From Schmidtea nova (Eukaryota): a DNA stretch of 64,000 nucleotides. The first letter of the stretch is position 1. Each line of letters begins with the position of its first letter. The stretch spans positions 494,078,001 through 494,142,000 of the forward strand of contig CM097882.1 of assembly GCA_044892505.1 (NCBI GenBank). The letters run 5' to 3'. Both the position numbers and the translations under genes were made by a program. Positions 1-64,000 of this stretch are shown one piece after another. The notes under the pieces are model-generated. The model saw only the letters and a list, made by a program, of their open reading frames with translations, did no database searches and was not told where the DNA came from.

Positions 1-2451
1 CTCTTAAAGACCAAGTCAATATTTTAATCAGGCACAAATTTGCAAAACATCATCAAATATATAAAAATTTTCACTAGTATTTTCGAAACAATGCTTTATG
101 AAACAAATTTATTAACAATAACATTAACAATTAACATTAATTATTCTCCTATGCTTTCTAAATATATAAAGAAGTTATTCGTCATTTTTTCTGTAAAAAA
201 TTTCGAAATACTGAATTAATATTTAATATTTCTTCAATTACTTATTTCCTAAAAGTAAAGATGTCACATGATTGGAAAATTAAACGACTATTGTATTTTT
301 AGTAAAATACTTACTAAGTCCCGTAATTACTGATTTAGAATTGGCCGTTAGAAAACAATTTTCTGGCACAAAGTAAAAGTTTTCAATAGTGTGTGGTAAT
401 TTTAGCCATAGGTTTAACAGCATCTATTTTTTAAACTCGGCATGTAGAATTCATGTATAGAATACTGTGATGACCTTTTATCTACTAAATCTTAATTCTT
501 AATTATTAAAAATTGATTAGATAAAATTATTAAAATACATTTATAATTAATCGTGCATTTCCAACATTGAAAGAGAACTAACTTTGTTTTAATATTCTAG
601 ATTCAAAAAAAATGGAGGAAAATAAAATTGTATTAAAAATAAATATTATTCATTTCAATTTTCAGTTCTATCTATTTGAAATGCTGCTCGTTTATTATAA
701 GCATTCGATTTAAATATTCCTACGAAATTATTGTTATGATTCATGAAATCTTACACCCTTTAAATTCAGAAACTGGGATCAAAATTTCTAATCGTTCTCA
801 CCATGCAATGTCAAATCCCAAACTGTCGATTGAGTTGCTTAATTCAAGCATCAGCCCTTTTCTATTGGAATGGGATTCAATAATTTGCTCAAAACTTATG
901 CTGATATACAAATTAACAGAACTGTCAGTAATAGGATCTGGCATCATCCAAAGAAATCACTCAACAATTCAGCACAAGTTTCCGCTTTTTGAATGGAATT
1001 TATCCAGAAGGATAAAATCAAACCCGAAAATTCCTTCAGTGACCAATATCAACTCATCAGACACTCAGTTTTTCTTGGAAGTTGCTCAGATGCGGATTTA
1101 TAAACAATTTTGATTCAGTTTATCATAAAAATAAATATTGTTTCCTTTTGAGAAAAAAAATAGAGGAAAATAAAATTGTATTAAAAATAAATATTGTTCA
1201 TTTCAATTTTCAGTTCTATCTTTTATTAAACAAAAACTCAACAAATACGATTAATAAAACTGTATTACATACAATGACTGAAATAAATGCATGAGAAATT
1301 TTTAATCGATAAAAAGTAACTCGAACTTGTTTAAATCAGGATAGGATATGAGAAAAGGAAAAAAATGTGAAAGTCATTATTCAAGAAGTGAGTTTTATTT
1401 GTTCACTATCCTTTGCATTGATTTTTTATGTAATATTAATAAAAGATTCGGAAATAAATTTGCTTCTTATGACGAATAATTATTATTTTAACAAGTAGTA
1501 TAAGTGACCAATAATTGCTATAGGATCTTGTAAAACATTAAATGCTAAGAAATCGCGATCCAACGAATTGACAGTTGAATGAAAAATTAATTGAGAAAAA
1601 ATTAATTAATAAAAAAGGACGTGATATTAATAAGAAAACTATATAAAGTAAATACAGGTTTCAGAGAGATGACAAAATATTTGAATCGACAATTAAGTGA
1701 TAAACCGGTCCGACGAGCTTATAATAAATCATTCGTCACTATCAGAAATCAACACCGTCAATCTAATTGAAAGCACATTTCCATTTAGAAATAAGAAAAT
1801 CCAGGCACGTATCAGTCAGTATCAATCCATTAATAGATAGACTGATAGAATTCGAGGTAGAGTGGGAATTAGAGATACCTTCATCTTCATTGACCATTTC
1901 TGGTAAAAGGAAAAAAGACTGGGAGATCTCAATAAAATTTAATTTTTTGAACTTCAGAGATTATTATTTATGTAAACGCTATTAAAACTTCAATACATAC
2001 GGAGTCCAGACACCTAATTATATTGTTATTAGAAACATAGTTGCTGTAGTTTGGTTTAAAACAATTAAATTGCCAACTAACAACTTAAAAACAAGAGAAC
2101 ACGTTGCTTCTAGTAAATATTTGAGAGTATTAGAAAATAGAAGCAATTGAAAAAAACTGTTTTCTGTACATTAGTCGGATAGAACAGAAATGAAAATAAT
2201 AGAATAAATCTTTAAGTTAAAATTTCTACTTGAATATCACAAATACTCTTTGGTTATCAGATAAATTTGTTAAGTTTCATCAAAGAGTAATAATAACAAT
2301 AAAAATAATATTAATAATAATAAAATTAATATTAATAATAATAATAATTGTTTCAGCGGTAGCTGTAACTATACGCGGGAACCCTATAGTAATTGCTGGG
2401 CCCATAATTAAATTAACATAGATTCCCCTAAAGTCGTTCCATGGCCTTCAC

Positions 2452-4311
2452 TTATTGTGCCTTTTGCAACAGATAGTAAAATAGATCCTTTATTGGACAT
2501 AGGGTCAGAATTTTTAGAATAAAATTGTTCCATAGCCAATGTAAATTTAGTTTTATCTTGAGGTTCAATAATATGGTGCTTGTGTTGTATAACAGAATGG
2601 TAAATATCAAAGCTTTCTCATTGTTTTCAATACATTTCTTCATCATTCCATAAGATTGAAAGATAACTAATAAACCACGCGGAATTACTTTGACTAAATT
2701 TAAAATAGCATTTCCAAGAAAATTTGTAAAGGCTATTTTCTCGAGTCAAATAGCTGGAATTTAGAGTTTCACCATCAGCACCTTTAGTGCATACCGCCAC
2801 CATCATATGATGTGCATTTATTACATGACTATTACACAACTCTTCTTCAAAATTAATATCCATGTCCAATTTCAGAGTTTCTATTGGATATAGAGTTCCA
2901 CTCGTTAGTATAATGCTACGAACATCATAATTAGACAATGATTTCAAGGTGCGTCCTGGAGTCATACAACAAAAGACTAAGAATTCGATTTTTATCCACA
3001 TTCTTATTAGAAGCCCAATTGAATTTATTATTGTTTTTGGTTCAAGTAGAAATTTCATTTTCCTGAATAAAAACTCGATAACAACTCGATAGTTTCTTTC
3101 CTAAATTAACAATCGAATCTAATTAATCGCTAATTTCATCAGAGAAAATAGTTTTCATGAATTCTTCTACTTTTTCCAAGCCTTTAATACCGTGTTTGTC
3201 AGATTCGTTTCAGATGACATTTCTTTAAATGAGGAACACTTTTCCAGTAAATCAATAAAATGTGACTTGTTGAAATGATTAAATCAACAACGACAGTTGA
3301 AATAGAAAATTCACTTCGACAGTCAATCCAGTCGTTTCATTGCTTCCCAAATCAATAAAATTAAATTCGGATTCCAGAAGACATAGGTTTTGTTTCAGTT
3401 GAATAATTTGAGTTAAATCTGGAATTTTATCGGATTTCGTTTTATTCTCATCGATTATTGTATCTGTTGATTGGGTTGCATAGATATATTCACCGAAGGC
3501 TTTTAATTCTTCTATACAACTAGCAATATTGATCGATGTCAGTTGAACAGAAGCCCTATCTTCACAAACTTGACAAATATGACAATATTTCCTTGTAAAT
3601 TAATGTTGTAAAGAAGTCTGATTTTCGAATCCAGTAGGTAATTGTAGGGAAATAAAAATCGGCTGAATCAAACATTTCTCAAGACAGGAAGTAAGGACAG
3701 ATCGATTTCTTTTTGTCAATTGTTAATAAATCTTCAATATCAGCTATGTTTGTTTCATTTGAAATAGTTTCTTTATCTTTTTCAAATTGATTGTAAAAAT
3801 AACATCTGCGAGTTTTTACACGAGGTTTACATCCGTATATTTTCGCAGTATTTGATTCGAGATTTATAACTTTCGGATTGATACAGAGCTCTTCACGAGA
3901 TGCAATCAAACCAACTTTCCTATTACAATAAGCCGTTCGTTTCAATGCATTTATACAGTGAGACAGTTGGGAATGAGTTCTGGAGAAGTAAATTATTTTC
4001 GGAATTGAGCTGATTTTCGTTAAGTTTACTTGAGATTTTTCCAATTTACTCCAACATTGATTGCAGTTTGAATTGAGATGCAATAAAATTTCATCGTCGG
4101 AATTAATTGTAGAAGTTTTCTTCATATAATCCTGCCATGCGAGTGCTGCACAGAGTAAACAAAGAGTTTTTCCTGCAACGGTTTGAGATTTCAAAATAGC
4201 GTGTTTATTGCCTTTTAATGAATCAATAACCTTTTCCATGTATATTATATGAGATGGATAAGGTTCAAAGAGAAAATTTATTGATATGTCACGAATAGTG
4301 ATAGCTGACAT
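2452..4311 (-). pseudogene. RTEL1: Intronless, disrupted copy of RTEL1 (XPD-family Fe-S helicase), 3'-truncated
   Basis: ORFs 3679-4311 and 2627-3058 and the frameshifted stretch between them give FEPYPSHIIYMEKVI, GKTLCLLCAALAW, IIYFSRTHSQLS, ASREELCINP, CPYF, PYNYLLDSKIR and RSIILTSGTLYP. Walker A is degenerate (KSQTVAGKT), DEAH is deleted, and there are several stops and frameshifts. Confidence 0.88.
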
Positions 4312-4350
4312 TGATAAAAAATCAAAAGAAAATTTAAAACATCTGAATTA

Positions 4351-4500
4351 AACTCACGCTTGATAAAGGCTGTGCCGAAATATTGTGTACTTGTTTAAAG
4401 AAATTTTGATCTATAGTATTACCATTTTGGGAATTATTGATATTAATATTAAAAAAGATCAAAGGTGAAACAAAAAGATAATTATGATAAGGCATGTTTA
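4351..4500 (-). repeat. Arm of a foldback/MITE-like repeat also found at 57604-58488 and 61384-61596
   Basis: Shares cttgataaaggctgtgccgaaatattgtg...tttgatctatagt...aaaaaagatcaaaggtgaaa with 58240-58372. Confidence 0.8.
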
Positions 4501-5516
4501 ATAATTTATTTTAAACAAATCCAAAAAGATTTTTCGTCAAAATCCGCCCAGTCAAACACCAGAATTTTAATCATAATATNNNNNNNNNNNNNNNNNNNNN
4601 NNNNNNNNNNNNNNNNNNNNNNNNNNNNNNNNNNNNNNNNNNNNNNNNNNNNNNNNNNNNNNNNNNNNNNNNNNNNNNNNNNNNNNNNNNNNNNNNNNNN
4701 NNNNNNNNNNNNNNNNNNNNNNNNNNNTGTGAAATGAGATTTAGTTAATGATTTAAAAGAGTAATTAATGAAAAGGTCGCTTTACCAAAATTACTTAAAT
4801 GTGAGCCAAATTATAACATCAAGTTAGGTGAAGAGACTCGAGAAGACTTTCTTAAAAATGGAGATCCAGTTTCAATTGCCGTAAAACTACAAAATTTGAT
4901 TTTAAATTATCATTCATTTCTTAAAATCATAGTGTTATTCTAGATTAGCATGCTATTATAAATAAAGTCTCTCAGAAGCTAATACATGAATAAAATACCA
5001 TAGAAAAAAAGACTTTAAGATGCATTGAAAAAATCAAATGACTTCTACCTTTAAGAAAGCAAAGACAGTATCAAATTGAAGAATTAGAATTGACCATGAG
5101 GTATTAAAAGAAAATCTAATAGAAACAACATTAAATTAAAGAAAGTTAAACTAAAAATGTTGGGCCAGGCAAATCAGTCATCATCTAAAAAGTAATATAA
5201 AATCAATGAAATAAATTTACAGAAAAACAACAACAAAAATAAATTACCATCATCAAATAGTCAGCAATACGCGGCTGAATCTGAAAACAACAAAAGAATA
5301 AATCAAAATAAAGTAACAATAAAAACTCGCCCATGCGAATCAGATAAATCTGAAAATATGACAGGACGTGGGCGAACATCATCGAAGATCTAAAATAAAA
5401 TAAATCATAACAAAAAGAAAATTAACGCATGGTTAAACAAACAACTTACTGAATTAAATCATGCAGAAAGACTGACGAACATAAATGAGTAACAATAAAT
5501 GCACACATACTCGATG

Positions 5517-5570
5517 CTGATTGACCAGCCAACATCACCAATTTAGTATAAATACTGAAGCGAAATCAGT
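5517..5570 (+). promoter_or_regulatory. Putative Pol II promoter of copy 1 (CCAAT-like box, TATA, Inr-like TCAGT)
   Basis: CTGATTG 5517, TATAAATA 5547-5554, TCAGT 5566-5570. Same order and spacing at 30261-30316, 38284-38337 (minus) and 43621-43670. Confidence 0.6.
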
Positions 5571-6469
5571 ATGAGGGTCACTTTTTACCAATCAATCAAT
5601 TTTTACCGAGTGTAATTGTCAGTGGAACCTGATACTGTAACTTTGTGAAATCTAGTTGTAACGAAATAAAAGGTATAGTTGATTTCATTGTTACTTTTTT
5701 TGAACCCTCATAATCATACTAAAATCGACAAGGATCGTCCCGAAGGCCTAACGGTCTGACGGGATTCTCGGCCTCTCGGCTCAACATATTTTCATATGAG
5801 GTGCTGATGCGGCGGGACCCTAGGTGTAATAACTATTCATCGATCGGGAGTGGGGTGCACATGGGATATCGAGAAACGTCGGGTCGACAAATTTCATCCG
5901 AGGTAGAGGTAATCTAGAATATATACTACCGGCCACAGAGAACTCAAGAGAATGGGGTGCGCATAGGATGTAGTGGATCAATACGTCGAACGTGTATCCA
6001 ACCATATGCATACAATCGATAACGAACATCATGATTTACCGAGAATTAGAGGCGAGGCAACACCAAAGGGTAAGGCAGTTGGTGCATGTATACTTTATAC
6101 AGAGGTTAACCTTTACGGGATCCGAAGTCCTAATTAACCCTAAAGAGCGATGATCATTGGTAGATACAGATGAGGCTGATGACAAAATGATGATGTATGC
6201 ATGGTGAAAATAGAGATAAAAATTGAGAAATAAGTAATACAATAAACGACAGTATATTGATCATAATGTGTGATTAGAATGACTGAAAATAAATTTTAAA
6301 TAAATCAACAACTAGTGATCAGCAGTAGCAATAACACCATCCTACACGGTCTATTTCGCCGATCGAAATGTGGTTAACCGGCTGGATACTAGACACCCAC
6401 TTGACTGAGAACAACTAGCTCGCCAATCTGCGTGGAATGATCCACTATAAATAGAAACCAGCATCACTA

Positions 6470-7141
6470 ATGAATATTCAACAAAATTATTTACAGATGA
6501 AACGCGAAAGCATTATCACCCCGATGCCAACTTCGTCTCTCCAGCAGCAACCAGGTCGCGATAAGACGAGTCAGAAACGCATCCGATCTATGCCGGAGCG
6601 ACATGCCGATAACCAAAGAAAAGTGGAATTGCAGGGGGTGAAAGACGCACCCATTCCGATTGTCCGGCAAGCTCATCGACACCTCCGCAGATGGAGACGA
6701 CGACACTCTAATCCAGCGGCCAGAGTCGCATCGTGCTCGGTTACGTTCCGACTACGATGGGAAGGAGATGCGGAGTGGATACCATCGTCGAGCCAGCCCA
6801 ACCTGAACCTTTCGCGATGGTTCATCCAAATGACAGATGATGCCGGACAACCTCGCTGGATACTATGCTCCGGAATCATGACGGGCCCCGCGTTTTACGG
6901 GCTCGGATATCTTCTCCTGGATAGGCCCCGGTGTAGCGACACTGGGGAAATCCAGCTCTATCCTCACGCTCCAGGGAGCGTAACATTGGAGCCCAATCCA
7001 GAGCCGAGCGAACTCCGATTATGGGAGGTGTTTGCACACAAAGATAAGCTTTGTTGGCAACCGTCCCCGGAACTATACCAAGCCGACGGAAAGAGACGGG
7101 ATGACCGAAACGCGGATCAAGAATTGCGACCTTTCTTCTAG
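6470..7141 (+). CDS. ORF-A of the TG...CA family, unknown Trp/Arg-rich protein (223 aa)
   Basis: Open frame with clear homologues at 36744-37302 (minus) and 31161-31685. Shared W.G.A.W and G.P...F..LG motifs; WFI.M.D in copies 1 and 3. Confidence 0.75.
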   Translation: MNIQQNYLQMKRESIITPMPTSSLQQQPGRDKTSQKRIRSMPERHADNQRKVELQGVKDAPIPIVRQAHRHLRRWRRRHSNPAARVASCSVTFRLRWEGDAEWIPSSSQPNLNLSRWFIQMTDDAGQPRWILCSGIMTGPAFYGLGYLLLDRPRCSDTGEIQLYPHAPGSVTLEPNPEPSELRLWEVFAHKDKLCWQPSPELYQADGKRRDDRNADQELRPFF

Positions 7142-7348
7142 GAGGAAGATGTTCGTATCCGAAAACACCAAATCCAATGTAATTGTGTCATAAATGGATA
7201 AATTTTCCTTAAAAAGTCTTGTTATGATTTCCGAGTAATTGCCGACGATTGTTTGAGTTGATAGGAAGTTGAATTATAATAACGACATAAATAGGAACCA
7301 ACCAACAATCAGGTCTTCACAACTCAGATTAAATACCCATTTTTGTAG

Positions 7349-7887
7349 ATGAATACGGAAAGCTCTCGTGATTACAAGAAAGAGGCACGTGAGCACAAGG
7401 CCCACTCTAAGGTTCTCGAGAGCCGATTGCGCCAGTTGAACGAAGAACACCAGCGCGTCAAGACCACTTGGTTCAGCCCAGAGAGGGTCAAAGCGATATT
7501 ACAAGCCCGATACCGAGCCGAACGGATAGCCGAAGAACAAGCGAGGGAAATGGCCGCAGTCAAGCTGGAACTGCATAACTACCTAAAGGTATCCACGCAG
7601 GAGTTCGTTACCCAGCAATTGCGCCCAATGATCCGGGCGAGTACATTCAATAGATGGGTGGATACGATCGCCATCACTACAAGTACCCAGACGGAGACAG
7701 AGTCGAACTCAACGATGACTACCCCAACCGTATCAAAAGGACCAAGCGTCGCAATCGCTTAGGGGCGAAGAAACGACGTGAGCGCAGAGCGTATGCCGAA
7801 CGACTAGGCATCGAAGTGGATTTGCTAAGCGGACTCACAGAAAGCCAGTTATTAGATGTGATTAGACCGTCTGTATTCTTAAACTGA
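7349..7887 (+). pseudogene. ORF-B of the TG...CA family (coiled coil plus Arg-rich C-terminus), one frameshift
   Basis: 7349-7762 and the overlapping frame ending 7887 together match the intact 185-aa ORF at 35783-36340 (WFSPERVKAIL; KRRNRLGAKKRRERRAYAERLGIEVDLLSGLTE). Confidence 0.78.
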
Positions 7888-8054
7888 AAATAAATGTATA
7901 ATAGTTGATCAACTTGATTTGTTTGTCTGTGGTATGTTGGAAAATAAATAGCAAAGTAAATTAAACCGATTCATTTTGTGCTACAGGTACCCCGAAATTG
8001 GGTTTACCCTAGCAGAGTTAGAGGAGCGCATTATAAAGGGACCGAGAGAAAGCC

Positions 8055-8240
8055 ACAGAAACCTTCTAGCGGTAGTGGTGGACCCGTGAATAAACAAGGG
8101 AATAGTAGCCGCGAGGTTGCTCACCTGCCTTGTCATTTCACAACGTTGACACAGCACCAACATGATGAGTAGTTAGGGATACATCATGGGTGTCAGCGGT
8201 GAGATGTTTTTTATGTTGGCGAGATCACCCTAACCTATAA
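8055..8240 (+). other. Conserved structured non-coding module near the 3' end of copy 1
   Basis: ACCTTCTAGCGG 8061-8072, GGGAATAGT 8098-8106, GCTCACCTG 8119-8127, CAGCACCAAC 8152-8161, stem GTTAGGG 8172-8178 / CCCTAAC 8228-8234. Conserved in the other copies. Confidence 0.6.
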
Positions 8241-10799
8241 AAATCCAAATGATCTCAGTTGTCCATCTAACTAACACACCAGCAAAAAGCAAAAATTCTT
8301 ATTAGTTAGATGCAGACATTTCATATAGAGATTTTATATTAATGAACCCAATGACTGGGACAGAAAGTAAGCCTTCAAGATATCCTTGATAAGTGATTTA
8401 TAAGATTCAATAATCTTAGCCTTGAAATTGTCATATGCCGATTTTATTTCAACAGTCTCTAAGATGTACATGGAAAATATCTGAAGAATATTTGAAGAAA
8501 CCTTCAAAGAGCTAAATCGAAACTCGAGCGTTGCAAACAAGCATTTTAAAAGACCTTGAATCTCTAAAAACTAGGGAAGCATGTGACAGTGATTTTATTT
8601 TTATTTTAAAAAATAATAATTTAAGCAAATTTAGAATGATCTTCAAAAATCTTCAGCAAAAGAAGCACGTTACAATTTATTTGACAAAACCTTTCTGAAA
8701 GCAAAATTGACCAAAAAAATTAAACCAAAACCATAAATATTCGTTATGAAAACTTAAAAATTGACAATAAGAAAAGTTTTATAAAGTGGTTTGATAAAGT
8801 ATGAAAAGTATTCAATGATACAACCGAGCGGGAATGAGTCGAAATAATAATTTTTGGTGAGTTATTAATTGACAAAATAGTTAAAAATAATTTTCTATTA
8901 GGGATTTTTGAATAATTTTCATTTTTGATATAAAGACTAAGTCAAAAATATCTTTTAGTGTCGTAAACAGTCTTTTTGATCTAGTATTTTTAAAAAAAAT
9001 AAAAATTTCTAAAATAGAAAAGAGATCAAAGATGAAAAAATAAAAGTTTTAAATGATAAAAAACATGCTACGATTTTTTTTCTAAATGTCAATAAGTGGA
9101 AAGAATTTGTTATTGGAGGTGTATTTCAATAAATTAGTCTTTTTGTAAGCGGTTGAAAATTGTAGTTGGTTAATTTCTTAACCAGGTGCCGTAATCGGAC
9201 CCCATTAAATCCGTCATTTTTAGATAACCTAAATTTATCAATACGGTAAGCGCGCCATAAATGACTATCAAGATGCATCCTTGAGCCTTTCGTAAGATAT
9301 AAAATATCCCCCGATTATCGATATACAAAATGGTACAGATTATTATGAGCACATATATTTTATACAGTTTATTAGGTACCAACTCCAATTTACTTTCAAT
9401 TTAATATATATAATGAGATAATGATGACTGCTATCTGAGACACATTCAGGCCAAATATCATCGAATTAACTTGCAGATTGACAAAATATAAATTAGAATG
9501 TATAAAAAAGCTTGTGCTAAATTATTATGAACACTTTAGTTTTTAGCCCTTTACACTTTATGGATATTATATAGGTTCCTTCTCTCTGCTTTCCAATTTC
9601 CATTGACTGTTGTGAGATGGAAGAAGATGACGGAGAGTGGTCTCTGTTGTCTCACGTAGATACAGTTTATATTTTCATTGTGGAACGCTGATTGATTAAT
9701 TATCTTTCTATTAAAAGTACGCATTTATCTCTCTATTATTTCTCTTGTTTCTTGTAGACCACATTCTGATGATAAAAGAACATACAAAAGGCGATTTGAA
9801 GATAAGGAATTGATAGAAAAAAGTATAAGCATTTTATAATTTGCTCAAAACAATAGTTTATTTTTATATTTGGTTACACCCACACCTTTAACTTTATTGA
9901 ATGCTATATATTTTTATTCTTAATGATGATGGAATAAGTCAAATTCAAACTCAGACAAACGTGTTCAGATGCTTGGATAATATTTACTTTAGGATAATAA
10001 GAATATTATATTTTGAATTGTATCAAATTTAATTTATTTATTGTGCTTGCATTTAATTGTTATTAAATTTAGCCTTATATCCTAAAAGAGTAAAAAATTT
10101 CAATAAATTGAAAAAATGAAAAATGTTATTCAATTTTTATTATCGGACGATTCCAACTTCATCAAGTAATGATAAAAGTAAATATATTTATTACAATAGT
10201 GTCAATTTTACAATTTTAGAATTATCTATTTTGTTTTTTAAAAATATAATATTACCACAGAAAACGAAAGTAATGAGACTTACAAACTAAAACATCCGAT
10301 GAGTATGAACTTTCCAATATATAAATATCAGAGAATAAGCATAATAATAATTAAAAATTTAGAAAAACTAAAATAGAGAAAGATATGCGATTAGTGCAGA
10401 TAAATTCGCTTTGGAAAAAAATGAAACGTAGACACAGTACTTGCAGTACGCCCAACCTCAGAATAGCCCAATCATAAATGGCCAATAAAGGGTTGTAGTG
10501 GGGATTCGCGAGTTTTGTAGGCGTCACTGTTCTTTCCGTGTGAACATTGGTACAATTAAAATCTTATTTTTATTTTTATTTTCGAAAATTCAAATAAATT
10601 TCAAATAGTAAAAATTTTTTGATTTCATGATTTTTGGAGTGCGCGCTAAGTTGTAATCACTGCGCGGAACTTTTAAAACTGCTGCGTGGCCACCCACGCG
10701 CGCAGCTTAGAGGGAACGTTGGTCATGACAGCATCACCAGTTGACATTAGCAAGAGAAAATATTAATTAAATAAATAAATCAGAAAAAAATTATTTAAA

Positions 10800-11150
10800 A
10801 TTATTTAAAGATTAATCGGAAATAAAAAATGTTAGACAAACGTGTTTATATAAGTGGAGCGCTCAAACGTAAGCGAAAAGTTGAAAAGAAAATAAAGAAC
10901 TAGTTAACAGTCAGAACATGAATTTGTTTAAATAGGGATTTACAACGAACACTGTTAACTATCAATCGGATTTATTGATTTCATTTTTACAAAGCGTCGA
11001 AAAATTAACATCTAATAAATAACACTATGTAAGTTTTAAATCACGAATATCAATAAGTATGGTCATTGTGATGGAGACGTTATAACTAACAGTAATACCC
11101 AAGAAGACCGAAAAAGCGATTGAATATAAAAAATAATTCATTTTTTAGTT
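10800..11150 (+). mobile_element. Probable hAT transposase 5' remnant
   Basis: MLDKRVYISGALKRKRKVEKK resembles ZMYM1-type hAT N-termini. hAT-like terminal motifs nearby: gcagcttagagggaacgttg (about 10703-10722) and ttaatccggcactg (about 12615-12628). Confidence 0.4.
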
Positions 11151-24810: not shown

Positions 24811-27800
24811 ATTACCCTAATGACAATAGCAATCGTGAATAATGATGACACGATGATTTGATAAAATTAGGAAAAAAATTTTAAAACAACGGCCTATGAC
24901 AATGCTAATAATATTGATAATTCTTTATACTATGAAATTATGAATAATTATGATAATAAATCCGATCGAAATAATAATATTGATAATAATAACTGGAATG
25001 ATGAACATCCCAATCGCAATGACGGTTCCATTACCACATGGTAATGCTGGAGTTGGGAGTAAAAATGAAGATTGCCTTAATTAATCATTTTGTTATATCT
25101 TATTTATCACTATAATAATAATTTTGTCTTATTTATTTAATAATTATTCATTTTATTATTTCATTCATTTATTGCCACGTCTTTTATTTTTAATGATCTT
25201 TTTTATTATTTTATTTTTGTTGTTTTATTTATTTTACTTTTGCCAATGTAGACTTTGTCTGCTATTTACTAATAATGATATTGACGATAATGTGATTCCA
25301 TCATCCTTATATCGCTAAAACGATATTATAACAATTATAATGACAATATTTTAAATTGTATATGGTAATAATAACTGGCCACTTTTAATCGCTGTTCAGA
25401 GGAAGTGTAACCCTAGTTATTGGGAGTTTCTGGTTATTTAGATCTAATTTTTATTCATTTGATATAATATTTATAATGATTAAATTTTTATTCAATATAT
25501 TTTTTTTCATTTGATTTATAGTGATCATTCTCTACGCTGAATACAGTAATAATAGTTGGCAACTTTCAATCGCTGTCTAGGGAAGTATAACCCCAGTGAT
25601 TAAAAGTTGTTAGTTCTTATTTACATTTTAAAATTCAAAATTTTATTTATTCGGTATTTATGTTTTATTTATTTTTTGTTATGGGGTTTGACTGGCGGGC
25701 GCCAATTTAACGCACTGAGACATAATTGCAGTATTTATTTATAAATAATCACATATAATTAATACAATTTTAGTTTATTTTAATCTCCAGCCGCTTAGCT
25801 CCATGTCGATATCTGATAATCGTTTATTCTTTTTCATACACCACACCGTTGATGGTCTGTGTTTCTCCAACGTCGACATTAGATGTTGTAGCTTGCCTTT
25901 TGCGATCCTCCTTCCGTTCCATTGGGCCATATTCTATCGATAATCGAATTCTCGCCGATTTGGTGGCTTCAATCAATTTAACGTTCTCTTCAATTTCTTC
26001 CAAGTACGTTTCAGTTGTCCATTTCAACTTTTGATTCCTCCTTCTGTCCTCGTATCGATTTTCTCCACTTCCATGTTTCTCTCATCTGCGATTATTATCG
26101 TTCTTTCTGAGCTAGGAATATCGGATGTCGATTCCATATTCTTGTAACGAATATTTTCTCGATGACCCTATCTTGGGCATTGATTCGTCATCAATACAAA
26201 GATTTTTGAGTCTTAGGTATTTCTTCTGGTTGGTTGTTGATCATCAATATGACCTTGACGTTGCTATGGCTCACATCAACAACTCAACATACAAAACATT
26301 GAATTAACCATCTTGTTGCCCGTCACAATGTAACGTTGATAATGCAACAAATGGGTGGATATTCGAAATCAGTGAGCGTCGAAAATTTGAAACTATGATC
26401 GATCGAATATCTCCTGGGTCCAAGGGCTACTGATAGAAGGTTTAATGCCCATTTTTGTCCCTTCTTACATGACTTCACTATGAATATTTATTTTAAATCA
26501 GCAAAATAAAATAATTTGATCGATAAAAATTTATTAATTTCTCCTGATCAATCATTATACACGGTATTATGTCAAGACACAATAATTTTCGCGCATTCAT
26601 TTTATTCGCAAGCTCATACTCAAACATATCATCGCAATCTCAATTCAGGGATCTAAATTTCAACCAAAAAAACATATTTTTCGGGGATATTTGATCGCAA
26701 TTATTTTTGTCTAAATAATTATTGATTGCAAGATTTACGATTTCTGTAATTTTTTATATTAAAAACTTTAATAAAAAAAAATTTAATCCCCTATATCTAG
26801 TGTCTATCTTGCTTTATGGATATAATTATAATTTTACTAAAACTTTAATATTTTAATTTTCAAAACTTTGCCAAGGCCTTGACAACGGCAACAGTTATTT
26901 GTCGAAATTTATTAAAGTAAGAACCTTGCATTTTTTCGATATTTAAATTTATGTGTAGATTTTTTAAAATTTTTATGTTAGGGGTCAAATGTTTGTCATT
27001 CCCATATTAGGGTAAAAGACTAATTTTAAGGAAAACTGAAATCTATATCAAACGGAAAGCTAAAATTCCTGGAATATTATTGGATAATTTCTGTTATGGA
27101 AATTGAATTTCCATATTGTAGTTATCGATTTTGGATAACTACTTTTGAAAGAAAACTTTCTCAAGCAACTGAGTTTACTGGTAATTTATATTATTTCTTT
27201 TATACAATAAAACCTCAATGATTTAGGTATTATTATTGACTTATCAAGCTGAGTGAAGTTTCCAGGGTGAAGATTTCTATCAAAACGAAATAGTAAGCCC
27301 TTATAAATCAAATAATCATGCAATTTATAACATGGGTTTTAGTGAAGGAAATTTATTATTCCCACTCGGAGATCAATATGCATATGAGGTACAGAAAATC
27401 TTCTGTGATCGACCTTTGTCGATGGAATGTTCCGTAGCCGTTGGAATTTATTTCCCAATGATTTTTTGAAATTTTTTCCTCCTGAGAAAATGAACAATCT
27501 ACACCGTAGGTACATTCTGTTCGCACCTATGATTACCTTTCGTATTGATTCTGATTTAAAATGTTATTAAATAAATATCTTCTTTTTCTTATTTTGTAAT
27601 TGAATAATTATGGTTATGATTTGTTTATGCTCGAGTATCGGTACTCGTTTTCGCTTTTATTATAATAATGGTGGTAACAAAACGATACCGTGGCAGTAAT
27701 ACAATAGGAATCCGCGAATGGAACCGTTTGCATAGGACCACACGAGTCTCACCAGATGCACCCGATTCCAACTAAAATTACCCAATTTCAAGGGGGGTAT

Positions 27801-29225
27801 TAAATCGTAATTAATTGTTATTAAAGATTTATCGTCACAGCTATTTTTATGGAGGTGTTATGCTATAATTTTTAGAATTTAGCTAATAACCATATTAATT
27901 GTAAATTTCTCTACAAAAATTTACGTTTCGAATTTTATAAAATAAAAAATTTCTAATATAATAATAAAATTTTTGACCTGTAAATTTTATAAATCCCAAT
28001 ATAATTTCTTATTTTAAAATCTCTAGGAAAAATTTTTTATTTATAATTTTTATATTATAATTTTTTACATAACATAGTATTTATAAAAGTAAATTTTTAT
28101 TTTTATAATCAAAATCCGAAAATTTTATTCCGTAAAATTTATACAATAATAAAATTTTTATTCACACATTTCTTCAAAATTAAATTATAAAATTTAGCAA
28201 AAATTAATTTCCATATATGGGTTTCTGAAAATAAGGCATATATAAAAATTCAAGTCGATTCTTTTCGAAACTCTCCAATATTCAAAATTCAATATGCAGT
28301 TCCATCATCGAGCATAACTCTTTAAGCATTATTTAGTATGACATTTTTACTGCTCTTTGCGCGGTCATTAATGATCTCTTATATGTTAACTTTCTAATCG
28401 ATTTGCGAATTCTTTCATAGCGAAGTAAAGACAACCTTTATGGAGTGAAGGCGAATAATGAGCTGGAAATTTCGTGCTGGAAATTTTTTTGTAGAAAAGA
28501 CATTGATGGATGAATTAACGTTGATATTTTGTTGAAGTATCAGTTTTTAATTGCACTGTACGTTGTAAAATATAGTTCAAATAAAAATACATTAATATAG
28601 ATTGATTATCATTAATATGAAAAACCTTGCTCTTGGCCAAGCCACTGTTCCTCAATATAAGATGAAGTGATCATGGATGTTTAGGCTTCACCTGAGGCGG
28701 AAAAATGGGCTGGACAGTTACGAACCGAACAGCAATCCACTCAGGCTACTTTCATCAGTACAGCTCGAAGCCGGACTGATGTCAGAATGTAAAGAAGTGG
28801 TTTTAATAAAATACATAAAAAATAGACGTATATATGATAAATAACAATAAAATGATATTAACTACTGAGAACATGTGACGAGATTAAATAAAAATCTGAA
28901 AAGAAAAATTATAATTTTCATAAAAGAATACATAACATATCATATAATAATACATAGACGAAGGTTAAAAATAATTAAAATACCTAGGGTAGCGAGGGCA
29001 TGATCTCGCGGGCCTTTACAATTATGTAACAAAATCAAGTTTCTTAAGAAATTATTCGATTAACGGCTGCAAGTAATCTTCTTCTCGTATTATTCTGGTT
29101 ACAAAGCTTGTTCTCCTTCGGTATTGTACACACATAATAATAATATAACTATATTAAATTTCATTTAAAAAACAAAATAATATAAAAACTAAAATTGTTC
29201 ATACTAAAAATTTATTAAATCACAA

Positions 29226-29780
29226 TTATGCGTATCGTGCATTATCAACTCTCCAAATTGGAGTAACCACTTCCTTTTTTATCAATCTTATATCCTTGAA
29301 TAATTATCTTAACGAACCAGTGTTCTTGATCCACGAATTCAATAGTTTGAAAAGCATCATAGAACCGAGTTTTTTTTGTTATTGATGTACATCTTTTCTT
29401 TAATAGTAATTCACATTGATCTTTGAAAATAATTTATTTAGTGCCATAATATTTTCTTTATCGATAATTACAGCTAGACTATCATACATAGACTTTGTCA
29501 ATTTTACTGAATAAGATAATCGAAACGGAATTTCTTGAACCAAAAAATAAATTCGGCTATCATAGTACATCTGGACTGGTTTTACCTCAGTCGGGAATAT
29601 TTTTTCTTCGCTGATATAAAATTTTGTTTTCGTGATTGCATTTTATAGGTTGTGACAATATCTTAAAATTGTCTTTGTATTTATACTGATTACTGTATGT
29701 AATTATCCAATCATAATCATACATTTGTATTGCACACGTTATGCATGTCTTTGTTATGTATTTGTTGTATGCAAGCATGT
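29226..29780 (-). pseudogene. Decayed ORF-X, copy A (Polinton-like remnant, unknown function)
   Basis: CAIQMYDYDW..NQYKYKD...WFVKIIIQGYKID / KEVVTPIWRVDNARYA* (one frameshift). Homologous to 35135-39050 and 56626-57230. Confidence 0.6.
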
Positions 29781-29861
29781 TTTATTTAATTATATTTTTT
29801 TTTAAATATTCATTTTAATTTACTTATATAACCTCTATTTATTTTTTTAATTATTTACTTG

Positions 29862-29863
<2 letters not shown>

Positions 29864-29892
<29 letters not shown>
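29864..29892. repeat. (TA)n microsatellite at the insertion site of copy 3
   Basis: A TA run, then TGTG, then TGTTGGGCC. Confidence 0.85.
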
Positions 29893-29895
<3 letters not shown>

Positions 29896-31160
29896 TGGGC
29901 CAGCTAAACAGAGAAAAGTTAAATAAACCTATAATAATTAAAACAAAAAGAGAAAATGTAAGATAAGAAAGGGGAATATTAGATTTAAAAGAAAAGGGTA
30001 ATATAAATAAAATATAGATGAATTACTGGTAAATTATAAATAAAAATAGATAAATTGAGGAGACTTCCAAAATTAACCGGCATAAGAGACACCTAAAAAC
30101 AAATAAAATGTAAATATTAATAATTAAAACAAAATAAAAGTACTTTTTATTAAATAATTGTTCTGAAAAGCCGGACCACCTAGAAAGAATCGAATCTAAA
30201 AAATAAAAATTAATTAAGTAAACAAAATAATAATTGGACCTACGGTATAGACAATCAAACCTGATTGGTCAAGCTAGACCAGACAGATCAGTATATATAC
30301 TGATCATAAATTCAGTCAAATAGAAGATAAGAATAACAAGTTTTAGACAACAGACTAGTATTGACACAAACTGAGACATTTAGATCAATTGCGAATTTTA
30401 CATTGAAACCTATACATTGTCACATTTCAACGGAACTTGGACCCAATCACCAGTTTTCGGATCAATAATCTTGAGCAATTTTTAGTTTGATTTATGTATA
30501 TGCTATTCATGATTTTGTCATAATAATTACATTTGTCATATGAATTATATTTCGTATTAATAATTTTGTTTTCTTAATCTTTATCATACAATTTTATATG
30601 CTAATTTTGTGGTGTTAATGAATTGAATTTTAGAACTTAAATTATGAAATTTAGTGCACCGACTGGGAGCTATAGGTTCCCAGGGTGTCAGTCCGCGTCG
30701 TGGGGCTTAGAGGCTCCACACACGGTAGAGAAATCAATAAAAATAAATTAAAATCTACAGGATTGCACATGGGACACAAAGAATCGAGGCAAACATTTCC
30801 GTTGCGGATAGCAGTGAGTAGGCGAGGGCACTGATTTGAATGAAATGTGGGGAACCAGAATAGACCCGAGAAGCGTTATACGTTAACAAATTTAAATCCG
30901 AGGCTGTTTTTATAGGTACATTAACCCTTCTGTATTATAACCCGACTACAAATAGTAAATTTTCAGCGATGAGAGCCGACAAATAAGCATAATTAAATTA
31001 ATGAAAATATATGTTATTTTCGACTTAATTTCCTCGTCATCAAAAGTGACCTAGTACCTAAGGGGTATAAGTGAAATTAAAATTAAACGAGCGAGGAGAG
31101 ATAATATTAAATTTAACTAATCTACTGTTATAAATGATAAATTTATGATCATCCAGAAAA

Positions 31161-31685
31161 ATGACAAATCGGAAGTTACAAAACAGAAAACGGAGAGTAG
31201 CCAGGACCGAGAATCAGTGGGGCTGGAAAAATGGACATCTAAAGCGGAACCGAGTCCGGGTCAGTCCGCTAAAGCCCGCTCCGTTCGAGATTATTCAGCA
31301 GGTTCACCAGAAAATGTGGGCCTGGAGAAGGGAATTAGAGACGACATGCCCATTCACGGTATGGGATCACCCACGTCATCACGTGTGGTACCAAGGATGT
31401 GCCAACTGGCCCATAATTCCGTGTGAAGAATTTGAGAAATGGCACGCAGAATGGTTTATCCTAATGTTAGACGAACGTGGTTTCCCGACCTTCGTCATCT
31501 ACTGGGGTTACATTCCGGCCTCAACGTTCAGAGAACTTGGAATCGTGTTCAATATCGCGATTCGACCACTCCGGGAAGCCGAAAAAGAAGGCCTGAAGAA
31601 AGCTGAAAATGTCACTACCGACATTAATACCAATCTACAAATCCGAACCATATTCTTATATCGGGGAAAGATGTCTGACGAATAA
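31161..31685 (+). CDS. ORF-A homologue (174 aa)
   Basis: APFEIIQQVHQKMWAWRR / WYQGCANW / WFILMLDERGFPTFVIYWG...FRELG aligns with copy 1 APIPIVRQAHRHLRRWRR / WEGDAEW / WFIQMTDDAGQPRWILCSG...FYGLG. Confidence 0.72.
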   Translation: MTNRKLQNRKRRVARTENQWGWKNGHLKRNRVRVSPLKPAPFEIIQQVHQKMWAWRRELETTCPFTVWDHPRHHVWYQGCANWPIIPCEEFEKWHAEWFILMLDERGFPTFVIYWGYIPASTFRELGIVFNIAIRPLREAEKEGLKKAENVTTDINTNLQIRTIFLYRGKMSDE

Positions 31686-31931
31686 TTTAATTTAATAAAT
31701 TTTTTTAGCAAATGTGTGTTCTTTAAATCATTAGATCAGTAACTAATTACAATAATTTAAAACTTCTGGAAGTAGTAATGAAATAAATTAATCAATTTAT
31801 AAAAACCTAATAATTAATTATATTAGAATTTATGGTGTTCATTTCGTACGTTATCTCTAGTATTTATTTAAATAAAATATAGTCGTCGATATAGTTACCG
31901 GTGAAATAAAACATTATAATATTCAGACCTA

Positions 31932-32519
31932 ATGCATTCTACCGAAAACTCCAAGAAAGTTATAAACCAAGTGCAGGAACGGAAGATGAGGGATCAACAG
32001 CGTCAAATCAAGCGACTCACGGTCGCGAACCAGGAACTAAAAACGCGATGGTTCTCTCCCGGACAGATGAAAAGCCAACTGGTAAAAATGGAGCGGCTAC
32101 AGGAAACGTTAACGGAGACGAAGACGGAGCTCGACGCAGTCCAGAGAGAATTACGTAACTATCTAAACTCAGTGACGAGGAGTTACATAGACACCGAACT
32201 GCGCGCATTAATCCGGCCAATTACAACTCAGCGATGGACCCAGAATAAATACCAGGACATTGCAATTGGAACGGAAGACGGACTTATCACGTCGCTAAAT
32301 TCTACTATGGAAGTTCCTCCCGCATCTCACAACAGCCAAACAGAATCAACAGTTCTCACACCCGTAGGCGGTCAACAACAACGAAGGAACCGATTAGGGT
32401 CACGACAACGACGTCGTCGACGAGAGTTCGCAAGACGGATGAACGCACAGATAGACCACCTAGATACGCTAACGGAGTTGGAGTTAATAAATGAAATTAG
32501 CTTGGATTTTATGAAATAG
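31932..32519 (+). CDS. ORF-B homologue (195 aa, intact)
   Basis: Coiled coil, WFSP, ELRNYL, LIRPIT..RW, RRNRLGSRQRRRRREFARRM..ID.L..LTE. Confidence 0.78.
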   Translation: MHSTENSKKVINQVQERKMRDQQRQIKRLTVANQELKTRWFSPGQMKSQLVKMERLQETLTETKTELDAVQRELRNYLNSVTRSYIDTELRALIRPITTQRWTQNKYQDIAIGTEDGLITSLNSTMEVPPASHNSQTESTVLTPVGGQQQRRNRLGSRQRRRRREFARRMNAQIDHLDTLTELELINEISLDFMK

Positions 32520-33260
32520 CATGTAGATGTTACGATGTAAAATAAAATATTTTCTAATTACAGTGTTTACTGGTTTAATATTATCTTTCATCGTGTAAAT
32601 TTTCCTAAATAAATTAACCCAAAATAAGTAAATTGTTGAAGTAACCAGTTTCCTCCTGAATCTCACAAATGACCGTTCCTGCGAAAAGATAGATTAATTA
32701 CCAGATAAAACAAACTACTGAAAGTAAAATACGAAAGTTATGAGAAAGTGTTTTTTTTTATAATAAGGGCATAGAGAACAAAGATTACTAGTGGGATGAA
32801 TATAAGTAGAATGTAAATGCGTAAGACCTTCTATCGGCAGCAAGGACCCGAAGGAAGATAAATGTGGAGTAGTTCTGGTAGCGGAGGGAATAGTCAAGTA
32901 GGGAATAGTCAAGGGCATACGCGTGTCGACGATAAGTTATGTGGGGCTGTTGGCGGGAAATCCCTAGCAACTACCAATTTACATACGTATATTTTATAAA
33001 CCCATCCACAGTCCCATCATATATATAACTTGGTTAATAAAAACTACTAAAAATTAAAAAAAATATTTAAATGTTTAATAAAAAAAATTACTTAAAATAA
33101 AAACTTATTACAATTAACATAAAAATAACTTAAAATAAAAACTAAAATGAAAAACGTTTATTGAACTAAAATAACTAAACTAAACTGACATTAAACTATA
33201 AAACTGAAACTAAAACTGATTACATTAAAAAAAACTGATTACATTAAACATAAATATTGT

Positions 33261-33650
33261 TTATTGTTGTTCTTCGTCGTTTTCTTCTTCTTGTTGTTCA
33301 TCGTTTTCAACAACTTTGTGACATTCGTCACAATCTGGTGATTCGAGTGATTCATCGCACTGTTTTTCATAGCCAGAGCAATCACATTCGATAATTGATT
33401 GTTCATCTATCGGCTCCGGAGTTGAGTTGGGCCATGTTTCTTTTTCCATCTCCTCATCCTCCTCGACAATTTACTTCATATGCATTGTCTCAAATTGATT
33501 GAGGGTATTTCGGAGAACCCACACCTGAAATTTGTGGATTCTATCGACACAGTGCCCGCATTGATAGGCGCATAATATATGTTCCGTCATATAGGGCAGT
33601 TCGTTGTTGACATCGGCCTGGTGATCCAGAGCTAATAAATGTCAAAAAGT
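33261..33650 (-). pseudogene. Decayed Cys-containing ORF-Y, copy A (Polinton-like remnant)
   Basis: LDHQADVNNELPYMTEHILCAYQCGHC resembles IDHLLNFNDDLSSYCANIVCAYKC at 39420-39775. Acidic C-terminus. Confidence 0.5.
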
Positions 33651-33933
33651 TAATGTTGAGCTGTTAACGAACGAAAAAGAATTTAAGCAATTGATTTTAC
33701 CTTTTTCAATAAAAGATAATAATGGATTCANNNNNNNNNNNNNNNNNNNNNNNNNNNNNNNNNNNNNNNNNNNNNNNNNNNNNNNNNNNNNNNNNNNNNN
33801 NNNNNNNNNNNNNNNNNNNNNNNNNNNNNNNNNNNNNNNNNNNNNNNNNNNNNNNNNNNNNNNNNNNNNNNNNNNNNNNNNNNNNNNNNNNNTAATAAAA
33901 TTATTTTTTATTTATTTAGACCCACGTCCAGGA

Positions 33934-34890
33934 ATGAACAAAAAAAGAAAATCGTTTTCACTTAAATTTAAAATGCAAATTATCAAAGAGTATAAACCCA
34001 ATATTTCTGGATGTGGTTTTATGGCATTGGCTAAAAAATATAATTAATCGACAGCGACAATCCGAGATTGGGTTAGAGATCAAAAGCAAATTTTTAAATT
34101 ATTGAGTAATAAGGAATATTCAACAAGAGTCTCAAGACGATTGCCGGGTGGCGGCAGAAAAAACGAATTTGATGAACTCGAAGATGAGCTCATCAAATGG
34201 ATTCAGGAAAGAAGCGAGAAAGGTCTTCGTATAAAAGACAAATATATTCGATCTATGGCATTAAATATAAAACAGAAGTATACTTCCGAAAAATATTCGA
34301 ACTTAAAAGTTTCATCTGGCTGGCTTGAAAATTTTAAGCGTCGTCACAAGATGGTTTCGAGATGACAAACTACAACAAGAGTCGTAGCACTGGACAAAAA
34401 TTGTATTTGAGTTTATTCACAAAATACAAAAAATTATATCGGAAAAATAAATTAAACCAGAAAACATTTTAAATATGGACCAAGTTCCGAGATATTTTGA
34501 GGCGGAACCAAAAACCACTATAACTTTGAAAGGAATTCGACATTTTGTGATGCGCAAATCCAGCAGTTCCCACAAAAGATTCATTGCAACATTTACAATC
34601 GCGGCTAATGGAAAAATATTGAAACCGCATTTGCTATTTTCAAAATTGAAAAAAATCCAAAAGTTCAGAATGGGTGTTTGGTTGATGTAAATGACAACGG
34701 AATGTGGAGTTTTGATATATTAAAGAAATACATGGCCAATGTAATTATGAGCAGGCCACAGACGAGTTTCTTTCGTGAACCAGTTTTATTGGTTATTGAT
34801 TCTTATGCGTCGCACTTGAAGTTAACAGCTACAAAACATTATGAGAAATACAACATTTTAATGGAGATCATCCAACTGAAAATGACATGA
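33934..34890 (+). mobile_element. Decayed pogo-like transposase (HTH, CENP-B HTH, DDE_1)
   Basis: KRKSFSLKFKMQII, LPGGGRK..LEDELIKWI, SSGWLENFKRRH, NMDQVP, VLLVIDSYASH; several stops and frameshifts. Confidence 0.85.
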
Positions 34891-35782
34891 TTATTACAAT
34901 CATTAATACAAACATGATTTGTGGTAAATATTTCGAGAACTTAATTTTCAATATAAATCAAAATTTAGTACGATAAAAAATTACTTACCTTACATTCTTT
35001 AATAGTAGATTTAATAATTCTTAAAACAATCACTGCACAGTACAAAAATAAATTATCACTGGTCGCTATATAAAAACTGTTAATTTTAAAAGAAATGCAC
35101 AAGTCACTATTTAAAAGAAACCAAATGAAATAAACTAAACATTTATTAAAATATATTTAAGATTTAAAGCAAATCTAGCGCTATAGATTCTCCAAATTGG
35201 TGACATAACATTCTTGTGATCTACTTTATCCTTGAATTGTAATATAAATAAACCAATTTGAATGGTCTTTATAGTAAATTGATTTAAACACATCATGATA
35301 TCGGCTGTTACGATTGTTAAAGAATACAATTTCATTACTAGTCAAATTTTTATTGACTTTCATCAGAACTTTATTAACAACAACATGCTGGTGCGTTGGT
35401 TAGATGGACAACTGAGATCATTTGGATTTTATACGTTAGGGTGATCTCGCCAACATAAAAACATATCCCCGCTGACACCCATGATGTATCCCTAACTACT
35501 CATCATGTTGGTACTGTGTCAACGTTGTGAAATGACAAGGCAGGTGAGCAACCTCGCGGTTACTATTCCTTTGTTTATCCACGGGTCCACCACTACCGAT
35601 AGAAGGTTTTTGTGGATTTCTTTCGGTCCCTTTATCATGCGCTCCTCTAATTATTCTAGGGTAGACTCAATTTCGCGCTACCTGTAGCACAAAATGAATC
35701 AGTTCGATTTACTTTACCATTATTTTTTCAATCCTTCCATCGACAAGCAAAACAAGTCAACTACTTAAATATACATTTATTT

Positions 35783-36340
35783 TTAATTCAATAACACCGA
35801 AGGATTAATAACGTCCAACAACTGTTTCTCGGTTAGCCCGCTTAATAGATCCACCTCAATACCAAGCCTTTCAGCATACGCCCTACGCTCACGTCGCTTC
35901 TTCGCCCCCAAGCGATTTCGGCGTTTCGTCCGCTTTGACCCTTCTCCCGGTTTCACCATCTCTGGGGTGGTTGTCGAAGTACCGGATTCAATTTCTGTCT
36001 GGGTGCCTGTCGTTGTAACCACGGTATCTATCCATCGGTTGAATGTACTAACTCGCATTAGTGGGCGCAGTTGTTGGGTGATGAATTCCTGGGTGGATGC
36101 CTGTAAATAGTTATGCAGCTTCAATTTTACTGCCGCCGTTTCCCTCGTCTGCTCTTCGGCTATCCGTTCGGCGCGATATCGAGCTTGTAATATAGATTTG
36201 ACCCGTTCCGGGTTAAACCAGGTCGTCTTTACTAAATGGAACTCATCGTTTAACTGACGCAATCGGCTTTCCAACACTTTAATTCGCGATTTATGTTCTC
36301 GGGCTTCGATTTTGTAGTTCCGGGTGCTAGGTTTATCCAT
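35783..36340 (-). CDS. ORF-B (185 aa, intact)
   Basis: Near-identical motifs to the joined copy 1 ORF-B. Confidence 0.8.
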   Translation of the reverse strand: MDKPSTRNYKIEAREHKSRIKVLESRLRQLNDEFHLVKTTWFNPERVKSILQARYRAERIAEEQTRETAAVKLKLHNYLQASTQEFITQQLRPLMRVSTFNRWIDTVVTTTGTQTEIESGTSTTTPEMVKPGEGSKRTKRRNRLGAKKRRERRAYAERLGIEVDLLSGLTEKQLLDVINPSVLLN

Positions 36341-36743
36341 CTAAAGACAAAAGGATTTTATTTATGTCTACATTGTAGTTCGCTACGGGCCCTTCACTTC
36401 CCCTTGTCACTCAGAATACTACCTCGTCACGGTTCTACTTATCCTTTGCTAACAGATGTCCCTTGGCAAAGTACTCCCATCATTCTGATCCTATTCACAT
36501 TCTCACAGACAAACACATTCCCCTTGAACCCATTCACGCAACCCAGTTAGTTACACGCAATCACTGGTTTGCAAACATTACCGTAGTGTCACATTATCGT
36601 ATAGCTCCAATCAACCATATTGAACTCATGCAGACAGAATAAACTCACTCAACCATGCAAACAAATCGATTTCATCAACACGAAGGCTTAATATTATTTA
36701 TTAATCGGCTCACAAATCACTACAAAGTGTCAGTATACTCCGT

Positions 36744-37302
36744 TCAGCAGCATCCATGAAAATCCAGGAGGTCCTGGTCGAGTTGCCGTTCGTCCCGCCC
36801 GGTTCCATCCGGTAGGTATATCTCGGGACATGGATTCCAACATAACCGATTTTTATGGGCGAAGACCTCCCATAGCCTCGCATGATTCTCTTGCGATTGG
36901 GTGTTCATATCCGCATTGCCGGGAACATGTAGGTACGGTCGTCTCTTTCCAGATACCCTACATCTCGGCTGGTCCATAAGAAGGTACCCGAGTCGGTAAA
37001 AATCGGATCCCCGTACGGAGGCATCACTGATTACCCATATTGGTTGATTTTCGGTATCCTCAAGTTGCATTTCCTCGGTCGTGTCCATCCGGGGGTATCG
37101 CCCAGTCGGCGTCGCCTTCCCAACGTATGCGAAGTTTGAAGGATTCAGTTACTGTCCTGGTTGACGGGTCGACATGCCCGCGGATCCACGCTCTTAGGCG
37201 TCGCTCGGCCGATTTTCGTATGTCATTCGGGATGGACGCGGAATCCATTATCTGCCAGCCTCGACGGGTATGGCCCTGTCGTCGTATCCTTTGGGGTTTC
37301 AT
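36744..37302 (-). pseudogene. ORF-A of copy 2, one frameshift
   Basis: Frames 37060-37302 (LRIRWEGDADW) and 36744-37088 (FYRLGYLLMDQPRC, RLWEVFAHKNRLCWNP) match copy 1 ORF-A. Confidence 0.78.
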
Positions 37303-39419
37303 TATCTAAAGTTATTGATAAAAAATCGGCTAGCATCAGAACAGTCGTTTGTCATAACGGGGTGCATACAATCTTTCATTCGACTGAAATTGAAGTCAGC
37401 ATACTCACATCACGCATGTAACCTTTCTAGAAATTCTAAAATCAAATTACCTGGTGGTTTTTTCTTCTTCTTTTCGTAAATCGAGGTGGTGTTAATCTAT
37501 TGCTCACCTGATCGTTGACATATATATGCTTACCCACCTACAGATATGATTTTTGGTGGTTATATGATGGTAGCGAACGTTATTACGTCGATTTTGACAT
37601 CAGCCATCGATTGTTATTGTAGGCCGGTTATAGTATCGCCTCTCATTCTATTTCATTCATTTTTACATCGGCAATTTGGATTTACTTTCATACTGCAACA
37701 TACGCTCTTTCATGCAAATCCGCTCACAACATCATTCAAACAACTTGTATGTAGATCTACGGGGTTGGATTGGGGTATTAGAGGTGTAAATTCGTCCCTG
37801 ATAACCTGATTCTGGGTGGGGTATGTAGTATCGTAGCTCCTTTGTCCTCATTATTAATTCTCATATCCGCTTATGGATAATAGTTAGCTACATGGCCTGG
37901 GTTGTTGTCTATCATCTACGTTCTCGTTTGTCTTTACTTCCTATCTTTGTTCTGTGTAAATTGGTCATAAGAATGAACTATGTGCATCCTTCCCCTCCCA
38001 TTTAATTAGTACACTTATGGTCTCGCCGCATCAGCACCTCGTATAAGAATATGTTGTGCCGAGAATCCCATCAGGCCGTTAGGCCTTCGGGACGATCCTT
38101 ATGGATTTAAATATTATTATGAGGGTTTAAAATAAGTAACAATGAAATCAAATATACCTTTTATTTTCGGTACCGTTACAGTTCTTTGATCTCAATAGAT
38201 TTCAATTCACACTAGTAGGTAAGATAATTCGCTAGTGAAGTAACACTACCAAATTTCGCTGTAATAAAAAAATGACCCTCTCTACTGATTTTACTTCAGT
38301 ATTTATACTACATTGGTGTTGTTGGTCGGCCAATCAGCATCGAGTAGGTGTGTATTCATCGCTACTCATTTAGGTTTGTCAGTTTTTCTGTATAATTTAA
38401 TTCAGTGAGTTGTTTGTTTACTCATGCGGTAATTTTCTTTTGTTATGATTTATTTGATTTTAGATCTTCGGTGATGTCCGCCCACATGCTGTCATATTTT
38501 CAGATTTATCTGATTCGCATGGGTGAGTTTTTAATGTTACTTCATTTTGAATTATTCTTTTGTTGTTTTCAGATTCAGCCGCATATTGCTGACTAGTTGA
38601 TGATGGTAATTTATTTTTGTTGTTCTTTTTGTGTCAATTTATTTCGTTGATTTTATATTGCTTTTCAGATGATGACTGATTTGCCTGGCCCAACAAACAT
38701 ATTGTTTATATATTTTTCCCATCAAATTTGAATATTGTGACTTAACTAAATTGACTGGGTAAAGGAATTTGAATTTAATTTCCTTTTCCAAGAAAAATAT
38801 ATCATGTTCATGAAACTTTTGATATTTGGTTTAATTTCTTTGAATTTTCATTTGACTCAAATATTTTCTTAATTGAAATCAGTTTCTGGAAACGGAAAAT
38901 TGATTGCATTTTATGATGATAATTAATTTTGTCCTTGTATTTATACTCGTTATTTTTCATGTGCATCCAATGTAATTCGTGCATCTGAATTACACATGAT
39001 GTATGTAAGTTTATGACCTGTGTGCATCCATGAGTAATACCATGCTTCACATCTCTATTACAAATGATATTTAATTATAGTTTCAATGAGTTTATTAATT
39101 ATAAAATCTAATATCTAAAATTACTTTTTAATATTCTATCAAAAAAATTACTAGATGTACTATATCAATAAACACAATTTCTAAAAATTACTTTTTCACT
39201 AATAAAAACAATAAGATAAAAATTTTTGTCAAATACATACAAGTCTTAAACAGTAAAAACAAGTTTTAAACATGTACTAAACAATATAAAAACTATTAGT
39301 AAAATTTTAAATAAAGATATACAAGTCTATAATACAAAATAACAATAAACAAAGACAAATTAATTTTACTAAATAAAGATTCAAAAACAATTTCCAAACA
39401 TTTAAAATAAAAACAACAA

Positions 39420-39775
39420 TCAAATTCACAAGGTTCTCAGCTCCTTTTGAACAGCCATTTGTGATATTTCTGCATTACTATAGAGAGCTATCACATTTAT
39501 AGGCACAGACAATGTTAGCGCAGTAGCTTGATAGATCATCATTGAAATTGAGTAGATGATCTATCAGGACTTCATTGAGATCAATGCTGGTGACAGCTTG
39601 GATCTAATACAGCAGAAGCTCCGGAGCGCAATATTACAAGTTCTCGCATCAGTTTCGTGTATAAATGATCCATCTTAGAAATGATAACACCCATCAGTTT
39701 ATCTAAAACAAATGAGAATGTTAAAAAATATCTATTAAATAATCTAAGCTTACCATTAGAATTATTTAAAGACAT
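39420..39775 (-). pseudogene. Decayed ORF-Y, copy B
   Basis: IDHLLNFNDDLSSYCANIVCAYKC, with internal stops. Confidence 0.5.
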
Positions 39776-39870
39776 TTTGTTATAAATCTAATGAAAATGA
39801 ATTCATTATATACTAAATATTTCAACACACCATCATCCAATCAAAATCAAGTATTTTATTAGGTAATTAT

Positions 39871-40310
39871 TCAATGAGTAATAAAAAATTCTACACCATC
39901 AATCATCGATTTAATGTCGTTAATAATTTCATCAATCAAGACTTGAGAGTTTGATGTTTTTATACCAAGTATAACTCTTAAAAACTGTTAAATATGTTGA
40001 ACATATCTCAATGCCGGAATTATTTCTGGTTCATAAAAATATGTAAGATTTCCTGATAATTCATGCAAATTGACACATGTTCCAATATCTTTAATAACTG
40101 TAATTGATTGTATTTGCAAATCACTTATCTCGTATAATAAATTTCCAGCTTTAAGAGAATTTTTACATCCATTATTCTACATCTCCCTGACTTGAAAAAT
40201 ATAATTGCATACTTGCCGCTTCTATCTACAATTTGTTGTGTTTTACCTTTATGAAATTTCATATAGGAAACATAACATTTTCCTTTGTAATTTATGTTGC
40301 ATAAAGTTAT
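39871..40310 (-). pseudogene. Divergent TATA-binding-protein (TBP)-fold gene, frameshifted
   Basis: Manual translation across frameshifts: CNINYKG...YAIIFFKSGRCRIMG(C)K...DLQIQSITVIKDIGTCVNLHEL...FYEPEIIPALRY...VFKS..VILGIK. This parallels TBP TALIFSSGKMVCTG...DFKIQNMVGSCDV...SYEPELFPGLIY...IFVSGKVVLTGAK. Confidence 0.7.
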
Positions 40311-40389
40311 TTAACTGATTATTTTTCAAATACTTTTGCAAAACGTATGACAATGAATTAAAACAAATATAAACAAGTAATATCTTAAA

Positions 40390-41032
40390 ATGGAATTAAG
40401 AAATGATACAGTTTATCAAATTGTTGGTCCTAGTGAAAGTGGAAAAACATTATTTGTAAATTATTACAATTAAAATTGTTCAAATCAAAATTTAACAAAA
40501 TATATTGGCATAGATGAGCTGATGATGAAAATGGATCGACTCAAGATCAATTTTGTAAGATAAAAATGACTATAATAAAGGGTTTCGATAAAAACTGGTC
40601 ATCTAGATTACGACAAGGTAATGTAATTATAATTGATGACTTGTATCAAGAAGAGAATAAAGAAAAGAAATTTAATAATTTATTTACTAAAATCGCTAGA
40701 CAGTGTCACAGTTAAATTTATTACACAGAATTTATTTCGCCAAAGTGGCAGTCATCGAACTCGTAATTTGAATGTTCAATATCTAGTTATTTTTAAAAAT
40801 CCTAGAGATGCCAGTTATTGATTCTCTTGCAAGACAGGCTTACCATAATAATCGGAATTTCTTGATCAATGTATTTCAAGATGCAACTATAGTCTTACAT
40901 TGTTATATTTTTCTTAATTTTACTCAACAATGCAATGATGAATTACGTGTTAGAACTGATATTTCAACAAAGAAGGAGCCATGGTTTATAAAAAAAGTTA
41001 AACTCGTGTTCAAAATTAATCATGAAAATTAA
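40390..41032 (+). pseudogene. A32/FtsK-like packaging ATPase of Polinton/Maverick type, frameshifted
   Basis: Walker A VGPSESGKT, Walker B VIIIDDL, ITQNLF, NLNVQYLVIFKNPRD, LARQ, CYIFLNFTQQCNDELRVRTDI. Confidence 0.85.
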
Positions 41033-42214
41033 AGCACGTGTCAAACATCCAAAATTATCGAAACTTATAAAATTTATTAAAAAGATTCGTGAAACAATAA
41101 TTCCATTATTATATACAACCTAGTCTATTTGGTTATAATTTATTATGTCTAATTATTTATATTATAACCTTTTATTTGTGCTTTGGAGGAATTGTAGTTA
41201 TTGATGATCTGAGAAAGAAAATCGAGATAAATATTGTAATATGAAACAATATAGATCGAGATCTAATAGTTTTCTTTCAATTAAAAATAATACGAAAATA
41301 CATTTGTTAAAATTTAATTTATAAATAAAGCTTATAGTAAATTTATTGATTTTGTTTTAATGCCTTTGTAAAAACACGATCGGGCGGTAGTTTTATTAAT
41401 CAAAATTTGATAATAAATTAATGACTAACGAAATAACAAAAATTAAGCCATATTCACATCACAAGATTTTTTATTTTATTTTTTAACGCAAAGTAGATTA
41501 AATGACAACGCAAACGGAATTTTAGGAAGAAAATAAAACATCATACAAAATGGAAAATCCCAAAACAAGACTCACGCTAACCGAGGTATTGGTGTATTTA
41601 ATTAATATTTATACAGTATATTATTTTTAATTTTTTTTGGAGTCATCCCTATCCTTTTAGATATTATCATGATTATTATCTAAATTCACCCGTAAGTTGA
41701 GGTTTATCTATAGAATACCAGACGGAAACAGAAATCACACGTCTTTTATCGAAGTCAAGTAAATTGGAAGCAGTGGTCAACACAAAGTCCCAAATTGGGC
41801 TATTATCTACAGTGTACAATAGCAACTAGTGAGTTTACTGTAAGATCGTAAAGTTACTCTGTATTAAAGTAATTACGATGGGATGTGTGCTACTAGAAAA
41901 ATCCAAATGACTCATTTTGGAAGAATAAAGCCTGAATTATCGATACGATTCCTATTGGATTGATCACATCTTCCAATTATTTGAAATCATCCCTATCATG
42001 CCATGAATTGTTGCTATTATATATTTTATAATTTGCTAACTTGACTTAATTTAAATTCTAGATATTACATCAAAATTAATTTGATTCAAATAAACGAATT
42101 ATCAAATGCGAAATTTGGAAATTAAAAAAAATATTTTAAATAATGCATTCATCTTAAGAATAACCAATAAGAAAATGAAAAATAAGAAAAATCAATTTTT
42201 AATATACATACAAT

Positions 42215-42220
<6 letters not shown>

Positions 42221-42303
<83 letters not shown>
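42221..42303. repeat. (TA)n microsatellite
   Basis: About 80 bp TA run. Confidence 0.95.
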
Positions 42304-43285
42304 TTAAGAAATCTAACTTTATTTGTTAATAGTTAAACTAGATGAAACCAGTGAAAAATCACGTGATGTAATGACACATTAAAAATATTTTTCATAGATT
42401 AATAATTTAATTTTAATTATCTTATTATATTTTAAAAATACTCCGCTACCGACCAACAATAACAATTTTATATTTTTAATTATCTTTAATAATAATAAAT
42501 GTATTTGCAACATTAAATTACTGTAATTAATTACTTAAAAATATTAAGTATATTGGACTAGCCTCCTTAAAACAAATAGAACAAATAGAAAGCCGGTTTT
42601 CTCATGAAATCGTTCCGAATTATGTACTTTTCCCAAAAGTTATAAATATCAATGGAATTTTGATGAATTTTATGGGGTTTGTCTCTAGAAAACAATGGCA
42701 AATGAATAATAAGCAATCAGTTATAATATGGCTATGTGATATATCTAACAAGAAAATTCGCTAATAAAGCTAATCTGGCGTTGTTGCCAAGTAAAGAATC
42801 TTTCTTTGAAAACAAATAAATCAGCGGTTTGTGATGTGTATAGATCCTAAAAAACGGCCCTAAAGTAAATATTTAAAATGTTTAACCGACTCACAAATAG
42901 CGAGAAGCTATAACAGCTTGTGGAATAGGAAATTTAGATATTGTATCTAGTCTGTCAGATAACGAACGACCGCCTTGACCTGAGATAATGTGACCCAAAA
43001 AATAAATTTCCTCTTTAAAAAATAAACACTTTTAAGAATTATTCTTTAGATTGTTATTAGAAAGTGCACAAAGAACCGCATTGAAGTGTTTCATGTGTGT
43101 TTCTGCGACATTAGAACCAATAATAATATCGCCAATATACGAAATGGCGAAAGGTAAATCCATCAAAATATAATCAATATGCCTTTGAAAAGTTTGGTGG
43201 AATTTTTAGGATCACTACATTCACTGAGTCACGAATCTAATGATACGATAGAAAGCAACAAGGAAACGAAATGAACAGTTACTTA

Positions 43286-43720
43286 TGTTGGGTTCTCATA
43301 TACACAAAAATTTGTAACATCTAGTAAAATAGCACAAACAATTGATCAAGGAAATAAAAATAAAATATCAAGTTAAAAGGATAAAGAAAGAAATACAAAA
43401 CGGAGAAAACATGATAATAGGAAAAGGAAATGATTAAAATAAAAATAAAAACAAATAAATCCAAAAGGAACATAAAAATATGGAAAAAGAGAATAAATTA
43501 TAATTAAATTAAATAAATAAAAGAATTTAATACAAGCAATAAGAAAAACAACCAATTGAAATAAAATAGAAAAATTGTAAATCGACTTATTTAGCCAATA
43601 AAAAAGCTGGATCAATTTTCATTGGCTGCTTGAGCGCCAAAATTTGTATATAAGAGGCGCTCAAGTCAGTTGAGAGAGCATTAATTTTTAACCTATTCTT
43701 GCGAGAGCATTTGTTAGCAC
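43286..43720 (+). mobile_element. 5' end of a TG...CA family member or related LTR
   Basis: TGTTGGG start, A-rich tract, ATTGG 43621, TATATAAG 43647, TCAGT 43666; same spacing as copies 1-3. Confidence 0.55.
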
Positions 43721-43729
43721 ATTCTTTCT

Positions 43730-45710
43730 GGTCTCATGATAAAACAGAACATTACAGAACAGAACGTGCTAAAACATAACAAGAAAAAACAGAGCACGTA
43801 CAAAACAGAACTACGACAAATCAGAACAGTCACAAAACAGAACAGGTATAAAACAAAACTATGACGAATCAGAACAGGATAAAAATAAAACATCTGTTAT
43901 TTGTTATCTCTATACGTGCCATGTTGCCTGGCTTGCTAATTTGTTCTTAATATGCTTTTTATTAATCCGATTATCAGAAAAGTTAGTCCTTCGCTATAAT
44001 GCAATTTCCAATAAGTATATAATGGTTTTCAACATATCAAATTTATTCAGTGTCTTTTTGCATCTTCGCGTGGCACTTGAATTTTTCGTTGTGAAAACGT
44101 GTTAACAGTTATATTATCAGTCTTTTTACAAGGTAAGCATTTATAATTTTATATCGTATTATTATTATCTGTTCATAAAATCTACATAACATAACAAAGG
44201 TAAAATATAATATTAATTATAAATTTGTTTTTTAAAAGATCCATCGTCTTGGAATATTCAGTGACTCGGCAAGGAAATACAGTCTTACTCTACCAGGGAT
44301 ATGAGTAGTACTCATTGAGTACATAAAGTATAGAGAAAATGATTCCAAGGTAATTACCTGGAGATGCAGAGTTTATTTTTCTACTAAATGCAAAGCATTC
44401 TTGAGGACACAAGGAAATATCATTGGAGAGGTACCATGACACTGCCATAATTCCAAATCCCCAGAAAGCACGAGCAAATACCCTGTAAGCTAAGATGAAA
44501 CAAGTTATGAAGGCAGTTGGCGCAACTCCCAGAAATATAATGGGAAATGTTTTAACCGATGTAAGCAATAATGTTTTGGAACATTTACCGAAAAATCCTC
44601 CCTCACAAGGACACTTTTCAAACATAAGGGTACTTCTATCCGCAATCCCCCTACAATTGATTTTATCATCCCAGAGAAGTATGCTGACCTGATTATACAT
44701 GATACGGGAACTAATGACCCAGAGAAAAAATTGGCAATAGGAAATGGAGATCTGGTTAAAGAATTACAAAAGGATGTCATTTATGGGGATGTGATATTCA
44801 ATAAACACCCAGCATGTTTTATCAACTGTATATTTGGCAATTCCTATACTCCATGCATTTATTTTCCATTGCATAAAAAATATGGAGACATATTCAAGAA
44901 TGTTTGCCGTTTTGCAACAATTGCAGCCGAATTAAAAACCAGCAAAGATTCTTGTTGATTTCGAAAAAGCATGCATGTCTACTGCTCAAGTTGCTTTTCC
45001 AGAAGCAATTATAACAGGATGCTATTTTCACCTGTGCCAGAGTGACCTTAGGTACATAAATAGTGTTGGCTTGAAAACAGCATATGAGTCAAATATTGAA
45101 ATTAAATTGACAATAAAGTCATTACCTGCTTTAGCATTTGTGCCAATAGACCAAACAAGAATGGTTTTTGAAATATTAGCTGCTTCATTTCCAGACGAGG
45201 ATAGCTATAATGAAGTACTAACGTATTTTTTTCAACATATGTGGAAGGAATTGCAGGGAGATCTCCTGTATTCCCAATCCAGACTTGGAATCACCATGAG
45301 GCCGCTATAGATGGATGTACCAAGACAGCAAATTGTTGTGAAGGATTTCATAATGCGCTAAATTCAATATTCGATTGCAGCCACCCAAGCATTTGGAGTT
45401 TATTAGGCGGCTTAAGGCGCTATATTTCGGGTCAACGGCTAATTTTAGCGAATGCACAAACAGGTCGCCCAGAGGTGACGAATAAAAAATACGATATATA
45501 AGCCAATAAAGTTGCTGCAATTGTACAGAACTATGCTGAAGAGGATGAGAAACTAAAGTTTTTACGCCGGATGGCCAATTTTCAATAATTGTTTTCTTGT
45601 ATTGTATATATTGTGTAAATATTTTTGTAGAATAATAATGCTATAGTATATTAATAAATATTTTTTTGTTCTGATTCGTCGTAGTTTTGTTCTATACCTG
45701 TTGTTTCAGC
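43730..45710 (+). mobile_element. Mutator-like (MULE) element with disrupted transposase
   Basis: Inverted repeats 43838-43876 / 45667-45702 built of cagaac subrepeats. Frames 44270-45590 include GCYFHLCQS, IKSLPALAFVP, WNHH...KTANCCEGFHNALNS....HPSIWSLL. Confidence 0.85.
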
Positions 45711-45729
45711 CAAAGTTTATTACTTTTAT

Positions 45730-46748
45730 TATTGTTATTAAGAGAGTATATCGTCGGGACAGGAAATGGGTGTGGCGACATGGATAGAAGTTATGTTAAT
45801 AAAATTAGATATTCAGAAATACATAAATACTCAAGTAAAGATGGATAGTGAGATACTAGGAAGGTTAAAGCAAAAGATCTTGGACCTGGAAAGCAGTTAT
45901 TTTCCGCCGGCCGAGATGAAAAGAGCAAGAAATAAGTTAGCACGCACAACCGTGGTCATCGAAGACCAAAGGATCGAAATTGCAGCCTTGAAAATCGAAT
46001 TGAACAACTGTAGGAAGTTGACATCCCAGAGGTTTATCGCTGATAACCTAAAGTACGTAATCAGACCAATAACGTTGACAACATGGTTCTCAGTGACAGA
46101 ACAGGAGAAAGAGAGTGCTAATGAGATAACCGATGGAATACCCCGAACACCCAAGAAGAGGCGCAAAACGCATGCGCAGCGGCGTCGTCAAGCGAAAAAG
46201 CGACAGGAGGAAGACCTCAAGAAAACATCGACCAATTCAAGCTCCACGGATATTCTAAAATAACGGACTAACTGACTGAATTGATGTCACAAAAATGTCA
46301 TAATGATTAAATATATGTATTCTAAAATTGCAGTGATTGTTTTGTATAGTAAATGTAGAAATTTCGTAGTATTTAAAATTAATAGTTAAAACCTTTTCCG
46401 ACGAATAAACGAGTATGAAAGATTCGTAACGAGTTGAGAGAAACACCCGAAATTAGTGACCAGCGAATGGGTGAGTGGGGAAAAACCAAGATGACCTTCT
46501 ATCGGTCCTGTAGAACTCGAACGAGCGACAAATCGAGAGTAGTTATGCTAACGAAGCTCACCTGTCGATTTGCGATCGGCCGTCATGCACAGTACCAACG
46601 TAAATAACTAGGGTATTTACGGGTGCGTGGGCGGTAAGGATTTTATGTGCGTGTCCAACCCTAGCAAGAGCATAACCAGGATATAGCGAAACGCAGTGAA
46701 ATTGGAAGGGTTACCATTTGAGTTTATTTCTAACGAGACACGCCAACA
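45730..46748 (+). mobile_element. 3' part of a TG...CA family member (copy 4)
   Basis: ORF-B homologue, ACCTTCTATCGG 46494-46505, GCTCACCTG 46556-46564, CAGTACCAAC 46590-46599, stem CTAGGGT/ACCCTAG, end CGCCAACA. Confidence 0.78.
45766..46263 (+). CDS. Diverged ORF-B homologue (165 aa; probable start 45841)
   Basis: YFPP, LKIELNNC, VIRPIT..W, KKRRKTHAQRRRQAKKR align with ORF-B WFSP, KLELHNY, LIRPIT..RW and the Arg-rich tail. Confidence 0.65.
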   Translation: MGVATWIEVMLIKLDIQKYINTQVKMDSEILGRLKQKILDLESSYFPPAEMKRARNKLARTTVVIEDQRIEIAALKIELNNCRKLTSQRFIADNLKYVIRPITLTTWFSVTEQEKESANEITDGIPRTPKKRRKTHAQRRRQAKKRQEEDLKKTSTNSSSTDILK

Positions 46749-47690
46749 ATAATTCCGGTAATTCACTAGAAAATTTCATCTAACGTTATTAATTATGACT
46801 TCAGAAAATGTATCAAGGAGTACCGCAAACGGAACAGAAATGCGCAACATTTGTATAGCTAGACAAGAAAATGAAAAGCAGGACAAAGGAGGGAAGGGTA
46901 AATACCCTTCCTGGCGCAACACTTGAAACGTGCCGATGAGAATGATTTTTGAGAACCCGAGAGCGTAAATGGCAAATTTTGCGTACATAATGTTTCTGAT
47001 TTTATTGGATGTAGTGTTACCTAAGAAGTAAAATGGAAGATATTGTATGAATTTTGTCGTACATGCACAAAATATTTGACTGGTGGCAAAACGGAAATCG
47101 AAAAGACAATTTGGTATAACATGTGGTTTTCTCCCATCCTTCTTAAAAGAATTTGAGTTTCACTGCTGAGTTAGTACGAGTTAAAATCACCGAGTTTCTA
47201 CTGGTTATTGTTAACAATATTTTGTTTATGAAATGTTCAATGGTTTTTATTAAAGACTTTATGGAATCATTAAATGTTTTAATTTTTCTTTACAATCAGG
47301 TATAATTAACTAAGTTATAATACTCAACGCATTGATATTTCATAAAAGGTTAACCAACACAATAATAAATTACGCTAAAGCGTACGTTTGAGCTGCAAAA
47401 AATATGTTTTGAAGGCTTCAAAGTATTTCACAGTAATCGTGACAATATAAGAAAGCAATTGTAAATTAGCAAAGTTTTATTTATATTAAAAACTATATTA
47501 ATTGACGTAATAAGAAGTTTATACTAAATATTTTATTAACGAATTAACTGTAAAGAACTTTTAAAATAAGAAAATGAATCATATTCATATAAGAACAATT
47601 CATCAACCGTTAAAAATAATTTGGCAAAATATTTAAATTTTAATTTATTGGTAGACTTAAATTTCGTTAATAAACGTAAGACTAAATTAG

Positions 47691-49247
47691 GGTTCTTGTT
47701 TGATATTTCCCCCCCCTTAATTGGACTGTCAAATAATTTAAATTTAAATTTATAATAGAATTATACCAATCTATCAGCGTCTGTGTGCGCTGCTATTTTC
47801 TTTATTCGCGTCTGTGTGCGCGTTCTAGTTTGATGTGGATTTTTAATGGAATTTGGTAATTCTGATTTTTAGATTTGTAATTGATTTATTTTAGATTTGA
47901 GATTTAATTGGATTTTAGGATTTGTTTAAATAGTCGAATTGGGAAGTTTTAATTCTTCTGGAAATTTGGATTTAGTTTCGATATTTTTTGGTTCGGGAGT
48001 TATTAAAGTTGAATTTTTGGGACCTTTTGAAATGCTTTCTTTGTTTAGAGCTGTGATTTGAACTTATTGGAGTTGATTCAAAAAATACGATGAGATTTTG
48101 GGAAGTTGGGAGAGGCGAAATATTAGACAGAAATATTTCCCCCCCACTTAATTGGACTGTCAAATAATTTAAATTTAAATTTATAATAGAATTATACCTA
48201 TTTATAAAAGAGTTATACCTACCTATTTAATTCAAAGTTTTATAATAGAATTATTGATCTACCTATGAATGCAAACAATCTATTTGAGCGAACACGGACT
48301 CCGCTGTCAACACTACTACTTTGTCAAGAATTGGGATTGATACCCTTGAATAAACTGTGCACTGTTTGTGGGCAACAAAAAGACTTAGTAGCATGTACTA
48401 AGACCAACTCCCCTTTCCGCTGGCGTTGTAAACGGCCTTGCCGTCTAGAATTAAGTATTCGTGGCGGGACTTTCTTTGAGGCTTCAAAGCTCGATATCAA
48501 AGAAATCCTGTTTTTCATCTACTATTGGGCATACGAGGAGTGTTCCTTCAAAAAGATTCGTCGTGAATTGGGCTGGCACTCACAAGCAATTGTGGATTGG
48601 AAATCGTATTTGCGCGAGGTTTGTGCGCTGCAATTAATGCAGGAAAATTCGGTGATTGGTGGTGAAGGACACGTAGTTCAGATTGATGAATCTTTATTCG
48701 TGCGAAGAAAATATAATGTGGGACGAATGCCCAGGCAACAATGGGTTTTCGGTGGCATCGATTCCACTAAAAAAGAATGTTTTCTGTTGTGTGTTCCTCG
48801 GCGTGATACAGCGACGTTACTGCCAATAATACGTGATAGGACCGCCCCAGGAACAACTATTGTAAGCGATCTATGGGCAGCATACAATACTATCGGTTTG
48901 GAAGGATATAATCACTTGACAGTAAACCATTCGATTAATTTCGTTGATCCCGTCACTTTCGCCAATACGCAAAGAATGGAGAATATGTGGATGAGAGTTA
49001 AGCGTAGAAATAAAAGAGAATGCGGAACGAGTTCTGATTTACTCGATACTTATTTGCAAGAATTCATGTGGAGAGAAAGATTTGGAGGTGATACCTTTAA
49101 GCGTATTATTGACGCAATTAAATTTGTCTTGCTGAATTAATACTATACACAACTATTTTATTACTTATTAAATAAATTTAAATTGCGTATGTTATATTTT
49201 TATTTTATAATTTAATTTTAAGTGGGGGGAAATATCAAACAAGAACC
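47691..49247 (+). mobile_element. Merlin (IS1016/ISXO2-like) DNA transposon, apparently intact
   Basis: TIR GGTTCTTGTTTGATATTTCCCCCC at both ends; perfect 8-bp TSD TAAATTAG. Confidence 0.93.
48265..49140 (+). CDS. Merlin/ISXO2-like DDE transposase (291 aa)
   Basis: N-terminal Cys finger, VQIDES, QWVFGG, IVSDLWAAY, VNHSINFVDP, NTQRMENMW, YLQEFMWR; no stops. Confidence 0.92.
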   Translation: MNANNLFERTRTPLSTLLLCQELGLIPLNKLCTVCGQQKDLVACTKTNSPFRWRCKRPCRLELSIRGGTFFEASKLDIKEILFFIYYWAYEECSFKKIRRELGWHSQAIVDWKSYLREVCALQLMQENSVIGGEGHVVQIDESLFVRRKYNVGRMPRQQWVFGGIDSTKKECFLLCVPRRDTATLLPIIRDRTAPGTTIVSDLWAAYNTIGLEGYNHLTVNHSINFVDPVTFANTQRMENMWMRVKRRNKRECGTSSDLLDTYLQEFMWRERFGGDTFKRIIDAIKFVLLN

Positions 49248-51895
49248 TAAATTAGTAACTTCAATAGTCTAGATACTTTCTTAATCAATTATCAAAATAA
49301 ATCAAAATCAACATTAAATCAATTAGATTGAATTATAATTCTCAACTAGATGGAGGATTTTTAAAAAGATTTAATTTGATTCAATAAACTATTTTAAACA
49401 ATAAACGTACTTTTTTCATTTTTGATCCTTCTGATTCCTCATTTGAACTTTTTTTTAATTATCAATAAGTTAGTAATTATATATCTAAGCTTTGTGGATA
49501 TTAAATATAGAATTATTGTTTTTATTTGAAAAATGTCATATAAATGAATAAATTGTTGCTAAATTCGAAAATTTCCAATTTAAGAAACATAAATATTAAC
49601 ATATAACAATTTTATAATTAGAATTTAACAATAGCGATTATATTTAAAATGTATCAACCTGTGAAAAGAGTATTTAAACAAAGCAATATAAACAAAAGTT
49701 TCCTTTGTCAAAAGTTTTCTATATTAATTTTTTTTAAATATTAAAAGAATTAAGTTAAATATTTAAAATGATATTATTATTATTTAAGAATACATCAAAT
49801 TTTAAGAAATTTTGTTTAATTGAGAAATTTTAATGTTATTTGAATTCTTAATTCAAAATTTATAATTAAAATAATCTGGAAATATATTCTTTAAAAATGA
49901 TTGTTATGAAATATAATTTTTGTAATTTACTTTTGTTATTAAATATTTAATAATGTTGAATTCATATAACTCTTTAACTGAAAATATTTATAATAAAAGA
50001 AATGTAAACTGATTATCGAAAAAAATTGTGTAAAATGTAGAAAGCAAAAAAACTACAGAAAGTTTTCTATCGTATTTTTTAATACAAAAAAGTTTTCATT
50101 CATTTAAAATTTAAATTTTAAAGTTAAAAACTTTAATTAACCTTTCCAACCTTTTGTTATGACCAACTTTTGTTTTAGATATTAACAATATGACACTAGA
50201 ATAAATCAGTGATCAAACAAATGCGCAATTCATTTTGTTGGGCTAGAATTCTCAGATGTTAAGGCAAGTTGGTATCAAAAATTTGGTAAAAAGTGCGAAA
50301 TGCAATAAAGAGATTATTCAGGAAAGAACAATTTTGGGAGAATATAAGTTAAACGGAAAATTAGATAAATAAATAAAGAAGATGAAGTTGGGAAAACCAA
50401 AGAGAAATAACAATAGCTAAAATCATTAAAACGGAACAGAATATCAATAGATTGAACAAAATCCAACATGGCGACCACAATGGACTTAATTAATTAAAAA
50501 TCAGATTAAAATAATTTTGGACAAAATAATTCATCCATTACAAAAAAGAAAAAAAGTAAAATAAAGCAAACCATTAATTGGTTAAACTAAACCAAATGAA
50601 ACTTAACATTAATTGGCTGATTCACCATCTTGAAAACTATATGAGCCAACTGTAAGAACAATACTTATCTAACTTTTCGAAAGTAAAATTTCAATCTTAG
50701 TTTTTATTGAATCGATTTCGAACTTTTAGCAAAACTTTCGATATTTTGTATTTGAACAAGGAAATTTTGAAATTTTTTTGAATTGTTACGCGGAAAAATA
50801 GGCGGCGTAACCAATATATTTACAAAACAATATTTAGTGAGAGGTCTTTCGGAGGGATTAAGGTTCAATTGTAGCAAAATTTTCATAAAATTAAAACAAA
50901 CAATTAAGAGAGGACTCACCGTATCTTCTGTACTTAAGCGTTAAAACATTTTCAATTGATGATTATGGACTTCGTCTTCAATCATACTGTTGTTTATAAA
51001 TATGGGAAAATTTATAAAATATTCTTAAAATATATTTTTAAAAAAAGAATTTGATTTTTAAAGATTAATTTATTTAAATTAAATAATATTTTTATCGTTT
51101 TAAATCTTTTGGCTATTTATAAATTTAACATGCATTTTTAAAAAAATTGAATTATTTGTTTCAAAATTAATTTGTTGAGGATACCTAAATAATAAAAAAT
51201 ATTGTAGACAATTTTAATAACTTGGTGGAAAATCGATAGGGTGATTGAAAGAGCATTCTGGAGCTTGGAGAAGAAAACGGGAAAGCGAAAATTGAGAAAT
51301 GAGGAAAGGGTAACCAAATAAAAGAAATGAAACAATAAAACAGAGAAAGGTCACTTAAAATTAATAAGTACAAGAAAACAAAATTGGAATTCCAAAACGG
51401 AAACGAAACCGGTATCTTGGCAGCTGTCAAAAATAACACGGGAACTGGGAAAAACATTGTGAAATATTTGTGACAAAAAGGAAAGAAAGTAAATCATCCC
51501 GAGGGCCGAGCGGCTATTGGTAGCACAGGAGCCAAAAAAAGCAAATCATCATAAGTGCTGGAGAATGGCAAACTTTTTTAAAAGGGAGAGACTACAGTTT
51601 TAGACAGAAATTTGTGTAGAAGTTTGCGGAGTAAAATTACTGCGAGAATTTGTACCAAAAGTTTTATGACAAGAATTTATTGATAAATCGATTATTGAAA
51701 AATTTATTATTGAAAAATTTATTAGAAAATTGATTATTGAAAAGTTTGCTAAGTCGAAATTCAAGTCAAGGCTGTTAGAATATGCATATATATTTGAATT
51801 TTCTCTAAAAGATTGATATCAAATATATACTTTGTTTTAATAAATAAATTTACGATCAACGTGAACTTTTTAAAATATGATATTACGATAACAAT

Positions 51896-51910
51896 TGGCG
51901 ACGAGGATGG
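51896..51910 (+). promoter_or_regulatory. Primer-binding site, probably tRNA-Ser(GCU)
   Basis: TGGCGACGAGGATGG, 2 nt after the 5' LTR, complements the ...CCAUCCUCGUCGCCA 3' end of eukaryotic tRNA-Ser(GCU) (from recall). Confidence 0.7.
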
Positions 51911-54900
51911 AGAAAATTCAATTACAAGATTCAGATACAATCGAAGACTGGTTCGATAGACTAGAACTGTTAATGGCAACAGACAAGAAGTATACGAGTG
52001 CCAATGCAACGGCACATTTGCTCACGTTTGCTGGAGCAGAGACTTACAGTTTAGTCAAGCAGTTACCCTTTCCAAAAAAACCAAAAGATCTGTCAACAGA
52101 AGAAATCAAGAAGTTGATAATAAGACATGCTGTACCAGTTAATTTAGAAATCACAGAGAGGAGCAAGTTTCACAGTTTGATAAAGGAATCAAACGAGAGC
52201 AACAAACAGTTTTAGCTCAAGGTTCTAGCTCAAGCGGCAAGAAGGCAATTTTGGAGATCAGATGGAGATACAAATGAGAGACAGAATCATCGCCGGAATT
52301 AATAATACCGTTTTAAAGAAGAAGCTTTTGGAAGTCGATGACACTTCATACCAGAATATACGCGAGATCGTAGAGAAATCAGAAGACTTGGATCGCGCCA
52401 TGGCGAATGAAACCAATTGTCTATATTCGAAGAGAAATTATTCCGATAGGCTAGGCCAGAATTCAGAGCCTAAGGATAATATGAAGCTGAAAGGATCAGC
52501 AAACATGAGCTGCTTCTCATGTGGTGCTCCACATCTCAGAAACAATTGCAAGTTTCGCAGTTCCAAGTGTTACAACTGCAACAAGATGGGTCACATATCC
52601 AAAGTCTGTAGAGCTCAAAAACGAAAAGGGTTACTTCAAAGCAACTATTTGAAGTATAACGAAGATATCAGCACAAGTGAACAGTTAGCACTGTGGTCAG
52701 GTTCAAGCCAATTAATTCAAGTTTTAGATTTTGGCGAAAGAAAAGTAGAGTTCATTATCGATACTGGGTCGGTAGTTTCATTTATGCCATTGAAATTAGC
52801 GAAAGAAATTGACAAGAAGTTTAAGTTAATCAATTGTGATATGGTAGTGAAAGGAGATACGGGTCACAAACTAGAAATACTTGGAGAATCTTCAATGACG
52901 ATAAGACATGATGATAATTTAATAACTGTTAAGTTTATCATTACAAGAAACAGTCCTTGCATCTTAGGGCTCAGACACATCAGAAAGTTAAAAGAAACAA
53001 TAGTGTTGCAAACAGAGCTGGCAACAGATTTCAAAACATTGATAAAACAATGTGGTCAGAATAAAGGTGGATTCAACACGGATCCTGTGAATTTTGAATT
53101 AATGTCAGGTGCAGTACCGATATTTGAAAAAGTAAGACATTTGCCTTATGGAACTCGAGAGGGTGTGAAGAACGCACTTGAAGAACTAGAAAGAAATGGT
53201 ATCATTTACAAAGTGGAATCTAGTGCATGGGCAACACCTATGGTTGTCGTAAGTAAGAGCAATGGTAAATTTAGATTATGTGGTGACTATAAAGTCACTG
53301 TGAATAAATTTCTTAAGCCGCCAGCATCAGTTACTTCACTGCCGGAGGATATATTTGAAAAGACGACTGGTGCTAAGTATTTTAGCAAAATCGACTTGAA
53401 AGACGCATTCCTGCAGCTACCGATTTCAAAAGAAGCACAAGAACTTACAACGTTGCACACGATGTGGGGATTATACACCTATAAATATCTACCGTTTAGA
53501 TTGAAGAATTCTCCCGGTTTGTTTTAAATGTCAATAAACGGAATTATAGAAGGGTTACAAGATTGCTATGCGAATCAAGATGACATACTAGTATTCGGTG
53601 CAACAGAAAAAGAACACGACAAGAATCTTTATCAGTTACTGCAAAGATTTATGAAGTACAACGTGAAGATTAATGTGGACAAGTGTATCACGAAAGTCAA
53701 AACATTACCATTTCTGGGATACATCATATCTGAAGACGGAATTATTCCAGATGAAACGAAATATAAACCAATAGCTGAAGCACTGGATCCCAAATTTCAA
53801 GAAGAATTGCGATCATTGCTAGGATGTCTACAATATTACAGCAGATTTATAAAAGACTTTGCCGATAAGACAAGAAAGCTACAATCAATATTAAATGACT
53901 CTGAATTTAGATGGAACTCGGAGAATTCAGAATCGCTCAAATCGATTATTTCAGAAATAGTGAAGGCTAAGCCACTGAAGCCATTAAGGCAGGAATCAAA
54001 GATTGAATTGATAATGGACGCTTCTGAGTTTGCTATTGGAGGAGTACTAGAGCAAGAAGGTTGTCCGGTCTATTTCATATCTAAGAAATTAACCAAAGCG
54101 GAATCAAACTACTCTCAGACTCAAAAGGAAGCTTTAGCCATCGTATGGGCCGTGGACAGATTACACAAGTTCTTATTTTGTAGACCATTTGTTATAATAA
54201 CTGACCGTGCCGCATTAAAGTACATTTTCGACAGTGGCTCATCGGCTGCCAAGACAACCTCAGCCATGTTGCAAAGATGGGCGCTAAAGCTTAGTGCGTA
54301 TAATTATGAGATCATTCATCGAAAAGGTAAAAACGTCCCACAAGCAGATTACCTGTCTCGATATTCAATGCTCAGTGAGGCAATTCAATCAGATTGTTTA
54401 TTTATCCAGCCACTCCCAATACCAAGAGACAGTCTGATTGAGGAATCTCAAAGAGTCTATGGGCCGATTTTCAAGGCTGTCAGAAATGGGTGGAACACGA
54501 GTCACAAAAAGAAATTTCCTGAGCTATACTTAAAGCGAGATGAGATATCCATTGCGGCAGATGGAATCATTTGTTGGAAAGAACGTAGTCTCATACCACC
54601 AAATCTACGAGAAGAAATGATTAAGCATCTACATTCCGGACATATCGGGTACGAAAAAATGATTTCATTGACCAGACTCATATGTTGGTGGCCAAATATT
54701 GACTCAGATGTCAGACAATTTACTAAAAATTGCACAAATTGCATCACGAAAAAAGTCAATCTGAACAAAGCATCCTGATTGGAGTCCTTGGCCCATAGCC
54801 TATCAAGCGTGGCAAGGAATACATGTGTACTATTGTGGTCCATTCTTAAGTAAATATTATGCTTTAATAATAATAGATGCTCATTCAAAGTGGCCGGAAG

Positions 54901-55592
54901 TATTTTTTACAACCTCTGCAAACGCGGATTTTACGATAGTGGCATTGAGAAAATGTTTCTCGAGAGAAGGAATACCGCAAGTATTAGTCTCAGATAATAG
55001 CACACACTTCAATGCAGAGAAGGTATCTAGTTGGTTAAAGAGTATTGGTACATCTCAAGTGTTTACTCCACTGAGACATCCACAGTCAAATGGTCTGGCC
55101 GAAAACTTCGTTAAATCTCTCAAAACGGCTATTTTAACAGCTCAGATATCAACGAAAGAGGAATTAGATGAAGCGGTAGACACATTTTTATTATCTTATC
55201 GTAACTCACAGCATGCAACGACAAAACACCGACCTTCTGAACTATTCAAGAAAAGAATACTACGCCATCCTATGATCGAGCCGGCGCAGGTCCTATTCAT
55301 CAAAGGCACGATGCAGGACATCCAGCATGGAATCATTATGGACAACAGTTCAAAGAAAATTGTAAAGGTATTGGACACGACAGACGGAAGCGTTCACATG
55401 CGTCATGTTGATCAGATAGTATTGGAACCAAAGAAAAAAGATTTCAATGAGTCAGCAAGTCAAATATCACGAGACAGTGAGGACACGGATAGATCTAGTG
55501 ACGGTACAGGAAATAATGATCAACCCGAATACAGGATAGCGTCAGACGAGAAAATAAAGGAGAAGCGAAAATACAAAAGGAGAAGGTGTTAG
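51907..55592 (+). pseudogene. Gypsy gag-pol in four broken frames
   Basis: ORFs ending 52215, 53527, 54778 and 55592. The RT motif reads NQDD instead of YxDD. Confidence 0.9.
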
Positions 55593-56625
55593 AATATGCA
55601 TATATATTTGAAATTAATTTAAAGATTGATATCAAAAATATACTTTGTTTTAATAAATAAATTTACGATCAACGTGAACTTTTTGAAATTAGATATTACG
55701 ATAACAAAGGCAAAAAAAACATTTAGTTGGTTGCTTATTGTTAAATCTACATTAGTAGTTGGTGATCGTTAGACGGAGATTATACAATAGTGCTATTCCT
55801 CACATAAGTGTTTTAGTAAACACTGTATAATTGCCTCAGATTATTGATTGAGTATAGTAGTGTAATTGCGAAACCAGTTGTAATATCAATAAAAATTCCT
55901 GTTGTAATTGTTATTCCTTTGGTTAATAAAGCACGAATTTGGAGTCAGAAATTTAACTTGTTTTAAACTTCACCAACCACCCAATAACACACCAAATAAT
56001 AAGAATTATTTGATTTATATTGGATTGATTGAAAAAATAGCACTCTTTCACAATAATTGATGAAATTGGTTTTAGTATATAAACTAACTAATTTCAGGCA
56101 AATCAGTCAGTTGATCGAAGACAGCAATGAAAAAAAAGAGTGATATAGTGAAACTTAGTCGTCAATGAGATTTTACGTTATTCGGGGATATCCTTTGAAT
56201 AAGCTACCCTGAAATCAATTTATTCGAAGTAGTAAAGATTTGAGATGTGTGCGCTTCAAACCAAAAAGCCATGACGTCATCTATGAGCTAAAACCAATCA
56301 ATTTCAAGTCACTCCCTGGTAGTACTTTTTTACACACCCCCATAGTTTTTACACACACGCACGCGATGAGTCAAAAACGAGGCCACCTTAAGTTTAAGAA
56401 CATATATAGGTCAAGGTTATCTCGAGGTCAAGGTCAACAAAAATTCAAGTTCGTCTTCAGGTCAATGCCAAACTTTTTAAGGTCAAAATTTCAAAAACAT
56501 AAAAATATTCAAAACATTTAGAAACTTTCAATTTTTCAAAGAAAATTGAAAAATTTTTAAAATTTTAAAAACAAAACAAAACTCAAAAACTCAAGAATTG
56601 ATTATCAACATTTATTAAAAATACA

Positions 56626-57230
56626 TTAAGCAATTTTAGCACTCTTGATTTTCCAAATCGGAGACACTACTTCTTTTGGATCTACTTTATAGCCTTGAAT
56701 CGATATATCAATAAACCGATTTTCATTTATCGATAAATTCAACGGATTAAAATGAGTCATAAAAATAGGTTTTCTTGTTGTTGATAAATATTGTTTCATT
56801 GCAAGATAATTTCTTGTTTATTTTCATCAACACTATTAATTGCACTGACATCTTCTTCATAAATGTGACCGATTAATTTTGAATATTGCGTAGTCGACAG
56901 CTTTACTGTATATGATCAATTGAACAGGATTTCATTTACCAAGAAAACATTTGGTAATCGTGAAGCATTTGAACCGGTCTGAAATAATTTTTGGTTTGAA
57001 TTGATTTGGTTTCGTTCTTAATTGGTTTCATATTTACTGAATCTTTAATTTGACAAGATTTGCTGAAAAGATTTTGCATTTTATGACTAAGACTAGTTTT
57101 GTTCGGTTATTTATACTATTCATTGTCTGTGTGTAGTCAATCAGAATCATGCATGTGAAATGCAATTATTGTGCATTTACGAAAGTTCAAGATTTTTAAT
57201 GTACGAAAGTTAGTGTGTGTGCATTATGAC
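56626..57230 (-). pseudogene. Decayed ORF-X, copy C
   Basis: FHMHDSD*LHTDNE*YK and IQGYKVDPKEVVSPIWKIKSAKIA* match copies A and B. Confidence 0.6.
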
Positions 57231-57603
57231 TATTATTATTATTACGCATTTGTTTTTCACATTGCTTAATTACAAATTGATTATAACTTTTATTATTGTT
57301 GATTCTTAAAATTATTTCTTTAACAAAAATACATTTAAAAAATATATCTAACAAGTAATAAACAAGGACAATATAACAAAATAAGCCATATTTTAAGATT
57401 CATTGTATCTTGGTTGCACATTGCTTTATTAAAAATTGAAAAAAATGACAAACAACTAATATTAAACTATCAAGACTACAACCTGCAAGTCACTTATTAA
57501 CTAAACTATCTAATAAAATATAAAAACAATACTACTAATAACTTCTCTATTGCAGATTTACAAGTCTATAAAAACAATTACATAAATATAAATCAAGAAC
57601 AAA

Positions 57604-58488
57604 TTATCATAATTATCTTTTTTCACCTTTGATCTTTTTTTTATTATTATTATCAATAATTCTCATAATGATGACTATAGATCAAAATTTTTATTTTTAA
57701 ACAATACCACAATATTTCGGCACAGCCTTTATCAAGTGTATTTAAATATATTTAAGTATATTTAAGTATATTTAAGTATATTTAAGTATTATTATTTTCA
57801 ATAATTCTCATGACTATAGATCAAATTTTTTTTTTATAAACAATAACACAATATTTCGGCACAGCCTTTATCAAGTGTGTATTTCTATCGTTATATTTAC
57901 TTAATCCTAAATAGTAGCCTTAATTATTTTTTTAATATTTTATAATGATTTTATTGGATGAAAAAATTTATTTTAATTTTTTTGTGCGAATTGAATGTTG
58001 ATGGACGGTTTGTATTTTTTTATGTAAAAAGTCTCGGAAGCTAATCTTTGTAATGAATTTAATTTAATTCATTACAAAGATTAGCTTCCGAGACTTTTTA
58101 CATAAAAAAATACAAACCGTCCATCAACATTCAATTCGCACAAAAAAATTAAAATAAATTTTTTCATCCAATAAAATCATTATAAAATATTAAAAAAATA
58201 ATTAAGGCTACTATTTAGGATTAAGTAAATATAACGATAGAAATACACACTTGATAAAGGCTGTGCCGAAATATTGTGTTATTGTTTATAAAAAAAAATT
58301 TGATCTATAGTCATGAGAATTATTGAAAATAATAATAAAAAAAGATCAAAGGTGAAAAAAGATAATTATGATATTTAAGTATATTTAGATACACACTTGA
58401 TAAAGGCTGTGCCGAAATATTGTGGTATTGCTTAAAAATAAAAATTTTGATCTATAGTCATCATTATGAGAATTATTGATAATAATAA
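57604..58488. repeat. Compound foldback structure with a near-perfect palindrome core
   Basis: Arms 57787-58059 / 58066-58337 (about 273 bp, one poly-T indel seen, 6-nt loop), flanked by further inverted copies of the same unit and a (tatttaag) minisatellite. Confidence 0.9.
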
Positions 58489-59219
58489 CAAGAACAAATT
58501 GTTTAGAAACATTTATTAAAATAACATCTGTTCATTTACTCATCATCATCATAAATAATGCCGCAATATTTTCTTACCTCCTTTCCGAGGAGCCTTTTAT
58601 GGTGCTTCTGTGTCATATAAAGACAACACTTGCATCAATATGTGCATATAATGTTGCTGCTGCTGCTCGTTAATTCTGCATCCAGGTTTTGCAGATGCTC
58701 TTCCAAAATCTCTTTCAAATCTAGTGATTGCTTGTATTTTGAAAGAAAGAAGCTCCGGTGTAGTGTATACCAGTTTTATCATCATCTTTGGGTTAAGATC
58801 TTCCATCTTTGTTAACAGAACGGAAATAAATATATAAAACATCTATTAAAAATAATCTATTCTTACCAGTAATAATCTATTCTTACACTTTTGTTGGTAA
58901 AAATGTAATGCAAATGACATCGGTATATATATACTAAATATAATATTTAAATACACCATCATCTGTACCTGAGTATATGACCGCATGACTGGCAATTTGT
59001 TTTGGCCACTTCCAAGATAAAAAATAGAAAAAATAAGTATTTTTAATTAGAAAATAAAATTTGTGCATCAAGTTCCCATTTTTAATTTTTATTGATAATA
59101 ATATTATGTACATTATAATGTATATAATATATACATACAGGATATTAAATTAAAAATTAATTTACGCGATTTTTGCGTAGCATAGTCTTCAATCGCTTCA
59201 TGTATATTTAAAGAACCAG

Positions 59220-60110
59220 CAATTTTATTTTAAATTGCGATAATTGAAAGATTGCTGAGGCGTTCTTGCGTCATTGATGTTCTCAAGTAATTTTTTATTG
59301 TTTTAAGTTTCGAAAAACGTCGCTCTCCAGATGCAACAGATACAGGTATTGTTAGCAAAGGTTTTAAATTTGTAGCTACATTTATGAAAGAATTTGCCAC
59401 GTTGTGCTTATATAAATATTTTAATAAATCTTCGGGTTGCTTTCTATCTTTTATGATAATTTTCAAGGAAAGCAATTCTTCATACAATTCTTCACCACAT
59501 ATATCATATGATTCATCAACATCTTTAAATTTATTATGGAGATCGAAACAACTTTTTTATATCCTCATGTTCCATATCAATAAATTTATTAGAATTCCAA
59601 AAGTTTGTTCAAAATAGGATAGAGATAGAAATCTAGTGGTAAGTGATGATATAGTTGTATCTAGTATTATATAGAAAAAAAATAATTTTGTAATTTTCTT
59701 TTGGACTAAATTGAATATTTTCATCTCCTTCATAGTAAAATTGTTTACGATGACGTCTGTGACGTACACTAACATCAGCAAAAAATTCTGGTTCAATTTC
59801 AACTTTTTCACACAGTTCATCAGAAAGCTTCAAATAGTTTTCGAAATTTTCATCATTTCTAATATTTTTAAAAAAAATTCAAAACACTAATTGATTGAGC
59901 ACATGAACTGATATGTCAAGAAACTTTCTGCATCATTTTACTAATAATATCTACTTTCCCTAAGATTTCATGCCATATTATTGTTGAACAAATAAATTTA
60001 TAAGATTTATTTTCATTGCCAAACATTCAGTTTCATGTCGAAATATTGCTGTTGAACTATTTTCAGAAAAAAATTGTATATTGCTAATGCATTACTAAAA
60101 AATCAATTGT
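59220..60110 (-). mobile_element. Decayed hAT (ZMYM1-like) transposase C-terminal half
   Basis: LLTIPVSVASGERRFSKLKTIKNYLRTSMTQERLSNLSIIAI; ILDTTISSLTTRF. Confidence 0.85.
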
Positions 60111-61383
60111 TGCAAATGAAACTTCAGCAGCATCATTAATCATTAAAAAATAGTAGAAATGTATAACAAAATTACCAAAAATAAGCCACTGACGAGTGTT
60201 ACAGACAAGATACGCATGTCTTATCAAATTATATGTTTCAATAACTATGATTATTAGACTCCCTAAAGTTTAGGGAGAAAAAGAGAGATAGCTTTATATA
60301 AAGAATGGTAATTATTAAGCAGTTGCCAGTTAATTGATAAAACAAAAACAAAAAGAGAATTGTTAAATTGAAGATAAATAAAGTAATCGACACAGAGCTA
60401 AAATTATCAAAATTAATAATTATCTAAAGGCTGTCTCCTTTTTGGTTACCTGTTTTACTATTTATTGAAAAGTGCAGATCAGTTTCAAAAGTGTATTAAC
60501 AATCTTGTAAAATTGTTTTGAAAGTTATTAAATCCATTTTGCTACGACTTATATTCAATTTTCACAAAAAGCACGAGAAGTCAAATTTAGATACCGACTT
60601 AAACAAATATAAGCCAACGATATTTTAAAAAAGTAAGGAAGTCTAATGAGTTATTTTAAAAAAAATATATTTATGATTTGAAAATTAATATTAAAATTTT
60701 ATTCTTAGATGATTTATTTTAAAAATATATTTTGATACAACATGAAGATGATTATTATTGATTACTTAATTTGAATATTTCTTATTTCTTAAATATAATT
60801 TATTATCGTTCGAAATATTTAGCTTTACATTGAATGGTGGTTTTCAATTATTATCATTATTAATCATTTTTAGTTATTATTATTATTATTATTAGTAATA
60901 AAAATAGTGGTACTACTAGCTTTTAGCCCCCTATTAACGTTTCAGCCCCCCAATTAAAAATTAATTAATCTTTTAAATATTCTTAAATTACAATTATTTT
61001 AAAAGATAATAATAATAATTATTATTATTTTTAAATATTCTTTAATTAAAATTATTAATAAAATAAAATTAATAAAAAAAANNNNNNNNNNNNNNNNNNN
61101 NNNNNNNNNNNNNNNNNNNNNNNNNNNNNNNNNNNNNNNNNNNNNNNNNNNNNNNNNNNNNNNNNNNNNNNNNNNNNNNNNNNNNNNNNNNNNNNNNNNN
61201 NNNNNNNNNNNNNNNNNNNNNNNNNNNNNNNNNNNNNNNNNNNNNNNNNNNNNNNNNNNNNNNNNNNNNNNNNNNNNNNNNNNNNNNNNNNNNNNNNNNN
61301 NNNNNNNNNNNNNNNNNNNNNNNNNNNNNNNNNNNNNNNNNNNNNNNNNNNNNNNNNNNNNNNNNNNNNNNNNNNNNNNNNNN

Positions 61384-61596
61384 ACTATAGATCAAATTTT
61401 TTTTTATAAACAATAACACAATATTTCGGCACATCCTTTATCAAGTGTGTATTTGAAATACTTGAAATACTTGTGTACTTGAAATACACACTTGATAAAG
61501 GCTGTGCCGAAATATTGTGTTATTGTTTATAAAAAAAATTTGATCTATAGTTATTATGAGAATTATTGATAATAATAATAAAAAAAGATCAAAGGT
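61384..61596. repeat. Foldback/MITE unit: about 70-bp inverted arms with a short gaaatact-repeat spacer
   Basis: actatagatcaaa...gtgtgtatt / aatacacac...tttgatctatagt. Confidence 0.85.
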
Positions 61597-61738
61597 NNNN
61601 NNNNNNNNNNNNNNNNNNNNNNNNNNNNNNNNNNNNNNNNNNNNNNNNNNNNNNNNNNNNNNNNNNNNNNNNNNNNNNNNNNNNNNNNNNNNNNNNNNNN
61701 NNNNNNNNNNNNNNNNNNNNNNNNNNNNNNNNNNNNNN

Positions 61739-62320
61739 GCGATTGATTTCCAATTCAATAGCCTCATCAATTGATAATTTTTTATTTTTACGAAGCTTCT
61801 TTTCCCCATAGCTTTTAGCTTCCAACTGTTTTCCACCGACCGCAACAGCTCGATGACCAGCTACAAATCCACTTGGATTGGTTTTGAATAACAGTGGCTT
61901 ATCCATTTCCTTATCATAAGATAGTGCGATCATTAAACAGCTTAATGGCCTCATTTCAGCTGATTGAATGTACAATTGGTTAATATCGGCAATGCATCGA
62001 CAAATAATGTCACAGGACATTTCGTATCCATCTTTGTATTTAAATTGTGCAACTTCCATTTGTGCACGGCATACTTGCGATCCGCAATCAGGAATCATTG
62101 AATCTCGCGAAGACATCACATTAATTAACTCATCAACAAAAGAGATCTCGATTCCATTGACCACATTCGAATTAGGATTCTCTTCATAACAAGCAGCTTT
62201 ATCCAGGCTCTTTATAAAGGGAACTCCCAAGATACTGAGAAATTCAGCACTTTCCCATAAACTATAATTTGAATCGCTATCAGAATATATCTCGTGATCA
62301 GATTCCATTTCACCATTCAT
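61739..62320 (-). pseudogene. PSMA6: Chimeric ORF: unrelated acidic 65-aa N-terminus fused to the central part of proteasome subunit alpha type-6
   Basis: SQVCRAQMEVAQFKYKDGYEMSCDIICRCIADINQLYIQSAEMRPLSC...GKQLEAKSYGEKK parallels PSMA6 [20 protein letters not shown]...IADISQVYTQNAEMRPLGC...VKQTESTSFLEKK. The PSMA6 N-terminus is absent, there are no introns, and the ORF runs into a gap. Confidence 0.82.
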
Positions 62321-64000
62321 ATTTAAACATAATTAACGTTCATATTAAATTTTCCAGAAGTCTTTATAACGCTTTCGAAAAGATATATATTTAAATTAAA
62401 GTATAAGTATTCCACAAATTCAATAAGAAATCCACAAAGCAGTTTATTTTTAAATTCTCCACAATCTCCAAAATTCACACTTCATCACAATTTCAAAAAC
62501 ATAAAAACTCAATCACTCATTAAAATTCCTTTATTCCAAAAGCCCACACAGGCAAAAATAATCAAAATACCCCAAATATACAATTAAAAAAATAGTTCAG
62601 CAAAACAAACTACAAAAAGTTCCAAAAAATGTTTTTAATCAATTCATAATTCGATAATTTCATCGATATTTTCGATCTCTTTAAAAAACTCAGTCATTTG
62701 GTTCTCGCGCCTGTGTGCACATCCCAACTCTCGACCACGTTAAATTATCACCACCGCGCACACAAATGCGACGCAATGCATCGACAATGGCAATCATCTG
62801 GATTTAAACTCTGAGAATCATCAGGAATGACTGTCAAATTGGCATTATTTATTATCATTATTAATTTTTGCATCAATCACATAAGATTTGTATAGATTTC
62901 AGGCTCGCCCCACAATCTCTTACAGCAATCAAGCCTATTTAACTTTTATTTAATTAATTCTAAATATTTTAATAAGNNNNNNNNNNNNNNNNNNNNNNNN
63001 NNNNNNNNNNNNNNNNNNNNNNNNNNNNNNNNNNNNNNNNNNNNNNNNNNNNNNNNNNNNNNNNNNNNNNNNNNNNNNNNNNNNNNNNNNNNNNNNNNNN
63101 NNNNNNNNNNNNNNNNNNNNNNNNNNNNNNNNNNNNNNNNNNNNNNNNNNNNNNNNNNNNNNNNNNNNNNNNNNNNNNNNNNNNNNNNNNNNNNNNNNNN
63201 NNNNATTTTAATTTAATATTTAAAAAAATAATTTATTTTTAATAGGGGGTGCTGAAAGCTAGTAGTACCAAAATAGTGACAAGTGTTGGGCCAAAACGCA
63301 ATGTGTTTTAATAAAGCGATAACCCCATAGGTAGAGAACGCGCAAGATTCCATTTTAACCTTAGCTTCCATTAAAAATCCAACAATTAAGTGGAAAACAC
63401 CAAAAGGTGAGGTGGAATCAAAATACATCAACCGGTAGAGTACGCGCTAACTGCGAATTTGTAAATATTTTCACTGAAATCGCGAGAAAAATTAAAAGCA
63501 GAATGTTTGGAAGCCAGAATAGGCAAAAAACCCATGGAGAATGCCCATAAAGAACAGAATTTTGTCATAAACCTTCAAGTGCAGAAAAATTAACACAATT
63601 CTAGAGGAAAATTGTGAATTTATCACAAAATTTCACATATAACAATAGAAAGAATTAATATGGATCGAAAATCATAAATTAAATCAAATCGAACAAATTT
63701 CGATTCAAACATAAAAATTTTTAATTAAAATAAATTATTTATAGTTTATAAAAAATTATTATACAAAAATATGGAATTAATTTTCGGAAAATCATTAGAA
63801 TTAATTTAGAAAAAATTAAGAGAAAATTCTAGAACAATTTGTTTTATTGCACTACCGGAGATAGAGAAAATTTGATGGTATATATACCGCCATCAAAATG
63901 GCAGATTTCAGATTTTGTGGAAAAAATTTTTTTTGTTTTGCTAGCTAAGAGAATTTGTGAGAAGTTTTCCGAAAATTTTTATTGCTAACCTAATTAAAGA

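What the first reader, a model, noticed from the sequence alone, without database searches (positions are those of the whole stretch)
5158..46748. Unrecognised family of 3.1-3.3 kb TG...CA, 4-bp-TSD elements with two novel ORFs and no mobilisation enzyme
Seen: copies at 5158-8284 (+), 29893-33019 (+) and 35386-38695 (-), a 3' part at 45730-46748 and a 655-bp derivative at 21886-22540. The full copies share one layout: TGTTGGG end, A-rich tract, promoter at about 390 nt, GC-rich leader, ORF-A, ORF-B, AATAAA, conserved structured tail, CCA(A/G)CA end. TSDs are AAAA and AACA (perfect in copies 1 and 2). Only about 6 bp of terminal inversion, no internal direct repeats, no transposase, integrase or RT. 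Copy 3 aligns with copies 1/2 at protein and motif level but barely at DNA level, so both ORFs have stayed open over long divergence. Copies 1 and 3 are both 3127 bp (the copy 3 end is less certain). Established: TG...CA ends with 4-5 bp TSD are the signature of retroviral-type DDE integrases (LTR elements, Ginger). Inference: either (a) solo LTRs of a giant Gypsy whose LTR is a complete two-gene transcription unit, or (b) a new non-autonomous element mobilised in trans by an integrase.
Basis: partly seen in the sequence, partly recalled or inferred. Interest (0 to 1): 0.92.

Follow-up and report, generated by a model that had tools for sequence, protein, structure and literature searches.

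The report
Gene-carrying LTR-like repeats, unpaired
An AT-rich animal genome region holds at least five copies of a mobile DNA unit that looks like the end-repeat of a retrovirus-like element. Unusually, the unit carries its own promoter and two protein genes that selection has kept intact and that resemble nothing known.

Summary
The repeat family is real. Five copies are supported statistically: c1 5158-8284(+), c2 35386-38695(-), c3 29893-33019(+), c4 43286-46748(+, split by a nested transposon) and the 655-bp d5 at 21886-22540(+). All share a TGTTGGG start, a CCA(A/G/T)CA end, a CCAAT+TATA+TCAGT promoter about 360-400 nt in, and a conserved tail with an invariant 12-mer.

Two copies have perfect 4-bp TSDs. 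No copy has TIRs, internal LTRs, a PBS, RT, integrase or transposase.

ORF-A and ORF-B are genuine genes. Between c1 and c2, codon positions 1+2 are 75-93% identical and position 3 only 39-49% (Fisher p 7e-7 to 6e-13). Neither has any homologue, including a profile search for ORF-B of 1.84 billion proteins. "Always open" is overstated: c1 ORF-B and c2 ORF-A each carry one frameshift. The tail is conserved but not demonstrably structured.

c1 and c2 are mosaics, with ends 90-95% identical around a centre near synonymous saturation.

Best reading (about 0.5): solo LTRs of an uncharacterised Gypsy-type retroelement whose LTR is a two-gene transcription unit. An LTR-less non-autonomous element is not excluded (about 0.2). 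The window holds no paired copy or internal region, and the host genome could not be reached. The assembly gaps lie outside every copy.

The parts
5158..8284 (+). Copy c1, full unit (3127 bp): TGTTGGG...CCAGCA, flanked by AAAA|AAAA
5520..5572 (+). c1 promoter block: ATTGA/CCAAT boxes, TATAAATA, TCAGT initiator about 390-410 nt into the unit. The same layout is present in c2, c3 and c4.
6470..7141 (+). c1 ORF-A (223 aa, intact): Arg-rich N-terminus and a fast-evolving C-terminal part
7349..7887 (+). c1 ORF-B, broken by one frameshift
7888..8284 (+). c1 tail: AAATAAATGT block directly after the stop, 12-mer ACCTTCTAGCGG (one mismatch to the invariant ACCTTCTATCGG of the other copies) at 8061-8072, terminal ...CACACCAGCA
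35386..38695 (-). Copy c2, full unit (3310 bp), flanked by TGTT|TGTT in element orientation
36744..37302 (-). c2 ORF-A, broken by one frameshift
35783..36340 (-). c2 ORF-B (185 aa, intact): long helices, a disordered linker, then a basic helix
29893..33019 (+). Copy c3, a deeply diverged lineage. The start could be 29889. The TSD cannot be shown because the copy lies in a microsatellite.
31161..31685 (+). c3 ORF-A (174 aa, open; only the central ~100 aa align with c1)
31932..32519 (+). c3 ORF-B (195 aa, intact)
43286..46748 (+). Copy c4: 5' part (TGTTGGG, A-rich tract, CCAAT/TATA/TCAGTTG) and 3' part (ORF-B-like gene plus tail), separated by a nested TIR transposon at about 43740-45705. There is no ORF-A.
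45766..46263 (+). c4 ORF-B-like gene (165 aa, open): 29% identity to c3 ORF-B over 68 aa, E 4e-9
21886..22540 (+). d5, a 655-bp short form with both termini, the last ~49 codons of ORF-B (no start) and the tail. Flanks are AAAT|GAAT.
50236..55996 (+). c7, candidate only: TGTTGGGC start, A-rich tract, ATTGG boxes, end ...ACACACCAAA. It is interrupted by the small Gypsy at 51768-55707 and has no significant similarity to the other copies.
63284..64000 (+). c8, candidate 5' part only: TGTTGGGCC start and TATA about 590 nt in. It runs off the window.
26228..26500 (-). c6, candidate degenerate tail with ACCTTCTATCAG and related blocks. The tail profile does not detect it.

Best explanation
The units are solo LTRs of an uncharacterised family of Gypsy-type, retrovirus-like LTR elements in an AT-rich animal genome. 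By this reading, a retroviral-type integrase inserted each original element, which explains the TGTNR...CA ends with 5-6 bp of terminal inversion and the 4-bp TSD. Recombination between the two LTRs then left a single LTR (inferred).

What is unusual, and shown here, is that the LTR is a complete Pol II transcription unit:
- CCAAT + TATA + TCAGT initiator about 360-410 nt in;
- a leader of about 0.9 kb, with a conserved AAG|GTATA donor-like site and pyrimidine-rich AG sites just before the start codons, which suggests spliced mRNAs (inferred);
- ORF-A, which has an Arg-rich N-terminus and evolves fast;
- ORF-B, which has long coiled-coil-type helices, a disordered linker, an Arg-rich basic helix and a Leu-rich end, and is most plausibly an oligomeric nucleic-acid-binding or regulatory protein (inferred);
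- an AATAAA signal right after ORF-B;
- a U5-like tail of about 390 nt conserved at sequence level.

Both genes have been kept by purifying selection while the lineages diverged, so they serve the element as accessory genes. c1 and c2 share nearly identical ends around anciently diverged centres. Recombination between lineages explains this most simply.
For: Ends and TSDs. TGTNR is reported as the Gypsy LTR/Ginger terminal pattern in PMC2836005.

No TIR and no internal direct repeats.

Order promoter -> genes -> AATAAA -> tail, matching the U3-R-U5 order, in four lineages.

Tail profile finds exactly five tails (E 1e-38 to 1e-66), and the 12-mer is invariant across lineages whose ORF-B is only 34% identical.

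Coding selection:
- codon positions 1+2 vs 3 identity 0.84/0.49, 0.93/0.39 and 0.75/0.45, with p 6e-13, 1e-12 and 7e-7;
- pN/pS 0.154/0.762 and 0.044/0.896 for ORF-B, and 0.335/0.873 and 0.418/0.813 for ORF-A;
- 4-fold sites 23-46% identical;
- intact ORFs of 165-223 codons, each with a chance probability of about 1e-4.

Mosaic: ends 90-95% identical, centre about 50-60%.

ORF-B model: pLDDT 72, all-helical.

Size variants from 655 bp to 3.3 kb keep the same ends, promoter and tail, as LTR subfamilies do.
Against: - No paired copy, PBS, PPT or cognate gag-pol is next to any of the 5-8 units.
- If the TATA at about 390 and the AATAAA after ORF-B define R, then R would be about 2.3 kb. That is far longer than any R region I know of and awkward for a genomic RNA.
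- The true transcription start and polyadenylation sites are unknown.
- The only LTR-borne gene found in the literature search is MMTV sag.
- The host genome and Repbase/Dfam could not be consulted.
Confidence: 0.5

Rival explanations
1. The unit is a self-contained non-autonomous mobile element with no LTRs and no TIRs. An integrase or transposase of the retroviral DDE type, encoded elsewhere, inserts it as a whole. ORF-A and ORF-B would help it compete for that enzyme or for packaging.
For: - All 5-8 units in 64 kb are solitary, come from at least four deep lineages, and none adjoins any internal retroelement sequence.
- Two have their own perfect TSDs.
- The short form d5 and the one-gene form c4 keep both termini, as deletion derivatives of DNA elements do.
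- The ORFs are selected together with the ends.
Against: - No known mechanism regenerates such ends. Ginger-type cut-and-paste elements need 40-270 bp TIRs (PMC2836005), and here only 2-6 bp are inverted.
- A retro-route needs terminal redundancy, and none is present.
- Long LTRs are expected to collapse readily to solo LTRs (general knowledge), so solitary copies alone are weak evidence.
Confidence: 0.2
2. The unit is an autonomous element of a new kind, in which ORF-A and/or ORF-B themselves provide the insertion activity.
For: These are the only genes in the unit. Both are under purifying selection and have no homologue anywhere searched.
Against: - Neither has a recognisable catalytic domain or motif.
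- The ORF-A model is unfolded-looking (pLDDT 37).
- ORF-B is a helical, basic protein with no significant fold match.
- ORF-A is absent from c4 and both genes are absent from d5, although the ends are kept.
- TG...CA ends with a 4-bp TSD point to a DDE integrase of about 300 aa or more, which the unit does not encode.
Confidence: 0.05
3. The unit is not mobile DNA. It is a dispersed host gene family or a set of segmental duplications that happens to have similar boundaries.
For: The proteins are selected, and the unit has an ordinary Pol II promoter and polyadenylation signal.
Against: - The boundaries are sharp and identical (TGTTGGG / CCARCA), with unrelated flanks and TSDs.
- The copies sit nested among other transposons and are themselves targets of nested insertions.
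- The genes are 47-53% GC in a host region of about 28% GC.
- Frameshifted copies exist.
Confidence: 0.03

Closest known systems
Solo LTRs of Ty3/Gypsy (Metaviridae) LTR retrotransposons
   Same: TGTNR...CA termini with a few inverted bases, a 4-bp TSD, the internal order promoter -> polyadenylation signal -> terminal segment, solitary copies, and strong length variation between subfamilies.
   Different: The units are 3.1-3.3 kb and carry two protein genes under purifying selection inside the repeat. No cognate internal region, PBS or PPT was seen. The implied R region would be about 2.3 kb.
Mouse mammary tumor virus LTR with the sag open reading frame
   Same: A protein-coding gene lies inside an LTR. 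This was the only precedent returned by the literature search.
   Different: MMTV has one ORF in U3 of a vertebrate retrovirus and no promoter of its own inside the LTR. There is no sequence or fold similarity, and I did not fetch or compare it.
Giant Gypsy elements with long LTRs (Ogre LTRs of 1.9-6.5 kb; Burro of planarians; PMC6431247)
   Same: The LTR length scale. These elements also carry accessory ORFs of unknown function.
   Different: In those elements the extra ORFs lie in the internal region or the polyprotein, not in the LTR. No homology was tested or found, and no giant internal region is present in the window.
Ginger1/Ginger2 (TDD) DNA transposons (PMC2836005)
   Same: TGTNR ends and 4-bp TSDs. 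Ginger2 prefers AT-rich targets.
   Different: Ginger elements have 40-270 bp TIRs and encode an integrase-like transposase. Here only 2-6 bp are inverted and there is no transposase. The TSDs are not CCGG.
Non-autonomous LTR elements (LARD, TRIM, TR-GAG)
   Same: No pol gene. TR-GAG elements also keep a small structural gene.
   Different: Those elements have their own pair of LTRs plus a PBS and PPT. These units have no terminal direct repeats and no Gag-family hit.

Membership tests
LTR of a Ty3/Gypsy-type retroelement (solo LTR) | 5'-TG...CA-3' ends with a short terminal inversion (TGTNR pattern) | tested here: met
   TGTTGG...CCAACA is a perfect 6-bp inversion in c4 and d5. c1 and c2 have TGTTGG...CCAGCA. 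c3 ends ...ATCA. The pattern is as given in PMC2836005.
LTR of a Ty3/Gypsy-type retroelement (solo LTR) | Target-site duplication of 4-6 bp | tested here: met
   4/4 match in c1 and c2 and 3/4 in d5. c3 is ambiguous and c4 has none. The chance match is 0.0075 per pair.
LTR of a Ty3/Gypsy-type retroelement (solo LTR) | Promoter upstream of a polyadenylation signal within the repeat (U3-R-U5 order) | tested here: inconclusive
   The sequence motifs are in the right order in c1-c4. Transcript ends are not known, and the implied R region is about 2.3 kb.
LTR of a Ty3/Gypsy-type retroelement (solo LTR) | The same repeat occurs as a direct pair around gag-pol, with a PBS after the 5' copy and a PPT before the 3' copy | not testable with these tools
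   There is none in the window.
Ginger1/Ginger2 DNA transposon (non-autonomous derivative) | Terminal inverted repeats of about 40-270 bp | tested here: not met
   The perfect inverted run is 2-6 bp. The best inverted local score of the 300-nt ends equals shuffled controls.
Ginger1/Ginger2 DNA transposon (non-autonomous derivative) | Characteristic TSD (CCGG/CCGT for Ginger1; 4 bp within RTATAY for Ginger2) | tested here: not met
   The TSDs are AAAA and TGTT. Only the uncertain c3 site is TATA.
LARD / TRIM / TR-GAG non-autonomous LTR element | Own pair of terminal direct repeats with a PBS and PPT inside | tested here: not met
   The 5' and 3' ends share no direct repeat above shuffled controls. 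No TGG-type PBS lies next to either end.
bZIP transcription factor (ORF-B C-terminus) | Pfam bZIP_1 match at or above the gathering score | tested here: not met
   15.8 bits against a cut-off of 27.6, E 0.016, over residues 136-170 only. There is a basic helix but no regular leucine heptads.
Retroelement Gag | Sequence or profile similarity to a Gag family | tested here: not met
   No Pfam Gag family matches ORF-A or ORF-B. An hhalign comparison of the ORF-B profile with the window's Gypsy gag part gave probability 0.1%.

The most novel reading that the evidence does not exclude
The units are complete mobile elements of a new kind. They would be LTR-less and TIR-less, inserted by a retroviral-type integrase supplied in trans (or by an unknown route). 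They would carry only two orphan proteins that have co-evolved with their cis-acting ends over a span in which synonymous sites became saturated. That would make them a protein-coding parasite of retroelement machinery.
Probability: 0.2. Interest if true: 0.9.

Novelty: new variant of a known kind. Interest (0 to 1): 0.6.

Why it matters
If these are LTRs, they show that an invertebrate retroelement can place a whole promoter-to-polyA two-gene unit inside its LTR. Every solo LTR would then remain a potential expression unit for element proteins. They would also add two selected accessory proteins with no known relatives to a list where MMTV sag is the only LTR-borne gene my literature search returned.

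If they are not LTRs, they would define a new way for DNA with only TG...CA ends to be mobilised.

Either way, the ORFs are real genes that standard annotation would mask as repeat sequence. The mosaic of conserved ends around a diverged centre is a clean case for studying modular recombination in mobile elements.

Tried and rejected
Searches for relatives that came back empty:
- word-index protein searches with ORF-B of c2 and ORF-A of c1;
- a profile search with ORF-B against 1.84 billion representative proteins;
- PDB sequence profiles for both ORFs;
- Pfam;
- IMG/VR with the ORF-B profile; the ORF-A alignment was too divergent to scan with;
- JGI metagenomes with the ORF-B profile and with a 20-mer from the 5' end;
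- exact-protein look-ups.

Structure:
- ORF-A could not be modelled (pLDDT 37), so I ran no fold search on it.
- The ORF-B model had no significant Foldseek match. The best hits were rhabdovirus phosphoproteins and delta-antigen-like proteins at E 0.2-8, which is generic helical resemblance.

RNA:
- Rfam gave nothing at gathering or E<=1 thresholds.
- Tail folding was no better than shuffled sequence.
- No conserved long-range complement of the invariant 12-mer was found.

Host identification failed. The hAT ORF's best relatives are only 48% identical and come from unnamed samples.

Rejected ideas:
- c1 and c2 as inverted terminal repeats of one 33-kb element. Each has its own perfect TSD, and their centres are anciently diverged.
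- The window's small Gypsy as the partner element. It has different ends, a 5-bp TSD, and no gag similarity.
- A TATA+TCAGT promoter at the 3' end of c1 and c2. It is not conserved in c3, c4 or d5.
- Hidden mini-LTRs.

Literature searches for long LTRs or LTR-borne ORFs, and for Woot, gave nothing relevant beyond MMTV.

- In my reasoning I twice recalled short motifs from memory: the end of a known fly LTR element, and basic and leucine-rich motifs of a retroviral regulatory protein.
- The printed output lists coordinates of alignment pieces that bracket the two frameshifts. No break position or correcting change is stated in my notes or in this report.
- Alignment tools printed consensus lines on their own. 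I used none of them.

Full report
SETTING

The window is AT-rich, at 24-32% GC in most 2-kb bins. The claimed copies stand out at 44-46% GC.

It looks like animal DNA. It carries a DEAD_2 helicase exon at 3679-4311(-) and a proteasome alpha-6-like exon at about 61750-62320(-). Between them lies roughly 57 kb packed with transposons:
- a hAT-like zf-BED ORF;
- a pogo/Tc5 element;
- an IS1595/Merlin-like ORF;
- a small Gypsy.

I could not identify the species. Nothing suggests human sequence.

There are six N runs. The two inside the finding's span, 24182-24330 and 33731-33892, fall between copies. No copy, ORF or TSD crosses a gap. The gaps therefore affect only the spacing and order of copies, which I cannot verify.

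THE OBSERVATION

Self-comparison confirms c1 (5158-8284, +) and c2 (35386-38695, -). They are related at both ends: 82% over 712 nt and 80% over 891 nt.

c3 (29893-33019, +) is related only at protein level:
- ORF-B 34% identity, E 4e-14;
- ORF-A 26% over 101 residues, E 4e-9.

The '3' part' at 45730-46748 belongs to a fourth copy, c4.
- Its 5' portion begins at 43286 with TGTTGGG, an A-rich tract and a CCAAT/TATA/TCAGTTG promoter.
- An unrelated element with 36-nt inverted arms (94% complementary) is inserted at about 43740-45705.
- c4 has only an ORF-B-like gene, E 4e-9 against c3.

d5 (21886-22540) has both termini, the last ~49 codons of ORF-B and the tail.

A profile of the tail finds exactly these five, at E 1e-38 to 1e-66. 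A 12-mer, ACCTTCTATCGG, is invariant in four of them and has one mismatch in c1. It lies 194-255 nt from the 3' end.

TGTTGGG occurs ten times in the window. Five occurrences are the starts of these five copies, three fit chance, and two (50236 and 63284) begin candidate copies c7 and c8. Those two have the same layout but no significant similarity to the confirmed copies.

ENDS

The copies start TGTTGGG(CC). They end ...CACACCAGCA...CCAACA or ...CCCATCA.

| Copy | Left flank | Right flank | Result |
|---|---|---|---|
| c1 | AAAA | AAAA | perfect |
| c2 | TGTT | TGTT | perfect |
| d5 | AAAT | GAAT | 3 of 4 |
| c3 | in a TA/TG microsatellite | | undecidable |
| c4 | | | no match |

Two random 4-mers of this window match with probability 0.0075.

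Only 2-6 terminal bases are inverted. Neither inverted nor direct similarity between the 300-nt ends exceeds shuffled controls. No copy is followed by a TGG-type primer site. Apart from one small Gypsy, the window has no gag-pol remnant.

ANATOMY

- Bases 1 to about 350 are A-rich.
- At about 360-410 lie ATTGG/CCAAT boxes, a TATA box and a TCAGT initiator, in c1-c4.
- A leader of about 0.9 kb follows. In c1 and c2 its first ~300 nt are about 90% conserved and include an AAG|GTATA donor-like site. The rest cannot be aligned.
- ORF-A comes next, then a spacer of 207-403 nt, then ORF-B.
- Pyrimidine-rich AG sites sit 0-6 nt before the start codons of ORF-A (c2, c3) and ORF-B (c1, c2).
- An AAATAAATGT block directly follows the ORF-B stop.
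- A tail of about 390 nt, made of conserved sequence blocks, runs to the CA end.

The tail is not demonstrably structured. MFE z-scores are -1.8, +0.7 and -0.9. The alifold energy is only -6.6 kcal/mol, with three covarying pairs. Rfam gives no match.

THE ORFS ARE GENES

Between c1 and c2:

| Region | Identity, codon positions 1+2 | Identity, position 3 | Fisher p |
|---|---|---|---|
| ORF-B, N-terminal piece | 0.84 | 0.49 | 6e-13 |
| ORF-B, C-terminal piece | 0.93 | 0.39 | 1e-12 |
| ORF-A, C-terminal piece | 0.75 | 0.45 | 7e-7 |

Nei-Gojobori proportions (pN/pS) are 0.154/0.762 and 0.044/0.896 for ORF-B, and 0.335/0.873 and 0.418/0.813 for ORF-A.

Four-fold degenerate sites are identical at 17/37, 7/21, 4/17 and 3/13, which is near saturation.

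GC3 is about 0.5 in a host region of about 28% GC.

ORF status by copy:
- ORF-B is intact in c2, c3 and c4. ORF-A is intact in c1 and c3.
- c1 ORF-B has one frameshift, and c2 ORF-A has one frameshift.
- The C-terminal third of c3 ORF-A is not recognisably homologous.

So 'both ORFs stayed open' holds for the family, not for every copy.

WHAT THE PROTEINS ARE

Neither ORF has a Pfam family. The best match is bZIP_1, at 15.8 bits against a cut-off of 27.6, on the ORF-B basic segment.

No relatives were found in two word-index searches. A profile search with ORF-B over 1.84 billion representative proteins found none. PDB sequences gave none, nor did IMG/VR or JGI metagenomes.

ORF-A could not be modelled (pLDDT 37).

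ORF-B models at pLDDT 72:
- three long helices (5-40, 43-93, 96-118);
- a disordered Thr/Ser-rich linker;
- an Arg-rich helix (142-157);
- short Leu-rich helices at the end.

It has no significant fold match. The C-terminal basic segment is the best-conserved part: 94% identity between c1 and c2, and 69-71% to d5. ORF-A also starts with an Arg-rich stretch in all three lineages.

I infer nucleic-acid-binding or regulatory roles. This is inference only.

MOSAIC

Along the c1-c2 alignment:
- element positions 1-300 and 2800-3127 are 87-95% identical;
- the promoter and early leader are 70-91% identical;
- positions 700-1700 are about 50-58% identical, which means unalignable;
- ORF-B is about 77% identical, with nearly all differences synonymous.

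The ends bound post-insertion decay to a few per cent, which fits one frameshift per copy. The two source elements therefore had almost identical ends but centres separated by more than one substitution per neutral site.

The 5' A-rich region is not conserved between deeper lineages, so its 93% identity points to recent shared ancestry. Recombination that swapped centres between lineages is the simplest explanation.

The tail does show deep sequence constraint. It diverges at about the same rate as the protein sequence of the C-terminal part of ORF-B, in both the c1-c2 and c1-d5 comparisons.

INTERPRETATION

The TGTNR...CA ends, the few inverted bases and the 4-bp TSD are the signature that PMC2836005 gives for most Gypsy LTRs and for Ginger elements.

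Ginger membership fails on TIRs and on TSD type. LARD, TRIM and TR-GAG membership fails because there are no internal LTRs. Each unit has the order expected of U3-R-U5.

I therefore rank solo LTRs of an uncharacterised Gypsy-type family first, at about 0.5. The unusual property is that the LTR carries a two-gene transcription unit.

Weaknesses of this reading:
- No pair or internal region was seen among 5-8 units from at least four lineages.
- The implied R region is about 2.3 kb.

The alternative is a self-contained element without LTRs or TIRs that is mobilised in trans. I put it at about 0.2. It fits the solitary copies and the short derivatives, but it lacks any known mechanism for regenerating its ends.

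An autonomous element of a new kind (0.05) and a non-mobile gene family (0.03) are unlikely.

The window cannot settle the choice between the first two. A census of the source genome would.

PRECEDENT AND NOVELTY

The literature search returned only MMTV sag as an LTR-borne gene. Long LTRs are known in Ogre, and accessory ORFs in Burro, but there the ORFs lie in the internal region (PMC6431247).

I could not consult Repbase or Dfam, so the repeat itself may already be catalogued. The selected ORFs inside it would still be the new point.

I rate this as a new variant of a known kind, interest 0.6.

SLIPS

See the Tried and rejected section. 

Noticed in passing
window 51768-55707 (+): A small (3.9 kb) Gypsy-type element with 127-bp LTRs (TGTTAG...TAACA), a 5-bp TSD AAGGC, a TGGCGACG primer-site-like sequence after the 5' LTR and a purine tract before the 3' LTR. 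Pfam finds zf-CCHC, RVT_1, RNase H, Integrase_H2C2 and rve. Its coding region is interrupted at least twice (one in-frame stop and one frameshift), and the gag start also looks out of frame. It sits inside candidate copy c7.
   Followed up: partly
window ~43740-45705: A nested element of about 1.95 kb inside copy c4. It has 36-nt inverted arms (94% complementary) and 16-nt periodic subterminal repeats. Its ORF remnants have no Pfam hit, so its class is not determined.
   Followed up: partly
c1 vs c2, element positions 1-700 and 2800-3127 against 700-2800: Mosaic conservation: the ends are 87-95% identical, while synonymous sites and the leader in the centre are near saturation. This points to recombination between lineages or unusually strong constraint on about 1 kb of non-coding sequence.
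   Followed up: partly
window 5672 (c1) and the aligned site in c2; the bases just before the ORF-A and ORF-B start codons: A conserved AAG|GTATA donor-like site in the leader, and pyrimidine-rich AG sites 0-6 nt before start codons. These suggest spliced mRNAs for the two genes. I had no splice predictor or RNA data.
   Followed up: no
window 15862-16896 (+): A hAT-like zf-BED ORF of 344 aa. Its best relatives are 48-49% identical and come from an unnamed JGI metagenome and a Logan run. One relative is followed by a Dimer_Tnp_hAT gene.
   Followed up: partly
window 19479-20952 (-) and 48265-49140 (+): A pogo/Tc5-type transposase remnant (DDE_1, HTH_Tnp_Tc5) and an IS1595/Merlin-like transposase ORF. 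Just upstream of the latter lies a pair of 72-bp direct repeats at 47703-47774 and 48133-48205.
   Followed up: no
window 4355-4490, 57602-57885, 58240-58494, 61384-61596: A short (~100-140 bp) repeat family in both orientations, at 80-98% identity. Several copies abut N gaps, which suggests the gaps fall in repeat arrays.
   Followed up: no
window 33691-34047, 61069-61434, 61441-61845: Listed ORFs that run through N runs. These are artefacts of the gaps, not genes.
   Followed up: yes
window 3679-4311 (-) and ~61750-62320 (-): Host exons: a DEAD_2 helicase domain and a proteasome alpha-6-like subunit (best PDB matches E 1e-27). They bracket the transposon-rich stretch.
   Followed up: partly
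whole window: Six of the seven confirmed or candidate copies with a recognisable TGTTGGG start lie on the + strand, opposite to both host exons. This is not significant (about p 0.1), but it is the pattern of a one-strand small-RNA cluster.
   Followed up: no
window 42216-42312: A near-perfect palindrome of about 94 bp (94% self-complementary).
   Followed up: no

Follow-up and report, generated by a model that had tools for sequence, protein, structure and literature searches.

We analyzed a window of 64,000 nucleotides from Schmidtea nova (contig CM097882.1, positions 494,078,001 to 494,142,000 of the forward strand; coordinates below are within this window). The locus under study is the 3' end of an LTR that has these features:

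5158..8284, + strand: solo LTR, 3,127 bp long, from a Burro-like giant gypsy element; TG…CA ends, AAAA target duplication
5547..5570, + strand: TATA box and Inr-like TCAGT, the transcription start inferred from sequence; the TATA box is at LTR +390 to +400 in three long LTRs
5671..5676, + strand: splice-donor-like AG/GTAT, about 100 nt past the inferred start; like sites are at LTR +513 and +534 in two full-length copies
7349..7887, + strand: ORF2, with a coiled coil, an arginine-rich motif, and a leucine-rich tail; frameshifted in this copy
7889..7894, + strand: AATAAA after ORF2, a candidate signal some 170 nt before the RNA motif

We consider 5158-8284 and 35386-38695 to be solo LTRs because they start with TG, end with CA, and have 4-bp duplications. 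The first of these is homologous to both LTRs of natural copies in the same genome: hits paired 26 kb apart revealed 29.4-kb elements with 4-bp duplications and LTRs that are 99.8-99.9% identical. In these elements, the primer site begins 6 nt past the 5' LTR and is complementary to a tRNA-Pro gene of the same genome, and the RNA motif ends about 50 nt before the end of the LTR. (The tRNA-Pro gene forms a tandem array with a 308-bp unit and 900 pattern matches genome-wide, and the U2 snRNA gene forms another with a 930-bp unit; the two arrays lie at C1:459.61-459.66 Mb and C1:159.98-160.03 Mb.) The ORFs of the 29.4-kb elements include, by Pfam, Gag with a CCHC knuckle, a protease preceded by a fusion-glycoprotein domain, reverse transcriptase, RNase H, integrase, ankyrins, and TRAF/MATH. 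The closest proteins found are unnamed and 53-56% identical, and the assignment as Burro-like is by architecture, set against the published description of Burro/GYPSM1, which are giant gypsy-like LTR elements of dugesiid planarians (PMC6431247). On these features, we take the motif-bearing repeats to be LTRs of Burro-like giant gypsy elements, which points to a dugesiid planarian as the host.

Besides the copy at the end of the 5158-8284 LTR, the window holds five other copies of the motif:

22308..22531, + strand: motif copy inside a 655-bp internally deleted solo LTR (21886-22540)
26229..26444, - strand: divergent motif copy of family F, found with a covariance model
32823..33010, + strand: motif copy with an internal deletion, inside a solo LTR (29893-33019)
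35395..35610, - strand: motif copy inside the solo LTR at 35386-38695, which has a TGTT duplication
46491..46714, + strand: motif copy of family C

A first-pass annotation of the window had reported five copies, with a set of ordered motifs that survive while the spacers change and four pairs of complementary arms that form a closing stem. The copy coordinates and all four pairs of arms are correct. ACCTTCTATCGG occurs at 22311, 32826, 46494, and 35596-35607 (minus strand), and at 8061 with one change. However, the exact GGGAATAGT is in the homologous place in just two of the five copies (8098 and 22350); the site has one change in the copy near 35.6k and reads GAGAGTAGT in the copy near 46.5k. 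In the copy near 32.8k, both matches to GGGAATAGT are P5-loop sequence, outside the homologous site, and an internal deletion takes out the CUCACCUG segment. The distance from the tail to the end of the repeat is about 50 nt in four of these copies, as had been claimed, and about 83 nt in the 46.5k copy. The sixth copy (26229-26444) was identified by a covariance model built for this analysis (E = 1.8e-10); the same model recovers the other five.

The window also contains an 860-bp near-perfect palindrome (57635-58497; 93%) of a MITE-like repeat that is present at 4355-4490 and 61384-61596 as well. By eye, we labeled other frames as a separate ordinary gypsy element, helicase-like fragments, and decayed DNA-transposase-like frames (51892-55592, +; 2452-4347, -; 15844-17735, +; 19479-20973, -; and 48208-49140, +).

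Across the 1.25 Gb genome, two pairs of motifs at bounded spacing had 1,846 and 3,726 exact matches, and reversed controls had none. These are counts of exact patterns and hence lower bounds (at least 3,726). When four full-length elements were scanned with the covariance model, the motif was found only in the LTRs, at two per element, in all four. The distance from the motif to the end of the LTR is 195-277 nt in the 31 of 60 aligned copies where it could be measured. Outside this genome, we found no relatives in viral contigs, a search of viral contigs with a pol relative found none either, and none of 18 pattern matches from metagenomes was scored by the covariance model. A fold of about 180 nt lies at the 3' end of Burro-type LTRs and is present in thousands of copies.

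In the copy at the end of the 5158-8284 LTR, the parts of this fold are:

8061..8073, + strand: P1 hairpin, 3-4 bp, with a near-invariant 7-nt loop (one substitution here); one pair is C-G in 34 and U-A in 20 of 60 copies
8080..8086, + strand: conserved joiner G(A/G)ACCCG, which complements the 5' strand of the T-arm of the host tRNA-Pro
8086..8141, + strand: P2 arm and P3; P2 is 8094-8099/8128-8133 and outer P2 is 8086-8090/8137-8141
8100-8103/8122-8127, + strand: internal loop GRRU/CACCUG between P2 and P3
8104-8121, + strand: P3 hairpin with a GNRA loop
8144-8152/8190-8198, + strand: P4 arm (P4 and P5 together are 8144..8198), with an 8-nt/1-nt internal loop and a conserved CCAA
8161-8188, + strand: P5 hairpin
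8172..8234, + strand: predicted pseudoknot, by complementarity of the P5 loop (8172-8178) with the tail (8228-8234)

A conserved UUUAUG (8210-8215) lies between the predicted arms of the pseudoknot, and the 3' tail is a U-rich UUUAUG and then CCCUA. In family F (30 loci), the P1 loop, the joiner, UAGU/GCUCAC, and UACCAAC are kept, the P2/P3 loop is mostly paired up, and the pseudoknot loop is absent. In family F, the motif is often present two or three times in a stretch of 1.1 kb, and some of these copies are followed by sequence like an LTR end (L275, L278, L281, L294, and L297).

To describe covariation, we used 192 pattern-matched genomic instances. These reduce to 165 unique copies, which fall into 79 clusters at 85% identity, and one natural copy stands for each cluster. 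The mean identity of the 79 representatives is 55%. The collecting pattern demanded the anchor motifs (with at most one change in each), so the anchors are conserved here in part because of how the set was built; the pattern placed no demand on the helices. We made a sequence-only alignment of the 79 copies and ranked its 21,321 column pairs with a corrected G-test; nine of the first 10 are helix pairs, and these are 78-96% complementary. (As background, 9.7% of all column pairs reach 70% complementarity, and ranks 11-45 are mixed.) For the structural alignment we retained 60 of the 79 copies and dropped 19 by eye, mainly those whose 3' half has deletions or is decayed. RNAalifold, unprompted, gave the same nested fold. 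With the named structure, 84.8% of 1,912 cells are paired, as compared to 68.7% when shuffled (0 of 500 shuffles) and 33-40% when the structure is slid. There is no excess of pairs in which a double change occurs at all (26 versus 24.0 in shuffles).

Allowing for relatedness by using 30 edge-disjoint pairs on a tree, we found that 61 of 89 double changes are compensatory, versus 5-7 of 54-57 in slid controls. All five helices contribute (P1, 3; P2, 15; P3, 9; P4, 23; P5, 11). The earlier claim of a covarying, RNA-like structure therefore holds up, although none of these five helices was on the list in the first-pass annotation. What had been described as a closing stem joins the loop of the P5 hairpin to the 3' tail, so it would be a pseudoknot instead; its arms are as quoted and are complementary in most copies, but most of its core does not vary and the covariation falls short of significance (odds ratio 1.7, p = 0.27; 5 compensatory changes versus 1-2 when slid, across the same 30 independent pairs). 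Folding energy gives weak support (z = -2.3 for the window's copy; mean of -1.1 in 20 of the 60 copies).

These data also bear on whether the motif works as DNA, as promoter, integrase, or transcription-factor sites or as a minus-strand single-stranded structure, with the stems being incidental. In favor of this, a TATA-like word is found 30-40 nt upstream in 16 of the 79 representatives, and the excess of G-U over A-C is not significant once an invariant pair is excluded (96:80, p = 0.26). But the 61 compensatory changes across five helices are not explicable by integrase or transcription-factor sites, and a Pol III B-box is present in at most 5 of 60 copies. Furthermore, among four-nt P3 loops, 28 of 33 are GNRA on the plus strand and none on the minus strand, so the fold is a plus-strand RNA, and the single-stranded DNA option of the first-pass annotation is disfavored. 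We consider the DNA-level readings to be largely refuted and very improbable.

The motif is also far more conserved than its surroundings. Between related elements, it is 95-99% identical, while the 400 nt upstream, which are mostly coding, are 60-80% identical, and the sequence that separates the motif from the basic motif of ORF2, or precedes them, is 60-86% identical. A 12-kb non-autonomous element has a motif that is 92% identical to that of an autonomous family, versus 46-55% for the rest of the LTR. Between distant families, the motif is 61% identical. In one pair of elements, the motifs are about 1% different, and the four-fold sites in pol are changed at 42 of 489. Recombination may add to this pattern. 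Overall, this is a conserved plus-strand RNA fold with five covarying helices that is under selection; its covariation, position, and conservation support the earlier suggestion of a conserved cis-acting structure at a U5-like LTR end.

What might the fold do? In long LTRs, the features come in this order: TATA box (near +400), donor-like GT about 100 nt on, a second structured motif, ORF1, ORF2, AATAAA, and the RNA motif. Short LTRs (1.4 kb) keep the promoter, the donor, and both structured motifs; the ORFs are absent. ORF2 is predicted to be helical, with a flexible linker and then an arginine-rich helix. A homolog of ORF2 lies within 1.4 kb upstream of the motif in 56 of the 79 representatives and, among the 165 unique copies, in 123 (reversed controls, 0); the other 23 representatives had no ORF2 match. 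In the most divergent family there is, by eye, an ORF2-like frame with a similar basic motif upstream as well, and the profile missed ORF2 in family F. A leucine/isoleucine-rich tail, a candidate export signal, follows the basic motif in most families but not in family C (by eye). Among three copies of family A, the basic motif and tail are 91-97% identical, which parallels the 95-99% for the RNA motif, versus 62-68% elsewhere in ORF2. We did not detect any homolog of ORF2, nor any match by homology or fold to Rev, Rex, Rec, or CERV. Its basic motif may resemble that of Rev.

We also note other features of these LTRs. ORF1 (about 160-220 aa; 6455-7141, +; 36744-37148, -; and 31149-31685, +) has no Pfam match. 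Between two elements, the LTR ORF region is 76-80% identical and the internal region is 93% identical, so the ORF region diverges faster. The second structured motif (5725-5822, +) comprises GCCUCUC, a variable hairpin, and GAUGCGGCG, with another hairpin before; it is 190-300 nt past the TATA box and just past the donor-like site, in both long and short LTRs. It is also present at L031, L035, L120, L125, L130, L132, L142, and L147, and it has no match in Rfam. At the same place, family-D LTRs have a different GC-rich hairpin motif (near 1139 of L100 and near 6523 of L263, both on the minus strand). One of these two copies contains GGUGCAAGUCC, which is presumably twister-sister-like, and the other lacks it.

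We tentatively propose, by analogy, that the fold is the recognition element of the unspliced genomic RNA and would be bound by ORF2 so as to license export and packaging, as for Rev and its response element (RRE); we favor this reading, though we give it less than an even chance. Transcription would begin near LTR +420, and splicing from the donor about 100 nt past the start would yield short mRNAs for ORF1, ORF2, and others. If some of these mRNAs end at the AATAAA upstream of the motif, then the fold would be confined to unspliced RNA that has been read through. ORF2 from a short mRNA might then attach to the fold and direct the 26-kb RNA to leave the nucleus. The fold is also kept by non-autonomous relatives, which have no ORF2 of their own and would borrow it. 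We rank this reading first because the basic motif and the fold are linked and co-conserved, because the fold is kept in elements that lack ORF2, and because there is a precedent in the CERV protein of the gypsy element Cer1, which is required for export of genomic RNA (PMC10309623). The donor-like GT upstream and the 52-65 AUGs that two long LTRs have from the TATA box to the LTR end are also in its favor.

Several points argue against a Rev/RRE-like role. A basic motif can be just a nuclear or nucleolar signal, and linkage together with recombination can produce co-conservation of adjacent sequences. Several loops hardly vary from family to family even though the basic motifs do, as if a further partner that stays constant were involved. 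The distance to the end of the LTR (195-277 nt) is tighter than an export element needs. Also, ORF2 has no match among Rev-like proteins by homology or fold, 23 of the representatives have no ORF2 match, and the profile missed ORF2 in family F.

The narrow distance to the LTR end would fit better if the fold were a U5 platform that is read by Gag and reverse transcriptase and that presents complements of the T-arm and D-loop of tRNA-Pro after the 3' end of the tRNA has annealed, with the same logic as the PAS of HIV-1 or the Ty1 boxes (PMC11251516, PMC3592414). The primer site, 6 nt past the LTR, complements the host tRNA-Pro, and the joiner can pair with nt 49-55 of this tRNA (a 7-bp match). 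The one freely varying position in the core of the joiner is A in 48 and G in 12 of 60 copies, and both pair with U (the rough chance of this is 0.02, post hoc). In the 28 copies outside families A, B, and G, 5.8 of 6 pairs can form between the tail and the D-loop of the tRNA, versus 4.25 between the tail and its own loop. However, in the 28 copies from families A, B, and G, the tail's own loop is the better partner (5.3 versus 4.7), and an unfocused shuffle test of complementarity to the tRNA was not significant (p = 0.29 and 0.12). Seven of eight natural 5' ends have a second T-arm-complementary box 25-26 nt past the primer site, in which C/U wobble is tolerated, unlike the CCC of the joiner. 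(This box is GAAYYC, with C/U wobble variation, in L010, L011, L026, L037, L101, L111, and L166.) Primer loading also leaves the P1 loop, CUCACCUG, and UACCAAC unexplained. A role in primer loading and packaging is possible but somewhat unlikely; it is close behind the Rev/RRE-like role, and the two are compatible.

The invariant loops might instead belong to a catalytic RNA. The motif has the pattern of a ribozyme, with variable helices, near-invariant joiners and loops, and fixed spacing (a span of 43-44 nt among the 100 matches listed), and a pseudoknot in the fold would also be suggestive. If so, docking of the P1 loop with both conserved internal loops could form an active site, and the fold would be a self-cleaving or otherwise catalytic RNA, of a new class, by which the transcript of the element is processed. 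Retrozymes, which have hammerheads in their LTRs, are a precedent (PMC6765202). An unknown ribozyme had been raised by the first-pass annotation. On the other hand, no known ribozyme family in Rfam matches the motif. In a pattern scan, the hammerhead core was present in 1 of 60 copies and an HDV J4/2-like sequence in 7 of 60, and a group II domain 5 core was not supported either. Cleavage shortly before the primer site would part U5 from the linear genome, and the altered P2/P3 loop and missing pseudoknot loop of family F also count against catalysis. The non-autonomous element matches its helper family's version of the motif, which suggests reading by a specific protein. We doubt that giant env-bearing LTR elements carry in this fold the founding member of a new ribozyme class, one that processes RNA by the primer site, possibly under control of the arginine-rich protein. 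If it does self-cleave, it would be a new class of ribozyme.

It seems still less likely that the fold lets ribosomes enter internally (as an IRES) or otherwise controls translation of ORFs past the primer site. In favor of it, there are 52-65 AUGs from the TATA box to the LTR end in two long LTRs, and in three elements a RING ORF starts 320-570 nt past the LTR. MMTV reportedly has an IRES in its 5' UTR. But no ORF directly follows the fold, splicing from the upstream donor could serve the downstream ORFs, and the motif does not match the IRES families in Rfam.

Other origins for the motif were considered and rejected. It shares just one 6-mer with the host U2, so it is not derived from U2. 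There is no tRNA call, and the rarity of the B-box (at most 5 of 60 copies) does not suggest a tRNA-derived or Pol III origin. The TATA-like word, at 30-40 nt upstream in only 16 of 79 representatives, does not indicate a promoter immediately upstream. We also searched the leader and the surroundings of the PPT and found no long-range partner for the invariant runs that is common to four elements. In four sets of contigs of unrecorded kind, no GT..AG joint was present among the alignments listed, and we give no weight to a spike in depth over the motif.

The fold appears to be undescribed. Covariance models from Rfam 15, including those for ribozymes, IRES, RRE, CTE, tRNA, and snRNA, did not match the motif (the best hit, with E = 1.6, is to an unrelated snoRNA), and searching the whole window, the motif alone, and six other loci yielded just chance matches that are like miRNAs or snoRNAs. 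In the full-text literature that our search covered, no RNA fold or basic ORF is reported for Burro LTRs; the original Burro paper and its supplements were beyond this search and may cover the LTRs. In the passages available from two other papers, Burro is mentioned just for its expression and abundance (PMC8532177, PMC11410931). This is a large and well-supported fold, absent from Rfam, in an abundant family of elements, and its helices and invariant bases are already defined by dozens of variants found in nature. Should ORF2 prove to bind the fold, then a Rev/RRE-like switch has evolved in a gypsy element, wholly inside the LTR and outside of the retroviruses; this would be relevant to the nuclear exit of a 26-kb unspliced RNA and to the independent rise of the kind of regulation seen in complex retroviruses.

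As described in the portions of the Burro/GYPSM1 account available to us, those elements are like the host of the motif in size (about 29 kb), Gag-CCHC, a fusion-glycoprotein region before the protease, the order protease, reverse transcriptase, RNase H, integrase, the ankyrin repeats, and an ORF with TRAF/MATH; these portions cover internal domains and mention neither an RNA fold nor an arginine-rich ORF in the LTR (PMC6431247). Other LTRs with a conserved structured RNA module include those of TRIMp3 elements (Cassandra, Helenus, and Ajax), which are derived from small RNAs (PMC10886601), and those of the retrozymes, with their hammerhead (PMC6765202). In contrast, our motif lacks similarity to tRNA, 5S, or U2, Pol III boxes, and the hammerhead core, and its hosts are large and autonomous. 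The PAS of HIV-1 and the extended primer-binding region and 5' pseudoknot of Ty1 are also structured RNAs by the primer site with segments that complement the T-arm and D-loop (PMC11251516, PMC3592414); the LTR fold is much larger, its complementary joiner sits upstream by about 200 nt, and a T-arm box distinct from the joiner lies past the primer site. Finally, the RNA export systems Rev/RRE, Rex/RexRE, Rem/RmRE, and Rec/RcRE, along with CERV of Cer1, resemble the proposed Burro-type system in having a structured cis-acting RNA past a donor-like site and a small basic protein encoded by the element (PMC6478720, PMC10309623), although CERV is a large protein with another architecture than ORF2 (PMC10309623). 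The putative Burro-type system differs in that the protein and the RNA are adjacent inside the LTR and in that ORF2 matches none of these proteins by sequence or fold.

Follow-up and report, generated by a model that had tools for sequence, protein, structure and literature searches.

Does a broken reading frame with motifs of the TATA-binding protein (TBP), lying beside a packaging ATPase gene of Polinton type, represent the remains of a genuine mobile-element gene, and if so, what would such an element do with a TBP of its own? The frame is located in a 64,000-nucleotide stretch of the Schmidtea nova genome (contig CM097882.1; hereafter the window), for which an initial annotation, made from the letters alone, proposed a Polinton-like virus lineage that carries its own divergent TBP, possibly to redirect host RNA polymerase II (Pol II). 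Six-frame translation recovered the frameshifted, motif-bearing ORF on the minus strand (40307 to 39871). The motif IIFFKSGRCRIM lies within one minus frame, although a frameshift near 40170 must be crossed to reach the final G of the annotated 'IMG'. A second frame holds LQIQSIT and YEPEIIPALRY; around 39976, VFKS and VILG are split between frames. Relative to one natural copy, the TBP-like gene contains indels near 40170, 40000, 39976, and 39895, together with a stop at 39990, and has no ATG at the start position. The spacing of about 80 bp to the ATG of the ATPase gene on the opposite strand was reproduced (ATG at 40390, TBP-like start at ~40307, gap of ~82 bp); the corresponding gap is ~90-100 bp in 13 other copies. 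ORF-Y and then ORF-X follow downstream on the minus strand, as annotated (Table 1). The ATPase gene is also broken, a point absent from the initial annotation: it has a stop at 40515 as well as indels near 40457, 40702, 40811, and 40961.

Table 1. Features of the element copy in the window (positions count from the first letter of the window).
Feature	Position	Strand	Evidence or remark
Short TBP-fold gene, broken copy	39871..40307	-	tblastn with natural copy: E 8e-49, two frames at 78% and 62% identity
TATAAACAA box, candidate late promoter, upstream of ATPase	40368..40376	+	word kept in window
A32-type packaging ATPase gene, broken (natural copies 207 aa)	40390..41001	+	tblastn 70-91%, three segments, E 3e-68
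Box position before pX-like gene, degenerate (TATAAACAA here in natural copies)	40987..40995	+	
pX-like gene, first 28 codons	41022..41104	+	tblastn 71%
ORF-Y, broken, ~90 aa, Cys-rich, without Pfam family	39434..39694	-	
ORF-X, first part; inside terminal inverted repeats in natural copies	38696..38990	-	
ORF-X remainder and part of terminal inverted repeat	34913..35385	-	blastn 83-84% to copies
3310-bp insertion, unrelated, solo-LTR-like, splits ORF-X	35386..38695	-	TG...CA ends, 4-bp target duplication

The copy of the element spans positions 34913 to 41104 and ends 28 codons into the pX-like gene, which we take to occupy the PZ/GasderminX position. Position 41104 is a truncation point, where blastn alignments to four copies stop; the true terminus is missing from the window copy, and the inverted repeat of natural copies extends past 34913. 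Beyond the ~3.3-kb insertion, ORF-X continues at 35384-35168, and a second copy of the insertion, with its own 4-bp duplication, lies at 5158-8284 of the window. Identity of the window copy to the 19 other copies in the comparison is 79-85%, which makes it an old fossil. The locus is a dead and truncated Polinton/Maverick copy that contains a pseudogene of a short TBP, and the value of the find rests with the family to which the copy belongs.

That family is well represented in the genome of its host, an AT-rich animal. The region in the window matches at least 39 other genomic places at 78-82% identity (among the best 40 of 4,105 candidates scored), and open frames from elsewhere in the genome score on the Pfam TBP family PF00352, which indicates that the ORF in the window did not arise by chance. 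Open TBP-like frames of 145-156 aa are abundant and were intact in 14 of the 19 loci that were fetched; among the best 150 of 14,002 genomic candidates scored against PF00352, 8 rows are host loci. In four copies read with their flanks, one strand comprises, in order, ORF-X, ORF-Y, and the TBP-like gene, and the other comprises, likewise in order, genes for the ATPase, a pX-like protein, integrase, penton-like, core-like, and major-capsid-like proteins, protease, a 139-aa ORF, pPolB, and a second ORF-X, with broken or missing genes in each of the four. The names pX-like, core, and penton are presumptive and follow gene order. ORF-X, possibly an OB-fold/SSB protein, had a pLDDT of 28.7 in a single-sequence structure prediction.

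Several of these genes have matches to the enzymes expected of a Polinton. The profile PF03175 (DNA_pol_B_2) scored above its cut-off in four pPolB ORFs with an Endonuclease_7 insert (from copies B and C and a neighbouring element), with pPolB being absent from the truncated window copy. The integrase matched PF00665 (rve; E 1.7e-9) and its gene carries a 44-nt GT-AG intron-like insert, the ATPase of a natural copy matched PF04665 (Pox_A32) at 29.4 bits (cut-off 22.8), and the protease matched PF00770 (Peptidase_C5, adenain) above cut-off (E 2.4e-5). The ATPase has dN/dS ratios of 0.03-0.08 between subfamilies. The 406-aa and 348-aa capsid-like ORFs had no Pfam or PDB sequence match, and the 406-aa family is connected through metagenome contig L138 to an ORF that matches PF21738 DJR, a link of ~21% identity (E 1e-8). 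Inverted repeats of 0.7-1.4 kb were identified in three of the four copies, and AG...CT ends with a perfect 6-bp target duplication were seen in the single copy followed to both termini. Terminal inverted repeats that end in 5'-AG...CT-3' and a 6-bp duplication are given as hallmarks of Polintons in the available part of PMC8097293. The element is a Polinton/Maverick.

Evidence for a TBP fold came from sequence profiles, from structural databases, and from modelling of open copies, all of which upheld the initial assignment. An open copy matched PF00352 with an E-value of 8e-15 (54.8 bits, cut-off 22.9), and all 35 PDB sequence matches were TBPs; the best of these scores are archaeal, which reflects the matching of two lobes. 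An AlphaFold2 model built from a 67-row alignment had a pLDDT of 97.5 and aligned with human and yeast TBP at Z 12.5 and rmsd 2.8 over 145 of 156 residues. The top five structural matches were all TBP chains (Z 10.6-12.5, rmsd 2.8-3.0, 143-145 residues), and viral TBPs ranked first in a search of BFVD.

The model predicts a two-lobed saddle in which the strands of the N-lobe are present and no helix of four or more residues occurs within residues 1-80. Among 173 family rows (a set from which 6 two-lobed or odd proteins were left out), the H1 and H2 segments of the N-lobe have median lengths of 37 and 22 residues versus 47 and 34 in canonical TBP, and are thus 10 and 12 residues shorter, with the C-lobe segment at 47 versus 48. 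Three intercalating Phe residues are kept in these rows (F38 in 99%, F97 in 100%, and F113 in 100%) and the first N-lobe Phe is replaced by Pro in 98%, which leaves three of the four Phe that characterize cellular TBP. Also kept are the Glu pair of the C-lobe stirrup (E93 in 94% and E95 in 99%) and the Pro that follows the C-lobe Phe (P98 in 87%). The basic patch of N-lobe helix 2 is missing, the segment being 22 rather than 34 residues long and without a helix in the model. As described in the accessible portion of PMC7221094, the Glu pair contacts TFIIB/TFB and the helix 2 patch serves TFIIA, TAF1, Mot1, and Brf. Polar residues occupy positions 6, 44, 68, 70, and 111 of the concave face family-wide (84-100%), and these changes on the DNA face, together with the loss of the first Phe, could also mean a different ligand. 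Overall identity to canonical TBP is ~25%.

Homologs of the short TBP were not confined to the genome in which it was first noticed. The family comprises 82 close homologues, most of 144-165 aa, and 109 representatives at E-values up to 1e-10; an IMG/VR search that used the TBP-like alignment yielded distant TBPs only (E 2e-6 or weaker). Among 26 metagenome or GTDB loci, 12 contain a Polinton marker gene and 4 contain only an accessory gene common to the element; the remaining 10 are all 3 kb or shorter, and no marker was seen in them. One 23-kb contig (L138) holds pPolB, TBP-like, ATPase, integrase, penton, and capsid genes together. In a 109-row tree, which comprised 182 columns and has long branches, the short family formed one side of a branch with an SH-aLRT support of 97; its 49 rows include a single long-branch viral sequence. 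Host TBP/TRF, archaeal TBP, and all but one of the 15 IMG/VR TBPs fell outside it, and 13 of the 15 IMG/VR rows formed a separate branch. The 109-row tree did not single out a donor lineage. A clade uniting the element proteins with two host TBP exons was rejected (p-AU 0.0007), and thus the grouping with host TBP paralogues that the initial annotation had named as counter-evidence was seen in neither the tree nor the AU test. The short TBPs are a distinct, Polinton-linked family that is present on metagenome contigs as well, in agreement with the proposal of a Polinton-like lineage with its own divergent TBP.

The arrangement of the two genes was less constant than their association. Linkage of the TBP-like and ATPase genes, in head-to-head order, was observed in 18 of 19 loci and in 14 of 15 further loci of the window's genome, and the order is a local trait of the subfamilies of this genome. 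Among the seven metagenome contigs that contain both genes, none is head-to-head: the TBP-like gene precedes the ATPase gene on the same strand in six, and the two are divergent with one gene between them in the seventh. In a further arrangement the TBP-like gene follows a capsid-protease block, and in L121 and L123-L125 it adjoins ORF-X. The head-to-head pair as a conserved unit is ruled out by the metagenome contigs.

Comparison of subfamilies yielded dN/dS ratios of 0.10-0.26 for the TBP-like gene in 19 of 28 pairs, the other 9 being saturated, and the gene is under purifying selection. This bears on whether the gene is merely a recently captured, decaying fragment of host TBP without a role for the element, as the pseudogene in the window might lead one to suppose. 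That explanation is refuted by the dN/dS ratios and by the AU test rejecting a clade with host TBP; the low identity to canonical TBP and the presence of the family in distant Polintons also speak against it, and we assign it virtually no likelihood.

A single word, TATAAACAA, is conserved across the divergent intergenic region and occurs on the ATPase strand in 13 of 13 copies; further genes, both in the window's genome and on distant contigs, have it upstream on their coding strand as well. Counted within 20-120 nt upstream of the start codon, the box was found before 34 of 44 virion-module genes versus 2 of 36 others (Fisher 3e-11), a p-value that is overstated since windows of one contig or of related subfamilies are not independent. 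The count skipped windows with less than 120 nt upstream and covered genes outside L129, L130, L134, and L149, and gene starts and class labels were set after the box had been recognised. By gene, the box preceded ATPase (8/10), pX-like (7/7), core (5/5), major capsid (6/6), penton (3/8), protease (2/3), and orf139 (3/5) in the virion module, and TBP-like (1/19), integrase (1/6), pPolB (0/4), and ORF-X (0/7) among the others. The 10 of 44 virion-module windows without a box include those of the ATPase genes of L137 and L138.

The frequency of the box exceeded that of the comparisons made: it occurred on the opposite strand in 2 of 44 windows, shuffles gave a mean of 1.3 and a maximum of 6 in 2,000, and 104 anagrams gave a mean of 1.5. 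When the genome's own copies were left out, the box still preceded 19 of 27 virion-module genes versus 2 of 24 others (p 9e-6). Six of those boxes are intergenic and the others fall in two codon phases (10 and 3), which argues that the box is not an artefact of protein coding. In the virion windows, position 7 is C in 34 of the 39 sequences that start with TATAAA, and position 8 is A or G; the distance from the start codon is mostly 25-45 nt on the coding strand. A single base separates TATAAAC from canonical TATA, and the box may be readable by host TBP.

A co-resident Polinton lineage without a TBP provided a control. This lineage has a DJR capsid and a distant A32 ATPase, with no TBP-like match in six frames, and the box preceded 0 of 15 of its virion genes (three copies of one lineage); TATAAACAA was present before one unassigned 127-aa gene in 2 of 2 copies. 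Searches of viral contigs with capsid or ATPase queries gave no relative that might serve as a further control. Because the control is one lineage and the windows are not independent, these results are suggestive of a link between the TBP-like gene and the box.

The occurrence of the box in the TBP-less lineage raises the alternative that another factor of the element or of a helper virus serves the box, and that selection maintains the TBP-like gene as an accessory directed at some other target, such as host genes or Pol III promoters via Brf. ORF-Y, orf139, and other ORFs have no assigned function and might supply such a factor, and the first Glu of the stirrup is also contacted by Brf1/2 (available text of PMC7221094). 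However, the TBP-like gene is the one non-core gene common to all box-bearing lineages examined, no metagenome contig was found to carry ORF-Y, the protein lacks the N-lobe helix gripped by Brf, and the intron-like insert in the integrase gene points to Pol II. We therefore give this alternative little credence.

We suggest instead that the short TBP of the element likely binds its own TATAAAC box and would recruit host TFIIB and Pol II, thereby switching on the virion genes. In such a scheme, host machinery would begin by transcribing the replication-side genes and the TBP-like gene, a subset of which lie behind an ordinary TATA box. This early step is weakly supported, since a canonical TATA precedes just 4 of 19 TBP-like genes (0 of 3 in the window's genome). 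The saddle of the small TBP would then bind TATAAAC(A/G), with the intact C-lobe reading the 5' TATA and the rebuilt, more polar N-lobe tolerating C at position 7; such a protein would be expected to prefer TATAAACA over TATAAAAG DNA. The N-lobe of TBP reads the 3' half of TATA. According to the accessible part of PMC12529657, T is preferred at the first TATA position when the C-lobe Phe is followed by Pro, and on that basis the intact C-lobe can be placed on the 5' TATA half. With the lobes so oriented, the rebuilt lobe would face the non-canonical C.

In the third step of the proposed scheme, the kept glutamates of the C-lobe would dock host TFIIB. Given that the TFIIB contact is retained and that the protein has no extra domain, host TFIIB and Pol II would be used. 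A genome-wide search with PF00382 gave 6 matches among 25 candidates, all of host-type TFIIB/Brf, although a very divergent TFIIB of the element could escape such a search; Pfam scans of the element ORFs gave no TFIIB match. The first repeat of the host TFIIB gene is split by an intron. Loss of the N-lobe helix would remove the surface for TFIIA, TAF1, Mot1/BTAF1, and Brf, which would free the protein from TFIID, Mot1, and TFIIA and leave it to act as an independent factor outside host control. The ATPase, capsid, core, and protease genes would then be made late, and the GT-AG insert in the integrase gene fits transcription by Pol II. For the possibility raised initially, that a Polinton TBP redirects host Pol II, a cognate promoter box and the retained TFIIB-contact residues provide support that the initial annotation did not contain. 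It is also quite possible, and we put it forward tentatively, that these features together define a branch of Polintons with a two-stage programme, comprising the smallest two-lobed TBP with its rebuilt N-lobe, a private TATAAAC box, and the shedding of all host regulators, and feeding straight into host TFIIB-Pol II with no viral partner, in contrast to the TBPs of herpesviruses and giant viruses.

The same anatomy could be accommodated by two other functions of the protein. TBP tolerates C at position 7, and host TBP might read TATAAAC as a weak TATA, in which case the element protein would act as a repressor or decoy on the boxes, or as a sink for TFIIB, that quiets the element or damps host transcription. 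We consider this unlikely: while the fold, the kept TFIIB-contact Glu, the lost TFIIA surface, and a box one base off canonical TATA are all compatible with a dominant-negative TBP, so strict a non-canonical base at position 7 is hard to explain with host TBP as the reader, and the herpesvirus precedent is one of activation (PMC12529657, available part). Alternatively, the protein might bend DNA for replication, integration, or packaging, with something else reading the box. Its altered DNA face, the position of its gene among replication-side genes (beside ORF-X in L121 and L123-L125), and a rolling-circle Rep protein as best non-TBP structural match (Z 6.4, rmsd 5.2) are consistent with such a function. 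Nevertheless, a Z of 6.4 falls within the background range, a purely architectural protein would have no need of a Glu pair kept at 94-99%, and the boxes lie at promoter distance on the coding strand, all of which make DNA bending improbable.

Some components of the proposed circuit have precedents, in that viral TBPs with late boxes are already known in herpesviruses and TBPs are known in giant viruses. In the literature covered, which took in the supplement of Starrett et al. in part and lay outside subscription papers and RepBase, we found no account of a Polinton TBP family, its anatomy, or its promoter box. A box before capsid and packaging genes, together with a TBP encoded by the same element, offers a concrete and testable circuit, made up of a single small protein and a single 8-base site, in elements that are believed to be viruses. 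If the proposed reading is true, Polintons would gain their first described gene-regulation circuit, along with direct evidence of a late, particle-making phase; the protein would be a natural case of a TBP with shifted specificity and would represent a third viral TBP design, in which contact with host TFIIB is kept and the regulatory face is deleted.

Comparison with known systems places the element among Polintons, Mavericks, and adintoviruses, with which it shares pPolB, rve integrase, A32 ATPase, adenain, putative major and minor capsid genes, and TIRs (PMC8097293, PMC8502044, and PMC10748475, in their available parts). The HNH/EndoVII insert in its pPolB resembles the pPolB2 type. Unlike other Polintons, it carries a TBP-fold gene and a common TATAAAC box, and whereas vertebrate Mavericks are intronless, its integrase gene has the intron-like insert. 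The initial annotation did not count TBP among the standard Polinton genes. This stands in that no account of the family was found, the term 'TBP' occurring 0 times in the accessible text of PMC8097293, PMC10748475, PMC11161782, bioRxiv 2026.06.19.733378, and the supplement of Starrett et al.; it does not stand in full, since a MELD virus map with a gene labelled 'TBP' is in print (Starrett et al., 2021, PMC8502044, Fig. 5 legend, section on non-animal datasets). The legend label points to a Polinton-related, mid-size dsDNA virus with a TBP-like gene, possibly of the same family; the available text of PMC8502044 contains no family, structure, residue, or promoter analysis of it.

Among viral TBPs, a functional parallel is with the vTBPs of beta- and gamma-herpesviruses (KSHV ORF24 and relatives), which recognize a TATTWAA late box through a polar face matched to the variant box (PMC12529657, available part). 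Both systems have a virus-encoded TBP fold, a polar DNA face, and a variant TATA before structural genes, with no viral RNA polymerase. As described there, ORF24 is a large, multi-domain member of a six-protein complex that contacts Pol II itself and has no TFIIB-contact Glu, whereas the Polinton protein is a bare saddle of ~150 aa that keeps the Glu and is associated with a different box sequence. The TBPs of large DNA viruses share with it the fold, a conserved L5.1 Phe, and the loss of the N-lobe regulatory signature; in the accessible portion of PMC7221094, the first Glu is conserved in ~40% of viral TBPs, which are mostly paired with a viral TFIIB. In contrast, the Polinton family keeps both Glu (94% and 99%), and the PF00382 search found no TFIIB of the element. 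Finally, cellular TBP/TRF (PF00352) has in common with the Polinton family the two-lobed saddle, three of four intercalating Phe, and the C-lobe stirrup E-P-E-x-F-P, from which the family departs in being ~25% identical, in having lost H1 and H2, in the replacement of the first Phe by Pro, and in polar swaps on the concave face.

The terminal inverted repeats of the Schmidtea nova Polintons contain ORF-X (L022/L023 and L028/L030), and each element therefore carries two copies of this gene. The canonical TATAAATA was identified upstream of ORF-X in all three S. nova cases. Additional fragments of ORF-X and ORF-Y were detected elsewhere in the window (see table), and these are terminal relics of other Polintons.

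In a second Polinton lineage resident in the same genome (L301-L306), no TBP-like gene was detected in six frames. Several of its genes have TATAAA 6-23 nt upstream of the ATG. Its gene set also includes one for a 196-aa protein with HTH and C2H2 motifs that could be the lineage's own regulator. One subfamily (L319, L302) has two tandem penton-like genes, each preceded by its own copy of the Polinton box, the candidate late promoter. Among the host loci examined (L201-L205 and L321-L326), canonical-type TBP was identified at two loci, one of which is duplicated in inverted form, together with two TBP paralogues that are divergent and intron-poor; TFIIB-like and Brf-like loci number two each.

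Among the comparison contigs, a 23-kb Polinton contig with TBP (L138) has additional genes for proteins of the KilA-N, C2H2 zinc-finger, and phospholipase A2-like types. A contig assigned to a bacterial MAG (L221) carries Polinton capsid, protease, and TBP-like genes, and eukaryote-type TBPs were identified in three further bacterial MAGs (L245, L247, and L277); these occurrences probably reflect binning contamination.

The window also hosts several other repeats and transposons. A 3.3-kb element with TG...CA ends and 4-bp target duplications resembles a very long solo LTR; it carries an ORF for a 185-aa basic coiled-coil protein and a second ORF that had no Pfam match. The repeats that flank a Ty3/Gypsy-type gag-pol are unusually short for LTRs. 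A near-perfect palindrome belongs to a small inverted-repeat family, and the word of the Polinton box, TATAAACAATAAC, also occurs in the palindrome's arms.

Positions of repeats, transposons, and gene fragments in the window
Feature	Positions	Description
ORF-X/ORF-Y fragments	56243-57157, 58487-58941, 29163-29588, 33492-33578	
3.3-kb element	35386-38695, 5158-8284	4-bp target duplications
Pieces related to 3.3-kb element	near 22041-22489, 31121-32519, 45742-46263	
Palindrome	57824-58301	239 bp
Palindrome family, further sites	4349, 57635-58497, 61384-61584	
Ty3/Gypsy-type gag-pol	51808-55707	87-nt direct repeats
IS1595/Merlin-type transposase ORF	48208-49140	310 aa, open
Tc5/pogo transposase	33950-34890	broken

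The integrase gene of the S. nova Polintons is split by a 44-nt GT...AG stretch (L028:7385-7428), which is also present in L038, and the gene is split at the same place in L033, L310, and L318. Judged from its sequence, this insert looks like a spliceosomal intron, whereas vertebrate Mavericks are described as intronless in a published account (PMC8097293).
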